This document shows positions 1 to 64,000 of a stretch of DNA of 64,000 nt, in pieces; within the stretch, counting starts at the first letter, position 1, and each line of letters starts with the position of its first letter. Origin of the DNA: Antedon mediterranea (Eukaryota > Animalia > Echinodermata). The notes beneath the pieces are model-generated. The model did not search any database. It saw only the letters and a program-made list of their open reading frames with translations, and was not told the DNA's origin. The DNA lies in the NCBI RefSeq assembly GCF_964355755.1, contig NC_092675.1, forward strand, positions 4,955,812-5,019,811, given 5' to 3'. The position numbers were made by a program, and so were the translations under genes.

Positions 1-509
1 ATTAAAGTAATGAAAGAAAATTTTATTTGATAGTCATTTTTTGTTGTAATGTTTATTACTCAATGCTCTATATTAAACATAAACGTATTATGACCACAAA
101 CGTTTAGAAAAATCGGCGACGTGGTTTCCGTATTATATGCATATATTATATGAGCCAAGGACAATGTAAGTTATTCTAACGGAAATGTTTGACTGTTTAG
201 TTTTTTTCTCTTTTGTGGCGTTAACCACTACTTTTATTTATTTCATTTTCAAATGATCAAAACAATGATTTTATACATCTTCGTAATTTATATATTCCAA
301 TGTTATTCTTTCCTCAATTATTTTATTATATTTTCTTTCTTATTGTTTAGTTGTCAGCGGACTAGGCAAAACTATTTTGACATTCTACAATTATCAAAAA
401 AAAAAAAATCATTTACATTAAATTATTTCATTGTATTTCTGTATTCATTTTAATTTGTTTAACTCAAAGCTGATCATGGATTATCTGACGTATCGACAAA
501 ATAATACAC

Positions 510-890
510 GAGTGAGTGGTGGCCAAGCGGTGAGTGAGTGGTGGCCGGGTGGTTAAGACAGTGGAACCGTAATTACGTAGCCATAACATCGGCAAGGGTT
601 CGAGGCTCATTCGCTCCATGGTTCTGGTGGTAGAACAAGACTTAAGTCTTCTCGGATAATGACATGAACTGTAGGTCCAGTGTACACATAGCTCATGTGC
701 ACTTTAAAGAACCTAGTACATCTTTCGAGACGAGCAGGGGGTTACCCGGTGTACTAGTCCACACAAACACAGCCACTGTCGCACACAGCCACTGTGTAAT
801 TGGGACTGGACCGTTTTATAGGTGTTTACCATGCTGTTGGTCCAGATCCTCCACTAACAGAGTTAGTGAGAAGTTGAATAAATAAATAAA
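510..890 (+). mobile_element. tRNA-derived SINE with partially duplicated head
   Basis: Pol III A-box-like TGGCCGGGTGG and B-box-like GGTTCGAGGC. The head GAGTGAGTGGTGGCC occurs twice (510, 532). GC-richer body ends in an (AAAT)n tail at ~879-890. Confidence 0.75.
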
Positions 891-1013
891 TTAAAAACAA
901 ATCGAAATGCATTATAATTTATTATATAATAATCATATTTATATGGCTATATTATACTAATACACCATTCAGCACACCGTACAACAAGTATATGAGGAAA
1001 AGTGAAAAGTTAA

Positions 1014-4000
1014 GAGCCATTGTCTGTAAAAATCAAAGATTTGGTGGCAGATGTAAAAAAATGGATTTCTCTCAAATTTTTACCATGAATAGACATTTCA
1101 ATAAAAAGCATATCTACAACATTCATTTTAATTTTTAGCCTCCGTTGCCATGACAACGGTCAATTATCCAAATTTTGATGTTTTTGCCATTTTTCACAGA
1201 TTTTCTATAGTGAAAAAGTACAAACTTGTATACTTATTTTAACCAAAATTACTTACAGTATACAGTTTTAGTTTATAGCAGTGTAATCAACATGTATTGA
1301 GTTCCATTTAATGTAGAAAAAAAATAAATTACAAAATGGAGTTTGGTTGATACCATTATTTTAAAAAGGGGTGTTTTAAAAAATATTTTTTTTATAAAAG
1401 TATACCTCATAAACGTACCTATAACTTCCAAAGTGGTGTTTTTAAATCAATGAGGTTTTTTAATTTGATAGTCAATAGGTTTGTCAACAATAATAACGAA
1501 AAAAACACTGGGGTAAATTTCGTACATAGGTTTTGTGTTGCCAGGAAAATACGAAAAATACAAAAAATATAACAAAATATCAACAAACAAAACACATGAA
1601 ATACAATTTAAATATGGCTAATCCAATAATAAAATGTATATGTGGCTTGTCATAATGCTACTAGAGTCATACGAATAGTTTAGATAAAATAGGAGAATGT
1701 GTTGCCAGGTTTATTTCAATTAATTGCCAGAAAAACAGTATTTTGCATTGAAATATTTAGTTGATGGAAAATAATGTTAAACTTGGAAATAATTGCGTCA
1801 ATGGTTTTTATAAATTTTTTAATCTATTTTGTGTAAAGAGATACAGAAAGACCTCCCAAAAAATCTGACCTTGTAAATAGGTCATTTGAGGTCAAAAGGG
1901 GTCAGAATGCAAAACAGGACAGGTCCCCACTTTACTACACCTATTAATGTTTGATCAAAATTTACAAGATAGTTCATAACAATTCTCAACAATTTTCATA
2001 TTTTACCTATAGTGTTACCTTAGCAACCATTTCTATGTGTAACTAAGGAAAGTAATTTTTAAAAAACCGTAAAAAATGGCGTTTTTATAAATACAAAGAA
2101 TTGATTGCATTTGTAATTTTTCTCAATTTTACTTCTACTGCATTCCATTAATGACAAACTTGACCTTGTAAATTCATTCATTTTGAGGTCAACATTTTAC
2201 CATAGTAACTGTTCCTATGCGAAAATTTCCAAAAAATAAGGGGTTTTTCATAAATACAAAACATTTTTTCTACATAGTTTTACATTTCTACTTTTTGCCA
2301 AATTTACTTTAAATACTGAATCCTAATAATCTCAGAAAGAAAGTCTTGACGAATCTGAATAAAGGTAAAAAAATGACCTTTAGTGTTATCTTAAATTTGT
2401 TTACGTAACTAATGATTTTTTTTACATATTGAGGTCAAATGACATCAACATTTTACCTATAGTGTATTGTAGCAACTGTTTCTATACGTAACTAAGTACA
2501 ATATTTTTAATATGGGGTTTCATGACTACAAACAATTGATTACATAGCTTTACTACTTTTTCCCAAATTTACTTATCTACTGAATCCCAGAAAATGTCTG
2601 ACCTTGTGAAAGGGTCATTTGTTGGGTCAGTTATGTCAAAATGTATTATTTATGTTATCTTAGAACCTATTTCTATGCATAACTAAGGATAATTGTTTTT
2701 TTAAATACAGTTGAACCTCCCGTAAGTGGCCACCCTCGGGACCTGGAAAAGTGGCCGCTTATAATTGTAGGCCTATTATTATTAATAATCAGGTGGTTTA
2801 GTATCTTTTAGCATTTTCAGACAAATTTTAAAAACTTTTATCATATGAAAAATGGTCGGTCAAAATCTTTGTAGTTTTCTCATCTCTTCACAGTAATGTT
2901 TTTAAAACCTCTTCAAAATAAAGCTAATATATAAAGAAATACAATAAACATGCACCTCTAATTCATAGGTCCATGCAATAAGTATCACATTTTTCGATTG
3001 GCCGCTTACAAAAAATCTCATTTTTTGTATAAAAAGGTGCCCGCAGCTGCTTACGGTAAGCACCAAATGCACTAATTAGATAGGAAGAACAAACAGACTT
3101 TTCAAAGTGCGTCCGTTAAGGGAGGTGGCCGCTGTAAATAAAATATGGGGTTTTCAAGAAGAAAGTGCTTACGAATATGACCTTGTGAAACGGTAATTTG
3201 AAAATGCAAATAAGGCATGCCTGCTAATAATCTACAAATTTAAATTTGTATAAGATAAATATGCAAAATCTAAAGAATATCTCAATTTTAGTTACCATAG
3301 TAACTGTTGCTATGCATAACTAAGAGAAATTAAATAATTATCAGATAATTATTAATTAATAATTAATACTGAATCCAACCATCACAGTAAAAAAAATATA
3401 GAATTTAAAACTAATATTTAATAATAAAGTGTGATATTTTACATGCTGACCTTAAATGAAATGAAATTTCAAATCAGGGCTTCAATATTTGTTATGTAGC
3501 ATTAATATACCTGAGTATATCATTGACTTTTGATTGGTTCTATTTTGGGGAGGAGAAAGTGGTGGATCCAGGACTTTTAAATAGTTAGGGGGTTGAAGGC
3601 GAGGGTCTATTCATTGGGGCGATAGTAGCGGCAGTGTGGATGGTGCTTGAATGCATGCATTTGACACTCTATAGTGGATGATCGACCAAAGTGTTGCAGT
3701 TTATCTTTTTGTGGTTATAGTCGGGGTGGGGGGGGGGGGGAGGGGTGGAAGTCGAAAGTGGTGGTGGATGGGCATGTGGGATCTGCTTAGGTTAGCAAAT
3801 AAAAGAAGTAAACAAATGAAAGAGGAGCTTCAAAATAAGAGAGGAGTAATCTGACGATTTATGATCTGATAATTTATTCAAATTTCCAGACCTATAAAAT
3901 GACATTAAAACTGGGAATTACAGAATCTATAATTAAAAATTTATTTTTTTTCCTCACAACACAACTAGAACTATATAAAACATTAAGAATTTTTCTGACC

Positions 4001-4626
4001 AATGAGTTTCAAATCAAATAATCAAAGAAAATAAAATGTTTTTACTAATATACCATGGTTTTTTTTTTATAAAAATGCCTATGTTTCTCGCAACACTGCT
4101 TGTAGATTTAAAATTTACCCCAGTATTTTATTTTAGAAATCAATTATTAAACATTAGAACTACCTATTTGTAATAAATCAGCTAAAAAAATACACCACTT
4201 TGGGCGTTATGGTGAAGTAAAGTTTAGTTGCATTGAACAATTTTAAAAAAGTGAAAAACACCCCTTTTTAAATAAATGGTATCTCCCAAAGTATGAAATA
4301 AAAAAAAATAAAAAAATTTGAAACAGGTACACAATGCATTGTTATTATGCATACACTAATTATTTTTTATAATTAAATGAACAAAACAAAAATATCGTTC
4401 ATCAAAGTAGTACCAATATCCATTTTTAAAAACCTTAAAAAAGGACAAAATTTGTCAAAAACACAGATTTGGCCGTTGCCATGGAAATATACGTGTGAAA
4501 TAAAAAATACTTCATATTTGATTTCTCTCAACACATATATAGCCATGTGCAAAATTTGAAAGAAATCCATTTTTTGGAGTCTGCCACTCTTTTTGATATT
4601 TCTTTGATTCTTACAGACAATGGCTC
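1014..4626. mobile_element. Non-autonomous DNA transposon, Sola3-like (Kolobok not excluded), with long imperfect TIRs
   Basis: Termini GAGCCATTGTCTGTAA(A/G)AATCAAAGA...TCTTTGATTCTTACAGACAATGGCTC, flanked by TTAA (1010-1013, 4627-4630). Patchy inverted similarity extends ~500 bp (e.g. 1350 vs 4260, 1420 vs 4195, 1505 vs 4115). No transposase ORF. GAG...CTC ends, TTAA TSD and long TIRs match Sola3. Confidence 0.75.
2708..3134. mobile_element. Nested Tc1/mariner (pogo/Tigger-like) MITE
   Basis: TA|CAGTTGAACCTCCCGTAAGTGGCCACC ... GGGAGGTGGCCGCTG|TA with repeated GTGGCCGC motifs. It interrupts a subrepeat of the host element. Confidence 0.6.
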
Positions 4627-5524
4627 TTAAATAGGTCCTAGAGAATGGAAAAAAATGACAACACTGAATTCCATATTGGTAGTGGGCCTAAGTTCGTCAG
4701 TTCCGGTTGTTTGTCCTTCTATTATGGCATTAGGCGTTTGATTGTTTCGTATTACTTCCTTTGCATGGCACTGAAAGTGTAGAAACCAACATCGTATAAC
4801 CTAAAGAACTCATCAAGGAACAGAAAAACCTATATATTTAGTAAGTATGTCACTTTTTATTTTTCAACTAAAGTAGATATCAAAATTACATCGTTATACT
4901 GTATGTTGTTGATGTTTACAATTATCATATTATGTGAGCTAGACAGATGAAAAAAAAAACAGTCTACAAAAGTATTCATGCTAGGCCTACAGCTCAGCGA
5001 ATTAGCCTCAGATCACAGTACTATGTAGGCATAATCTGTCAGTAAGGGCGACCGTATATCCTATTTTGATTTGAATACATAGAATACTGTATATTAATAC
5101 ATGTTTGTGCTAAAATCTGACTGTTAGCATGTATGGTAATATCTGGGGGTTTCTTAAAAAATATTTATATAAAATAAGTTACGAAGACAGTAATTATCCC
5201 TTAACAAACCATTACCACCATTAATTCGACAAGGTATGACGACATAGTTTATTGTGAAACAATAATGGCAGACAATCATAAAATGTGAACTAGTTATTTT
5301 ACTCTTATATTGTTAATAAATCACACAGAAAATTCTTGAAACCATAATAATAATTACCATTATATAGTTTATAAATTTTAGACAATTATGTTAGAAATCA
5401 AATTAAATTCAATTCCATGTTAGGGCCTATTACCGTATATCATATCATATCATAAATACAATATACATTTGTGTCACTCTCACTCACTACAATACAAAAA
5501 AGTACAACATCATGACAGTCAGAT

Positions 5525-5528
<4 letters not shown>

Positions 5529-5566
<38 letters not shown>

Positions 5567-5778
5567 TAGGTATTTGTATAGCGCCAGAATCAACTAAACT
5601 GAAGTAAAAATCAAAGGCGCTTATATTGGATGTTAAAAAGATGCGTTTTAAGTTCTTTTTAAAAAATAGCAATAGAAGTTTATTTAGTAAAATGACGAGG
5701 GAGAGAATTCAAAAGAGAAGCAGCAGAGAACATAAAAGACCTTTGTCCATAAGATTTGGTGTTAATTCTAGGAACAAA
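5529..5778 (-). mobile_element. 5'-truncated L2/CR1-type LINE 3' end
   Basis: Minus strand reads ~VPRINTKSYGQRSFMFSAASLLNSLPRH...IAIFKKNLKRIF, a typical post-RT C-terminus. A short AGCGCC...GGCGCT stem-loop and (ATT)n tail follow (plus-strand (AAT)n at 5529-5562). Confidence 0.75.
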
Positions 5779-5961
5779 TTTATCACATAAATATTCAGTA
5801 AATATACAGCAATATTAATTAATAATTTAATTATTTTGAAATCCAGTAGGCCTATTATTTGTTACCGAAATAATTATCATCATAAATAAATATAAGTATT
5901 TGTAGTATCGCATATAATTTGAATTTTTTTTTTCAGCCAATGTGAAAAGACTTTATTCAAG

Positions 5962-8900
5962 ATGAAAATTGTCAGTCTTTTACCCAGTCTGCTGTTGGTA
6001 TTCTTTTGTAATGTTTTGAGTACTGATAAATTGGCAGCGGCAATGGAGGTTGCCACACTTTCTAGTAGTTGTTGGTTAGTTATTATAACTTGTTAATGTA
6101 ACAGTATTAGTTAGTATCACCAAAAATACACATTGAGCCTGAATAGACGAGTCTAACTTTTGAGGAAATTTCCGTTCTATGTATTTGCTGAAAGTGTACT
6201 AAAATTGGCCGGTAACGAAAGTATGATTTTCTTAGATTGCTTCTAGGCCTATATCTTATTGTTTTGTAAACTTTGCCTTTAATATATCTAATCATAAAAC
6301 ATAACCATATTGTATATTATTAGATTGATAATAAAATACACAACAATGTAATTTCAAAATTGCCGTAATCTTAAAACATAAAACAAAATGTTCAATGAAT
6401 GCAAAATACAAAAGTATGATCGATTCATTGCGAATAATTTTTCTTTAAAACTTTGTTTGACTTTAAAGGGAAGAAAATTCAGATCGTATCGAGAATGTGG
6501 ATAAGGCGAATGCATGCTACGGGAATCAAAATACAGGTAAATAAACAAGATACCTCTTCTTTTTTTAAAAATCTAAACAATAATAGCATAATCAATTTAT
6601 TCAGCACAGCAAATAATTATTTATTTTTAGATGAACTGTTGTGCTTTATGTTCCAAAACGATACGGATAAATGTAGAAATGGTTGGAAAGAACCAGTGAT
6701 AAGCAACATGAACAACTTTAACTATGTCGTCGAAGCAGCCAAATACCTTCTTACACGCAACTCGACGTTTACAGTTCGGATGGAATTGGAAACGAGATTA
6801 CAGCGGTTTATGAACTCATTTACTTCGGAGTGTGTTTCCAGAGAAGTTTCCAAGAACGTGTCAAAGAAGACTATTTTATGTGTTACCTTTGAAATTGATC
6901 AAGACGGTTATAAGATAAGAATTTTCAGAATGGGTAAAAAAGTTTCTTGTCAAAGACAATCTGACGATTATCTTCTGTGCCTCGCCGATGTCATTCAACC
7001 GACTTCAACGAGAACTGTTTATGGTAACGTATGTCTTTTTATGTTCTAAAAAAATCAGTTTAAAAGGAAATTAATGAATGTTAACGAAACATTGTGTCAA
7101 TATACAGTTGTCAAAATTAACTTAAAACTCGAAAAATAAAACTGTAAAAAAATAAATCAATTTTAGCAAGGCCTAATGGAAAATGGAATACTATTAATCA
7201 CATTAATAATGGTTCCATTGATTGATACAAATCTCAATAGTTTTAGTCTGTGCAATAATAATGTTATCGTTTAAAAATCGTTTACAATTTAAAACAGACA
7301 TTACTACTAGTGGTACAACAAGTCTCTACAGTACCGGTAGTAGTCTACCAACTAGCTCTCTTCCTCTGTCTACAGAAGTTACCACCAGCGGTTCAACAAA
7401 TACCAACAGGTTCTACACCAGAAGTCTACCAACTAGCTCTCTTCCTCTGTCTACAAAAGTTTCCACCAGCGGTTCAACAAATACCAACAGTTTATACACA
7501 AGTAGTCTATCAACTAGCTCTCTTACTCTATCTACAGAAGTTACCACCAGCGGTCCAACACATACCAACAGGTTCTACACCAGAAGTCTACCAACTAGCT
7601 CTCTTCCTCTGTCTACAAAAGTTTCCACCAGCGGTTCAACAAATACCAACAGTTTATACACAAGTAGTCTACCAACTAGCTTTCTTCCTCTATCTACAGA
7701 AGTTACCACCAGCGGTCCAACACATACCAACAGGTTATACACAAGTAGTCTACCAACTAGTTCTCTTCCTCTGTTTACAGAAGTTTCCACCAGCGGTTCA
7801 ACAAATACCAACAGGTTCTACACCAGTAGTCTACAAACTAGCTCTCTTCCTCTGTCTACAAAAGTTACAACCAGTGGTTCAACAAATATCAACAGGTTCT
7901 ACACAAATAGTCTAACAACTAGCTCTCTTCCTCTGTCTACAGAAGTTACAACCAGTGGTTCAACAAATATCAACAGTTTATACACAAATAGTCTAACAAC
8001 TAGCTCTCTTCCTCTGTCTACAGACGTTACTACCATTGGTTTAAAACATCCCAACAAGTTTTATACTAGTGATGTACCAACTAGTTATCTTCGTCTATCT
8101 ACTGATTATACCATGGAGATAAAGAAGGAGTCGACTAATGCAAATGTAGTTGCCGAAATAGATAGTTGTTGGTAAGTATTGTTATACTTAATTTATTAAA
8201 TGTTTCAAAACCACCGGAACAAATTATTTATTATAAAATAACGTTTTAGATTGTGACTCTTAATTAATTTAATAGTCATATTGAAAAGCTACAGTAATAC
8301 TACATTTATAATTTAAGTTTTCAAATTACAAACATTCTATTGTGTTTTCTATTATTATTTCAGGACACAACTTTCACCAAATGTCGAACGTGTTGGAAGG
8401 AATGATCTATGCTATATTAGCGATAATTTAGGTAAACCGGTTCGCTATTACATTTAAAAAAAATTGTGTTTGCTTTTTTTAAACAAAATAATCCGATATG
8501 GACAATCTTTTTCACAAAAATTCATTTCATTCACAATTCATTAAAAACTAGAATATAATTTACTGTTGATATCAATATTTAGATAAACAAAGATGCTACA
8601 AATTTGAGGATAACTTTCAAGAATGCGGAGAAGAATGGAAAAAAACAATAATTCATAACAAACAAGAGTTTGACTACATTATTACTAAAGCTAAATATCA
8701 TCTGACACCAAACTCACGATTTACAATTAAGATGGAATTAGACATGAGGGCTGAACAGTTTATCAATAAATTTACATCCGATTGTGTGAATAAAGCGATT
8801 CATTCAGACGTAATGATGAAGAAAAACAGATGTGCCACTTTTGAGATTTACGAAGATGGGTACCACATGGAGATTTATACAGTTTCTAAGAATAAGCCGT

Positions 8901-11192
8901 GCACAAGTACTAAGGATGATAAAGTAGCCTGTTTCACATCCGTCAAGCCACAGGAATTAACAACAAAAGGTAAAACTTAATTAGGCTAATTAATCAGAAA
9001 ACGAATCTCCTCATTCATGACATTCTCAGATGTAGAGTTAATTTACGGATATGGTTGGTTTGATTCAGGATAAAGCAAAGCTCTGTGTACACTCTCAAAC
9101 TCAATCTGAATGTGATGTGCTTATATATGGACATGATGATGTCATATAACTACCATATTTGGGCATATCACTATAATGTTTGGGCACAACACACTTTTTT
9201 GTCAAACTAGTTTGATAGTGTAGACAGAGCTTTAGACATGTTACGTTACGATGTGGGAGGAGAGGACTTATATCCCGATGAAAGCGGAAATGGTAAGTTC
9301 TACAGAGGTTGAACCTCTTGCGGAAGTCATTGATAGAAAAGTTTCCATCATTACCTATCTTTAAAAAAAATTTTTTTTTTAAATGTTTTTAATTTTTTCC
9401 ACCAGCATTCACTTACACCACCGATTCATCCGATATCCAAGCGTCGACAGATACGTTCTCTGTTTCTCTAATAGTGATGGTAATCGCTGTGTCTGTATTG
9501 GCTGTTATAGTATTGTCGCTTGGTTGTTTCTGCTACGGAAAATTCAAAGAGGTTAGAATAATTGTGATTGTTTGTGTATATGTAGCGCCACCAGTAGGTG
9601 TTTTGCTGCTCAGGTATAGTTATGACGCGCCATGTATGCGAAATGGTTTTCGCCGAATGTTATAAAAATGTCCACTTGGAACACAGACTAGCATTGAAGA
9701 ACAGACCTAAAAATGTGATTTAATTGTTGTGACATTTATTTATAGACGAAAATATAAGCTAATTATATAACATTCATAAATCAAATAGGAAAGCTTTGCA
9801 ATAGGTTATAAAATTTATATCTACATTATCAATCATTCTGCATTTAACTCTGATCTGATTTTCAACTTAGGAACTTATTATTATTATTATTTTTACTTTA
9901 TTTAGAGAAAGACTCATCAAACTGCACCAGCAATACCTGCTCACGGAAAAGGCTTTAGTAAGTACTTATCAAATAATAATATAATATTTTTTTCAAACAA
10001 CCAAACCAACACAGTTTTCATTCTATACTCATACAATTTCTGTCTTCGATAGAAATAATATTTTCAGATCATCAAATGATGTCATAGTAAATAAGAAGGA
10101 TAGCATTCACGATTTGTATTGATCTTGACGTCATTTGTTGACTAGATTTGTGAAATATTTTGATTGATAAAGAAAATTGATTCTTATTTTTAGAATGAAA
10201 ACTTTTATAATTTAGGCCTATTTTATTTTAGTTTAGAAAAAAAAATCCAACTATTTATCTGTTTATCGTCATCGTACCACATACTTAAGCATTTTAATTA
10301 GCATCCATTATTTGTACAATTGTGGAATGGGAACAATTGGATTCAAATGTTTTCTTCTTTTACAGATGAAGGTGTTGTTATTCCGATGCAAAGTGGCATT
10401 GCCAACTCAACATATGAATATCCATATGAACCGGAGCCCTTATATGCTGCTATCAACGATAACGGGCTATATACAGATCTTCTTCGATCACGGTCCGAAA
10501 GTGCATTGCATTTTGAAGGTGGTCAATTTCTTCCACAAACGCGATCTCTTCAACGATTGGTGCCCCAGAGAGTGGCAGAAAATAAATGGAGTACGTTACC
10601 ATATCAAACAAAAATACAGTCTGAAGTCGGTGCCAATGCTTCAATAAAGATGAAGTATTTAACGTCTTCTCAGTCGGGTTTTAATAATACTGATGATTTG
10701 GTACGTAAGTTCCACTCGTCACAGGATACACATAGACAAACACAGGATAGAGTACATTACCGAAGTCAAGATGGTAGTATTAACTTCAGTCATGACGAGA
10801 AAGTTAACCATGTAAACGAGACGAACCACTTAGATCAGGATGGTTACATAAAATCGAACTTTAATTCTGGTCATACGAATAATGATGATCTGTATCTCAC
10901 TCCGATAGCTACCAGTGACGATTCATCAACGCAAATAGAGAATTGCAGCGATATCGTAAATAGAGCAATATTTTCAGAATCGACAAATTTAAACCCCGAT
11001 GACGAGGAAGAATTACCCACTTATACAACGTTAAATCCTACTGATATCAATACATATACAGCTTTAGAACAAGATAGCCAAAGCCAAACTCCATCTACGT
11101 ATACCGATTTAACAAATACAGTTAAAGTAATAAACAAAACAAATCTGGAATCGACTTACATATCACTGGAACCTACGCCTAATGATGACTAA
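5962..11192 (+). CDS. Receptor A: type I membrane protein with two divergent C-type-lectin-like modules, a mucin stalk, TM and a Tyr-motif-rich tail (~975 aa)
   Basis: Hand-spliced GT-AG exons 5962-6074, 6469-6536, 6631-7023, 7298-8171, 8364-8431, 8583-8969, 9406-9551, 9906-9957, 10366-11192 (2928 nt, in frame). Signal peptide MKIVSLLPSLLLVFFCNVLS. TM SLIVMVIAVSVLAVIVLSLGCFCY. Tail motifs YEYP, YAAI, YTDL, YTTL, YTAL, YTDL, YISL. AATAAA at ~11316 and ~11395. A possible upstream UTR exon has a donor at 4841. Confidence 0.85.
7342..8100 (+). repeat. Coding 81-bp (27-aa) Ser/Thr-rich tandem repeat, ~9 copies (mucin stalk of receptor A)
   Basis: Unit SLPTSSLPLSTEVTTSGSTNTNRFYTR. The first copies alternate RFYTR/SLYTS, giving a 162-bp higher-order dimer. 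Confidence 0.95.
9077..9233. mobile_element. PIF/Harbinger-like MITE, family copy 1
   Basis: TIR AAGCTCTGT(C/G)TACACT...AGTGTAGACAGAGCTT. Same family at 12118 and 57563. Confidence 0.7.
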
Positions 11193-11931
11193 ATTTCTAT
11201 GGAAAATGAGGAAAGATACACCATTTTGAATTAGAAGCCAGTGACAATGAAGATTACATGTATCACTAACGATAATAATAATTATTGGATTGTTAATGAT
11301 GACATCTTTGCATTGATTAAATAATTACGACCTTTTATAGTATTTAATTCTATTTAATAAATCATTTTGCAGTTATATGACTTTTATAGCTTTTAATAAA
11401 CATAAACTGGAACTTGTGGTATTATGAAATTTATTTCTTTTAGCCAAAATGTACATGTTTCAGTGTTTTCCCATCAAGATCGGAATGCAAGCTCAACTAT
11501 CAACTCATAACATACTTTGTGTAATGAAATTGGTGTAATGAAAACTGACTATAATGTAGTGCAGAACACATAGTAGTAAAAGTAAAATAGTTAAAGATTG
11601 TACGATTTCCTTTTCACAACAACCAAACAAATAGTAATCAATCAATCAACGGAAATGTTGTAATTCTGGTAAAATATCACAAATGATAAATCTGGAAAAT
11701 TGTATAGACATTTCCTCCATGGTTTCATCTCCACATGATTAGTACCTTTTTTCCATGACGCTTCAGATTTCGGATATTACACACACTATACAGAATCATT
11801 CACCAGTATAGGTAATATCAATCAAACATTACGTCATTTCCGTTTCTAATTCGTATTCTGAAAGTCTTTAAACCACGTAATGCGGTTGGTTTTATAACTG
11901 TAGGCCTAAAAGACATGTTTGGTAGCAGAAG

Positions 11932-14900
11932 ATGGACTACTCTCGTTTCAGGCTTGCAGCCATGTCAGCAACAGGTCGGTACGATTCGGTGAAATTGTTG
12001 ACGCTTGTGATTATATGCCTGAGCATTGTTTCAAGATGTAATTGTGGTCTGCAGACAGTCCATGTTACCAGACGATGTTGGTAAGTGTCTTGAATGTAAC
12101 AGAGGCAATGTGATCTTAAGCTCTGTCTACACTATCAAACTAGTTTGATAAAAATTGTGTGCCCAAATATGGAAGTGATATGCACAAACATGGTAGTGAT
12201 ATGACATGACCATGTCCATATATGGGCACATCACATTTTTTTGTCACAACATCAAGTTTATAGTGTAGACAAGGCTTTAGGGAATATGGAAATATACATT
12301 GTTTGTCAATTGAATTTTGTCTATAGTATGTTTGATTAAACACTCAAATTATGTCAATATTTTCTTCTCATACCTAATATGCCTATAATACTGCATGGCT
12401 ATATCAAGAATGAATCTCGCAATTAACGCATGTTATCATTTAGAAAATAGAATATTGTACCTTAAGCTGAATCTGGAGATGCATAGACCCACCTCGAGAT
12501 TGCACTGTTCATTTTGACCCAACTTTTCTCAATTTAATGTTTTGTCTCAAATACCTATACTGTAGTACATATCTTCTTCAAATGCCATTATGTTTTACTG
12601 TGCATTCTGTTAATTGTCGAATGTTCTGATACCATTATTATTTTAATAAATCACCTTCACCAGTGTAATACAGTACAAGGATTAAAAACTGCCAGCAAGT
12701 TCTACTTGAATTGTGTTTACGGTCATAGATTCTTAGGACCGGAAACGTTTTGTGACCTATCCCTATATCTTTCCTGAATAACTTATGCACATCGTACAAA
12801 GATTTGTCAATAGTATTACTATTCTACCATATTTTAAGAAAATTATATGTAGATAATTACTCTGAAGTAAATAAAAATACTATCTATTATCCGGGAATTA
12901 ATGCAATCAATCACCCGGTTGGCTTTTCACAGATAACAATATCTAAGGAAATCCTTACAAGTCATTTTGCATTATGTGTTTGTTTTCAAGGACGAAGTAA
13001 TGATCTTAATAACATAATGTAGGAGATAAACTCTAAATTCATAATCACAAACAAGTTCCTGGTATATTTAATATTTTCTTTCCAAACACCTAATTTATGA
13101 ACAATGAACATGGATTAACTTTTGACAAATATTGTTTTCTTTAATTGAATCGTTCATATAAATTTAAATTGTAATATTTAGGCTACTGTCATGTTATAAT
13201 TATTTCGTACTGAAATAAAATTCGATTCTTTAAACATAAATAATTTGTTTTCTGTTTATACAGGTCCGATGTACAAAATCCAGTGACAAACCTTAATGGA
13301 CAGAATACAACATGTTTTTCCAAAAACACAAACGGTAAACTATTCCTATTACACGCTTTGTGTGGTATAATTAGCATCATCATTATCTTGTGATTAATTA
13401 ATAATTACTTAATGATTAATTAAATGTACTTCAACTATACCGTAGTTTATTATACGACTAACACTCTATCGAATATCATTTAATTTAATGATTACAAATA
13501 ATATTAGTCATACCGAACTATTAGGCCTACCAATAATATCCGCCTGACCTTAACGAAAAAACCGGTGGTATGAATGTTGAATATGTGCGACATGACAGGG
13601 GCGGCGGTATTCATTGAATAATTTCGATTTCTATTTGTGTTACGGTAATACTTTCAATTTCACGAGTCAACTACAATTTCCTACACTGTTACGAACACCG
13701 CCCCAACTGGATACTGTTTCGACAAGCTAAATTGTCTATACTTATTTCATTATTTTTTTCAGAGGCAATTTGTTATAAAATAAAAAATTATACCATTCAA
13801 GAATGTGAACCACCATGGAAACTAGTGGCATTCAAAGATCCTATTGAGATAGATCATCTTGCAATGACGTTGTTTAATGGAACTGATTTAAACATCGGTT
13901 TAAACATTGTTACTTCTGAAAAAGTGTTTAGAAACTTTAACTTACTTACTGAAAATAACGATTGTACGGCTTTTAAACCGTTCAATAATGCAATCAGTGT
14001 CAATTTGTGTGCATTTGTTATAGCGCGGACAAATACCGATTACTACGAGGTACACTTTCATAACACGTCTAAAGGCTGCAGTGAGCATGTTAGCACTTAT
14101 TATTATGCGTGTTCAAAAACGGTCAGAATAGGTAAGTTTTAATATTGTTTTAACTACCTCGATAAATTACTATTGTCGGTTAGGAACTACAGCAAATTTA
14201 ATATTAGAAGGTTTTTTTTTAATTGAGCGATTCTGCCTTAAAATAATGTATTCGTAGATTTATAAAAGAAGATATTTTATGCTGAATATGGTCAGGGTAA
14301 GGCTTGATCGTGATCTTTAAACGATCGGAAAATCGAAATGGAAATTTACCAACGTAAATTTTCTTAAGTTATTAGATGTTATACACAAAAATTAACATCA
14401 AACTCTCAACAAAGATGAAATATTAAAGATAAACTTCTCTTGTAATAAATGTAGTCAACGCATCCCAAGAGTCTGCGTCATCGCCGACAAATGAGACCAT
14501 CATCTCGCCGACATCAATGGTTACTCCAACAGCAGGAATTGATATGCTGATCATCATTGTCATTATAGCTGCTGGGGCAATCAATGTACTAATCATTCTT
14601 GTAATTACAACGTGTTGCTGTTACTATAAACAAAAGGTTTGTCTTACTTTTGTCTGAATTTATTTGTATATTATAACTATATTTCACGATTAGACACTTG
14701 AAATAAAAGTAAGTAGGCTATACATGGCCCTGTATATAGTGATAATGCACTTTCGCGCTTACACAATCTAAAAACATTTTCGCTGCGCGGCGGTGATGTT
14801 GAGTGACCGTGAAACCTTTTAGGTGCGAAAGCGCCGATCGTGTCCCGGTTTTCGCCAGCCCTGGTATGATAATTCAGTAGCCATTATCTGATTTGCTATC

Positions 14901-17380
14901 AATTTAGATGTTTTTTCTAAAAAAGAATACATTCAACTTACAACTTATACGGGAATGTTCCGATAGCTGCTGTTCTGGTGAAACTTGCTTCCTTCCGAAG
15001 CAAATGTTCATAAAACCTGTAGAATAGCAAGCGATGAGACCACAGCTGATATTTGAGTATTCAAATAGAAATGAACCTCAACGGGAACGTTGAAATAATT
15101 GACATAACAATGGTTGTTACGTAATGGAGCTCAATAGAGAAAGAACGTTCGCTAATGAAAAGAAAATTCTAGATGAAGGTGTTCTCATCTATTTCTCAGT
15201 ATTTTATTATTTTTTCTGTTTAGATTAGCTATACGGAAAAGTCACTGGTAGGCTATAGTTTTAGGTCCACATGAACACACTGCACACGAATTTCCGACTA
15301 CTATACCAATTAAAACCCCACAGTATCAGAGGAATGAGCAATCCATGGATATGTAGAAAGACTAAAGAAAACTTTATGATATAATATTAGTATAGGCCTA
15401 TAAACACTTTCTAGGAAAAAACCACCATGCTAAATCGCAAACAAATCTTATCTTTAAAGAAACAGCCGTCAACCATTCGTTGCAAGCAAGATCTATTTTT
15501 GCCAAAATGTAAAAACAGATTTATTATTCTATATCACGACGTATGCGTGCAATACACCATGGAAACCATATATAAAAGACCAATTTACACAGAAGACCAG
15601 TCGGTAATGGTAAGCGGAAAACCGCGTAGCTGGTACCCTGTCACTATCCTTATACAAACAATCAGTCACGTCGTAGTTGTTTCTGAATAATAAGAAAACT
15701 AGGCCAACTACGGCACTCGTATCAATTTAATTATTTTCCCGAAATCGAATCTGTTTTTATTGTAAGCGCATTTCGGCTAAATCGTTGTTGTAAGTGACGT
15801 CACATCCAAACAATTACATTTTAAATGGGGCTAAACAGATAAAGAAACAAAATGCCGGCGTACATTTAATATTGAATAATCAGTGATAGGTTATCTCCCC
15901 CACTTTAATTTGTATCTCCAGGTATTGTGTCTGACATGAGATACAGGGAATGTTCATGAATTTATATAAGGAAGTACATTTGGTGTTCTGGTATTTGATT
16001 TCTTTGATTACTACGCATGCGTTGCCTGAAGCGATTTCTCCGGTCCAGCTTACAGGGAATTGAAAATCAAGGATTCGTTAAACCAGGGAGTTGTAAATTA
16101 TTTTAAAACTCCCTGGTTAAACGTTGAAGATACTATTATATTTCGTAATCACAATGACAGTTGTGTAGTCGTCTGACTGGTTGATGATTTCCTAAAATGT
16201 CAATAATAAACATGTTTATTTCCTTTTCTTTCAGTATCACAAAAAGTCTTTATTGATCAGTGGTTCAATGAAATATACAAGTAAGAAAATACTTCCGTTG
16301 CTCATATTCATAGTGTGTATTGTATTTCAAATGCACATAAACAACTTTGAAAGACCAGGCATATGTCGAAATTATTTATTCCAACATTTCCAAAGCTTTT
16401 TATAACTATTCAAATTACACAAATGTATTTATCAAAAAGGGAAATGTTAACGTTGTATCGAAATAACGTGAATTATATCCTTTTTGAAGGTTTCGAGGTC
16501 GTGCATCAGCCGACAACTCACACTTGACCTTGTATTTATTGTTTTGTTTTCCAATGTATTTCCAAATTATATTTTAAAATGGAGTCGACAGTAACGTTAT
16601 TATTGTTTTTTTTTTGCAGATCGTTCGCTTCCAACACCAGCACCAGAAGCCACTTACAAACCCAGTCTGAGTGAATGCGGCGAATACGCTTACCCTACAC
16701 TGCCAACTTTCCTAAGTAGGCCTAGTAATAAACAACCCGATCAAGATGAGAGCTCTGCATACATGTTATCAAATGCACCTCTAGAAAGAATGGACGACGA
16801 TTGCGAATACATGGGTCTGGGGGAGACTGTCAATGAACACCGTCAGAAATCGATCTTAACAGTAAAACGACGTAAACATCAACAAAGACAGAATCGTAAT
16901 GTATCTTCCTATTTAGAAGTTGAAGACGTATCTGAAACCAATAATTTGAATCCCCAAGGTCCCATAGCACACACATATGCCGATCTAGACAGCACCACAC
17001 AGTGTAATAGCCATGAAGTTGGCGCAACAACACATCATACCACAAATCAGAAACAGGAGAGTAATTGTTACATGGATCTTGATGACGCTGCTCGCACACC
17101 GAACAGGCATATGGATGTATCTGTATACAAAGATCTCCATGGTCATATCATTCCATCAGGCTGCAACAGAAAAGGATGTCAAGAATGTAAATCGGCTCGT
17201 ATGAATCAGACAACAAAGCATTCATCATTTAACCATGATAAATCTACGGAATCGCCATTATACCAAGAGGTCGAACAACCAGTCTTTTATATGGCTGTCG
17301 AAGGGAAGAGTAAAGCCTCTTGTGAAATTGGCCATATGGCGAAGTGCTTTGACGACAATACGTATTCGTTTTTAACATAA
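11932..17380 (+). CDS. Receptor B: type I membrane protein with one divergent C-type-lectin-like module, TM and a Tyr-motif-rich tail (~525 aa)
   Basis: Exons 11932-12080, 13264-13334, 13763-14131, 14455-14636, 16235-16280, 16620-17380 (1578 nt, in frame). Hydrophobic leader KLLTLVIICLSIVSRCNC. Domain CYKI..QECEPPWKLVAFKDPIEIDHL..LNIGL..C..C..C..YAC. TM MLIIIVIIAAGAINVLIILVITTCCCYY. Tail motifs YAYP, YMGL, SSYLEV, YADL, YMDL, SVYKDL, YQEV, YMAV, YSFL. Confidence 0.85.
12118..12278. mobile_element. PIF/Harbinger-like MITE, family copy 2
   Basis: AAGCTCTGTCTACACTATCAAACT...ATAGTGTAGACAAGGCTT. The interior is the reverse complement of the 9077 copy. Confidence 0.7.
16084..16115. mobile_element. 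32-bp hairpin with 7-bp TSD (P-element-like footprint or mini-element)
   Basis: GTTAAAC|CAGGGAGTTGTAAATTATTTTAAAACTCCCTG|GTTAAAC. Confidence 0.6.
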
Positions 17381-19151
17381 AATTAGTTTACAGATCGTAC
17401 CATAAATAACCATGTTCATGACATGACATTTTCCCCTCTTAACATCATGCGACATGGCAGACGCAATGATGATACTAAAAGTGAGTACGAGCGCTAGGTA
17501 TAAGGAATCTTGTGTTTATTGGCGAATGGTTGGCATATTTTGTCGTCCAGGGTTGGCATTTATCAATATTAATTTATTTTGATTTTGACTTAAGCTGAAA
17601 TATTTAAGAAGTGCTTAAGCAAATACATTTTAATTTGCGCATGCGTAAAATTAAACTCCAGAGGGCAGCAAATTATTTCTTAAGACGAAAAATCCTTGCT
17701 TACGCGTGCGCATTAGCTTTTTTTAAATCCCTACAAAAGGTGGCGCATTCTGGTTGTTATGCTTTTATTACTTGGAATAGAAAAAGAGCACAACAGTCGG
17801 AAATACATACGAAAATCATTCGCTCTAAACTTAAATCAAATCAACAATTTTATACAAAATTAAGCAAATATTTTTTTGTATAGGCCTATAAATACATCTG
17901 ACCAGGGAAGCCCTGATGGTGATTTTGTTGCTAAGCAAGTTTGATAAATCCGGCCCCAGTATCTATTATGACAACCTGCAATTATATTTTTCTTTTACTT
18001 TATTATTGCAATGCTATTGTTAAGTTAAACTGTAAAATAGACCTATATTTGAGGCCTCATATATAGTTTAATTTCAAATGAATGCCAGTGAAAGTAATTG
18101 TATCATAATTATAACGATTTATATTTAACACCATTCGATGTATTTAACATGAATTATATGGATAAAAACAAAACATTTTTTTGGTAAAAATTGAAATGAT
18201 CTAGACTATGTTAGTTCGTTTGTTATGTGCAGATCTGTTAGACTACGTCATCCTTTGACAAAAACAGGTTTAACAACTCCTTTATTCCCTTCTCAATTTG
18301 TCTCTCTTTAACAAACAATTTGTAAGATAATTACTGTAATTACTTTTAATGAACTGTACATAGGCCTACAATGTATTTGACTTATATCGAATTGTATTGA
18401 TGTTTTAACATGGTCTTTTTATTACGAATGTAACGGGGAACTGAGTCTCACATTTTATAATTATTATGTGACAATAACGTATATCTATGTCTATGTCTAT
18501 GTTTTTACACCAAGACAATTTTAGAAGCGGTATATAAAGATATGTGATATTAGATTAGATTTATTCTACAATAAATGAAAATCCAGCTTGAAGATAACAA
18601 CGATGTATTTATTTAGGAAGAGAAGCAGTATGTATATACATTTTCTTTGCTGTGAAAAAAAGTAATTGAAGTATACGAAAGTTATACCAGAAAATTACAA
18701 TATCATAGGCCTATATTTCGATATTCGATAGGCCTATATTTCGCGACCCCATGATCCTATTTTGGGAATTTTTGCGACCCATCATTGCGTATTTGATCTT
18801 AAAGAAACACTCCCCTACCCATCGGCATCATCTTTACAATGTTTTACATTTGTTCCTAATTGGCTGACACTTGTATTTGTGTTCTCAAAATTGAGGGCGC
18901 TAAGAATAAAATTTAGGAGATTGAATCCACAGAAAAAAAACACTGACTGAACCAAAAGTTAAGTGACCCATTCATAGTCCTTTCCCTACATCTGGTAATG
19001 TCGTGGAAACGACCTCAATGCTGTGGCAGAGACAATGTGTCGTTTCCACGGCATCACCAGATGCATTGACTTGCTTGTGTGGTGGAACGGGGGACGTATT
19101 ATTTTGTGAACCCCAAACACAGTAGCATATAGCTTTAACTCGTTTCCACCA

Positions 19152-19223
19152 CGACCAGCATGGGGTTCGAACCCATGACATCCGCGTTGTTAACACGACG
19201 CTACTCACCTGAGCTAACCGATC
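19152..19223 (-). pseudogene. tRNA-Ile(AAT)-derived pseudo-tRNA or SINE head
   Basis: Minus strand GATCGGTTAGCTCAGGTGAGTAGCGTCGTGTTAACAACGCGGATGTCATGGGTTCGAACCCCATGCTGGTCG resembles eukaryotic tRNA-Ile, with a degenerate D-loop and anticodon reading AAC. GC-richer sequence continues to ~18960. Confidence 0.6.
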
Positions 19224-19859
19224 ATGTTGGATAATGAACAGGTTAATATCAGCTTTGACGGTCATGAATATATTTATGACGTAAAGATGAATTACATAAT
19301 ATGAAGTACGTATACATTGTCAGCTGCTCAGTCATGTACTTTGTGGCGTCACGGGTAATGCTCTAGCTTGGTTTCGAAACTCTGAAAGTTTTGTTTTTTT
19401 AATGAAATAAATATTGTTTTTATTTTATTTTGAAAGATATTGAGACAGTTCAGTTAATTTAGGAAATAGGTAAGCTATTTTTGCGATTTCACGGTCATAT
19501 TAATACATTAGACATGATGCATACATAATCACTATCGTTATAGTAATCTCTATTAATGGGGCCATAGGCATTTTGCCACCCGCATCCTGTTGCCAGCACA
19601 TCAAAAATGCACAATTTGTTAAATGACATCCCTAGCTGGAAATGGTACTTTCGCACGTAAAAATGATGATAAATGGCACCCGCTAGTTGGCCGGAAACGA
19701 CACTCTAATAATAGCGCGCTCGCAATTGGCAAAACGCTCGTAGCCAGCTACTTTTTCCGCCGGTAAACACAATTGAATTCAATGCTAACGTCAAGGGGTT
19801 CTCCCGAACCATAAAGGTCTGAACTATGGAACGCCTCCTCTGCCTTCAGTTCACATTTA

Positions 19860-20131
19860 TCATGCAGTACACACCAATGGTCATGCAGTACACACCAATG
19901 GTCATGCAGTACACACCAATGGTCATGCAGTACACACCAATGGTCATGCAGTACACACCAATCGTCATGCAGTACACACCAATCGTCATGCAGTACATCA
20001 TGCAGTACACACCAATCGTCATGCAGTACACACCAATGGTCATGCAGTACACACCAATGGTCATGCAGTACACACCAATCGTCATGCAGTACACACCAAT
20101 CGTCATGCAGTACACACCAATCGTCATGCAG
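19860..20131. repeat. 21-bp minisatellite, ~13 copies
   Basis: Unit TCATGCAGTACACACCAAT(G/C)G with one truncated copy near 19990. Confidence 0.95.
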
Positions 20132-20964
20132 TCAAATATTGCGTAATTTATACCGCCATCTATCGACAAAATTGAATATCACGTGACTTTTATTAGACGG
20201 CTGTAAAACTAAGGCTATATACAAACTTTATACTACGTTCTAAAAGGGGATTCACCACTTGTATATTACCAACAAACTATGCGTCAACAGTGTCCATTGC
20301 CCCGTCGTTGCTTCCCAATTTGTGTGTTACGCTACGGACTCGTCGCACGTCAACATAGGGAAAAACTGTAGATGTAAAATATAATCAGTGTTGTAGATTC
20401 TACACAACTGAGAACATTTCACATATAAATCAGTGTATAAAAAGTTTCAGTATCGGGAATAATCTCGTGACCCATACATTTTTTTCGCGACCCATAAATT
20501 GGGTCACGACACATAGGTTGCGGAACGGCGCTACGACAAGTCGCATAGGCACTTCGTGTTTATCTTGCGCCGTATAATACACATATTATACGAAAAAACC
20601 TCATCTTCAGACTGCAACAGACGGACTTACTAACTATTTTACCGTGACTCGTGATTGTTTTCATGATAGCCCAACTATCAATATGCAGGTTTAATAATTC
20701 AGGAGAAACGCAAGGAAGTAAATTCCGGAAGTACTTCCAATACCATGTATATAGTGATACGCCGGCTGTGACGACGATCGCTTTATGAACTTGATTTCGT
20801 TTACTGATCTCGCCAACCAATCGCATCTATTGAGAGATTCGTGGTATCATCCCGGACATTTTTAGATCAGTTCTACATGAATTATAATACATTTGGCTAT
20901 TTACACGGAAATTACACTGTCTAACAAGCGTGTGCTAAAATCGCAAGTGTAATAACAGGATAAA

Positions 20965-23900
20965 ATGCTACTTGTGTTAATTTTCCACGCGTTAGTTGCG
21001 TCTAAAACGGTTGTTTCACAAACACCTAACGTGACTACTACGGGGACTACTACGACAAACATAATAACAGAAAGCGTCAAGATTGTCAATAGCTGCAATG
21101 TCGGCACGTAAGTTATTTAAATACAATTATATTTTAGGCATATTATAAAGCGATGGCACCAGATTACTGATAGCCATAGATTATAAATCAACAAACACGT
21201 TCCCGCCTGTTTACACTATCACTTTCATCACTTTGTTTAGTATGTGCTAGGCGAATCGTTACATGGCCGACAGAGGATATGCTGTTATTTATTAAATACA
21301 TAGGACTAGAATTATTTAAAATATGATTGAAAAAAAATATCTGAAACGAGATGATATGAGTGTTATCGTGACTCTTTGTATTTTATAAAGCAAAATCAAT
21401 TTAATACTAATAATGATAGGCCTGATAAATACCGACATTTAATATTGGAATGAAGTGCTGAACTTATGATTTATCTTTTGTATTGTTTTTGCCAAATTGT
21501 AAGGGAAGGAACAAGTCGAACCCAACCCTTAATGCGTCCACCTATTCATTAAATAAATGTTTCGTCGATCAAGCCTAGCCATATGGTGAAATAGATTTAT
21601 GATAGAAATAAATGCTGGTATTGATATATTACTTTAAACAAATAATAAAAGCCATTCCTGTTTCCTGATGACGATTATGTATAGACTGTTACGAGTCTTT
21701 AATAGTATTAATAAGCATGATAACAAGGTATTCAGCCATATTGATATAGATGTAATATGAACAATGACATAATGGAGAGATTATTAATTTATATGATGAG
21801 AGTAGTGTATCCAGTAGTGGGATACTGGATACTAAACACCACCTCTACCACTACCTGGATGCTAAACACCACCTATACCACTACCTGGATGCTAAATACC
21901 ACCTCTACCATCACCTGGATACTAAACGCCACCTCTACCCCTACCTAGATGCTAAATACCACGTATACCACTACATGGATGCTAAATACCATCTCTACCC
22001 CTAACTGGATGCTAAATACCACCTCTACCACTACCTGGATACTAAACACCACATATACCACTACCTGGATACTAAATACCACCTCTGTCACCACCACCAC
22101 CTGGATGCTAAACACCACCTCTACCACTACCTGGATGCTAAATACCACCTCTATCACCACCTGGATACTAAACGCCACCTCTACCCCTACCTGGATGCTA
22201 AATACCACCTCTACCCCTACCTGGATGCTAAATACCACCTCTACCACCACCTGGATGCTAAACACCACCTCTACCCTTACCTGGATGCTAAATACCACCT
22301 CTACCACCACCTGGATACTAAACACCACCTCTACCACTACCTGGATGCTAAACACCACCTCTACCACTACCTGGATGCTAAATACCACCTCTGCCACCAC
22401 CACCACCACCACCTGGATGCTAAACACCACCTCTACTACTACCACCTGGATGCAAAGCACCACCTCTACCACTACCTGGATGCTAAGCACCACCTCTATC
22501 ACTATATCTGGATGCAAGCACCACCTCTACCACTACCTGGATGCTAAACACACTCTACCACTACCATGATGCTAAACACCACCTCTACCACCACCTGGAT
22601 GCTAAACACCACCCCTACCACTACCTGAATGCTAAACACTACTACTACCTGGATGCTAAACACCACTCCTACCACTACTTGCCCTAATAAAATCAGCATA
22701 TACTAGAAATATATGTTGCCATATTTCTAACACTTGTTCGTTGGCTGCGTAACAACAGAACTACAAAATGCTAATGCGAAATGTTAAAATGAATCAAATT
22801 AGATAATCTACAAAGTAAGAGAGGAATGTTTAATAGTAGCAATGAAAATGTATGTTGATTATCAGTTATAGAAATTAAAAATACTAAGTCATACCGTAAG
22901 ACAGAAATTTGTTTTGAAAACTGGTATTAGACCAGGAGCCCAGAGGGGTCAACCTAGCTGGAAAGTTAACCAATTTCTATGCATGTGGCAATTATCTACG
23001 TACATATCAATGTATGGAAATGACAGTCTGGCGCGTTTCTTTTGGTGGGTGTGGCTAGGAGGGACACTGTAAAGGGTAAAAAAAATGAGCTAGATCAGCT
23101 GAAAAGTTAACCCCATGAAATATTTTGCAAATTGTTTGACATAGAATGAAATATAAGGAATGGCTATTGCCAGACGATTTTAGTGGTGGGGGGTGCCTGC
23201 CAGACCCCCATTTCTGGAGGGCCAAAAATGAGCTAGATCAGCTTAAAAGTTAACCCTCTAAAACTGGTGGGAAAATGTTCAATAAACTCATAACTATCAT
23301 GAATGACCATTGCCAGACATTTTCAGTGGTGGATTGTACCCGCCAGACCCCGTCAAACACCCCACCCACAAAAAATTGAGCTAGATCAGCTGAAAAGTTA
23401 ACCCCATGAAATATTTTGCAAATTGTTTGACATAGAGTGAAATATAATGAATGGACATTGCCAGACGATTTTAGTGGTGGGGGGTGCCTGCCAGACCCCC
23501 ATTTCTGGAGGGCCAAAAATGAACTAGATCAGCTTAAAAGTTAACCCTCTAAAACTGGTGGGAAAATGTTCAATGTACTCATAACTATTATGAATGACCA
23601 TTGCCAGACATTTTCAGTGGTGGATTGTGCCCGCCAGATCCCGTCAAACACCCTCACTCCCAAAAATGAGCTAGATCAGCTGAAAAGCTAACCTTTTAAA
23701 ACATGCTGTAGAATGTTCAGCATGATCCCTAGTATAATAAATGACCATTGCCAGACATTTTAAGTGGTGGGTTGTGTCAACCAGGCCCCCTCAAACACCC
23801 AACCCCCAAAAATGACCCAGATTAGGCCAAGGGTTAACCACTGTAAAACTGGTGGGAAAATGTGTAGTATACTGTCAAGGATATGAATTGTCATTACCAG

Positions 23901-26900
23901 ACATTTTTATTTGCTCATTATAGAACCACCCCATCCATCCAACCCCTTACCTAATTCACAAATGTGCCACTATGGTATATAGTTCAACATAGTGTAAAAT
24001 AGGTATTCAGAACAAGACTTCTTTGTCTTTTTGTGGTGTGGAAAAAAGTAAATCAATTAGTCAATTGGTTTATGCAGTTAAAGGACATATTTAGAAACTG
24101 ACTTATCTTCTATAATGGTTCCCTAGAGAATAATGTTGTTGATTATCATCAACATTTCAAAACAAAGGCTTATTTTATTAAATGCATTTTGATTATGATA
24201 GAGAGTGGTACATCATATTTCAACGATTGTATGTTAAGAGCGTTCAGTGAAATGATATGGTCAACTGTAAAGAATGCTGCTGCATTACGTAAGAAAATGA
24301 AGTCTGACAAACATGCTGATACAACAAACAAGGTTTTTCTAATGAAACAACCTAAAAATTCAATCAGCTATCACCCTTTATGTCATAGGTATTACACTGC
24401 CGTGAAACAAAACAAAGTAGTGTCCTTCAGAAATCAGATGAGTGTGGCATGTTAAGGGGAACTTGCATATTTTGTGGAAAAGGCCGAAAAAATGGGAAAG
24501 AAGAGAAAAGGCTTAAGATAGCAACTGTTTCTGGGTGCAAGTCACTTTCCCAGCGGGTAAAATTTTTAAAAAACCAACGTATCAATAGTCTAATTTGGTG
24601 TGGCGTTGATCTGCCGAGTTCAGTTCTTCTAGAAACTGATAAACATGATGGTTCAACAGAAGAGCATTCATCTTATTGAAGTAACACATCTTATGGAAGT
24701 CACAAAAGGGCAATTTCATCCCTACTGAAACATATTGAATTATTATTAAGTATTGGGAAAACAACGAGCTATACTTGTCTCTGATTTGCTAAGCTTTTAC
24801 AAAATCGAATTTGTCAATAATGGAGGAAAACTGATATCAACTCATATTCGTCCCAAAATCTTACAAGGAAAATTCAATAAAAATTTAAAGATGAAATCAA
24901 AGTAAAACCTGCAGACAGACGAAGAGGTAACTTCATTTATAGATCACTTCTTCTAGGAGAAGAAGCCACTGCTCGACTTTATGATAATTCTGAACAATAT
25001 GTACAGGATAATAAAATAAAATGGGCTGCTCTTCATCTTAGATCTATAATCATGCAGCTCCCACAGACAAAGACCTGCTACAGTTCAAAACTTAAAAGAG
25101 TGTGCTGCCAAGATACCATCACAGTTAGAATTATTCTTTAGGAGTCTTCTTGGTGGCATCGACCAAAATGCCAATGATGCAAACAAAGACAAGTTTGATA
25201 GAAAGGTTATTTCCATTGCATCTGATGCCATCTATAATGTATCTCGTGGAACTGTGAAACCATGGAAACACACTGTCGTTGGTTTATGTTTTACATCTCT
25301 GACAGGATCAAAACTGGCTATGCAAATTTTGACATTGTATTAGTAGTGAAAGCAAAGGCCTTGAGACTGAGTTTGCCTATTCAGTTCAAGATGATGAACG
25401 CGACGCCCCAGATGGTATCCGGCTTGACCCAACCTTGGCAACTGCATGTGTATGGGAGAATAATGATACAAATGTAGAAACACTTGATGGTAAAGAAACT
25501 CTACACGCTACAGTTGGACATACATATCAGAATATATTGCATGACGACCAACTGCTCAATAGGAATACTATTGGATTTCGGGATGGTAGAAACAGGCGGA
25601 AATGTGTTGGAGTTGAAAGCGAAATACCACCTTTTAGGATAGGTATAAATAAAGCTTTGTTTATAAGAGTTCCAATGCCACATCAACTACAAATGTTAGA
25701 GAATGTAGTACAATCACTGACAAACCAATGGAATACCAAATACCACTGAAGGCATTGGATATGTATTGGTTTTGGAAACTGAATGATGGAGATACACCCC
25801 TACATGCTGGATTCATGAGCAAGTATATCAATAATCATTTACCAGTTCAGTGCATTTGCTACAGGGATCCTATATCAAAATCCCCAACAAACAATGATGT
25901 GGTTAGAGAGAGAAAATGATCCAGACTATGGCTATTGCCAAGGAAACTGGCCAAGACTATGCAGACAAGACTATGCAGTTGTGACATATGATTTGGCAGT
26001 AGCATTAAAAGCTTACTCCATACAAACAATACAATCCCCCCTATTTGATAAGCTTTTAGTATTACATGGCAATTTTCACACAGAGTTGGCGTTCTACGGA
26101 GCAGTTGGAACGTACATTAACGACAGCGGTATCGAATATATTCTCCAAGAAGCAGATATCTTGGCTGAGGGGTCAATGATGGGTTTCATCAAAGGAAAGT
26201 TTTACAACAGGTGCACTAGAATTCACCAATTGCTTGCCAATGTCTTGGAGCAAAAGTTGTATAAACGCTTTCTTCAAGAAATAAATGCAGAAGATCATCA
26301 CACATTTTAAGAAATAATGTCAACTGCACCTTTGGACCCATCATTGATTGAAGAACATATATCGGATCCTGTCACCTGCAGAAGTATGAGAATTACTTCC
26401 AGTCAGTGCTTACTGGAAATATAGGTTCAACAGCACAATTCTGGGCTATTTACATTTTTCTTATTAATCGACTCCATAGAGAACTTCAGAGATGTGTGAA
26501 AACAAATGATGTCACTGGCTACATTAATGTATTTCCAACCATATTATCTGTTTACTTTGCCCTGAACCGACCTAACTACGCCAGATGGGGAACTCTATTC
26601 ATACAGAAACTGAAAAACGTTGACCTAAAGTACTGGAAAAATGAGCATTTTCCATCAGACGTACAAATAAGCACTACAGTAGATCAGCTGTTGACCTTTC
26701 CTTAGAACAGACGGTCAATCGTGATTCTTCTTCAAGTATGAGAGGGATTGTTGCCTTTCCCTATTCAGAAAATGTAATGCGCCAGTGGTCATTGACTATG
26801 AGTCAACGAGCCATGGCAGTCACGGAGCTGAGAACATTTGCTGGTCTTGAATTGGGGGAAACTGCAACAGCTCAATGCCGTCCATCAAGAATAAAAAAGG

Positions 26901-29900
26901 ACACATTGACAGTGAAACGGAAGAAACAGAGATTGAAGAATCAAGTGATTCTTATGGCGATGCATAGAGTGAAGAGGAATATATGGATTAATTTAAATAA
27001 TTTGTGCAGAAAAGTCATAGCTTATTAAATAAGACTGTTTTTTGTTGTAACTAATGAAAACTACTGTAGATAGAATAAGGTACTATATAAAGTATCATAT
27101 GCTAAAATGTCGGGTGTTTGATATTTGATGTAGTTCTCATTTTAGTCATTCATGCTGTTTTTTAGTGTACTTAATTGCTCCATATATTTTGTTTTATAAG
27201 TTTAGGTTTTGAGTTGATCTAGTTCATGTTTTTTTGGGGGGGGGGGGGGGGGGGGGTGTTTAATTGGTGTCTGGCGGACACAACCCACCACTTTAAATGT
27301 CTAGCAATGGTCATTTATTATACTAGGGATCATGCTGAACATTTTACAGCATGTTTTAAAAGGTTAGCTTTTCAGCTGATCTAGCTCATTTTTGGGAGTG
27401 GGGGTGTTTGACGGGTCTGGCGGGCACAATACACCACTGAAAATGTCTGGCAATGGTCATTCATAATAGTTATGAGTACATTGAACATTCTCCCACCAGT
27501 TTTAGAGGGTTAACTTTTAAGCTGATCTAGCTCATTTTTGGCCCTCCAGAAATGGGGGTCTGGCAGGCACCCCCACCACTAAAATCGTCTGGCAATGTCC
27601 ATTCATTTTATTTCACTCTATGTCAAACAATTTGCAAAATATTTCACGGGGTTAACTTTTCAGCTGATCTAGCTCAATTTTTTGGGGGTGGGGTGTTTGA
27701 CGGGCTCTGGCGGGCACAATCCACCACTGAAAATGTCTGGCAATGGTCATTCATGATAGTTATGAGTTTATTGAAGATTTTCCCACCAGTTTCAGAGGGT
27801 TAACTTTTAAGCTGATCTAGCTCATTTTTGGCCCCCCCCCCAGAAATGGGGGTCTGGCAGGTACCCCCCACCACTAAAATCGTCTGGCGATATTCATTCA
27901 TTATATTTCACTCTATGTCAAACAATTTGCAAAATATTTCATGGGGTTAACTTTTCAGCTGATCTAGCTCAATTTTTGGGGGGTTGGGTGTTTGACGGGG
28001 TCTGGCGGGCACAATCCACCACTGAAAATGTCTGGCAATGGTCATTCATGATAATTATGAGTTTATTGAACATTTTCCCACCAGTTTCAGAGGGTTAACT
28101 TTTAAGCTGATCTAGCTCATTTTTGACCCCCCAGAAATAGGGGTCTGGCAGGCACCCCCCACCACTAAAATCGTCTGGCAATGGCCATTCCTTATATTTC
28201 ACTCTATGTCAAACAATTTGCAAAATATTTCATGGGGTTAATTTTTCAGCTGATCTAGCTCATTTTTTTTACCCTTTACAATGTCCCTCCTAGCCACACC
28301 CACCAAAAGAAACGCGCCAGACTGTCATTTCCAAACATTGATATGTACGTAGATAATTGCCACATGCATAGAAATTGGTTAACTTTCCAGCTAGGTTGAC
28401 CCCTCTGGGCTCCTGCTCTATATGTCATAAAAACAGAATAAGAAACTAAATATCGTTAGTTATTGAGTTTGTTATTGAACCTAAAAAACAATGTTAAAAT
28501 TATAGTTTCGTTACATTTTTCAGAACAAATATAAGTTCGGAAATCATCGATCTAGGGGACGAAACTTGTACCCTACACTCGGATGGTAAGTTTAAGTTGA
28601 AGCAATAAGGTAAAGTTAGACATCGCATAATTTATTACATCATTATATCCAACAAAATAGAGTTTAGAATGGTCAATTAATTTAATACCTTATTTCTAAC
28701 ACTGAAACAAAAATGTATTATTTTCTTTAAAAATTAATAAAAAAGAATTCGAATTGTATATTTTGTAAACATAAAACAACTGGCACTACTACTATTATCG
28801 TAACAGCATGGAGGTATTTTATACCTCCATGGTAACAGCGACAAATGCAGAATTAGTATTAACTATATAGGCCTACTGTAGACTAATAGTTTCAGCATAC
28901 GTTTTTAATGGAATCGGGTTAAATTTTGATATCTGTCTGTTCCCAGAGGCCATGTACAAATCTTTTGAGAGTCGTCGTGTAGCGTAACAAGTTTATACAA
29001 TTTCACCAGTAATTAGTCAAACATCCGGATACAATTACTATAGATCAATGGCAAGAAGGAGATAATAGACCTGTTAATGAGTGTGTTTGATGCATACCTG
29101 GATAGATAGGCCTATTATATTTCTGTTATACGGTAAACAGCCTACCCCTACCGTAGTGTGATTTACATTCTACTTAGGCCTAATTACGTTAGGAACGTTT
29201 GGTGCCAATTACCGGTTATGAAGGAAAACGTTATAGCAGCAACTATTGCCTTTGGCCTGTCTGTGTGCCATAGTATCAAATTTATAAGACGATTTATAAT
29301 ATAATTGACTTGACTTATGGCGAGTGGAGTCCTTGAACCACCATGGCCCTCCAAAGTTTCCTATCTGTCATAGCTGTTTCCACTTCTGCTCTATCCAAGC
29401 CAGTATCCAATGATCATCTTTCATAGACAATTTTCTAGTGACGTAATGATAATAGTTTTGAACATGCTATGCTCCTGTAAACAACAGACGGTGGTTTTTA
29501 CGTTAATTATCGCGTTTTAATGTGATTAATTTCATTTATTTTTGTCTCCATTAAAATACAATATAAAAAATCGTGGACAAACAACAAGAAAACATCACAC
29601 AAAACCAGGCAGAGACAGGATTCCTAAAAAAGCGAACCTAATCACTATCTAGTAGGTCTCCTATTGCACTGATTGTATAAAAAACATTTAGATTAAAATT
29701 TGTATAAACATTAGAAATGCATATAAATATTATATCAAAATAAATTAAAATATATTGCATTCATTGTCATGATGTGGAAAACAATGTTTGTAATATTGCG
29801 TGTCAGGAGTAACAAAACCTAACCCTAACAACTTAAATTCTGTAAAATAAGATAATACTTTTCTTTATTATAAAATTATGCACCAGTGAATTATGTACCT

Positions 29901-32900
29901 TTTTTTTTCTGAAAAATTAAGTTTTGGTAATAAATCTCTTTTTAATGCATTTCCCGATGATCACAAACTGAGTAATACATTCTTTAAATTTATGCTGAAA
30001 AAAGGAATCATAAAATACATTTAAGTCAACGTGAACGAGAAAAGAATTTTATATAGTTTAAAATAAACTGGCTGGCACTCCTTTTATTCAACGAAATAAT
30101 ACTTCAGGAAAATAGATTAATTTCTGCTTGCCACTTCCGTTTTTGGTTTTAATATTGTGCACACATCCCGGTTGTTAACAGGCGTTCTATTGTGCGTATT
30201 TACATTTTATGAAAAATCTTTCGCATTGATAACGTCAATCATGCCAGTATGTTTCATTGAAGCAACGATTGACTTCAAATTACTGTACTAGAAAATTGTC
30301 TATGAAAGATGATCACTGTTGAATAATTATTCCATCACCTGTTTAATGGCTTTTAATGCCCATAATAATGATCATATTACACTGTGTTCAAATAGACGAT
30401 TAGACTGGACTGGTGTTATGTTTATATTTTGTAACAATGCATTTCTTCTATAAAACTGTGAACTGCAATACGCAGAAACACTAATACTTGGTCTATCAGG
30501 TTTAGCTAAACTCAAATCCAACAATTGGTTACCACCAATCGTTTTTGCACGACTGACGTCCCATATTTTGCTTAACCTAAAAAATTATAATCAATCCGAC
30601 CTGGTACAGATTATTTTGCGTGCTTACAATGTCTAAACGTTGAACTGCGTTACGTGAAAATACGTATGCTTGATCTATCAGGTTTTGCTACACAAATCCA
30701 ACTACCGATCCTTGTAATGTCCTCTTGTTAAAAACTCATTTTTTTTGGATGTTACAAGATGGCGTAAAAGATACTTTTCATTCAACCTAATTTTCACGTA
30801 GGCCTATATGGAATGCATTGCCCACCGAAGAAAACTTTTTTTCTCCAAGACTCTTGATAATTTTCTATATAAAACAAATATGTATGGCCAACAGCCATTA
30901 AGTCGCGTGCTACAATGCATAGTGATACCGGACCGACAGACAGACAGACCGACAGACCGACACACAGACCGACCGACATAGTGAACTATAGATAAAAAGG
31001 CATAATTTTGACGAATTTTGGAACTTTTTCATCAAAAACGTGCGCAAATTATCCAATTCGACGTGCTCGTATGACGTAATTTTAAGTCGAAATTGTTTAA
31101 AAGTTGGTAAAATTATTAGAAAAGGCTACAAAAACCTAAATCACGAGAAAAAAGTATGTATTTAACGCTACGTGCGCACCGCGCGCGTAAAATTTGCGCG
31201 CGTATGGGAATTTTTGACATGCTCAAAATGACAAAAAACGCGTAGAAAGTTGATTAAAAATTAATTTTGCGCATTTTAAAATTTTAAATGCGCGTGCGCG
31301 CGTAACTGTGTAAAACACATTTTTTTTCAATTTAAAATGTTATTTGGTTTTTGACCTATGTTAAATAAGAGAAAATCGTTAAATCGCGCGTAAATCACGT
31401 TGCGCAACTCTAACGTCATTCACAATAGCACAATTTCACGTAAATGCCCACATGTTGACATCAAAACAGTTCAAAAAGTACAGAAAAGCAATAAAACGCA
31501 TAGTGATACCGGACCGACAGACAGACCGACAGACCGACAGACAGACCGACAGACCGATTGACATAGTGAACTATAGAGTCGCTTCCACGCGACTAAAAAG
31601 AATTATTCGACTCATGTGTTGTTGACTTAGGCTATGCCCATGACATTTTAGTAGTTCACATGTGGAAACAATATCACAATGTTTTAACCCAAGTTGAGTA
31701 CTTTCGAATGTAGACATTATAATGTCGTACCGGGGAAGAATTTCATAACTTGACGTTAATGGCATTGTGGCTAACTTATAACAAATGTTTTTACTTTCAT
31801 CAATAATATTTTTCTCTTTATATATAGACACATGCTTTTATTTTGGGAGAAACAGTGTACCATACAAACATGCTTCTCAAGAATGCTTGGAAACAGGAGG
31901 AGGGGAGTTAGCATCCATAACTAATCCACGTATATTACATTTGCTACTTGAAATGGTTAATAAACAAAACTCTAGTGATGATCCAAATTGCTTTTGGATT
32001 AATATTTCTCATTCAACATTGATTTCATTGAACGAAACTTTTTCAATTTATTTTCAATCTTATAACAATTGTGGCTCAGTAGTTGGCGAAAATGTTCAAC
32101 CACAACATACTTGTTACTTTGCAATGGCAAAACATCTAAATACCAAGTTAATATTGCGACAGATGAAGAAACAGGAAAAATGTACAACAGTCAACATGAA
32201 GGTGCTTTGTCAGGGTAGTAAGTATAAACAATTAATAAAAATGCATTACGGATTAGAACAATTTAATTATTATAATTCTAGTTGAATTTGACAGTGAGAC
32301 TTTAGGAATAATGCATCCACATATTCATAAGACAAAAATATCATAATGTAATAGTGTATACCTTTTATAAAATGTATACACGATATGTTTTGGTTATTTC
32401 AGTTCCTGATGATAGGAGTAATTGTTTTAACCAAACTGTGTTTAATGATGTTATGATAGTTTTTGTTGTCTCTCTATTTTCTCGGTATTGTCTTTCTTCT
32501 TGTCATCTAACTTCTCATTCAGTTATCGGATCACGATACAATAACGATGGTTATACAACATTTTATATGTTATTACTTTTATTATGACAGGCCCAAGAGG
32601 TCTAGCTGATACAAAATTGATCAACTCGAATGGTCCAATCACTACCATCATAATCGCTACATCCGTTGGAATGTTAGCGTCACTACTTATTGTTGGTTTA
32701 ATAATTAGGAGCCTACGCAAATCTCGAATTAATTCACATAACAGGTAAGGTTTATAATATGTACACATTCAATATGTTCCTCTAAGGCTAAAATGGGTAA
32801 AAGAATATATATGAATGCGCATTTAAACACTTGGATCGTGCTCTTTTTTGCAATAAACCATTGCTGTTCCACCCACGACCAGTTCTGATTATCTGTCTTG

Positions 32901-35324
32901 TCCATGCACTATAAATGATGTAAATTATGTGCTTTTTTCCTTTCAACACACACGATAGCATGTCAACTGAGGGTTTCGGAGAGGAGAGAGATAGAGGCAA
33001 AGAACTTATAACACAAGAATCTCCTGTTCGTCCGAAGCGCGTAACAATTTCGAAAGGCATTGTGGGATAGAATAGAGCTATGGGTGGCGCCATTGTGAGC
33101 CATGGAGTAGGGCGCCTGAATCAAATTAGAAAGTCAAAATCATAGAGGCGATCTGCTAATACTCTAGCGGGGATAGAGTAATTGACTGAGGAGTAGGGCG
33201 CGCCCGCATCAAATTAGAAAGCCAAAATCATAGAGGGGATCTGCTAATACTCTAGAGGGGGTAGAGTAATTGACTTCCTAGTTTGGAGGGGGCGCTGCTC
33301 CATGCTGTGAAATGGCGTCGCCCAGTTTGACCTTTTAACCATGTACTTCCGATACTGTGTTTTGAATGCAAATTGAAGAACAGGTCCAGATTCTTGTGTT
33401 ATAAGTTCTTTGATAGAGGCAACTGAGAGGATACCGTAATTTGTACAATGTATTTACGACTTTTGATTATAACAAAATTATTTTATTTGAAAAAAAAAAA
33501 ACATGTATTGAAGTAAATAGAGTAAAACCTTGACCTTTTAATATAAAGTAATACTTTTACATAAAATGTTATAGAGTAATCTATTCGCGGTCATAAAAGC
33601 TTAAAGGAGATTCGATTGCTAATTAACAAAGTATACAATCATTGACATAGTTTTTTTGTTTGTTGAAATTCTGTATGTTTATTTTTAATGTTAAGAATAA
33701 CCGTATGCCTAATATGCTTCATTATATATTTTGATACTCATGAGTATGTAAGCTCATATCCATGCACACATCGTCTACCATAATTAGCACACCAAATTAT
33801 CCTCTAATTATAGTATACTAAGCTATTTTCGAGCTTTGTATAACGTTCGTGTGCTTAACGTTCTATCTGAAGGATGAGTCAATACAAGGACATAGACAAC
33901 ACGGCACTGGCTTGAACTCAGATTTTCACACGAGTCTAGTCCGATGCCTTACTGTCTACACAATGAACCTAAACACGATTGTACATTAAATATCGCTTAG
34001 GATTAGAGATGCATAATAAATGAGCCAGTTATATCACATTAAAGTTTATAGCATGGAATGATATGATCATGAATATTTATTTTTTTTATTACAGAATGGA
34101 AAATGTTTCAAAATCATCTTCTGTAGAAGAAAGAAAGACCGAAGATCGTTGTAAGTAGGCCTAACATTAAAACAGATTTAATTGTATAATTAATAATAAC
34201 AAAAGTAATTGTAAGAAAGGAATGATTATGAAAACTAACCAACGACATATTCATTACTCTTCCATGAAAATACATGATTTTTTAACATAACTATATATAG
34301 TCGTTATTAACCATTTTCGAGAAAAGCCATTGTAGTTGTTTAAAATACGTGTGTTTAGAAACGGAAGAGATTACCGTTATATAACCACATTGGTAAATCG
34401 ATCTATAATTATGTACCAATTCTGAATACTGCACCTAAATAAACTTCAAACCGTACACTGTATGTAGGCCTATATAATGTAACCAATTTACTAGTTATAG
34501 GTTTAATTTGCCTCCATTATAATGAATTCATGTAAACCTAAGTCTCAGCTAATATAAAGAGAACTCTTCCAAATAGGAAAAGCATATACGAAATGAGACA
34601 ATCAAAATTGAACGGTTAAATAATAGTCATTGAGCTGGAGGTAGTCGGTGTTCAAGAACTGTTTATCTAAGTTTTTTTTCTCTCAAAAATTTCAGACATA
34701 GCAAGTGATAATGATTATGACAACGATACCAAAGGAAACGAATTTTCTGACTACGCTGAACTAGATAATGATTTCAAACCTGACCAAAGCGTTACCAACT
34801 CAGATATAAAGAATACAAAAGTAGATCGTGATGCAAATGACACAGATAGCGGACAAGATGGTGTTGCTGGTGAAGAACCTTGTTACTTTGTTTTAAACAA
34901 ACAGACATCTGAAGAGTCGCTACAGCATACGTATGAAGCATGTGGTTTTCGAGATCTTCCGTCAACATCATCGTTACCGATGACGTCAAATCCTCTTACG
35001 TTAACCCTACCTACGGGTGCGATGCGGAATGCCGACGCAACGGACGAGAATGTTTATGATTGGCCGGATCTGTTACAGCCAAGTTATAGCGCCAAATCAA
35101 GGAGAACACAAAGTGAAACTGAACCGCAGTATTTCACTTTAGAGATTGATAATGAGGACACTGAAAACATATATGACTCCGTGTTTCCCATCGAAAAACC
35201 CTTAAAGAAATCTCCAAAAACTTTCCGAACAAAGCATCTTTCACTTCCAAGAAAAAAACACAAAGCAAAACAACATAACCAAGCTAAAAGTCGTTTTATT
35301 AGTGGCGGAGTTACGCATAAATAG
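20965..35324 (+). CDS. Receptor C: type I membrane C-type-lectin-domain protein with a Tyr-motif-rich tail (~477 aa)
   Basis: Exons 20965-21107, 28524-28585, 31828-32217, 32591-32744, 34095-34150, 34696-35324 (1434 nt, in frame). Optional phase-1 micro-exons near 32403 and 32523 are uncertain. Signal peptide MLLVLIFHALVASKTVVS. Clear CTLD: CFYF..YKHASQECLETGGGELASITN..FWIN..C..C..VLCQ. TM ITTIIIATSVGMLASLLIVGLII followed by RSLRK. Tail motifs YDND, SDYAEL, YFVL, YDWP, YFTL, YDSV. Confidence 0.8.
21824..22680. repeat. 27-bp minisatellite, ~30 copies, in intron 1 of receptor C
   Basis: Unit CTGGATGCTAAACACCACCTCTACCAC-TAC-like, with occasional CAC expansions and decay toward the 3' end. Confidence 0.95.
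22928..28420 (+). mobile_element. Academ-type DNA transposon, internally deleted, with ~1-kb repeat-built TIRs
   Basis: Termini TAGACCAGGAGCCCAGAGGGGTCAACCTAGCTGG...CCAGCTAGGTTGACCCCTCTGGGCTCCTGCTCTA with a 3-bp TSD TAT (22925-27, 28421-23). TAG...CTA ends with a 3-bp TSD are characteristic of Academ. The inverted arms are made of ~146-bp subunits. Confidence 0.85.
24200..26990 (+). pseudogene. Frameshifted Academ-like DDE transposase
   Basis: Consecutive fragments in shifting frames: YHPLCHRYYT, CIFC, VWENNDTNVETLDGKETLHATVGHTYQ, VVTYDLAVALKA, LHGNFHTELAFYGAVG..SG, GKFYNRCTRIH, YFALNRPNYARW, SAVDLSLEQTVNRD, and an acidic C-terminus. Confidence 0.85.
28807..28831. mobile_element. 25-bp hairpin with 7-bp TSD (P-element-like footprint)
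   Basis: GTAACAG|CATGGAGGTATTTTATACCTCCATG|GTAACAG. Confidence 0.6.
29408..30318. mobile_element. ~910-bp non-autonomous TIR element, family unassigned
   Basis: TGATCATCTTTCATAGACAATTTTCTAGT at 29411 is exactly inverted at ~30287-30315. No clear TSD. Confidence 0.55.
30872..31598 (+). mobile_element. Helentron-associated non-autonomous element (HINE/DINE-1-like)
   Basis: (GACA/GACC)n tracts sit in a duplicated block (30917-30991, 31498-31577). 3' hairpin AGTCGC..GCGACT followed by an A run; CG-rich interior. Confidence 0.55.
33081..33325. mobile_element. Small inverted-repeat element with an internal ~87-bp tandem duplication
   Basis: GGGTGGCGCCATT..CATGGAGTAGGGCGCC versus inverted GGGCGCTGCTCCATG..AATGGCGTCGCCC. 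The block ATCAAATTAGAAAG..AGAGTAATTGACT occurs twice. Confidence 0.5.
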
Positions 35325-38300
35325 TCGTGTTATAGTTACCCAATATTTAAATAAATTATTAATTCAGATAACCACGTTTAACTGCTGGTATCACATTATC
35401 AGTTATCATTTCTTTAAACAAATTTCATTTCTTTATTACTTTCTCAATTCACAAGAAAAATAAACATTGCAAAATGAAATCAAATTTAATATTGAATCAT
35501 TGCACTGCATCGACAAGTGTTTATAGGCTTACATCGTATACACATTTGTTTATAAAGCAATGCTTCTTTCAATCATGTAGTTAGTGAGTACTTTAAGAAC
35601 ATTTTTAAATTGAAGACGACAAAAATGTTGTCTATCCGACATTGCAACTTAACTGGAATACTGCTGGAGAGTGACATTGAAGAGGTGTTTTAGAACCTCC
35701 AATTTATGTAATGATACCATGAAATACAGATATCCATCCAGTGCCATATCTTTGACACAGTATTTCTACTTGATTAACGACCAAAGTTACTATTACCATA
35801 ATTAGGCCTAATTGAAGTACAAACTTATAAGTTTTAAGTCAATTGGAATAGGAAGACATATCATTTGTATAATGTCTGGTTTGTATTTTGTATTGCTACG
35901 TTTTATACCATTTTTAAATTCATTTGCTAAATCTGTATTATACAATTCATCATTTTTGTATGGATATTATCTGAAATAAAAATAAGCATTTTGTACGAAG
36001 TATAACGAAAAACGTTATAAGAATTTAAAATTAATTACCACATACAATGTTATATTATGATTCATGTTGTAAATATTCGAATCTTTGTAAATAGAGTTTA
36101 ATGTATCGGAAAACATGGTACAGTATACAATTCGTTAAAAAATAATCATTTTCTACGAAATATAAACGTAATAAAATTTATAAATCAACACATAAAATGT
36201 TGTAGGATATTAAAAGGTTTATGTTGTAATTATTCTTAGTACGCAATAGACGCAATAATGTATCGTCTAAATATTTAAGAATTCCTAATTACACTGTAGG
36301 CCCAGGCCTCTGTCTGCCATATCAATCCAGGCGATTCTCGTACGGTGCCGTGTCTAGAGACACTACACAGAAGTCATGGATGCCCATGTCCAGTTAACTT
36401 AATGAAAAAAGAGGTAGTGCAGTGTCAGAAAAGATACCGATTATCAGTACTCTCCATATACATACATGTGGTGCGTAGCCTATATCATGTACGTTTAGGT
36501 TTAGGTATACACTAGGCGATACATGTGATACGATATCCAAATATTCCTATATGTCTGTAATATAGATACAGTACCGAGAATTGTGTAGAAAAGAAACTAC
36601 AGGCGCTGTCTCTGATACAGTACGAGAACCGGATGACAAGTATTTATGTAGTTTTAATATTTTTAACCCATACAATAAAACTAATAAATTGATATTGTAA
36701 AATCTGCTTATGCCAAGATTTATCTTTCTATTGACGCTATGATTTTGATAATAAAACTTCTGCAAAACAACGTTTTGTTTGTATGACTTTGAGGTAATAG
36801 AATCGGAAATAATAGTTATGCTCAGCCAATCCTTCAAAACAACTAAAAGAACACAGCCCTTGTTATCACAAACATATCAAATATGTAAATTGCTGGAACT
36901 AAAAACCTGTAACAGGACTCAATTCACAAAGAAAAACTAAATATTAATAATAGACAAATTTTCGGAATAATTATCTTAAACCATCGTGGTACACTACCGT
37001 TCTTAAACTAAGGGTATTTAAAGAAGATAAAAATGGAATTGCGGTCGAACAAATTTAACTATATATCTTATATACATGTGTTGTGATCGTTTACATGTAG
37101 AGTTGTAGTGTCAAATGTGAATAGTAAAGCACGATTATCGGCTATAGTGATCGTTTGGCACTATAAATATACAACCACAACACATTCCGTTTGGTCCGTG
37201 TACAGATTGACATTTTCTACTGGTGAGAGGTTTTGAATCTTCGATTGAACAAAGCTTCTTGAATTTCTACAGTCAGGCAGTATTATAATAAAACAAAAGA
37301 ATAATTTGCATATTACGTTTAGAATGGGTGGCGCAATTTTATATACACAGTTAAGTCAGTAATATTCCTTTAGTAGTTTATCATAACAGAGCAATGTCAA
37401 GGATAAGCTTCATAAAGATGATATGTAAAGTTTCCCCTAGTTAGGATGTGTAATGTTTAGGAAGAAGCTTCTAACGTGGAGTTCGAGATGCTACAAAAGT
37501 GCACATTGAAGGCTCACCGAATCTTATTGATTCGATTATAGATTAGTTCAAACATGAAACTATAATTTATAGCTCCATGGCCATGGATAGCTCATGGTTT
37601 AAACTATGAATTTAGTTAACGTCATAGTTCACCATTGAAAGTCCATTAAACAAGTAAATGGTTTTTAGGCGCGTCAAACGGAACCCACAACAATTGACAG
37701 TTATATAAATATTCTGCAAAATACTAATAATGTAATACAGTTAGGCCAAGTAAGTCTATATTAGTCCATACCACCCGTAGAGTTACAAAATCCCAATAAA
37801 GTTTTATTTCTTCTAGGCCTAGGCCTATGTGTACAAACCATGACCTTCTAGGTGAATTTACATGATCAATATAAGTTGCCTATTGAAAACAAACTATAAC
37901 ATATATGATGTTGTACACCATGTGTTATAGATATTTTCACTTTAAATTTTAAAGTTTTAATAATTTACTATGAATTCGTTGAGTTTAGTTTAAATACAAT
38001 TATCTGGTCTCTTTAATGTTTTAATGTTTCAATACTATTATAGTATATGTATATAAGGCGTAATATTTTATTCAGATAAATTATAAAGCTGTGTCCTTAC
38101 TTTTAAGAAATGGTAGAATTAGTAGCTGGACTATGAACGATTCAGATGATAACGGTATAATTATGATTATATTACTTAACCTATGTAAATACTAGAGTAC
38201 GTGCTTGGTCGCAATAGCTACAGATACGAGGATCAACAACGTTTATTATCGGAACTGTAATCTGACATTAGATTAGGCCTACACTCAATAAAAATCAAAT

Positions 38301-38549
38301 GGCAGGGTTCATTTTTTAGTCAAATAGTTGAACACATCCATATTCATTACAAATATATATTTCCATCAATGCTAAAATGTCTCACAGCAAAATACCAAGG
38401 AAGAGGGGAATTTCATTCTTCCTTGTTAATAATGACAATACCACAATTAAGGAGTTCATCAACTCTAGCTCCAAAGACAATGCTTTCACTGTTGATTTTA
38501 CATGCAATAACTCACATTATACGGCATACAGTGTAGTATACCACATGAT

Positions 38550-38730
38550 GTTCTGTTAATAATAACCGATTTTCTTATCAAATATTGAATGCATCATTTT
38601 ATAGGGTCAATATTTACAAAGGCGCCCTTAGCCCTACATAAGTATATCGCCTTATATATGTTTCTTATCAGATGAACTTGGACTTTAGTCAATAAAAAGT
38701 CAGGCACGCCCGAGTTGTTCAGTATAAACC
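38550..38730 (+). promoter_or_regulatory. Putative proximal promoter of the aminopeptidase gene
   Basis: TATAAA at 38723, 62 bp before the ATG. Two identical TTTCTTATCA GATA sites (38571, 38661), Fox-like TATTTAC (38611), HNF4-like TGGACTTT (38679), HNF1-like GTTAATAATAAC (38555). These are motif matches only. Confidence 0.4.
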
Positions 38731-38784
38731 TGTATCGGGTTAACTTGGTGTTCTCTCTACGTGTCGTCTTTAAACAACCGAAGA

Positions 38785-41700
38785 ATGGATAGAAATTGGT
38801 TTTACGTGTGTATATTGGCTTTTGTTGTTATTTTCTCTGCAGTAGAAGGAGCTGACGTATGGGAGGAATTAAGATTACCATCAAACATCAAACCGAACCT
38901 GTATGATCTAACCTTGCATCCTAATTTGACTACAGATACGTTCAGTGGATTTGTCGATATAGATGTCACCGTATCAAGTCCTACAGACACCTTTCTAGTA
39001 CATATAAAAGAGCTTACAATCTCTAATACCAAAATCACCTCGAAGGAGGGTGGACTAGAGTGGGCAAAAGAAAAGGAGTTTCCATACACAGAAAATGAGT
39101 TTTACGTCATTCAAACAAAGACGGATCTACCAATTGGAGATTACATCCTTCATTACGAATTTACTGGTTCACTTGTCGGCCATATTGTTGGCTTTTATAA
39201 GAGCACATATTACAACAAAGATGGAAAACTAATGTAAGTGCCATTTTTATATTGTAGGTCTAGACACATATAGTTACTAGTACTGCTGAATAAGACACAC
39301 CTACCTGTACTAGTGTAGCTCAATCGTTGGGAGAGACGGTCGTAGCCCCACATACATACCATTATAGAACATGTATAGCATGTGTATGATACAAAAAGTT
39401 GTAACTATTTACTATTAACACACTGACGTAAGTCTGCTTCAAATGTGTGAAAATTGATTATAATATAGAATTTAAACATAATATTCATTAATCGATTAAA
39501 TGCTAAAAATGTACAGATGTTTCTTCGTTTATAATAATACAGTGTCGACTTAAACTGTTTTCTCCATTATAAAAACTCTATTTTACACCATCTGTTGTAC
39601 AGTAGGCCTATATGACCCCGATGTCAGTGTAAATATGAAATTGAAACTTTGTATGACACCATTTTGTATACAGTAGGTCTATCAATATACATGCAGTTAT
39701 TTTTAATAGCATGGTGATTAAACCTCACTGATTAAGGCTCTGACTTGTATTTATTTGGCTTTTCGACGTTTCTATTATTTACCTGAATTTTAGTCAATAT
39801 TAACAAATAAAACTGACAATAAATTTAAAGCAGGTAGTCAATTAGGCCTTAGTGACGTTTCGCTTTTTTTTTTATTTTTAGGAGCATGGCAACAAGCAAA
39901 TTTGAACCAACAGATGCTAGACGTGCATTTCCATGTTTCGATGAACCAAACCTGAAAGCTAATTATACAACTACATTGGTGCATGCCAATGGATACGATG
40001 CTCTCTCAAACATGAATATTGAATATGTAAGTCAGAAGAGCTAGACTGTTGCTCAAATAATACATTTTACACATTATTACATCAAACATCCTAAGGCATT
40101 CAATTAGATTATTGATTGTTAAGGCCTATTTTCAATTAAGTACATCTTTTTTAAATGACATATTTTAACTGCAGTTCGTAAAAAAACAAGTTAATCTGTT
40201 CAGTTGATCAGTGGAATACAGTATGATATTTACTATTTGACATTCTACAATTCCAGTGATAGCACGTTACTGAATTGTTTAATCTGTATTTTTGAGTTCT
40301 TTAATGTAGATTATGTCTATATCAATAATAAACGTCCCTCGATTCTGATCATGAACCCATAATCCAACTTTCTTTTTCACTTATAATACTATATTTTAGA
40401 TTCAATATAAACCGGATGGACTTGTTTATACACGTTTCCATACTTCCGTAAAAATGAGCACCTATCTTGCTTGTTTTATCGTCTGCGACTTTGCGTACAT
40501 CGAGGGTGAAACCGCTAGAGGAGTTAAGGTAATGAATGAGAAACGGTAATCAGCGTTGTTGTTTTACAATGCCCAGGAAAATCAAACCAATACAGTGGTT
40601 TGATAGATAATTTACTGGTACTCAACCATGGACCATCCGATTATCCATGTATCTATAATATTGTTCAGTGTCACATTTTCGTCAAAACTGATCATATACA
40701 TTTTTTAGATTAACGTTAAAGTGAAAGAAATTGCACATTTCATAGAAATTTACATGATACTAAGGGCCTACTTGCAATCGGCAAATCTGGGATTTGAATC
40801 ATGTTGATTAACCCAGAATATAGACAACATACCCTTAACATATACTATAAACGATTGATTAAGTAAAAATAATTTTGATTATTGTTAAAAATAGGCAGTG
40901 CAATATGTAATGTTTTATTTTATACTTGATTAGTTCAGGGTCTATGCGCCACACGATTCAATTGACCAGGCTCAATACGCTCTCAACCTTGGCATAAATG
41001 TAACTGATTACTACGAAGATTACTTTAATATACCATATCCACTGCCTAAACTCGGTAAGTGTTTAAACATATTTTTAGTTATCTTGTATTTACTGAATGT
41101 TTCTTGCTTTGGTTAGATTATTATTTCATGTGTTTCTTTACAAAAGTAATTATTTACTCCAAATATTACGCGCCTTATTATGCGTACAGAATAGATAGAA
41201 ATCAAATAAATCATGACATTAACATGGTCTATATAGTGTTATATACAAATGTTATATAGCCTAGTTTATAGTTTTCATTGTAAAACAGAATGGACAATTA
41301 ACCCATAGAGATATTATAGTGAACTATAATATCTCTATGATTAACCCCAGGCTTATAAAACGTCAAGTGTCATGCCATAATCACGTGTCATTTTGCGATG
41401 GTATGCATAGTTTTCATCAATGGTGGTAATAGGTTTACTAAAGTATAGATAAAAACTGAAGGTTAAACAAATTATGATTGATAAGAATACCACTTTATCC
41501 GATGTCATGTTAACTAACTAACAATTAAACTAACTAAACTATACGCTCATAAATATAATCGTACATTATACAAATAATGAATGTTTATGAGTGCAATGGT
41601 ACAAATAATGGCACGAGGTGAATGATGAAAGGTTATATCAACGAGGCAAAACCGAGTTGATATAACCTTTCATCATTCACCAAGTGCCATTATTTGTACC

Positions 41701-44048
41701 ATTACACGAATACAAAACATTCATTATTTGTTTTATATAACATCTAGACGTTTTTTTTTCGTACACAAAAATGTCTCAAAAAGTACTATTTAACGATCGT
41801 TGAATAGTGCGTACTATTGCACGCCATGTGACCCACATTCGTCCAATCAAATGACAGGAATTTATATAGGTGTTATATAAAATTACTTATTTGATGAACT
41901 ATCCCTTAAAGATGAAGTGAAGAGAAAAGTGTTTCGGATTAAACATTACTTGATAATCCTCCTTTCTTAAATTGTAGATACGTCAATGCAAATAAAATTA
42001 GTATGATTAGCATCGATTGCAACGTATTTCTAACAACATGTTTCGACACTGAAAAATGTCTTCAAAACAAAACATGAGTATCGCAATGAACGATACAACG
42101 ATATAAATAGATCCCATATATATATTTGCTATTAGATATGATTGCTATTCCGGACTTTGTTTCTGGAGCAATGGAACATTGGGGACTGATTACATACCGG
42201 GAAACCAACTTGTTGTATGATAATCTAGAATCTTCAGAAGCTAACAAACAGAGAGTGGCTGCTGTAATATCCCATGAACTTGCGCACCAGGTAAGTCAAA
42301 TCAGACAAACTATCCCCCACCCCAATAAGGCCTACAATGTATGCCTAATGAAACCGTAACAATAAAATAGATACATTAATTATTATAACGGGTTCAATCT
42401 ATGATGATAGAGTACCAGCATTTTCTATTCAGCGCGGAAGACGTAGCCTACATTTCTTAAAATTACAGTGTATATATATTTTCTCTTGAATGTCCACCTG
42501 TGCCTTATTTAAATTATACATGTCTTTTTTTCTTGCAGTGGTTTGGGAATATAGTAACTATGGATTGGTGGGATGACTTGTGGCTTAACGAAGGGTTTGC
42601 TAGCTTTTTAGAATATAGTGGAGTCGCACATGCAGAACCGGACTGGCAAATGGTATTTTAGTAGTTAAAGCTTGGTTTCCACTTAGACGCAACGCAGTGA
42701 CGTAACCGCGTCACAAGCAATTTGACCAATCATGACGCAATGATATTCGAACTGTTCCTTTACGATTGATCAACTCACTTCCGTTGTGCCTACGTCATTG
42801 TGTTGCGTCCAAGAAGTGAGAACAAAGTTTTCCCTTCCCTGTGTGTTCGTTTCTTTACATACTGAGTGATTATAATCCGCATTAAAGATATAAATGTAAT
42901 AAGGTTTAAGTTTCCTTTTTGTGTCCCCGCCCACTGCCGGGTTCTGTGTTGAATTTCTGTGATGAAAAGACCTACTGTACTGTACGAAGGGATTGTGTTA
43001 GCATAGAAAGAATAGGTTAGGCCTATATGAAAACTGAAAAGCTTCCATAAGTGTAATCTGCATCATTTATTCGTAACAGCTTGACCAATTTGTGACTGAA
43101 GATATGTATTATGTAATGGGACTCGATCAGATTGTTTCATCTCATCCTATAATTATTGAAGTCAATCATCCAGATGAAATAAACGAAATATTTGACTCTA
43201 TTTCGTATAGCAAGGTAATGCATTTTACATTTACACATTTAATTAAGTTAAATACTTTTAGCCAGGTTCTTCTTCTTCAGAAATAGTAATTACTAAAAGC
43301 ATGGCTAAAAGTTAGCGCTGCTAGGTCAAAATTGTTGCGTAAACGCGAACTACAGAAGCTCCTTGACGGCGGTGAAGTAAACAGTAAATTTACAGAAATG
43401 TTTTAAAATTAAGATCATCCGAGACCTTCTAAAAATATATTTGTAAAAACAATTAAGCAGGACCTATTTATGCATTATAACATGAAATATATATATAAAC
43501 AAATCAGGCAAAGAACTTTAATTCTAAACCGCCCGGTGATATACTGAAATGTAATTAATTAATTTGAAACGATAAAGATAACGAAATCTGTGAGAATGAG
43601 AAAAATTCGCCCCAACCGAGACTCGAACTCCGACCGCCTGCTTGATATGCAGATGTCCTAACCATTAGACCACTGGGGCTTTCATGGTATTGTTTGAACT
43701 CGATTGGATAGCGACTCTTTAACATTCTCGGCGTGGTACGGCGGAACAGCACTAGTCCTCAGTTGTACGCATGCGCACCAGAGATCAAATTGATACGCCC
43801 TCATCTTACAGTATAGTATTTTTATTCACGAGGCGGGATCTCCGAAGAGATACTTCTATATAATATATAAACAAATCAGACAAAGAACATTAATTCTAAA
43901 CCGCCCGGTGATATACTGAAATTTAATTAATTAATTTGAAACGATAAAGATAAGGAAATCTGTGAGAATGAGAAAAAGTCGCCCCAACCGAGACTCGAAC
44001 TCGGACCGCCTGCTTGATATGCAGATGTCCTAACCATTAGGAAATATG

Positions 44049-44088
<40 letters not shown>

Positions 44089-47000
44089 CATATTACTGAA
44101 ATTATCATTATTATATTATATGTTTTACAGGGTGCATCAGTTTTACGTATGTTAAATGACATCATGGGAGAGGATACTTTTAGAGAAGGATTAACGGTTA
44201 GTATTTTCATTGAGACTTAGTACCGTAATTGATTTTGTTAAACACCCCCCCCCCCCCCTACATACTTACAGAAGAACAAGTTGTCGAATAAAGAGGTTGA
44301 AGGCGGATAAGCGTGTACCGTATTATATGACAGATATAAAAAAAAAAAAAAACCCCTAAAGAACAAGTATGAATAAACAAACATAATGATATTATTAGTC
44401 AATTTTTATTTCAGAACTACTTAAATAAATTTTCGTACGCGAATGCTAAAACTGACGATCTGTGGAAAGAACTTGGTGATGTAAGTATAGAATTGTTATT
44501 TTTGCAAGGCATTTCATCCGTCCTCCTCTCGAATCTCTTACAAAATCAAAGGGGATGGTATCTACCGATGTTTGTTCATGCCAACGTTATAAATGGTAAG
44601 CCTAATATATACATTATTATGTTTAAGGTTAGCGGCATGGATATTAAAGGCATAATGGACACTTGGACACTTCAGATGGGATTTCCTGTAGTGACTTTAA
44701 ATCGCAATACAGATACTGAACTAGGTGCTTCTCAAGAGTGGTTTCTTGTTGATCCGGCAGCTAACAAAAGCCAAGATGAATTCGGATCTTCTTTCAAGTA
44801 AGACTGGCCATTTACACGTGTCATTTGATTAACTTGTTGAACATAAAACGATTGTTAGAACTTGAAACGGAAGGGAATGGGGAATAGGATGTTGGGAGGC
44901 CATACATGTAAAAGATACAATGTTACTTGTCACCATACCATTAGCAAATGACACTTGCTACACTTAATGATCAGTAATCATCCTACAAATTATTGATTTC
45001 ATAAATTGAGAAATGTATTTTGGCCGATTATATAAATGAAATAATAAATTGCTTAAACGAGAAACCAGAGAAACCAGATATTGATCATGCTCATCAGTGT
45101 ATAAAGATCATTGTCATTTGATTGTTTTTGAAATTTAAAATTATTCCCTATCTTTTATATTGTTTCAGTTATAAATGGAATATTTACTTCGATTACTCGT
45201 TTGATAACAATCTTGTTGAAAGCACACAGATGGACAAAGGGAATGGTAAGACTGAATAATAAGTTAAAAGAAATAACGATTACAATATTTAATGAATGCT
45301 CACAGACGATTTAAGGGATCGATGAATAGACGAATTATTAACGAACGGACGATGGAGTTATATAAATGAACGAATTACCAATGAATCGTATCCGGATATT
45401 CATCCCCTGGACATTTACCCCCCGGAAAACTACCCCCCGGACAACCACCACCTGGACAACTACCCCCTTAGGACAACTACCCCTTTAGGACAACTACCCC
45501 CCGGACAAATACCTCCCGGACAACTACCCCCTTAGGACAACAGCCCCCTTAAGACAACTACCCCCTGGACAACTACCCCCGGACAATTACCCCCTATGAA
45601 CAATTACCCCTGACAATTACCCCCCGGACAATTCCCCCCCCCCCCGGGTAATTACCCCGCGAACAACTACCTCTGACACAATAGGACAACTACCTCCTGA
45701 ACCTGGACAATACTCCGAGGGCAAATAATCTTTTAGGACAACTACCTCCGTTGGACAACTAACCCCTGTACAACTACCCCCGGACAATTACCCCCTAGGA
45801 ACAATTACCCCCAGCCAATTACCCCCTGGACAATGACCCCCCCCCCCCCCCCCCCCGGGTAACCCCGCGGACAACCCAACCCAATGAATGAATAAACGAA
45901 TGATCGAATGAACGTAAGAATTAGCAAACGAAACAATGTTTGTTTTACATATAATAGAAAAGTGATGGGGAAGGATGGGAATTTTAGCACGATCTTTATT
46001 GCTGAATCGTATACGGTACTTAATTGATTTTGCATAATATAGGTTATTTATGTTTTCATAAAATAGATTAAGTTTGAAAAATAGTATTTCGTTCATTTTT
46101 TATAGTGAAAATAACGACTCCAGATAAATTTAATTGGGTCATAGCGAATCGAAACCAGACTGGATACTATCGTGTAAACTACGATTCAGAAACATGGAAT
46201 GCCCTCATTGTGGAACTTCAGAACAATCATGAGGTTAGAAAACAGCCATTTTAGTGGGTTTTACGTTGGACTTATTTGTAATCAATGGTCATATAACATC
46301 ATCATATATATTTCTATCTGTCTATGTAGCCTATACATTTTCTTAAGAAGACTTTATGATTTATGACGTGTTTACGTTTATAATAATAATAATAATCGTA
46401 TAATATCGGTGCAACGATGGGGGCTCACTTCTACATATTTTCTGGTTAAAATTTGTGATACCCACTCATCCAGACAAGACACGAGGTATACTTCAACACA
46501 ATTTGATCATTAGTACCGTGTAACTACAATTACCGAGTCTACTTAATTTGAGTTATTTTTTTCAATTTTAATAACAATATTTGAGTTCTTTTTTTCAATT
46601 TTAATAACAATTTTGTCTATAAGGTGATACCTGTGGCTGATAGATCAGGGCTTATTGATGATGCATTCAATCTGGCTAGGTTAGTTTTTGTTCTATTATT
46701 AATATTGAAAAATAATAATATTTTTATTATAGTGTTTGTTTTTGTTTTGTTTTTCATTGTTGTCCAACCTTTGTCTCATATATTATTTTTAAGGTCTGGA
46801 CAAATTGATTATTTTATACCACTGAACATCACAAAGTATTTCAATAAAGAAACAGAGTATATTCCGTGGGACGCAGCTTACAGCAACATAAACTGGATAA
46901 GTGAAATTCTACGATACAGACCACTGTTTGCAGATTGGAGGGTAAGCTTCGCCGGCAGCGATATTTCTTTTCCGTACATAAGTTTGGGACTTCTTATGAA

Positions 47001-50000
47001 ATGTCACAAAATAATGACGTAAGAATTGAGCTACAATTCGCTAATGCAAACGCTTTCTGACGAGCCGTCTGTGTAGTCGAGTGGATTATGTATGGGGAAT
47101 CCCATGAGCTATTTAGGTTAGGTTTAATTATATTCAGGAATTAGTTCGGCTATCTTTCAAATGGGGTCCCCAACTTATGTACGAGAAAATAAAAAGATCG
47201 CACGCCGGCACTATAAATTCGAAACACCATGGCACTTCCCGTTATTAGATGTCGTCATTTTAGCAGACGATCACGTACCACCACAAGCCTCTAGTTACTT
47301 TATAGTGCCACCAGCGGTCGGTTTTGTATTGTTGAGTATAGTTATGACACGCCGTGTGTGGCAAAATATATTCTTTTAACGAATAATAAGCCAAATAGCC
47401 ATTTAGACCCCAGTTACAAAAATCAAGCACTCTGAAGTCGTGGTTCATGTATAGACCTTTTTTCTCTAGCTGTAGAATTTCCAATTTTTCAATCCCCTAC
47501 CATCTGTTTTGAAAAATTAATACCTTCCCACTAGTTTCATCGACATTGTGTGATATTTTACACCATGTACACATTCATTGCTAGAACAATAGCCGGATAA
47601 TGTAGCATTAACAATTTTAACATTATGCAGAACTTTACTAATTTAATGATAAAAAATTAAAATAAAAAACTTTGTATTTGTTGTTGTTTTAGAAATACGT
47701 CCAACGTCAAGTAAAACCACGTCTAGAGAAACTAACGTGGGACGATACGAACACTGAACATCTTGAAAGGTAATGGTGTAAAAAACCACGCTTAAAACAA
47801 AAAGGAGACTAACGTTGTCTGACTTAATGAAAGCAAATTGATGTTTTGATGATTTAACACAATTTTGCAAATTCAAAAAGACGGTACAAACAAGTCAATA
47901 ATTCTTTAGATCTGTCAAAACTGACCGCACTATACTACTATTTTTTTGTTTTTATTTTAGTTACCTTCGTACAGATATCATTAGCCTTTCGTGTAGTCAT
48001 GGTGATCCAGACTGTCTTTTAGAAGCCCAAAACAAATTCAAAGAATACATAGCTGGCACAAGGTGAGGCTAAAGTTTCGTTCACACTGATTATTAGAATT
48101 AGAACCGTTCGCGATTTTTTTTTCCGTACGAGAGTTCCTCCATCGGTTCGTTTCGGACTCAATCGACTCTTCGGTAAGCCACCGATGCTCACTGATGCGT
48201 GACAGCAACCACAAAACGTGAGCAGCTTCTTTGCATTACTCCATGATACTATACTAGAGGCCTAATACTATACTCACTGTAAATATAATAATAAATATTA
48301 ATAGTAGTACTGAACGTCATTGTAATAATAATAATGGTCCTAGAATTTTAATAATATAATACTGTATAGGCAGCCACAAACCAATGTATGTACCATCAGA
48401 TTCACAAACAGTAACACACACACACAGCAGCAGCACTTTGTTGGTCGTCACAAGCAAGGCCAGCTAGCCTAGCCCTACGTACGTGTGCTTCAATGTAGTA
48501 CATTCCATCTACAGTACTATTTTTTATTTTAATAAAATGAAGTAGTAGGTTAGAAATTATATGTACAGAAGTAACACTAACAGATGTTTTTATCAAGAAA
48601 ATTACAATTTTCTTCAGGTTTTTAAGTGTAACATTTGAAAAATTGTATACATTTAGGCCTAGTATTAGTAACATGTATTCTTGTAAGTTGTATGTAATGT
48701 ATAGAAACACATGCTTGCTTATAAAGCGTTTAATATCGTGTTAATTTAATAATTGATGATAGTATCACATATAATTATAAGCTTCCTGGAAAATGTGTTA
48801 TTATTTAATGTATTTTGTACTATTGCAGTCGTGTCAGTACCGTAATTGAATGTTTTTTACTTTGCATGTATTTTTTATGATTTTCCAAATTACATATAAT
48901 AAACAATAATATTAGTTGTAGGCCTATAACTTAATTAAAACTCCAAAGTTGCCTATTATTAAAAGTCTGAAATCTTTTTTTCAAGATTGGGGATAATTAA
49001 TACGTACACCTTTAACGTAAAATTTCCATTACCTTACAATATAAATATTAATTTAATAATATTATTTTAAAAGGTATAAAAAACATACACTGTGCATAGG
49101 AATTCCTACTGTACATAATCATTTTAAATTCAAAAGTAATACCTTGCATAGGCTTACACAAGCTAGCCTAGCCATGGGCTAGTCAGCTACAATACTCTTG
49201 TATTCTTGTAAGTTGTATGTAATGTATAGAAACACATGCTTGCTTATAAAGCGTTTAATATCGTGTTAATTTAATAATTGATGATAGTATCACATATAAT
49301 TATAAGCTTCCTGGAAAATGTGTTATTATTTAATGTATTTTGTACTATTGCAGTCGTGTCAGTACCGTAATTGAATGTTTTTTACTTTGCATGTATTTTT
49401 TATGATTTTCCAAATTACATATAATAAACAATAATATTAGTTGTAGGCCTATAACTTAATTAAAACTCCAAAGTTGCCTATTATTAAAAGTCTGAAATCT
49501 TTTTTTCAAGATTGGGGATAATTAATACGTACACCTTTAACGTAAAATTTCCATTACCTTACAATATAAATATTAATTTAATAATATTATTTTAAAAGGT
49601 ATAAAAAACATACACTGTGCATAGGAATTCCTACTGTACATAATCATTTTAAATTCAAAAGTAATACCTTGCATAGGCTTACACAAGCTAGCCTAGCCAT
49701 GGGCTAGTCAGCTACAATACCATGATAAACGATAAGAAAAAGAGCCTCTCGTTCGTGACAAAAGGTCGTTCAACTTCAAAAAATAATATCTGATACGACC
49801 TACTATTGGGTCGTAGACCTAAATATCTTCAATATGCTATTGGGTTCTTAATGTAATTACTAAGTAGGCCTAGTATTTATTAATTAATGTCATCAAATCA
49901 AAACTCGTATTAGTGTAGATTTATTTTACTATTGTGAGAGCCTGTGTGTGAAAGTAAGCTCGCGGTTTGTAAATGTAAAATTGTATTATGTTGTCACGCA

Positions 50001-51438
50001 TCAGTGAGCTGACTTTACCGAATACCGAAGAGAGTCGATTGAGTCCGAAACGAACCGATGGAGGAACTCTCGTACGGAAAAAAAAATCGCGAACCGTTCA
50101 CACTAGGCCTATACTAACGCATTCCGATGCCGTACAAAATCGTACATAGCCCGGAGTTTTCTCGGACTTTTGAGCATGTGCGAATGTAGATAATGATACA
50201 TACACATCCAATCATGTCGTTTTTAACTTATTCCTTTTTGATTAAGCCTAATAATAATACTTTTCTATCACATTGTATTGATTATTTAAATTTATTTTTA
50301 AAATTATTGAAAATATTTATAGAACTTCGCCGAATCTACGGTCCATGATTTATCGCTATGGCATGGAGAAAGCTGGAAACCAAAACGAGTGGGATTTTAT
50401 GTGGGAAGGGTACCTTAACGCAACTGTATCTCAAGAGAGAAGCCGCCTTCTATATGGGCTGGCAAGGACAAGAAATGTATGGCTGCTTTGCAGGTTGGCA
50501 GTAATTAATTAATTATGCTATGGAAACTTCATAGGTTGAACTGATTTTATTTTATCTATAGGATAATTTTTGATGGCATGGTGACTTTATCAAGGTTGTA
50601 AGGTAGTACAAATAGCTATAAAGTTTATTGTTTGGGGGTAAAGGTCCATTTGTTCATAATTAGCACTTGAAACTGATAATTGGCCATGCAATTTTCGCAT
50701 AATAATGAAACGAAAGTATGTACAGCCTTTCCAAAAGTTCACAATCCTCAATCCTAAACGTAAACTCTTTTGTTTTCTAATTCGTATATATGACTCCACA
50801 TATTTTTAGGTAAACTAAACCAGTCCTCAATGTTAACTAAGCGTTCTTCTCCTATTTCTAGATACTTGGATTATGCCATGGATGAAAGTAAAGTACGCTC
50901 CCAAGACTTTTTCACGGTAGTGAATTATATCGCTGACAATCCTGTAGGAAATCCCATAGTCTGGGACTGGGTTCGAACTAACTGGGAGCTACTAGTCAAT
51001 AGGTATTGTATTCCTCCGACGTTTTAAAATGATCACAAATATAAAATAAACCACAACAACTTTGCATACGCAAACTAATGTTTACATTTGTTTTTGTAAG
51101 ATTTGGAATAAGCTCTAGATCACTGGGTCGTCTTGTGCCTAGCATCTGTGAATCGTATGCAACAGAATTCAAGCAGCAACAAGTAAGGTTTTTTTTCTGA
51201 ATAGTTATAACAAGTAGTTAGGTTAGGCATAATATGGTATAACCTTTATATTATGGATTAACATTACATATACCGGTACATACTGTTCTTATAGATGAAA
51301 GATTTCTTCATGAAATACCCAGATGCCGGGGCTGGTGAAAGAGGGCGTAAACAAGCTCTGGAACGTGTACAGACGAATATCGACTGGCTGAAATCAAATG
51401 AAATGAAGATCGAAACGTGGCTTGCAGACAACATTTAA
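38785..51438 (+). CDS. ENPEP: M1 zinc metalloaminopeptidase, glutamyl aminopeptidase (aminopeptidase A)-like, ~891 aa, 20 exons
   Basis: Exons 38785-39233, 39882-40026, 40400-40528, 40934-41054, 42136-42290, 42539-42652, 43080-43214, 44131-44196, 44415-44480, 44628-44797, 45169-45245, 46106-46233, 46624-46679, 46794-46941, 47693-47769, 47961-48062, 50323-50493, 50862-51002, 51101-51182, 51295-51438 (2676 nt, in frame). Motifs [61 protein letters not shown]-terminal PDAGAGE..ALE.V..NIDWL is ENPEP-like. M1 family is very secure; the ENPEP symbol rests on resemblance. Confidence 0.93.
41304..41339. mobile_element. 36-bp perfect hairpin (17-bp arms) with 7-bp TSD, P-element-like excision footprint
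   Basis: ATTAACC|CATAGAGATATTATAGT-GA-ACTATAATATCTCTATG|ATTAACC. Confidence 0.65.
41568..41880. mobile_element. Long-palindrome non-autonomous element, Crypton-like
   Basis: ~160-bp imperfect hairpin (41570-41731) centred on CGAGGCAAAACCGAG, followed by a second short inverted pair TTATATAACATCTA / TAGGTGTTATATAA. Confidence 0.55.
42667..42830. mobile_element. Degenerate Harbinger-like MITE
   Basis: AAAGCTTGGTTTCCACT..GACGCAACGCAGTGACGTA versus inverted TACGTCATTGTGTTGCGTC..AGTGAGAACAAAGTTT. Confidence 0.45.
43493..44040. repeat. 372-bp-period tandem repeat (~1.5 copies) containing a tRNA-like sequence
   Basis: TATATAAACAAATCAG..GTCCTAACCATTAG is repeated at ~43493 and ~43865. A (TA)n tract follows at 44051-44085. 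Confidence 0.8.
43608..43679 (-). pseudogene. tRNA-like sequence (Asp-type, anticodon ATC), probably repeat-borne
   Basis: Minus strand GCCCCAGTGGTCTAATGGTTAGGACATCTGCATATCAAGCAGGCGGTCGGAGTTCGAGTCTCGGTTGGGGCG, 72 nt. Acceptor, D and anticodon stems can pair; the T stem is imperfect. Confidence 0.55.
45395..45878. repeat. Degenerate 15-17-bp C-rich tandem repeat (GGACAACTACCCCC)
   Basis: About 25-30 imperfect GGACAA(C/T)TACCCC units in an aminopeptidase intron. Confidence 0.9.
48096..50097. mobile_element. ~2-kb non-autonomous TIR element in aminopeptidase intron 16
   Basis: ~110-bp inverted arms: TTCGCGATTTTTTTTTCCGTACGAGAGTTCCTCCATCGGTTCGTTTCGGACTCAATCGACTCT..GCTCACTGATGCGTGACA, with the reverse complement at 49990-50095. 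Outer limits are uncertain. Confidence 0.7.
48674..49720. repeat. Near-exact 525-bp-period tandem duplication
   Basis: 48674-49195 is repeated at 49199-49720 with a 3-bp spacer. I saw no differences by eye. Confidence 0.9.
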
Positions 51439-51839
51439 TGCATTGAATATTGCTGTTTATAGCACCATTGAGCGTTTTTATATTTTTTGAATACGAATAT
51501 TTTGATATGTAGTTTATAATTTTGATAAATTGGAATGGAAACATGCAAGTACAGTACATCAAAGTAATAGTAAACTTCTTATACGTAAACATTAACAATA
51601 TACACTCAGTTTTTACATTTTTTATTTTCCCCATCAATTGATAAATTTATGATTAAGTCTGTTTCTGACTTTACGTAATTCATTGAAGAGTGAAATTCTT
51701 TCCATAGTAATATAATTCTGAAAAATCAGATGTTTTTTTTCAGACATTGTGCATTTAAGACACAATTGTACACTTTCACTATTATAGAGTGTACTTTCTA
51801 TCCGTGTCGACATGAATATCCAACTTGTACTGCTGTATG

Positions 51840-51981
51840 AATGACATATGCCTGTGTATTGGTCAAAACATTGTAATGACATATGCCTGTGTATTGGTCA
51901 AAACATTGTAATGACATATGCCTGTGTATTGGTCAAAACATTGTAATGACATATGCCTGTGTATTGGTCAAAACATTGTAA
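51840..51981. repeat. 35-bp minisatellite, 4 perfect copies
   Basis: ATGACATATGCCTGTGTATTGGTCAAAACATTGTA x4, ~400 bp past the aminopeptidase stop. Confidence 0.95.
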
Positions 51982-54659
51982 TTTGAGGTCTAAGAATGAA
52001 GGTATTATTATCCTTTACCGCTTGACCAGTGAAAACTTACGCGTTTTCGCCAAATAGACACATTTTTTCATTGAACGGATTGAGCGAACAGAATCAGATA
52101 AAGAATAGTATGTTTAAATTTGCTAATCTAACGCCCTCTATCGTCACACTGATGAAAAACTTTAGCTGTATGGCGCACTATATTAAATGAAGGACAAATA
52201 AAATTAGAAAAAAATAATATAACTTGAATCATGTTGTATTGTACAATAATGATATACAGCCTAACTATTAAAACAAAAAAAAATAAATGTCTGTTTTTTT
52301 ATTATTAATCATTAATTATATAATTGCATAATACATTTTAAAAGAATAAGTTCATATCTTTAATATTTGTTTTTCAAAAAATCCTATTGCCAGTGAGTCT
52401 TTTTTTGGACAAATTTCAAGATTATTAACCAATTATTGTACCTACAATAATAGTCCACGTTGATTCATTTTAGGTGTCCAATTTTCCACAATAGAGAGCG
52501 TCGTTTGTAACGGAATACTGTACGATGTGGTCCTAATCAACCTTTTCCAACATACATCGATTATAATATCCTAGTAATAAAAATAAAAATTAAAGATTAG
52601 ATAGAAAGCGACAACGGCCTATTTAAATATGTGTTTATAATATCGCACATTTGTCAAATGAAAAAGAAAGCGTATTTGAAAACTTGTAAGCTCTAGATGT
52701 ATGCCAATATGTTGTAACCATTTAAAACAGATGAGATAACGACACTTCATATTTGCAACACACAATTTACATTTGCATATTGAAGAAGAGCAAGCAAGCA
52801 TTAACTGGGTTATGGTCATCCTTTTATCTCGATTAAGCTATGCAGATTCAAGAGCTTATAAGTCGGCAATTTCTAAAGGTAAATCAACTGGTAGTGGAAC
52901 TTATCTCACCCAATACATAAAGAAGAAGATTATTCAACACTGACTTGTGATGGAAATCAACGGAAGCGTGTTGTTTTTCCAAAGATCCATTTCCTATTCT
53001 TGTAACAAAAAATGTTTGTAATAATTGACGTTCCATTTCTGACTTTTAATATTTCATATTGTATTTTCAGCAGTGCAAATTTAAATGATAGTATAATGGA
53101 CAAAATCGTTTAAAAGTGCGCGTAATTACAGTTCACTGAGAGTATGAAGAATTTCGAGATATAGCGACACTGTCCAAGTTTATATTCATTATTGATATGT
53201 ACTGATTTTACCACAGTCTTGATTAGATGTATTAGGCACATGATCAGTTGTTTTTGTTTGACTAGATATAGACTATAACTGAACTACTAATACTGATAGC
53301 CTTGCATGGAATGTGAACATACAATGTTATTCTTTTTTCATCAAAACTTCAACAAAATAATACTTCATTAATATGTAAACATTATATTTGTTTCAAATAC
53401 AAAACAATTGATATTCGAAACAGTTGATAATCTCTATTCTTATTCTATTGTATTCTGGTATTGTATTTTAATTAATATTTAATTTTAATAAGCAGTACTG
53501 TAATCGAGGCTGTATAAAACATTATGAAATGATAATATACTTGTTTTGATTCAATAGTATTAATTAAGTGTAAATTATATTGATTATCATAGTGTGTTGG
53601 TGACTTCAGTGGTTCCATACATCATGTCTCTTTTAAAAGTAATTGAAAACATTCATTCCATATTTAGTTCAAGGTTGACCCAAATCTCTTTCTGAATAAT
53701 ATTCCACTGTTTGAAATCATGTCCTTTATTTACATTAGATATTATAATTATGGAAGTGAGACCTCAACGTTGGAATTTGCAGATTGTATGAATTTGAATC
53801 TATATTATTGTAATATTTTGTATTTTTTTCATATGATATCTCCTATCAGCTAATGATTAACTTTGTTTGTTTTAAACGTACACACACTATTTGTTCACCG
53901 TCAATATGATACGGCACAGTATGTATTAGAAATAAAGTGTAATCGGTTTGTTACTTATTTGGGTGTCGATAATTCAAGTTTAACTCTTGGAGGTAAACTT
54001 CAACGGGTCAAATAAATTAAGATAGACGACAGTATTGTATTGGACATTTATCCTCCACTTTTCACACAAGTTAAACCATTTCGATCAAGATCAGACCTCT
54101 TACTTCTATTTCCTACCCGTTTCTATTTCTAAATCTAGAAAACAAGTCTTGCTGGTAAACAATGTGAAATGGAAAGGTTTGCAGAATGGAAAAATGATTA
54201 TCGTTTTCTATGTGGAAAACCATAATAATTGAGAATTAGTTCACAAATTCTTCAGTTTAAATCAGGTGCAACAATTTTCTTCTACAACTCACCTGTTTCA
54301 TAAATTTAGCTTTGTTAGTTACTCTCTTACTATTATTGTTAAGTTATTATGATTTTATAAATGAGAACGTGCGTCACAAACATCATGTCTTTTGCATACG
54401 TGGAACATTGTGAACGAATAAGAAGCACAAAATGGTACCACACCTGCCCCATCAATCAACGAAATTTTCGCTAAATCCTCGTTTGAAATTTATAAGCTTT
54501 ACTCATCCTCTTGAGAAACAATTTTGAAAATGTGATGGCAAAAACAAGTGCACCAAAAAGAAACTTCCTGATTATTTTGTCATACATCATCAAAGTTTAA
54601 AAACATAAATTATATCCAAATATCATACCTTTGATGTAATGTTTATATATATTTTTTGT

Positions 54660-56160
54660 ATTACTGCTTACTATACCACTATATATGATATTAACACAAT
54701 GCTCATATAAAGCAATGTTATCGCATACTAATTTAAAGAAAATTCCTGTACTATTATAATACATGGAATTAAAAAAAACATACACATTTCGACAATTTTT
54801 CGACATAGCTGGTGGTTTACTACTGTATACCACTTAGGCCTATAAAGATACTTTTTAAACAATATTACCGCATAATACTTGGATTTTGAAAAGTTGAAAT
54901 GTTGTCCTTTTTCAAACAAGAAACTTCGAAACTTTTGAAAAAATCTCTGTACAGGGATATTTTTCAAAAAATACCCAAATGTTGACCCTTTATTTGTTGA
55001 CATAACTGCTTGTGTGTCTATAAGATGATGATAATGGAATATATACGCATATCTAGCAATATATTATTGCATAATAATTTAATTAGGAAAAGTGCATACT
55101 TTGGCCATTTTTCGCAAAAAATCCCTGTATTAGGGATGTATCAAAACATTTCCAAATTTTGACCCTTTTTTTTTTACATAATGGCTTACTATGGGTCTAT
55201 AAGATGATGATAAGTACATATTTTGGAAATTTTTCGAAAAATTCCATGTACTATAGTACAGGGATTTTATTAAAAAATTGCCAAATTGTTTTACATAAGT
55301 GCTTATATAGGTCTATAAGATGATGATAACGCTATAAATACGCATATGAAGCAATACTATTGCATAATAATTGAATTTTTTGATAAAATCCTTGCACTAT
55401 AGTACGAGGATTTTGTCAAAAAATGCCCACATTTTAACCCTTTTTATTTTTTCACACAATACTCTTGCTTACATTTTAAAAAGTGCGTATTTTGGGCATT
55501 TTTAGAAAAAATCCCTGTACTATATAACAAGTTTTTTTATCAAAAAATTGCCTAAGTTTGACCCTTTATTTATTGACATAACTGCTTACTATATGGGTCT
55601 ATAAGATGATGATAACGCAATATATACGCATATATAGCAATATTCTTGGATAATAATTGAATAATTGAAGTGCGATTTTTGGCTTTTCTCTATATTAACA
55701 CAATGATCATATAATTAATTGTTAATTTGCTGATAATTCAAATATGAAAAGTCGATATTTTGGCCTTTTTCGAAAAAAAATCTCTGTACTAAGTAAGTAG
55801 TAAAAACTGACAAATTTTGTCAATTTTCTTCCAAAACTGTATTTGGCAATCACTTAGAAGATACTCTTAAGAAAATGTACAGGTATGATCAAGCTGTATT
55901 ACCGTATAATAAAATATAATTGAAATTTTAAAATTTAATACTTTTGTCCTTAAAAAAAAAGTATATATATTTCGATATACAGGTAATAGCAAATAGCTAA
56001 TATATAGCATTATCGCATAACAATTTGGAAGTCAATATGTTGGTCATTGTTATAGTACAGGGATGAATTCACAAAATATAGATGTACATATAAATATATT
56101 CGATCCTGTTATTTTTCGATACAGCTTCTTACTATAATACATAAGGCGCATATAGCTATA
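54660..56160. repeat. Degenerate array of ~100-300-bp subrepeats, probably a subterminal region of an old DNA transposon
   Basis: Recurrent motifs GTCTATAAGATGATGATAA (55016, 55195, 55312, 55597), AAATCCCTGTACTAT and TTGACCCTTT. Confidence 0.55.
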
Positions 56161-57562
56161 GTATCAAAACGGGCTAAAATATCGACTTTTGGAAAGAATC
56201 TGTATGATGTAAATTTTAGGTAGAGTAATTTTTAAATCAAATTTGTAATGTTTTCATTCGTTTAAGCATATATAGTATATGCATCAAATAGATGAAAGCG
56301 TTACTTCAAGGCAAATCCACATTCCTTTTATCAAAGAGATTACGATAAAAAAATCAGAAAAAAAAAACTGATTTTACCTCAAGGTGATATTAATTCAGTG
56401 TATAGTTAATATGCAATGGTTTATTATCATATACATGAAGCTTCAAACACAATTACTCATTACACGCGGATGTTTAATTCCAAATTTCACATTTATACCG
56501 AGCGTGATATACGTCGTAATCCATTACGCCAGTCAAGACATAATATCACAATGTTGTGTTAACAAACTATCTTATCGTCCTATTTCGTATTTACTCGATT
56601 TGCTTGATCCTTTCGATACACACAACGGTCTTAGTACCAGTCTGAGACGATTACCAATTTCTCATCTTGTTATCCATGAATGTTTTGATGTATACCGCCT
56701 CGATCTATTGCTAACGGGTTTGACAGTTATTATAAAAATAATGATTGTGGTAGCACCTAATTTGTAGGTGTACGAGTATTTACTGGATACACTGAACAAA
56801 TATCATGTACTTAGTTAGGGTAACAGATTGGAGATTATAACTTATTTTGACCCCTATACGTAGGTTGTTCGCATAAGTCTGTAAATTCGTTAATAACCTT
56901 ATTTGTGATTATGTAGATTATGGAATTTGTATTTTGTTATAAATGATATTGATATTATTTAAGATAAACAAATTTATATATTGTTCTTTTAAATAATACA
57001 TAAAGTGTAACACATGTTTTTTTTGGAAGTTTTACTTTAATAAATTTTACTTGCATTACAGTTATTGAAAAAGAAAAATGTATAAAAATAGAAAATGATC
57101 TTGAAGATTTCTGTTTCTATCATGTTGGTTTTATATTCAATAATACTGAGCATAAAGAGTTCTACAGTCACAATACATTATTTATAACGGTAGGCCTACT
57201 ACATATAAAATAAATATATAATGTAGGCCTATTATTCTTTTTTATTTAAGCAAAACTGTTAAGAATATTAAACAACTGTTATATAAATAGAAATATTTAG
57301 GCTGCTGTTCACTATGTATAAATATTAACAATTCAAACCGACATTTTATTACAAATTTATTAAGATATATTCGTTTGTGTAAAGCACGAACTAACGATTC
57401 AACACCAAGACGTGTTTACCTGATTAAATAAACAAATAATTGTTATAAAACTAAAATTAACTTAATAATTAGCGAGCTTTCGTTTTCACGACGCGCCATG
57501 CAGCTGTGTCAAGGCAAAAGGTAATTTTGCGCACGCTAAAAATCATGCGCAGAATGAATGTT

Positions 57563-57731
57563 AAGCTGTATCTACACTATCAAACTATAGTTTGTATGAA
57601 AAAAATGTGTTGTGCCCAAATATGGTATAGTTATATGCTTAAATATGGTAGTGATAGACATCATCAAGTCCATATTTGTGCATATCACATTTGTTTGTCA
57701 CATAAAGTGTGATAGTGTATATACAGAGCTT
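57563..57731. mobile_element. PIF/Harbinger-like MITE, family copy 3
   Basis: AAGCTGTATCTACACTATCAAACT...GATAGTGTATATACAGAGCTT. The interior matches the 12118 copy. Confidence 0.65.
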
Positions 57732-58849
57732 TGGACACAATAGTTGCGCATGGTAGTCGCGTAGCGCATCATAAAAAAAATAATACTGCTATTTTGCTGC
57801 ATATGCAACTTTATCAGATGACTATGGACAAACAATAAAGCATCATTTGTTGATTATCAGACAGCATGTTATCCATTTTAAACTCATGTTACTGATTTTG
57901 TTGACAACGAAATACATATTAACATAACATGATATCAATAACAAGGACTTCATGTATGGTGCAGGTAGTAACTAAAACATTATTGTAATTAATGTATTTA
58001 TTTTTAATAATTTCTAAATAATATCAAATAATGTTGGTAGTTTAAATAGTTGAACAATCAGATGAAAGGATTTTGTTTGTACATTGGAAGAACAATATGA
58101 ATACAAATACATCATTAGGCCTAAACCACATAAAAAAAATATATATAATATATAATAATAATAATATATAGGCCTAATGTATGTGTCATAAAATATTAGG
58201 AAATTGGGTCTCAGGAAACTAAGAAGGGTTTGAAAATGTATGATTTTCGTTAGGCGTATAATATTTCAAAAAGACAGAAAGAAACATAATAACTGTTTTA
58301 TAATTTGTGTATCACTGAACCGACATTGAGATAAATACAAAGAATCGAGTGAAAACAGTCTTGGCTTGCAGAACCTCCCAAAAGTTATGTCTTAAAATAC
58401 GTTTAAGCCTATAGTAGGAAAGTTTAACCAAAATCAAATTATGAATATATCTTTATACTATTTTAAAAATAATCTATATTATAATTTATTACATAATAAC
58501 AACATTTTAGCCGGAAGATTCCTATGGTGATAGGTCATAAAAAGCGGTTTATTATTAAAGTTGTAATTCATTTATAAACATTAGGGCCTATACACATTTT
58601 CAAAATGCTCTGGAAATTAGTTATGTTTAAAATCATGTTAACTTTATAACATATTGCTCGTTTTGAAACTCGAGAATTATTTGCCTGTTTGACCTATTAG
58701 CGAAAAGTATAAAATACTACCGTATATAGTTGTATTAATGTTGCGTAAATGAGAAAACAGACATAGTTTCGGCATTTATGAAATTAGGGTTTTTACATTT
58801 TAAAATTTAAATGGCAGTATAGCGTTATGAAGCATTTTACAAATTAAGT

Positions 58850-61800
58850 TTTGAATTGGAATCATAATCTCTTGTCGGTGAGAACAAAGGCTCCCCTTTT
58901 TTCATTATGTATTGCTCTCACGAGGAGAGAATGCAATTCTGTAATCTCATTCAAACCATCAATGGATGAATTTTGAATCTAAGGGCATACACTATAGTTA
59001 ATCTTTTGGATTAATAATTGAAGCATTCAATTCCTACTTGTTTCTAACGCAATTTAATTTTTGAGAAGTTTCAAATCCTGTTAGCGGCCTCAATCGTGTT
59101 CTACCATTTTAATGAAAAGGATTTACATGTCAGATATGTCAACCTGGTATTTATAAAATTGATATTAACAGAAATTGACAATTTTCCAAAGTGTCTCTGT
59201 TTTAAGAGTTGTTCTTTTAACGAAATAACATGCACATTATTTTAAAACTCATTCCAAACTTTAAGATAATTATGGAAAGGTAAATTGATTTTGGAAACTA
59301 ATCAGAAATATTGAAGCAGATACAATTTAACTTGAAGCATATAAATGATTTGTAAATTATGCATCAAACGTCCACTGCATCGAGTGTCCTAGTTTCTCGT
59401 ATCAGTCATAATGATATGCATCGAAAGCCATTCTCAAGGCCAGGGTCAAGGTTTGCATTGGTTATTGATTCATTTCTCTGCAGTTGTTATCCCATAGTGC
59501 TTTTAGCGAAAACATAAAAACGAATCCCGGAAGACTAAAGATTTAGCCGGGTACCAGTCCGACCTAGTTCGTAATCCCAAATATTCTATAGAATAAAATG
59601 TCTATAAAGCTAGGTTTATTGATGAAATCGAGACTGGAAAACATGTTAGATAATAATATGAACTTATTTTAAATATTCATTTCTCACGGATACAAATTTA
59701 TTAGTGTATCGATTGAACATACAGTTATAAAGACCTAATTGCTTAGTGATTGTAACTTTATAAAGGTAATGGCAGTATAATTAATTGATCCTTGTATATC
59801 ATGTATCCTGAAGAAGAATCTAAAATCCGTTTTTGTGAATGAGTTTGCTAGACACTTGACGAACCTTGTCCCAATTCTCAAAGTATACCGATTGTTTCTG
59901 CGAAGTACGATTAGTCATTTTAGCTCATATACATACTCCCTGGCCTTGCACCAACCACTCTCACGAATCTAACAACTTTACATTATAGGTTATTCTGGAT
60001 ATCCTAAAAAAATAAAATAACGTTAGCCAGGTTGTCATCACATACGATTTAACCTAATTTAAAATTATTAATTGTAACGTATGACCATTGGATTTTATTA
60101 GTGAAAAAAAATGTATTTTTAAACCGATTAGCCTACAAGAAATATCGTGGGCGTTTAAAATGAAAGTCAATTTATCCTTATAATATCATAATTTGTTTAC
60201 ATTACACAGTCCCCATATCATTTCTAGTTTCATGATCAGGCTTATTTGTAGGCCTAAATGTATCAACAAATATTATATTTACGTATGTAGGCCTATGCAA
60301 TATATTTTGTTATATTACCAGTTTTTATGATAACGAATTTGTTGTTATTTAAAAAATTATTATACACATTTATATATTTATTTGAAGGTACTTTATATCT
60401 ATTAAACGTTAGAATATGTCTAATGTAAGTACCGGTATAAGTCTAATATCAACCACAACGGCAAGAATGTAATATCGCAATAACAACAAAACAGAGACGA
60501 ACAATTAACCAAAATAACATTACGAAATACAGTATAACTAAAAAAACATCTGAAATGCAGTGGTCAATTTACTTTAAATCAAATTTATTTTTAAGGTAAA
60601 GGCATGTTTAAATGTTCTACTTCCCAAAAAAATCAAATAATATGCATATAAATATAGTAAAAGCCCCGTAAACAGGTTTACTACTGTTTCTCTGTTTGCT
60701 AGTAATTATTTACTGTTATATCTAAAATCTACAGTAACTACAAAAGTACAGTAACTACAATTTGTATGTGTTTTATAAATGAGAATCGATTCAATGTTTT
60801 AGTATAAAAATATTCGTTAAAGCAGAATATCAAGTAGGCCTACAGTACATGTAGGCCTAAGGTTCGTCTTATATTTTTTATATTCTTAGTGTTTGATGGT
60901 TGAATTATGTTATATTGTTTAGTAACAATTATACAAAGAGTTTATATGGAATATGATATCATTAGACGGAAAACGATCTCAATTAACCATGTTTAATGAA
61001 ATGGTTTCGATGTCGATTGATTTTCCTAATTGAAAGGTTCAATAAGTGTCAATTTCATTAAGTGTGTGTCATTACGTCCCACTGAAGTGTTGGTTTTCAT
61101 GTCTCCAGCTTCATAAACTCATCTGTTTGCAGCAGCAAATATAGAATCTTCTAATTCTAATAATCAAAGTTCTACACCAACGTTCAATAGTGCTTGAGTG
61201 ACGAAGTGCCTGTTCCCTAAGTGTAGCACAAACTGAAGAGAAATAGTCGTGCAAACTATAGCCGCTTTGATCTTGGTTTTTTCCAAGCCATTCAAGGTCG
61301 GCCATCTGACATGCCTATCATTCATATGGCGCCAGCATGTCTAGAAGCAATGTACATATTGAATTTACACAACTGAAGAATGATGGCGGCAAAATGAATT
61401 CATCATGTTGAGCAAATCTTTGCGCCGAATTATGAATGGCGAACAGTTCAATTCCATTGCCTGTACTTATACAAGTTTCTCATTTGTAAAAAGAAGCGCT
61501 TTTATTAAGCTTAAGAAAAGGTGAGAGATTTGTTTGATCTCTAAACCCTCACGAATTGTTTCTGTAATCTTTTGACTATTGCAGCTGTAATCCACGTGTA
61601 TGCACTAAACACGCACGAATTTCCCCATCTTTGACGACCTCACAACACTCAGTTGAAACGCAAACATAATTCGGAATGGATAAATGTAATTGCTAGATAT
61701 TGCAATGTTAAACAAAAGCAAAGTTCCAAGCTTACAGAATTAAGTTATAGACATTTAACGATCGAACAGAGCGCACTTTGCAAAATGTTAGGTAACACCG

Positions 61801-63462
61801 AAAGCACCATTTTGCAAATCCTAGTGCACACACAAAATAAAAGGTTTTACAGCATTTAATTCCTGTTTATCACATGTTGAGGTCAAAACTTTTAGGTTAT
61901 AATACTATAGTAAGAAGCAGTTTTATTTTATTAGAAAATGTTTCCAATTTATTTAAGAAATTTATGTTCCTTAACAAATATTTCTGCTGTTGTCAAGGAA
62001 ATTGCTGAACGAGTTTAAAAAATGTTCTGTTTTTTAGTAATTTATAGCAGAAACTTAACCGAACAATTATATGTTCGTTTCTTTTTACCGTATTTGTTCT
62101 AGATTAGTGTAACCAAGGGTTGTTAATACATCATCTCAAACACTTTACTTTTTAATTCAAGTACAAAGAATTCATCGACTATTGAAAACATATTTTTAGA
62201 AAATCTTTTATTTACTATACATTTCCATTCCAGTGATGCGTGGTGTATTTCAACAATATATGTCACAACTGTACTGTAGAGATTGTTCTTCGTTTGATAT
62301 CTACACCTAAATATATACTTTACTTAATACCTGATCGCATAATCTACTCTCAAAACTTGAATATAAGCAAGACAAGTCCTTTGTCAATTGGGAGGGTGTT
62401 CTTATAAAACCTAAATCAAAGTCACTGAATCTCTACACTTCATTCCTAATCCAGACACTTATTTTTTATTCCACGACTTTAAACTGCTTCACACATATGA
62501 CGTTTGATTAGGGCTTTAATCGTCGCGTGTGTTGATTCAGCATACAGTGCAAATTTGAAAGTAAGTATAAGAGTAAATAATTATTTTAAAGTTCCAAAAA
62601 CATACAGCATAAATATGAGATAATAGAACAATAGCAGGAAAGAAAGACAAATGATAAAAGAGAACACAAAAATATTATAAAATATAATTCTTGGTTAAAA
62701 GACAAGTTGAAAAGAAACGAAAGAATAACGCAACTATTAACAAATATTGAAAAATTGTAATAGGCTGATTGCGATGTTTTTCAATATATTCTACAACAGT
62801 AATTTAGTATTTCGAAAATATTCAACAAAACGATATTTAAATTTGAAAAGATAGGAAAATATTTTAAAAGAAAAAAAAAAACACGACGAAGATAGACACG
62901 AGATAGTGAATGTAAAGCAAATATGGAAAAATGAGAACAAATATATTGAATGGAAAGTAGAGATGGAAAATGAATAGCAATGTTGAGAAAAAAAAAAAAA
63001 AAAGCAAAACGAAAATGAGTAATTTTTGATGATAATAAACAACACTGTATCTATTCGTTATTCCTATAACATTTTTTTCTGTGAGAAATGTATCAGAAAA
63101 TGAATATTTATATAGCCAATAATTATTGAGATGAAAAAGACTCGATTGTAAATCTGAGATTTGCTGTTTTTGGATTTCATACCTGTCTAGGTAATTTTTC
63201 ATAATTTTCATTAAAGGAAAATTTCCTTTGTATTGCCGCTAATATTCTTTATATATGAAAGTGTGCGTTGTTTTTCATCAGTGAGTAAGTCGCAGTCTAT
63301 CATTAGTTGTCTGCTAATCGCAAGCGCGCAAACCAGTTCTCACTCTCCTTCTTCTCTTTCTCTTCACACTATTAGCAAAATTGATGTGAATATACAAAAG
63401 TAGGACGGGTGAAATATCCCATCTTCTGATCGATTACAACTTCAAACTCATCAAAGTCATCT
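58850..63462 (-). pseudogene. Decayed multi-exon coding remnant, product unidentified
   Basis: GC-richer blocks give protein-like minus-strand translations broken by stops and frameshifts. Some have plausible splice ends, e.g. tttag|ATGACTTTGATGAG at 63461 to CCTAGACAG|gtatga at 63183. Other blocks lie at ~62330-62550, 62160-62305, 61080-61645, 59790-59995 and 59330-59570. Confidence 0.4.
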
Positions 63463-64000
63463 AAATATCCAAAAAATATGTCTCATCTTATTACTGAGAT
63501 CAGTGATTGATTCAAAAACATTGAAAAGAAAATGTGTTCGTCAACGCATATTGTAAATGTACTTTGCCCAATCACAAAAAAAAAAAAAAAAAAATCACAT
63601 TTTTTCTTCTTTTTTTTCTCACAGGGTAAGTTAAAAGACATTTAGGTCTACTAGCGTACTATGCCTACTGTACTAACGACGAATTTATTTTTATTTGTGA
63701 CGTTTTGGATTTAATATCAAGGTGTTTATGTCAGTTTCTATGAAATGTATGTTAAATTGACTCTTTGTATTTAAATAATCCATAAAATCAGCTAAGTCTT
63801 AATAAGGCCTAAATTAATAATGTAAATAATACAAACGTCATCAATAACAATTGGTAAAATAATAGTAAAATGGAGTTTTATGATGTCAGGGAATAAGACG
63901 AACTTCTGTTTAATGTTGTGAATGTGAAGGATTTAAACCTTACATATTATCTTAAAATGAATAATGTTTTATGTACTGTTTGAAATTACGATCTAATTAA

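Follow-up and report, generated by a model that had tools for sequence, protein, structure and literature searches.

Within the window, by which we mean the whole 64-kb stretch of DNA that was analysed, three genes (A, B and C) lie in tandem on the forward strand. Their exons were joined by coordinate into models with GT-AG introns and open frames, and every exon named in a preliminary description of this DNA, which had proposed three co-oriented genes with a common exon plan, was found; the sizes it had given for the mini-exon (62-71 bp), the domain exon (369-393 bp) and the linker exon (46-56 bp) were borne out, together with their phases. Mini-exons of 68, 68, 71 and 62 bp (modules A1 and A2 of gene A, then B and C; phase 2-1) are followed by domain exons of 393, 387, 369 and 387 bp in the same order (phase 1-1), the RefSeq donor for gene C lying 3 bp further on and giving 390 bp. 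A transmembrane (TM) exon, whose end phase is 0 in A and B and 2 in C, leads to a linker exon of 52, 46 and 56 bp in A, B and C, ending in phase 1, and to a tail exon encoding 275, 253 and 209 aa with 14, 12 and 9 Tyr, respectively. The proteins of the window are 100% identical to Antedon mediterranea RefSeq models, which are annotated as 'uncharacterized'.

Gene A encodes 975 aa in total, and its architecture goes beyond the plan described earlier, which was itself confirmed: a second module and an 874-bp Ser/Thr exon, both absent from that description, give two units of mini-exon plus domain exon with a stalk of ~290 aa, rich in Ser and Thr, between them. In order, we find a non-coding first exon (4734..4840, start approximate), a signal-peptide exon (5937..6074, ATG at 5962) that ends in phase 2 within a split Cys-Trp, the mini-exon (6469..6536) and domain exon (6631..7023) of A1, the stalk exon (7298..8171; an 81-bp unit repeated 9.4 times, 47% S+T), the mini-exon (8364..8431) and domain exon (8583..8969) of A2, the TM exon (9406..9551), the linker exon (9906..9957) and the tail exon (10366..11192). 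The split Cys-Trp that closes the signal-peptide exon recurs at the end of the stalk exon, so the module was duplicated as a whole. The last 420 aa of our model are RefSeq P0002, and the second mini-exon has a homologous stretch in P0001, the orthologue of gene A in Anneissia japonica.

Transcript support comes from a run, X1, whose record carries no RNA label and which we treated as RNA because its contigs are spliced and cover no intron between 5780 and 7338. Three X1 contigs in this interval contain exons only and are joined at GT..AG, at 6074/6469, 6536/6631 and 7023/7298; one side of the last join is backed by only 29 letters. These joins take in the signal-peptide exon, the A1 module and the 5' join of the stalk exon. 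An X1 contig with 107 loose letters ahead of 5937 placed the first exon, through a match to 4811-4840, with its end at 4840. Further along, in the interval 8150-17700, the tail of gene A resumes in an X1 contig exactly 198 bases past domain A2, the length of the TM and linker exons, and in gene B the length of the X1 contig is exactly that of the spliced mini-exon, domain, TM, linker and tail. X1 thus upholds the splice models of A and B, the genes to which its read evidence is limited; the join 8171/8364 lies outside the joins seen. One low-depth X1 contig (6994-7045) continues past A1 into the intron and on into letters resembling an element at 14947, possibly an insertion allele or an alternative end.

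Gene B comprises a signal-peptide exon (11932..12080), a mini-exon (13264..13334), a domain exon (13763..14131), a stalk and TM exon (14455..14636), a linker exon (16235..16280) and a tail exon (16620..17380), and its model of 525 aa agrees with RefSeq P0005 in every letter. Two RefSeq isoforms of B, X2 without the mini-exon and X3 without most of the first part of the domain exon, would both damage the module (13264-14131). The introns of A and B also hold a very high-copy short interspersed element (9195-9236 and 12116-12260), with a depth of hundreds of thousands.

The three genes had been called intact, which holds for A and B on the X1 contigs and RefSeq, and for C is established only from the mini-exon on. 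From there (mini-exon 28524..28585; domain exon 31828..32217, with the RefSeq boundary; TM exon 32591..32744; linker exon 34095..34150; tail exon 34696..35324), gene C is RefSeq P0003. Its signal-peptide exon (20965..21107) is predicted by the coordinate model, and the first 122 aa of P0003 derive from open reading frames of a transposon in intron 1, a start that is either wrong or alternative. This degenerate DNA transposon (22928..28420, 5.5 kb) has TAG..CTA ends and a TAT target duplication, inverted ends of ~980 bp that are 89% alike, subrepeats of 143-148 bp and broken open reading frames at 24100-27025; it gave no Pfam match at cut-off, and we take it to be Academ-like. The same intron contains a 30-bp minisatellite (21825-22678), Thr-rich in one frame, perhaps the decayed remains of a stalk exon; it was rejected as a working stalk exon for C because of its stops and frame shifts. 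Directly downstream of the cluster, on the same strand, an M1-family aminopeptidase gene runs from 38786 to beyond 47000 (Pfam Peptidase_M1_N, E 4e-16; HELAH at 42273).

The expectation of little primary similarity among the three genes stood for C against A and B, but not for A against B, which are related by sequence (z 7.6-9.7, with 0 of 500 shuffles as high). Neither C against A nor C against B shows similarity beyond shuffles (z -0.6 to 0.1), and in a profile comparison of C with A/B (hhalign) the score was matched or exceeded by 11 of 60 shuffles. Identity among the ectodomains is 18-38%, about 23% between A and B and 18-23% for C. C may be lectin-like too, but its relation to A/B is undetectable in sequence.

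Relatives outside the window are few, in line with the lineage restriction that had been proposed. A profile built from A1, A2, B and P0001 (542 positions, the stalks of P0001 included, hence not the domain alone) matched four of 1,835,955,588 representatives, namely P0001, P0004 (B), P0002 (A) and P0007, all of them A or B of two species. Searches of 90% clusters (2 of 27 candidates for A2, 1 of 76 for C, 1 of 40 for B) gave no further paralogue and no Anneissia C; these searches cover annotated proteins and can miss models that lack the domain or sit inside a cluster. All relatives that came to light belong to Anneissia japonica (Comatulidae), of the same order as A. mediterranea (Antedonidae). 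There, P0001 is LOC117103867 and P0007 is LOC117103868, and since these locus numbers are consecutive and the longest contig is 377,623 bases for both, the A-B pair is likely to be syntenic and one-to-one in two feather-star families. Orthologue identity is 51% for A, measured over domain A2, and 35% (49/139) for B. P0001 has at least three modules, with stalks shorter than that of Antedon A. Taken together, the three look like stable single-copy genes, and not like a fast-multiplying self/non-self locus.

What does the outer module look like? Eight Cys are common to A1, A2, B, two copies from P0001, and P0007, spaced at 17-19, 10-11, 10-11, 53-54, 15-16, 23 (19 in P0007) and 10-11; long-form C-type lectin-like domains (CTLDs) have six, and the A/B module thus has two more. 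The skeleton of C matches with one extra Cys (19, 8, 17, 35+27, 14, 23, 9). For P0007, which is the orthologue of B in Anneissia, an AlphaFold model was built on an alignment of five family rows with no known lectin in it, and reached a mean pLDDT of 52.8 (~78 over residues 71-110) and a pTM of 0.54. A VIA structural search with this model returned chains of the C-type lectin fold in 50 of 50 rows (best Z 6.0, rmsd 3.5, 96 aligned), for a few of which, such as Bd2740 and gp42, we presume that fold; in Foldseek, every row above probability 0.2 was a C-type lectin, the top one at 0.89 with E 0.017. These scores include no Foldseek match at E <= 0.001 and stay under Z 8 in VIA. The earlier view of type I receptors with a lectin-like ectodomain is supported, and the A/B module is predicted from this model to be a degenerate CTLD. 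ESM Atlas features placed the module of gene B with the Lectin_C set in 27 of 30 matches (score 0.93), while the structure rows for gene B (TM 0.31-0.36) were uninformative. For A2 the same features pointed to START-type clusters and not to lectins, a reading we rejected: the family is assigned on 10-11% of members with a low recognition score, and is contradicted by the 50 of 50 CTLD-fold rows. Pfam found no domain in A1, A2, B or P0007, and no PDB sequence matched at E <= 0.1. Matches to GSG-1, DUF761, Commissureless and SIT fell below the Pfam cut-off and were rejected. Gene C reached 19.2 bits (E 0.002) for Pfam Lectin_C, short of the cut-off at 22.6, and a structure model led by it had a pLDDT of 33. 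The sugar-site motifs EPN/QPD and WND occur in none of A1, A2, B, C and the two P0001 copies; C keeps only QPQ, ahead of the second core Cys. The module likely binds protein rather than sugar.

Below the membrane, the three tails consist to 46-57% of S/T/D/E/N/Q/P, cannot be aligned with one another and contain no Pfam domain at cut-off. The TM helices of A, B and C hold zero charged residues. Just inside the membrane lie a CxC in A and a CCC in B, comparable to the juxtamembrane Cys of palmitoylated adaptors, and C has no such Cys. The richness in Tyr motifs claimed for the tails was upheld in all three: YxxL/I/V motifs number 6 in A against 2.4 in shuffles (p 0.017), 9 in B against 1.5 (p 0.0005) and 4 in C against 1.1 (p 0.016). 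The ITIM consensus occurs twice in A, three times in B and once in C, beyond chance only in B (p 0.003), and no hemITAM ([ED]3-x-YxxL) is among the listed tail motifs of the three genes. In gene A, a proximal pair of motifs stands 5 apart, and a distal run of four includes two spaced by 7; the latter are the one pair with strict ITAM spacing (Yxx[LI]-x7-Yxx[LI]), of which B and C have none, and the spacing of 6-9 given for ITAMs in the account of PMC9546547 takes in this 7. The proximal EPLYxxI-(5)-YxxL is conserved in the Anneissia orthologue of A, as are one DGY and one YLxP site, and the tail of that orthologue taken alone is not enriched in YxxL/I/V (3 against 1.6, p 0.20). The distal run, ITAM-spaced pair included, is absent from the Anneissia model, so this pair is either lineage-specific or the Anneissia model is cut short. 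In sequence, the EPLYAAI of gene A resembles EPIYA, which docks Csk once phosphorylated (PMC4946704).

Variation is spread unevenly over the locus. Between X1 and the window, the listed pieces of ectodomain and 5' sequence (signal exon, mini-exon, A1 and A2 of gene A and the domain of gene B, the count leaving out the TM and linker pieces and gene C) differ at 0 of 1,357 bases, and the tails at 47 of 1,395 (6 gap letters excluded, 66 of the bases being 3' UTR; Fisher p 1e-14), in a comparison that represents one pair of individuals. The DNA runs may be the window's own source. Single X1 differences also fall in the signal exon of B (one) and in its stalk (one), and in the DNA sample a contig breaks at 8730, inside A2, with one contig carrying 16 differences, their positions not listed, over 8150-9155. 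Across 5780-7338, 0-1 of 1,559 bases vary in four runs, introns included, against 2.5-5% in the neighbouring tails; since the introns are near-invariant too, this may be a low-diversity block and not exon constraint, and a recent sweep or a shared haplotype is possible. The X1 differences listed in the proximal motif of A and at two Tyr codons are synonymous. The stop codon of gene A is itself variable: X1 has A>C at 11192, a change that accounts for about half of the depth in the DNA runs, and the read-through allele (11190-11234) adds 14 residues with 2 Tyr among them, one of these within a YxxL, ending at 11234.

Several described systems share parts of this design. PAG/Cbp, LAT and SIT have juxtamembrane Cys and numerous Tyr docking sites along an extended tail of low complexity, with almost no ectodomain, whereas A-C carry folded modules and stalks; P0001 gives a weak match to the SIT profile (E 0.009, below cut-off). 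CD302, CD93/CLEC14A and layilin are type I proteins with a CTLD lacking the canonical sugar site and a mucin-like stalk, with short tails and, in CD93, other domains; the PDB searches gave no sequence match to them. Ly49, CD94/NKG2, KLRG1 and DCIR likewise have a CTLD without a sugar site and read protein ligands, and are type II with short tails. In paired receptors, the activating member has a charged TM residue and a short tail; the suggestion that A-C are paired-receptor-like fails on ectodomains only 18-38% identical, tails that are all long and Tyr-rich, and TM segments free of charge. With Ly49, CD94/NKG2, KLRG1 and DCIR, A-C share ITIM-type motifs but, unlike them, have no near-identical ectodomain pair, paired receptors being characterised in PMC3533184 by very similar ectodomains and opposite signalling. 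Among invertebrates, the nearest kind described comes from oysters (PMC13027682), whose transmembrane C-type lectins bear a hemITAM: CgCLec-HTM/TM1 also join a transmembrane C-type lectin domain to a cytoplasmic Tyr motif, and signal through Syk, but they bind LPS and bacteria by a carbohydrate domain and have a single hemITAM, whereas A-C lack the sugar motifs and spread 9-14 Tyr over 209-275 aa. Botryllus FcoR, as presented in PMC11507803, are type I proteins of about 520-610 aa with mixed ITIM and core YxxI/L/V motifs and alleles that vary in tail motifs, some or many loci being monomorphic; they differ in having ~53 loci, polymorphic haplotypes and a fester-related ectodomain, against three genes, a lectin fold and one-to-one orthologues here. 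Hydractinia Alr are clustered single-pass genes with tails more divergent than ectodomains and both ITAM and ITIM, but, in the account of PMC9546547, they have Ig and Fn3 folds, 41 genes and highly polymorphic Alr1/Alr2 ectodomains. A-C fall outside the paired receptors, the sugar-binding C-type lectins and the large Alr-type clusters.

How, then, should the cluster be read? The departures of gene C could mean that only A and B are paralogues, with C an ordinary C-type lectin gene not related to them, whose 5' end the transposon may have disabled: the sequence of C gives no signal against A/B, its TM-exon phase differs, it has no Anneissia match and its RefSeq start lies inside the transposon. 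Yet C follows the same plan of phases (2, 2-1, 1-1) with a linker and a single tail exon, has the Cys skeleton of A/B with one Cys more, and adjoins B in the same orientation, and we regard a separate origin as improbable. It is somewhat less improbable, though still unlikely, that the genes encode non-immune adhesion or tissue receptors (of skeleton, nerve, epidermis or gamete contact) whose tail couples to Src/Csk and to the cytoskeleton. They would work in the manner of CD302, CD93 and layilin, type I proteins with a non-sugar CTLD, and CD302 and CD93 are among the tied fold matches. Stable one-to-one orthology with adjacent locus numbers in two families, low ectodomain diversity and the mucin stalk all suit such a role, as does the EPIYA-like site that works at focal adhesions in Pragmin (PMC4946704). 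On the other hand, ectodomains that have diverged by 49-65% inside a single order, and that lack relatives beyond feather stars, would in our judgement be unusual for developmental receptors. This alternative differs from the explanation we prefer in context; the signalling chemistry is the same.

The preliminary description had leaned towards a paired-receptor-like family for immunity or self/non-self recognition and cited Hydractinia Alr. On such a reading, paired receptors would form a polymorphic locus for immunity or allorecognition with birth-and-death evolution, comparable also to Botryllus FcoR and Biomphalaria GRC. Tandem, co-oriented, diverged genes with ITIM/ITAM-type motifs are what such a locus would offer, and an identity of no more than 35-51% between the orthologues of two feather-star families, together with a near-homozygous block (5780-7338) that could reflect a recent sweep, would agree with it; tail alleles that vary in Tyr number also recall FcoR alleles varying in motifs, many FcoR loci being monomorphic in what PMC11507803 reports of them. 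Against this, the four matches among 1.84 billion representatives are all A or B of two species, the 90%-cluster searches yielded no further paralogue, and there is neither a near-identical ectodomain pair nor a short-tailed partner. With one Anneissia orthologue each of A and B, and ectodomain pieces identical where tails differ between two individuals, an Alr-like locus was not borne out: the pattern of 0/1,357 against 47/1,395 is the opposite of that described for Alr1/Alr2 (PMC9546547) and GRC (PMC4361660). We consider such a locus a poor fit and quite unlikely. The FcoR alleles and loci set a precedent (PMC11507803) whereby low diversity argues against an allodeterminant and not against a receptor for conserved self.

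We favour, at a probability of about 0.6, the explanation that A-C are undescribed non-catalytic phosphotyrosine receptors, with a CTLD lacking a calcium or sugar site, a conserved protein ligand and a likely dampening effect. All three would be type I membrane proteins, A and B being expressed, with an outer module predicted to be a CTLD without a calcium/sugar site and presumably binding a conserved protein ligand; in gene A, one or more such modules would be raised on stalks of mucin-like character, with two modules in Antedon and three or more in Anneissia. Inside the cell, the juxtamembrane Cys of A and B may be palmitoylated and Src-family kinases may phosphorylate the tail Tyr; the EPIYA-like site, once phosphorylated, could then bind Csk or SHP-type proteins, and the distal YxxL repeats SHP or Syk. 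The recruitment of SH2 proteins would probably dampen the cell response, the inhibitory sign being a guess from motifs. A lectin-shaped outer part without sugar motifs, combined with a Tyr-rich tail, makes it likely that these proteins relay cell-contact signals, perhaps as sensors of conserved self in coelomocyte or epithelial contact. For an immune role we would give about even odds. More tentatively, and on balance doubtfully, we posit an inhibitory self-sensing set which reads a conserved self protein and checks coelomocytes via Csk/SHP, convergent on the missing-self receptors of the vertebrate NK type, its strength tuned by the allelic number of Tyr and its reach by how many modules are stacked.

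What is known of immunity in echinoderms concerns mainly TLRs, NLRs, scavenger receptors and Transformer proteins, and the literature searched yielded no receptor family from this phylum whose tails are of the ITIM/ITAM type. Nor did we find a published description of A-C, as the preliminary description had supposed, the supplements of crinoid genome papers (e.g. PMC7351957) and subscription papers lying outside the scope of that search. A lectin ectodomain joined to a Tyr tail is already known in invertebrates, from oysters, and our data lean away from allorecognition. The natural stop-codon allele of gene A makes a direct test of tail dosage possible, and A-C (A and B being expressed) stand as concrete candidates in the earliest-branching echinoderm class. 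Were the self-sensing reading true, they would be, within the literature searched, the first such immunoreceptor family to be described in echinoderms.

What the first reader, a model, noticed from the sequence alone, without database searches (positions are those of the whole stretch)
6469..14131. Reduced C-type-lectin-like domain in receptors A and B, likely invisible to standard domain searches
Seen: receptor C has a recognisable CTLD (CFYF-x5-YKHASQEC-x6-LASITN...FWIN...C...C...VLCQ). The equivalent exons of A1, A2 and B keep the Cys skeleton and helix-2 pattern (VISNMNNFNYV, IIHNKQEFDYII, VAFKDPIEIDHL) and a WIGL-position strand (FTVRM, FTIKM, LNIGL). However, the stretch between the first two Cys is only ~9-10 residues instead of ~16, so most of helix 1 appears deleted, and a new C-x3-W-K motif appears. 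None of the four domains shows EPN/QPD plus WND. Established: those motifs bind Ca2+ and sugar. Inference: these domains bind protein or other non-sugar ligands, and A/B represent a new CTLD variant with an N-terminal disulfide extension encoded by the mini-exon.
Basis: partly seen in the sequence, partly recalled or inferred. Interest (0 to 1): 0.7.

Follow-up and report, generated by a model that had tools for sequence, protein, structure and literature searches.

The report
Lectin-like receptors missing one core helix
A feather star carries three neighbouring cell-surface receptor genes whose outer domains are predicted to be heavily rebuilt C-type lectin domains that two of the genes have shortened so that one of the fold's two core helices is likely almost gone, which would be an undescribed version of a major recognition fold that standard profile searches miss.

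Summary
The window is crinoid DNA (matching RefSeq proteins of Antedon mediterranea, all 'uncharacterized') with three tandem type-I receptor genes. RNA contigs confirm gene A's mini-exon and domain-exon splices. A1, A2 and B share an 8-cysteine skeleton with only 10-11 residues between the two cysteines that are 17 apart in C; none has EPN/QPD plus WND; none scores in Pfam. The only relatives found are two Anneissia japonica proteins. An AlphaFold2 model of the Anneissia A-type module (pLDDT 76.5) matches C-type-lectin-fold chains in 50 of 50 listed rows, but weakly (Z 4.4-5.9), with helix alpha1 cut to one turn. Corrections: the mini-exon cysteine is likely the ordinary long-form beta0 cysteine; the new element is an extra strand and cysteine from the preceding exon, likely bonded to a long-loop cysteine; C likely shares it and itself falls below Pfam's cut-off; K of C-x3-W-K is not conserved; missing EPN/WND does not exclude sugar binding. 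Tails are enriched in YxxL/I motifs, so these are likely SH2-signalling recognition receptors. Verdict: new, lineage-restricted variant of the CTLD fold; ligand untested.

The parts
5962..6074 (+). Gene A coding exon 1: signal peptide plus the extension strand ending in the extra Cys of module A1
   Evidence: RNA contig 5937-6073 spliced to 6469; open model
6469..6536 (+). A1 mini-exon (68 nt, phase 2-1): linker and beta0 Cys
   Evidence: both joints GT-AG in X1
6631..7023 (+). A1 domain exon: CTLD-derived core with 10-residue Cys gap
7298..8171 (+). Mucin-like stalk exon (47% Ser+Thr, 81-bp unit x9.4); its 3' end encodes the extension strand and extra Cys of module A2
8364..8431 (+). A2 mini-exon (68 nt, phase 2-1)
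   Evidence: both joints in X1
8583..8969 (+). A2 domain exon
   Evidence: 48-49% identical to Anneissia modules
9406..9551 (+). Gene A transmembrane exon
   Evidence: loose end at 8969 continues here; matches RefSeq P0003
9906..9957 (+). Gene A short cytoplasmic exon
   Evidence: matches P0003
10366..11192 (+). Gene A cytoplasmic tail exon: 6 Yxx[LI] motifs, one ITAM-spaced pair (x7) and one x5 pair conserved in Anneissia
11932..12080 (+). Gene B exon 1: signal peptide, extension strand and extra Cys
   Evidence: model equals RefSeq P0008 letter for letter
13264..13334 (+). B mini-exon (71 nt, phase 2-1)
13763..14131 (+). B domain exon, 11-residue Cys gap
   Evidence: RNA contig piece 13762-14128
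14455..14636 (+). B stalk and transmembrane exon
16235..16280 (+). B short cytoplasmic exon
16620..17380 (+). B tail exon, 6 Yxx[LI] motifs in the tail
20965..21107 (+). Gene C predicted exon 1 (signal peptide, first Cys); my prediction, not checked with RNA; RefSeq P0004 uses transposon sequence instead
28524..28585 (+). C mini-exon (62 nt, phase 2-1)
   Evidence: in RefSeq P0004; phases
31828..32217 (+). C domain exon: CTLD with full alpha1 spacing (17), weak Lectin_C match, one additional Cys
32591..32744 (+). C transmembrane exon
   Evidence: matches P0004
34095..34150 (+). C short cytoplasmic exon
   Evidence: matches P0004
34696..35324 (+). C tail exon with 3 Yxx[LI] motifs in the tail

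Best explanation
Genes A and B encode single-pass membrane receptors whose outer modules are predicted to be C-type-lectin-derived domains with helix alpha1 cut to one turn, and which likely recognise a ligand without calcium and likely signal by recruiting SH2-domain proteins to phosphorylated tail tyrosines. Shown by sequence or calls: exon structure and splicing of A, signal peptide, stalk, one transmembrane segment, 8-Cys skeleton, 6-7 residue shortening relative to C, loss of EPN/QPD/WND and WIGL, excess of Yxx[LI] motifs, no catalytic domain found in the tails. Predicted: CTLD topology (beta0, beta1, one-turn alpha1, full alpha2, beta2, long loop with a helix and a strand, beta3, beta4, beta5) plus an extra N-terminal strand. 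Inferred: three ordinary disulfides (C0-C0', C1-C4, C2-C3) and a fourth that clamps the extra strand to the long loop; this clamp and the invariant C-x3-W tryptophan would make up for the stability lost with alpha1; the rebuilt upper lobe would bind a protein or a glycan at a non-canonical site; clustering would lead to Src-family phosphorylation and Syk/SHP-type recruitment, as for hemITAM lectin receptors. C would be the less derived paralog that keeps alpha1.
For: Fold: A-type model pLDDT 76.5, pTM 0.74, built from 5 sequences with no recognised CTLD among them; 50 of 50 listed rows among 48,161 chains are CTLD-fold chains, Z 4.4-5.9, rmsd 3.3-5.4 A, 89-113 aligned (two bacterial rows, 8oks and 8q4e, are CTLD-like by recall, not by title); B model gives CTLDs at ranks 1-14 and 41 of 50 rows; the first 20 Foldseek rows shown for the A model are CTLDs; 27 of 30 ESM feature hits for B's ectodomain carry Lectin_C. 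Register: model 21-157 aligns with codakine 1-129, which puts the last model Cys (152) on codakine Cys124, the conserved C4 (PMC12842671 passage), if the last five residues are gap-free. alpha1: H46-49 only in the A model, three helical residues in the B model. Link to C: same intron phases 2-1-1 and 8 Cys in register; summed global score beaten by 7 of 1000 shuffles. Tails: Yxx[LI] 6 vs 1.7 expected (A, p 0.003), 6 vs 1.2 (B, 0 of 5000 shuffles), 3 vs 0.8 (C, p 0.04); tyrosine motifs in acidic context are kept between A and Anneissia P0001. Precedent: oyster CgCLec-HTM and CgCLec-TM1 signal through hemITAM and Syk (PMC13027682 passages).
Against: No structural match reaches Z 8 or Foldseek E 0.001, and the tool warns that Z under 8 may mean only a common arrangement; Foldseek rmsd is about 10 A. 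The good model is of the Anneissia ortholog, not of A1 or A2; only 1 of its 5 models exceeds pLDDT 70 (76.5, 63.9, 54.9, 47.3, 39.6); the B model is poor (47.6). Disulfide partners could not be read from the models. ESM features of the A2 exon alone gave no Lectin_C hit, and B's best hit shares 141 of 256 features, under the 170 typical of true family members. C's kinship is weak by local scores: 79 of 1000 shuffles reach its A/B-HMM score, 489 of 1000 its A-HMM score, hhalign probability 0.1; with Cys fixed, 31 of 1000. The ITAM-spaced x7 pair of A is absent from Anneissia P0001, whose tail shows no significant Yxx[LI] excess (p 0.09). No tissue expression, ligand or phosphorylation data.
Confidence: 0.6

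Rival explanations
1. The domain is a CTLD variant as predicted, but the proteins are adhesion, matrix-anchoring or endocytic receptors, and the tail tyrosines act as sorting (YxxPhi) or scaffold motifs rather than ITAM-like signals.
For: A 290-residue mucin stalk separates A1 and A2; YxxPhi is also the endocytic motif (recalled); the x7 pair is not conserved in Anneissia; no expression evidence ties the genes to immune cells.
Against: Tails of 236-294 residues with 9-14 tyrosines, many after acidic residues, exceed what sorting needs; several tyrosine motifs persist across two crinoid genera although the rest of the tail is about 34% identical.
Confidence: 0.22
2. These are highly polymorphic self/non-self (allorecognition) receptors whose ectodomains diversify within the species.
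For: Tandem cluster, fast divergence (A2 48-49%, B 35% identity to Anneissia), variable module number (2 in A, at least 3 in P0001 with an 88% identical pair), tyrosine-motif tails.
Against: RNA run X1 shows 0 differences from the window in the 916 nt of A's mini and domain exons (all 6 listed differences lie in the stalk exon) against 17 listed in the 827-nt tail exon (only 40 of 170 rows were shown). One RNA sample and linked sites, so weak; the DNA sample also shows 0 differences over 5813-7371, introns included, which may be haplotype sharing.
Confidence: 0.08
3. The A/B module is not CTLD-derived; it is another small disulfide-rich alpha/beta domain, and AlphaFold2 or the aligner only found a common arrangement. 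C is an unrelated CTLD neighbour.
For: No sequence-level match to Lectin_C or to any PDB chain; Z under 6; local A/B-to-C scores not significant; MAFFT placed C's first domain Cys against the mini-exon Cys in 2 of 4 alignments (versus 10, 70).
Against: Two independent models, two aligners and a language-model search all point to the same family, with no other fold in the 50 rows; cysteine order and intron phases agree with C.
Confidence: 0.1

Closest known systems
Canonical long-form C-type lectin-like domain (Pfam PF00059; e.g. codakine, tetranectin, langerin, CD302)
   Same: Predicted topology from beta0 to beta5, full alpha2, six cysteines in the order C0, C0', C1, C2, C3, C4
   Different: alpha1 one turn; no WIGL, EPN/QPD or WND; C2-C3 gap 23 (19 in Anneissia B) versus 13 in codakine; helix and strand in the long loop; extra N-terminal strand and fourth Cys pair; no Pfam score
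NKG2D and other group V, calcium-free CTLD receptors (dectin-1, CLEC-2)
   Same: No calcium site; NKG2D has lost a core helix and has four disulfides (PMC7618208 passage); dectin-1 and CLEC-2 signal through tail YxxL (PMC9630629 passage)
   Different: NKG2D loses alpha2, not alpha1; group V proteins are type II with short tails (recalled), these are type I with 236-294-residue tails
Link module / compact CTLDs
   Same: A CTLD reduced by deletion of one element (PMC9630629 passage)
   Different: Compact CTLDs lack the long loop; here about 32 residues lie between beta2 and beta3 and the deletion is in alpha1
Oyster CgCLec-HTM and CgCLec-TM1
   Same: Invertebrate transmembrane CTLD receptors with tail tyrosine motif that signal through Syk (PMC13027682 passages); CgCLec-HTM has a C-terminal TM segment
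   Different: They are recognised C-type lectins with a CRD; no sequence link to the crinoid proteins was found
Anneissia japonica XP_033100373 (P0001) and XP_033100374 (P0006), both 'uncharacterized'
   Same: Same 8-Cys module and short gap; adjacent locus numbers on a contig of the same length
   Different: P0001 has at least three A2-like modules and a shorter tail; P0006 is annotated without TM segment or tail

Membership tests
C-type lectin-like domain (canonical CTLD) | Double-loop fold with beta1/beta5 and beta2/beta3/beta4 sheets | tested here: met
   On predicted models only: 50 of 50 and 41 of 50 rows are CTLD-fold chains, Z 4.4-5.9 and up to 5.2
C-type lectin-like domain (canonical CTLD) | Two flanking helices, alpha1 and alpha2 | tested here: not met
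   alpha2 14 residues; alpha1 4 residues (A model) or 3 (B model); Cys gap 10-11 versus 17 in C. Hence filed as a derived variant, not a canonical member
C-type lectin-like domain (canonical CTLD) | Conserved C1-C4 and C2-C3 disulfides | tested here: inconclusive
   The four cysteines are in order in 7 of 7 modules and C4 falls on codakine Cys124; bond geometry could not be read from the models
C-type lectin-like domain (canonical CTLD) | WIGL core motif in beta2 | tested here: not met
   No WIG in any module; a beta strand sits at that position in both models; C keeps the Trp
Pfam Lectin_C (PF00059) | Score at or above 22.6 bits | tested here: not met
   A1, A2, B no match; C 19.1 bits as exon, 16.2 in P0004
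Ca2+-dependent C-type lectin (CRD) | EPN or QPD plus WND | tested here: not met
   Absent from 7 of 7 modules
Ca2+-dependent C-type lectin (CRD) | Calcium-dependent sugar binding | not testable with these tools
   Needs glycan array with and without EDTA
Long-form CTLD | N-terminal beta0 hairpin with C0-C0' cysteine pair | tested here: met
   Mini-exon Cys 8-11 residues before the first domain Cys, on strand E28-31 beside beta1; alignments to long-form chains start at model residues 19-26. Canonical spacing of about 11 is recalled
Link module / compact CTLD | Long loop region absent | tested here: not met
   Residues 86-117 lie between beta2 and beta3 in the A model
ITAM/hemITAM-bearing receptors | Tandem or single YxxL/I in the tail | tested here: met
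   A: six motifs with one x7 pair; B six; C three; above shuffles. The x7 pair is not in Anneissia P0001
ITAM/hemITAM-bearing receptors | Phosphorylation and Syk recruitment | not testable with these tools
   Needs cell assay

The most novel reading that the evidence does not exclude
A third structural class of CTLD, beside canonical and compact: alpha1 is deleted and replaced in function by a new tryptophan and an N-terminal strand from the upstream exon that is disulfide-clamped to a rebuilt long loop; the two states (C with alpha1, A/B without) survive side by side in one crinoid cluster, the three-exon module is duplicated as a unit, and the receptors signal through their own ITAM-like tails, implying a hidden pool of echinoderm recognition receptors that domain counts have missed.
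Probability: 0.4. Interest if true: 0.65.

Novelty: new variant of a known kind. Interest (0 to 1): 0.47.

Why it matters
CTLD variants without alpha2 (NKG2D) or without the long loop (Link modules) are described; ten full-text searches found none without alpha1 and no mention of these genes. If the model is right, it widens what the fold tolerates and gives a natural with/without pair (C versus A/B) to test how. It also shows that lectin-receptor inventories of echinoderms, built on profile matches, can miss whole families, and it offers candidate tyrosine-signalling receptors in a phylum where a recent review says such signalling data are lacking (PMC13027682 passage). Limits: two species, predicted structure, no ligand.

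Tried and rejected
No own genome is held, so copy number elsewhere in this genome is unknown. Homolog searches: profile over 1.84 billion representatives gave 7 hits, 5 real (3 from this locus, 2 Anneissia) and 2 spurious bacterial repeat proteins P0005 and P0007, dropped; word-index searches added nothing (longer: 2 of 2911 candidates, near: 0 of 207, C region: only itself of 65). These searches are weak for such divergent domains, so 'crinoid-restricted' is provisional. PDB sequence search: 0 hits for both profiles, only chance hits for C, best CTLD row CD23 at E 1.5. NCBIfam nothing. Viral structure library nothing, best E 0.07. ESM search with the A2 exon alone uninformative; ESM structure search of P0008 TM under 0.4 on a poor model. 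Link modules were not among the listed rows; this absence does not exclude a resemblance. The pdb_via second look and a homodimer prediction were not obtained, so oligomer state is open. A scan of metagenomes with the alignment could not start and an attempt to reach bacterial CTLDs as an outside profile found no locus, so no profile-profile test against canonical CTLDs was made. A weak A-like peptide in C's intron at 32318-32458 (E 1.9) has no DNA similarity to the domain exons: chance. The alternative register that makes the mini-exon Cys the beta1 Cys was rejected because C has its own mini-exon with the same phases. A 7-sequence tree had 0 starred branches and cannot order the duplications. 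No run is on record as RNA; X1 is judged RNA from its exon-only cover and GT-AG joints. Earlier findings: none. PMC514892 passages held nothing relevant.
Full report
Setting. The window is AT-rich animal DNA; no whole genome is held. A profile of the four domain exons, run over 1.84 billion representatives, returned 7 proteins. Three are this locus's own RefSeq models from the feather star Antedon mediterranea, two are from the crinoid Anneissia japonica, all named 'uncharacterized'; two are unrelated bacterial repeat proteins and were dropped. Further searches added nothing.

Gene anatomy. Three + strand genes lie in tandem before an M1 aminopeptidase gene. Gene A (5962-11192, nine coding exons) gives 975 residues without a stop, all introns GT-AG, and RefSeq's P0003 is only its last 420 residues. 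Contigs of run X1 cover exons only and show five GT-AG joints: into and out of both mini-exons and into the stalk exon; a loose end at 8969 continues in the transmembrane exon. X1 is not on record as RNA. B's six-exon model equals RefSeq P0008; an X1 contig piece is limited to its domain exon. C's model matches P0004 from the mini-exon on; its first exon is my prediction, as P0004 begins in a transposon inside that intron. Each extracellular module is spread over three exons with the same phases: the end of an upstream exon with one Cys, a 62-71 nt mini-exon with one Cys, and a domain exon with six (seven in C).

Observation check. EPN, QPD, WND and WIG are absent from 7 of 7 modules. Pfam finds nothing for A1, A2, B; C reaches 19.1 bits, under the 22.6 cut-off. 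NCBIfam and PDB sequence searches are blank. A and B are true homologs (0 of 1000 shuffles; global z 7-8). C's kinship is weaker: not significant by local HMM or hhalign, 7 of 1000 shuffles by summed global score, 31 of 1000 with cysteines fixed; it rests also on shared phases and eight cysteines in register.

Fold. Spliced window proteins could not be folded directly, so B (from P0008) and an Anneissia A-type module (51% to A2) were folded, each with five sequences and without C. B gave a poor model (pLDDT 47.6), yet ranks 1-14 and 41 of 50 rows of the wide structural search were CTLD-fold chains, best Z 5.2; Foldseek gave 6 CTLD rows of 48 shown, none significant. The A-type model is good (pLDDT 76.5, pTM 0.74; other four models 63.9 to 39.6): strand 3-11, low-confidence loop, beta0 28-31, beta1 36-43, helix 46-49, alpha2 61-74, beta2 80-85, helix 91-96, strand 104-108, beta3 118-125, beta4 128-135, beta5 149-157. 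All 50 listed rows of 48,161 chains are CTLD-fold, Z 4.4-5.9, rmsd 3.3-5.4 A, 89-113 residues (two bacterial rows are CTLD-like by recall). The first 20 Foldseek rows shown are CTLDs, 26 of 38 in all, none at E 0.001 or better. ESM features gave Lectin_C for 27 of 30 hits with B's ectodomain but nothing with the A2 exon alone. No match reaches Z 8, so the case rests on unanimity, not strength; low Z is expected if a helix is gone and the upper lobe is rebuilt. The codakine alignment (model 21-157 to chain 1-129) puts the last Cys on Cys124, the conserved C4.

What is new and what is not. The mini-exon Cys lies on beta0, 8-11 residues before the first domain Cys, within the part that superposes on long-form CTLDs: likely the ordinary C0-C0' bond. 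Residues 3-11 fall outside nearly all alignments (only 2 of 50 rows start before residue 18, at 12); they end in Cys11 and are encoded by the exon before the mini-exon. After assigning three ordinary bonds, Cys11 and the long-loop Cys103 remain, and I infer a fourth bond; geometry was not readable. C likely shares this pair. Specific to A/B are the alpha1 deletion and an invariant Trp four residues after C1 (6 of 6; the following Lys 3 of 6), which would fill space left by the helix (inference).

How it likely works. Signal peptide, one or two modules on a Ser/Thr-rich stalk (47% S+T in A), one transmembrane segment, and a 236-294-residue tail with no Pfam domain above cut-off. Yxx[LI] motifs exceed shuffles in A (6 vs 1.7, p 0.003), B (6 vs 1.2, 0 of 5000) and C (3 vs 0.8, p 0.04), but not significantly in Anneissia P0001 (3 vs 1.2, p 0.09). 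A has an ITAM-spaced pair (x7) that P0001 lacks and an x5 pair that it keeps; further acidic tyrosine motifs are shared. The most likely mechanism is calcium-independent recognition followed by tail phosphorylation and SH2 recruitment (0.6 for fold and mechanism together; about 0.9 for CTLD descent alone). The ligand class is open: dectin-1, CLEC-2 and clam SPL-1/2 bind glycans without site II (PMC7618208; PMC12842671). A hyperpolymorphic allorecognition role is disfavoured, weakly, by 0 differences in 916 nt of A's module exons against 17 listed in the tail exon in one run.

Comparison and literature. The fold is defined with two helices, two disulfides and WIGL (PMC7618208, PMC9630629; passages). 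NKG2D lacks alpha2 and compact CTLDs lack the long loop (same passages). Oyster CgCLec-HTM and -TM1 show hemITAM-Syk signalling by invertebrate lectin receptors (PMC13027682, passages). PMC514892 passages were not informative. Ten searches (listings and abstract starts only) showed no alpha1-less CTLD and no mention of these genes; subscription journals, including the main CTLD review by Zelensky and Gready (recalled, not seen), are not covered, and no supplements were read.

Verdict. Real, spliced, conserved in two crinoids; works like a calcium-free CTLD receptor; not a canonical CTLD or Pfam Lectin_C member; new variant of a known kind. Interest 0.47.

Noticed in passing
window 22928-28420: About 5.5 kb insertion in C's first intron with 585-nt inverted arms (97% complementary), 147/291-bp subterminal arrays and broken ORFs without Pfam or NCBIfam match: a degenerate DNA-transposon-like element. 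RefSeq P0004 wrongly starts inside it.
   Followed up: partly
window 5962-8731: The RefSeq protein found for gene A (P0003) omits the first 555 residues, that is module A1, the stalk and half of A2, although the splices are in RNA-type contigs.
   Followed up: yes
window ~9050-9236 and ~12116-12260: Two intronic copies of a very high-copy short element (depth thousands of times background in DNA runs), MITE-like.
   Followed up: no
window 6469-8969 versus 10366-11192: Module exons of A show no difference from run X1 while the tail exon shows 17 listed (10 silent, 7 replacement); the DNA run is also invariant over 5813-7371.
   Followed up: partly
window 13763-14131: RefSeq lists B isoforms with another N-terminus (P0002) and with most of the domain spliced out (P0009).
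   Followed up: no
window 31828-32217: C has a ninth, apparently unpaired cysteine just before the beta2 tryptophan, a candidate for an interchain bond.
   Followed up: no
window 38788 onward: Multi-exon M1 aminopeptidase gene (Peptidase_M1_N, E 4e-16) follows the cluster.
   Followed up: no
window 19860-20132 and 21825-22678: Tandem arrays of 21 bp and 30 bp units upstream of C and in its first intron.
   Followed up: no
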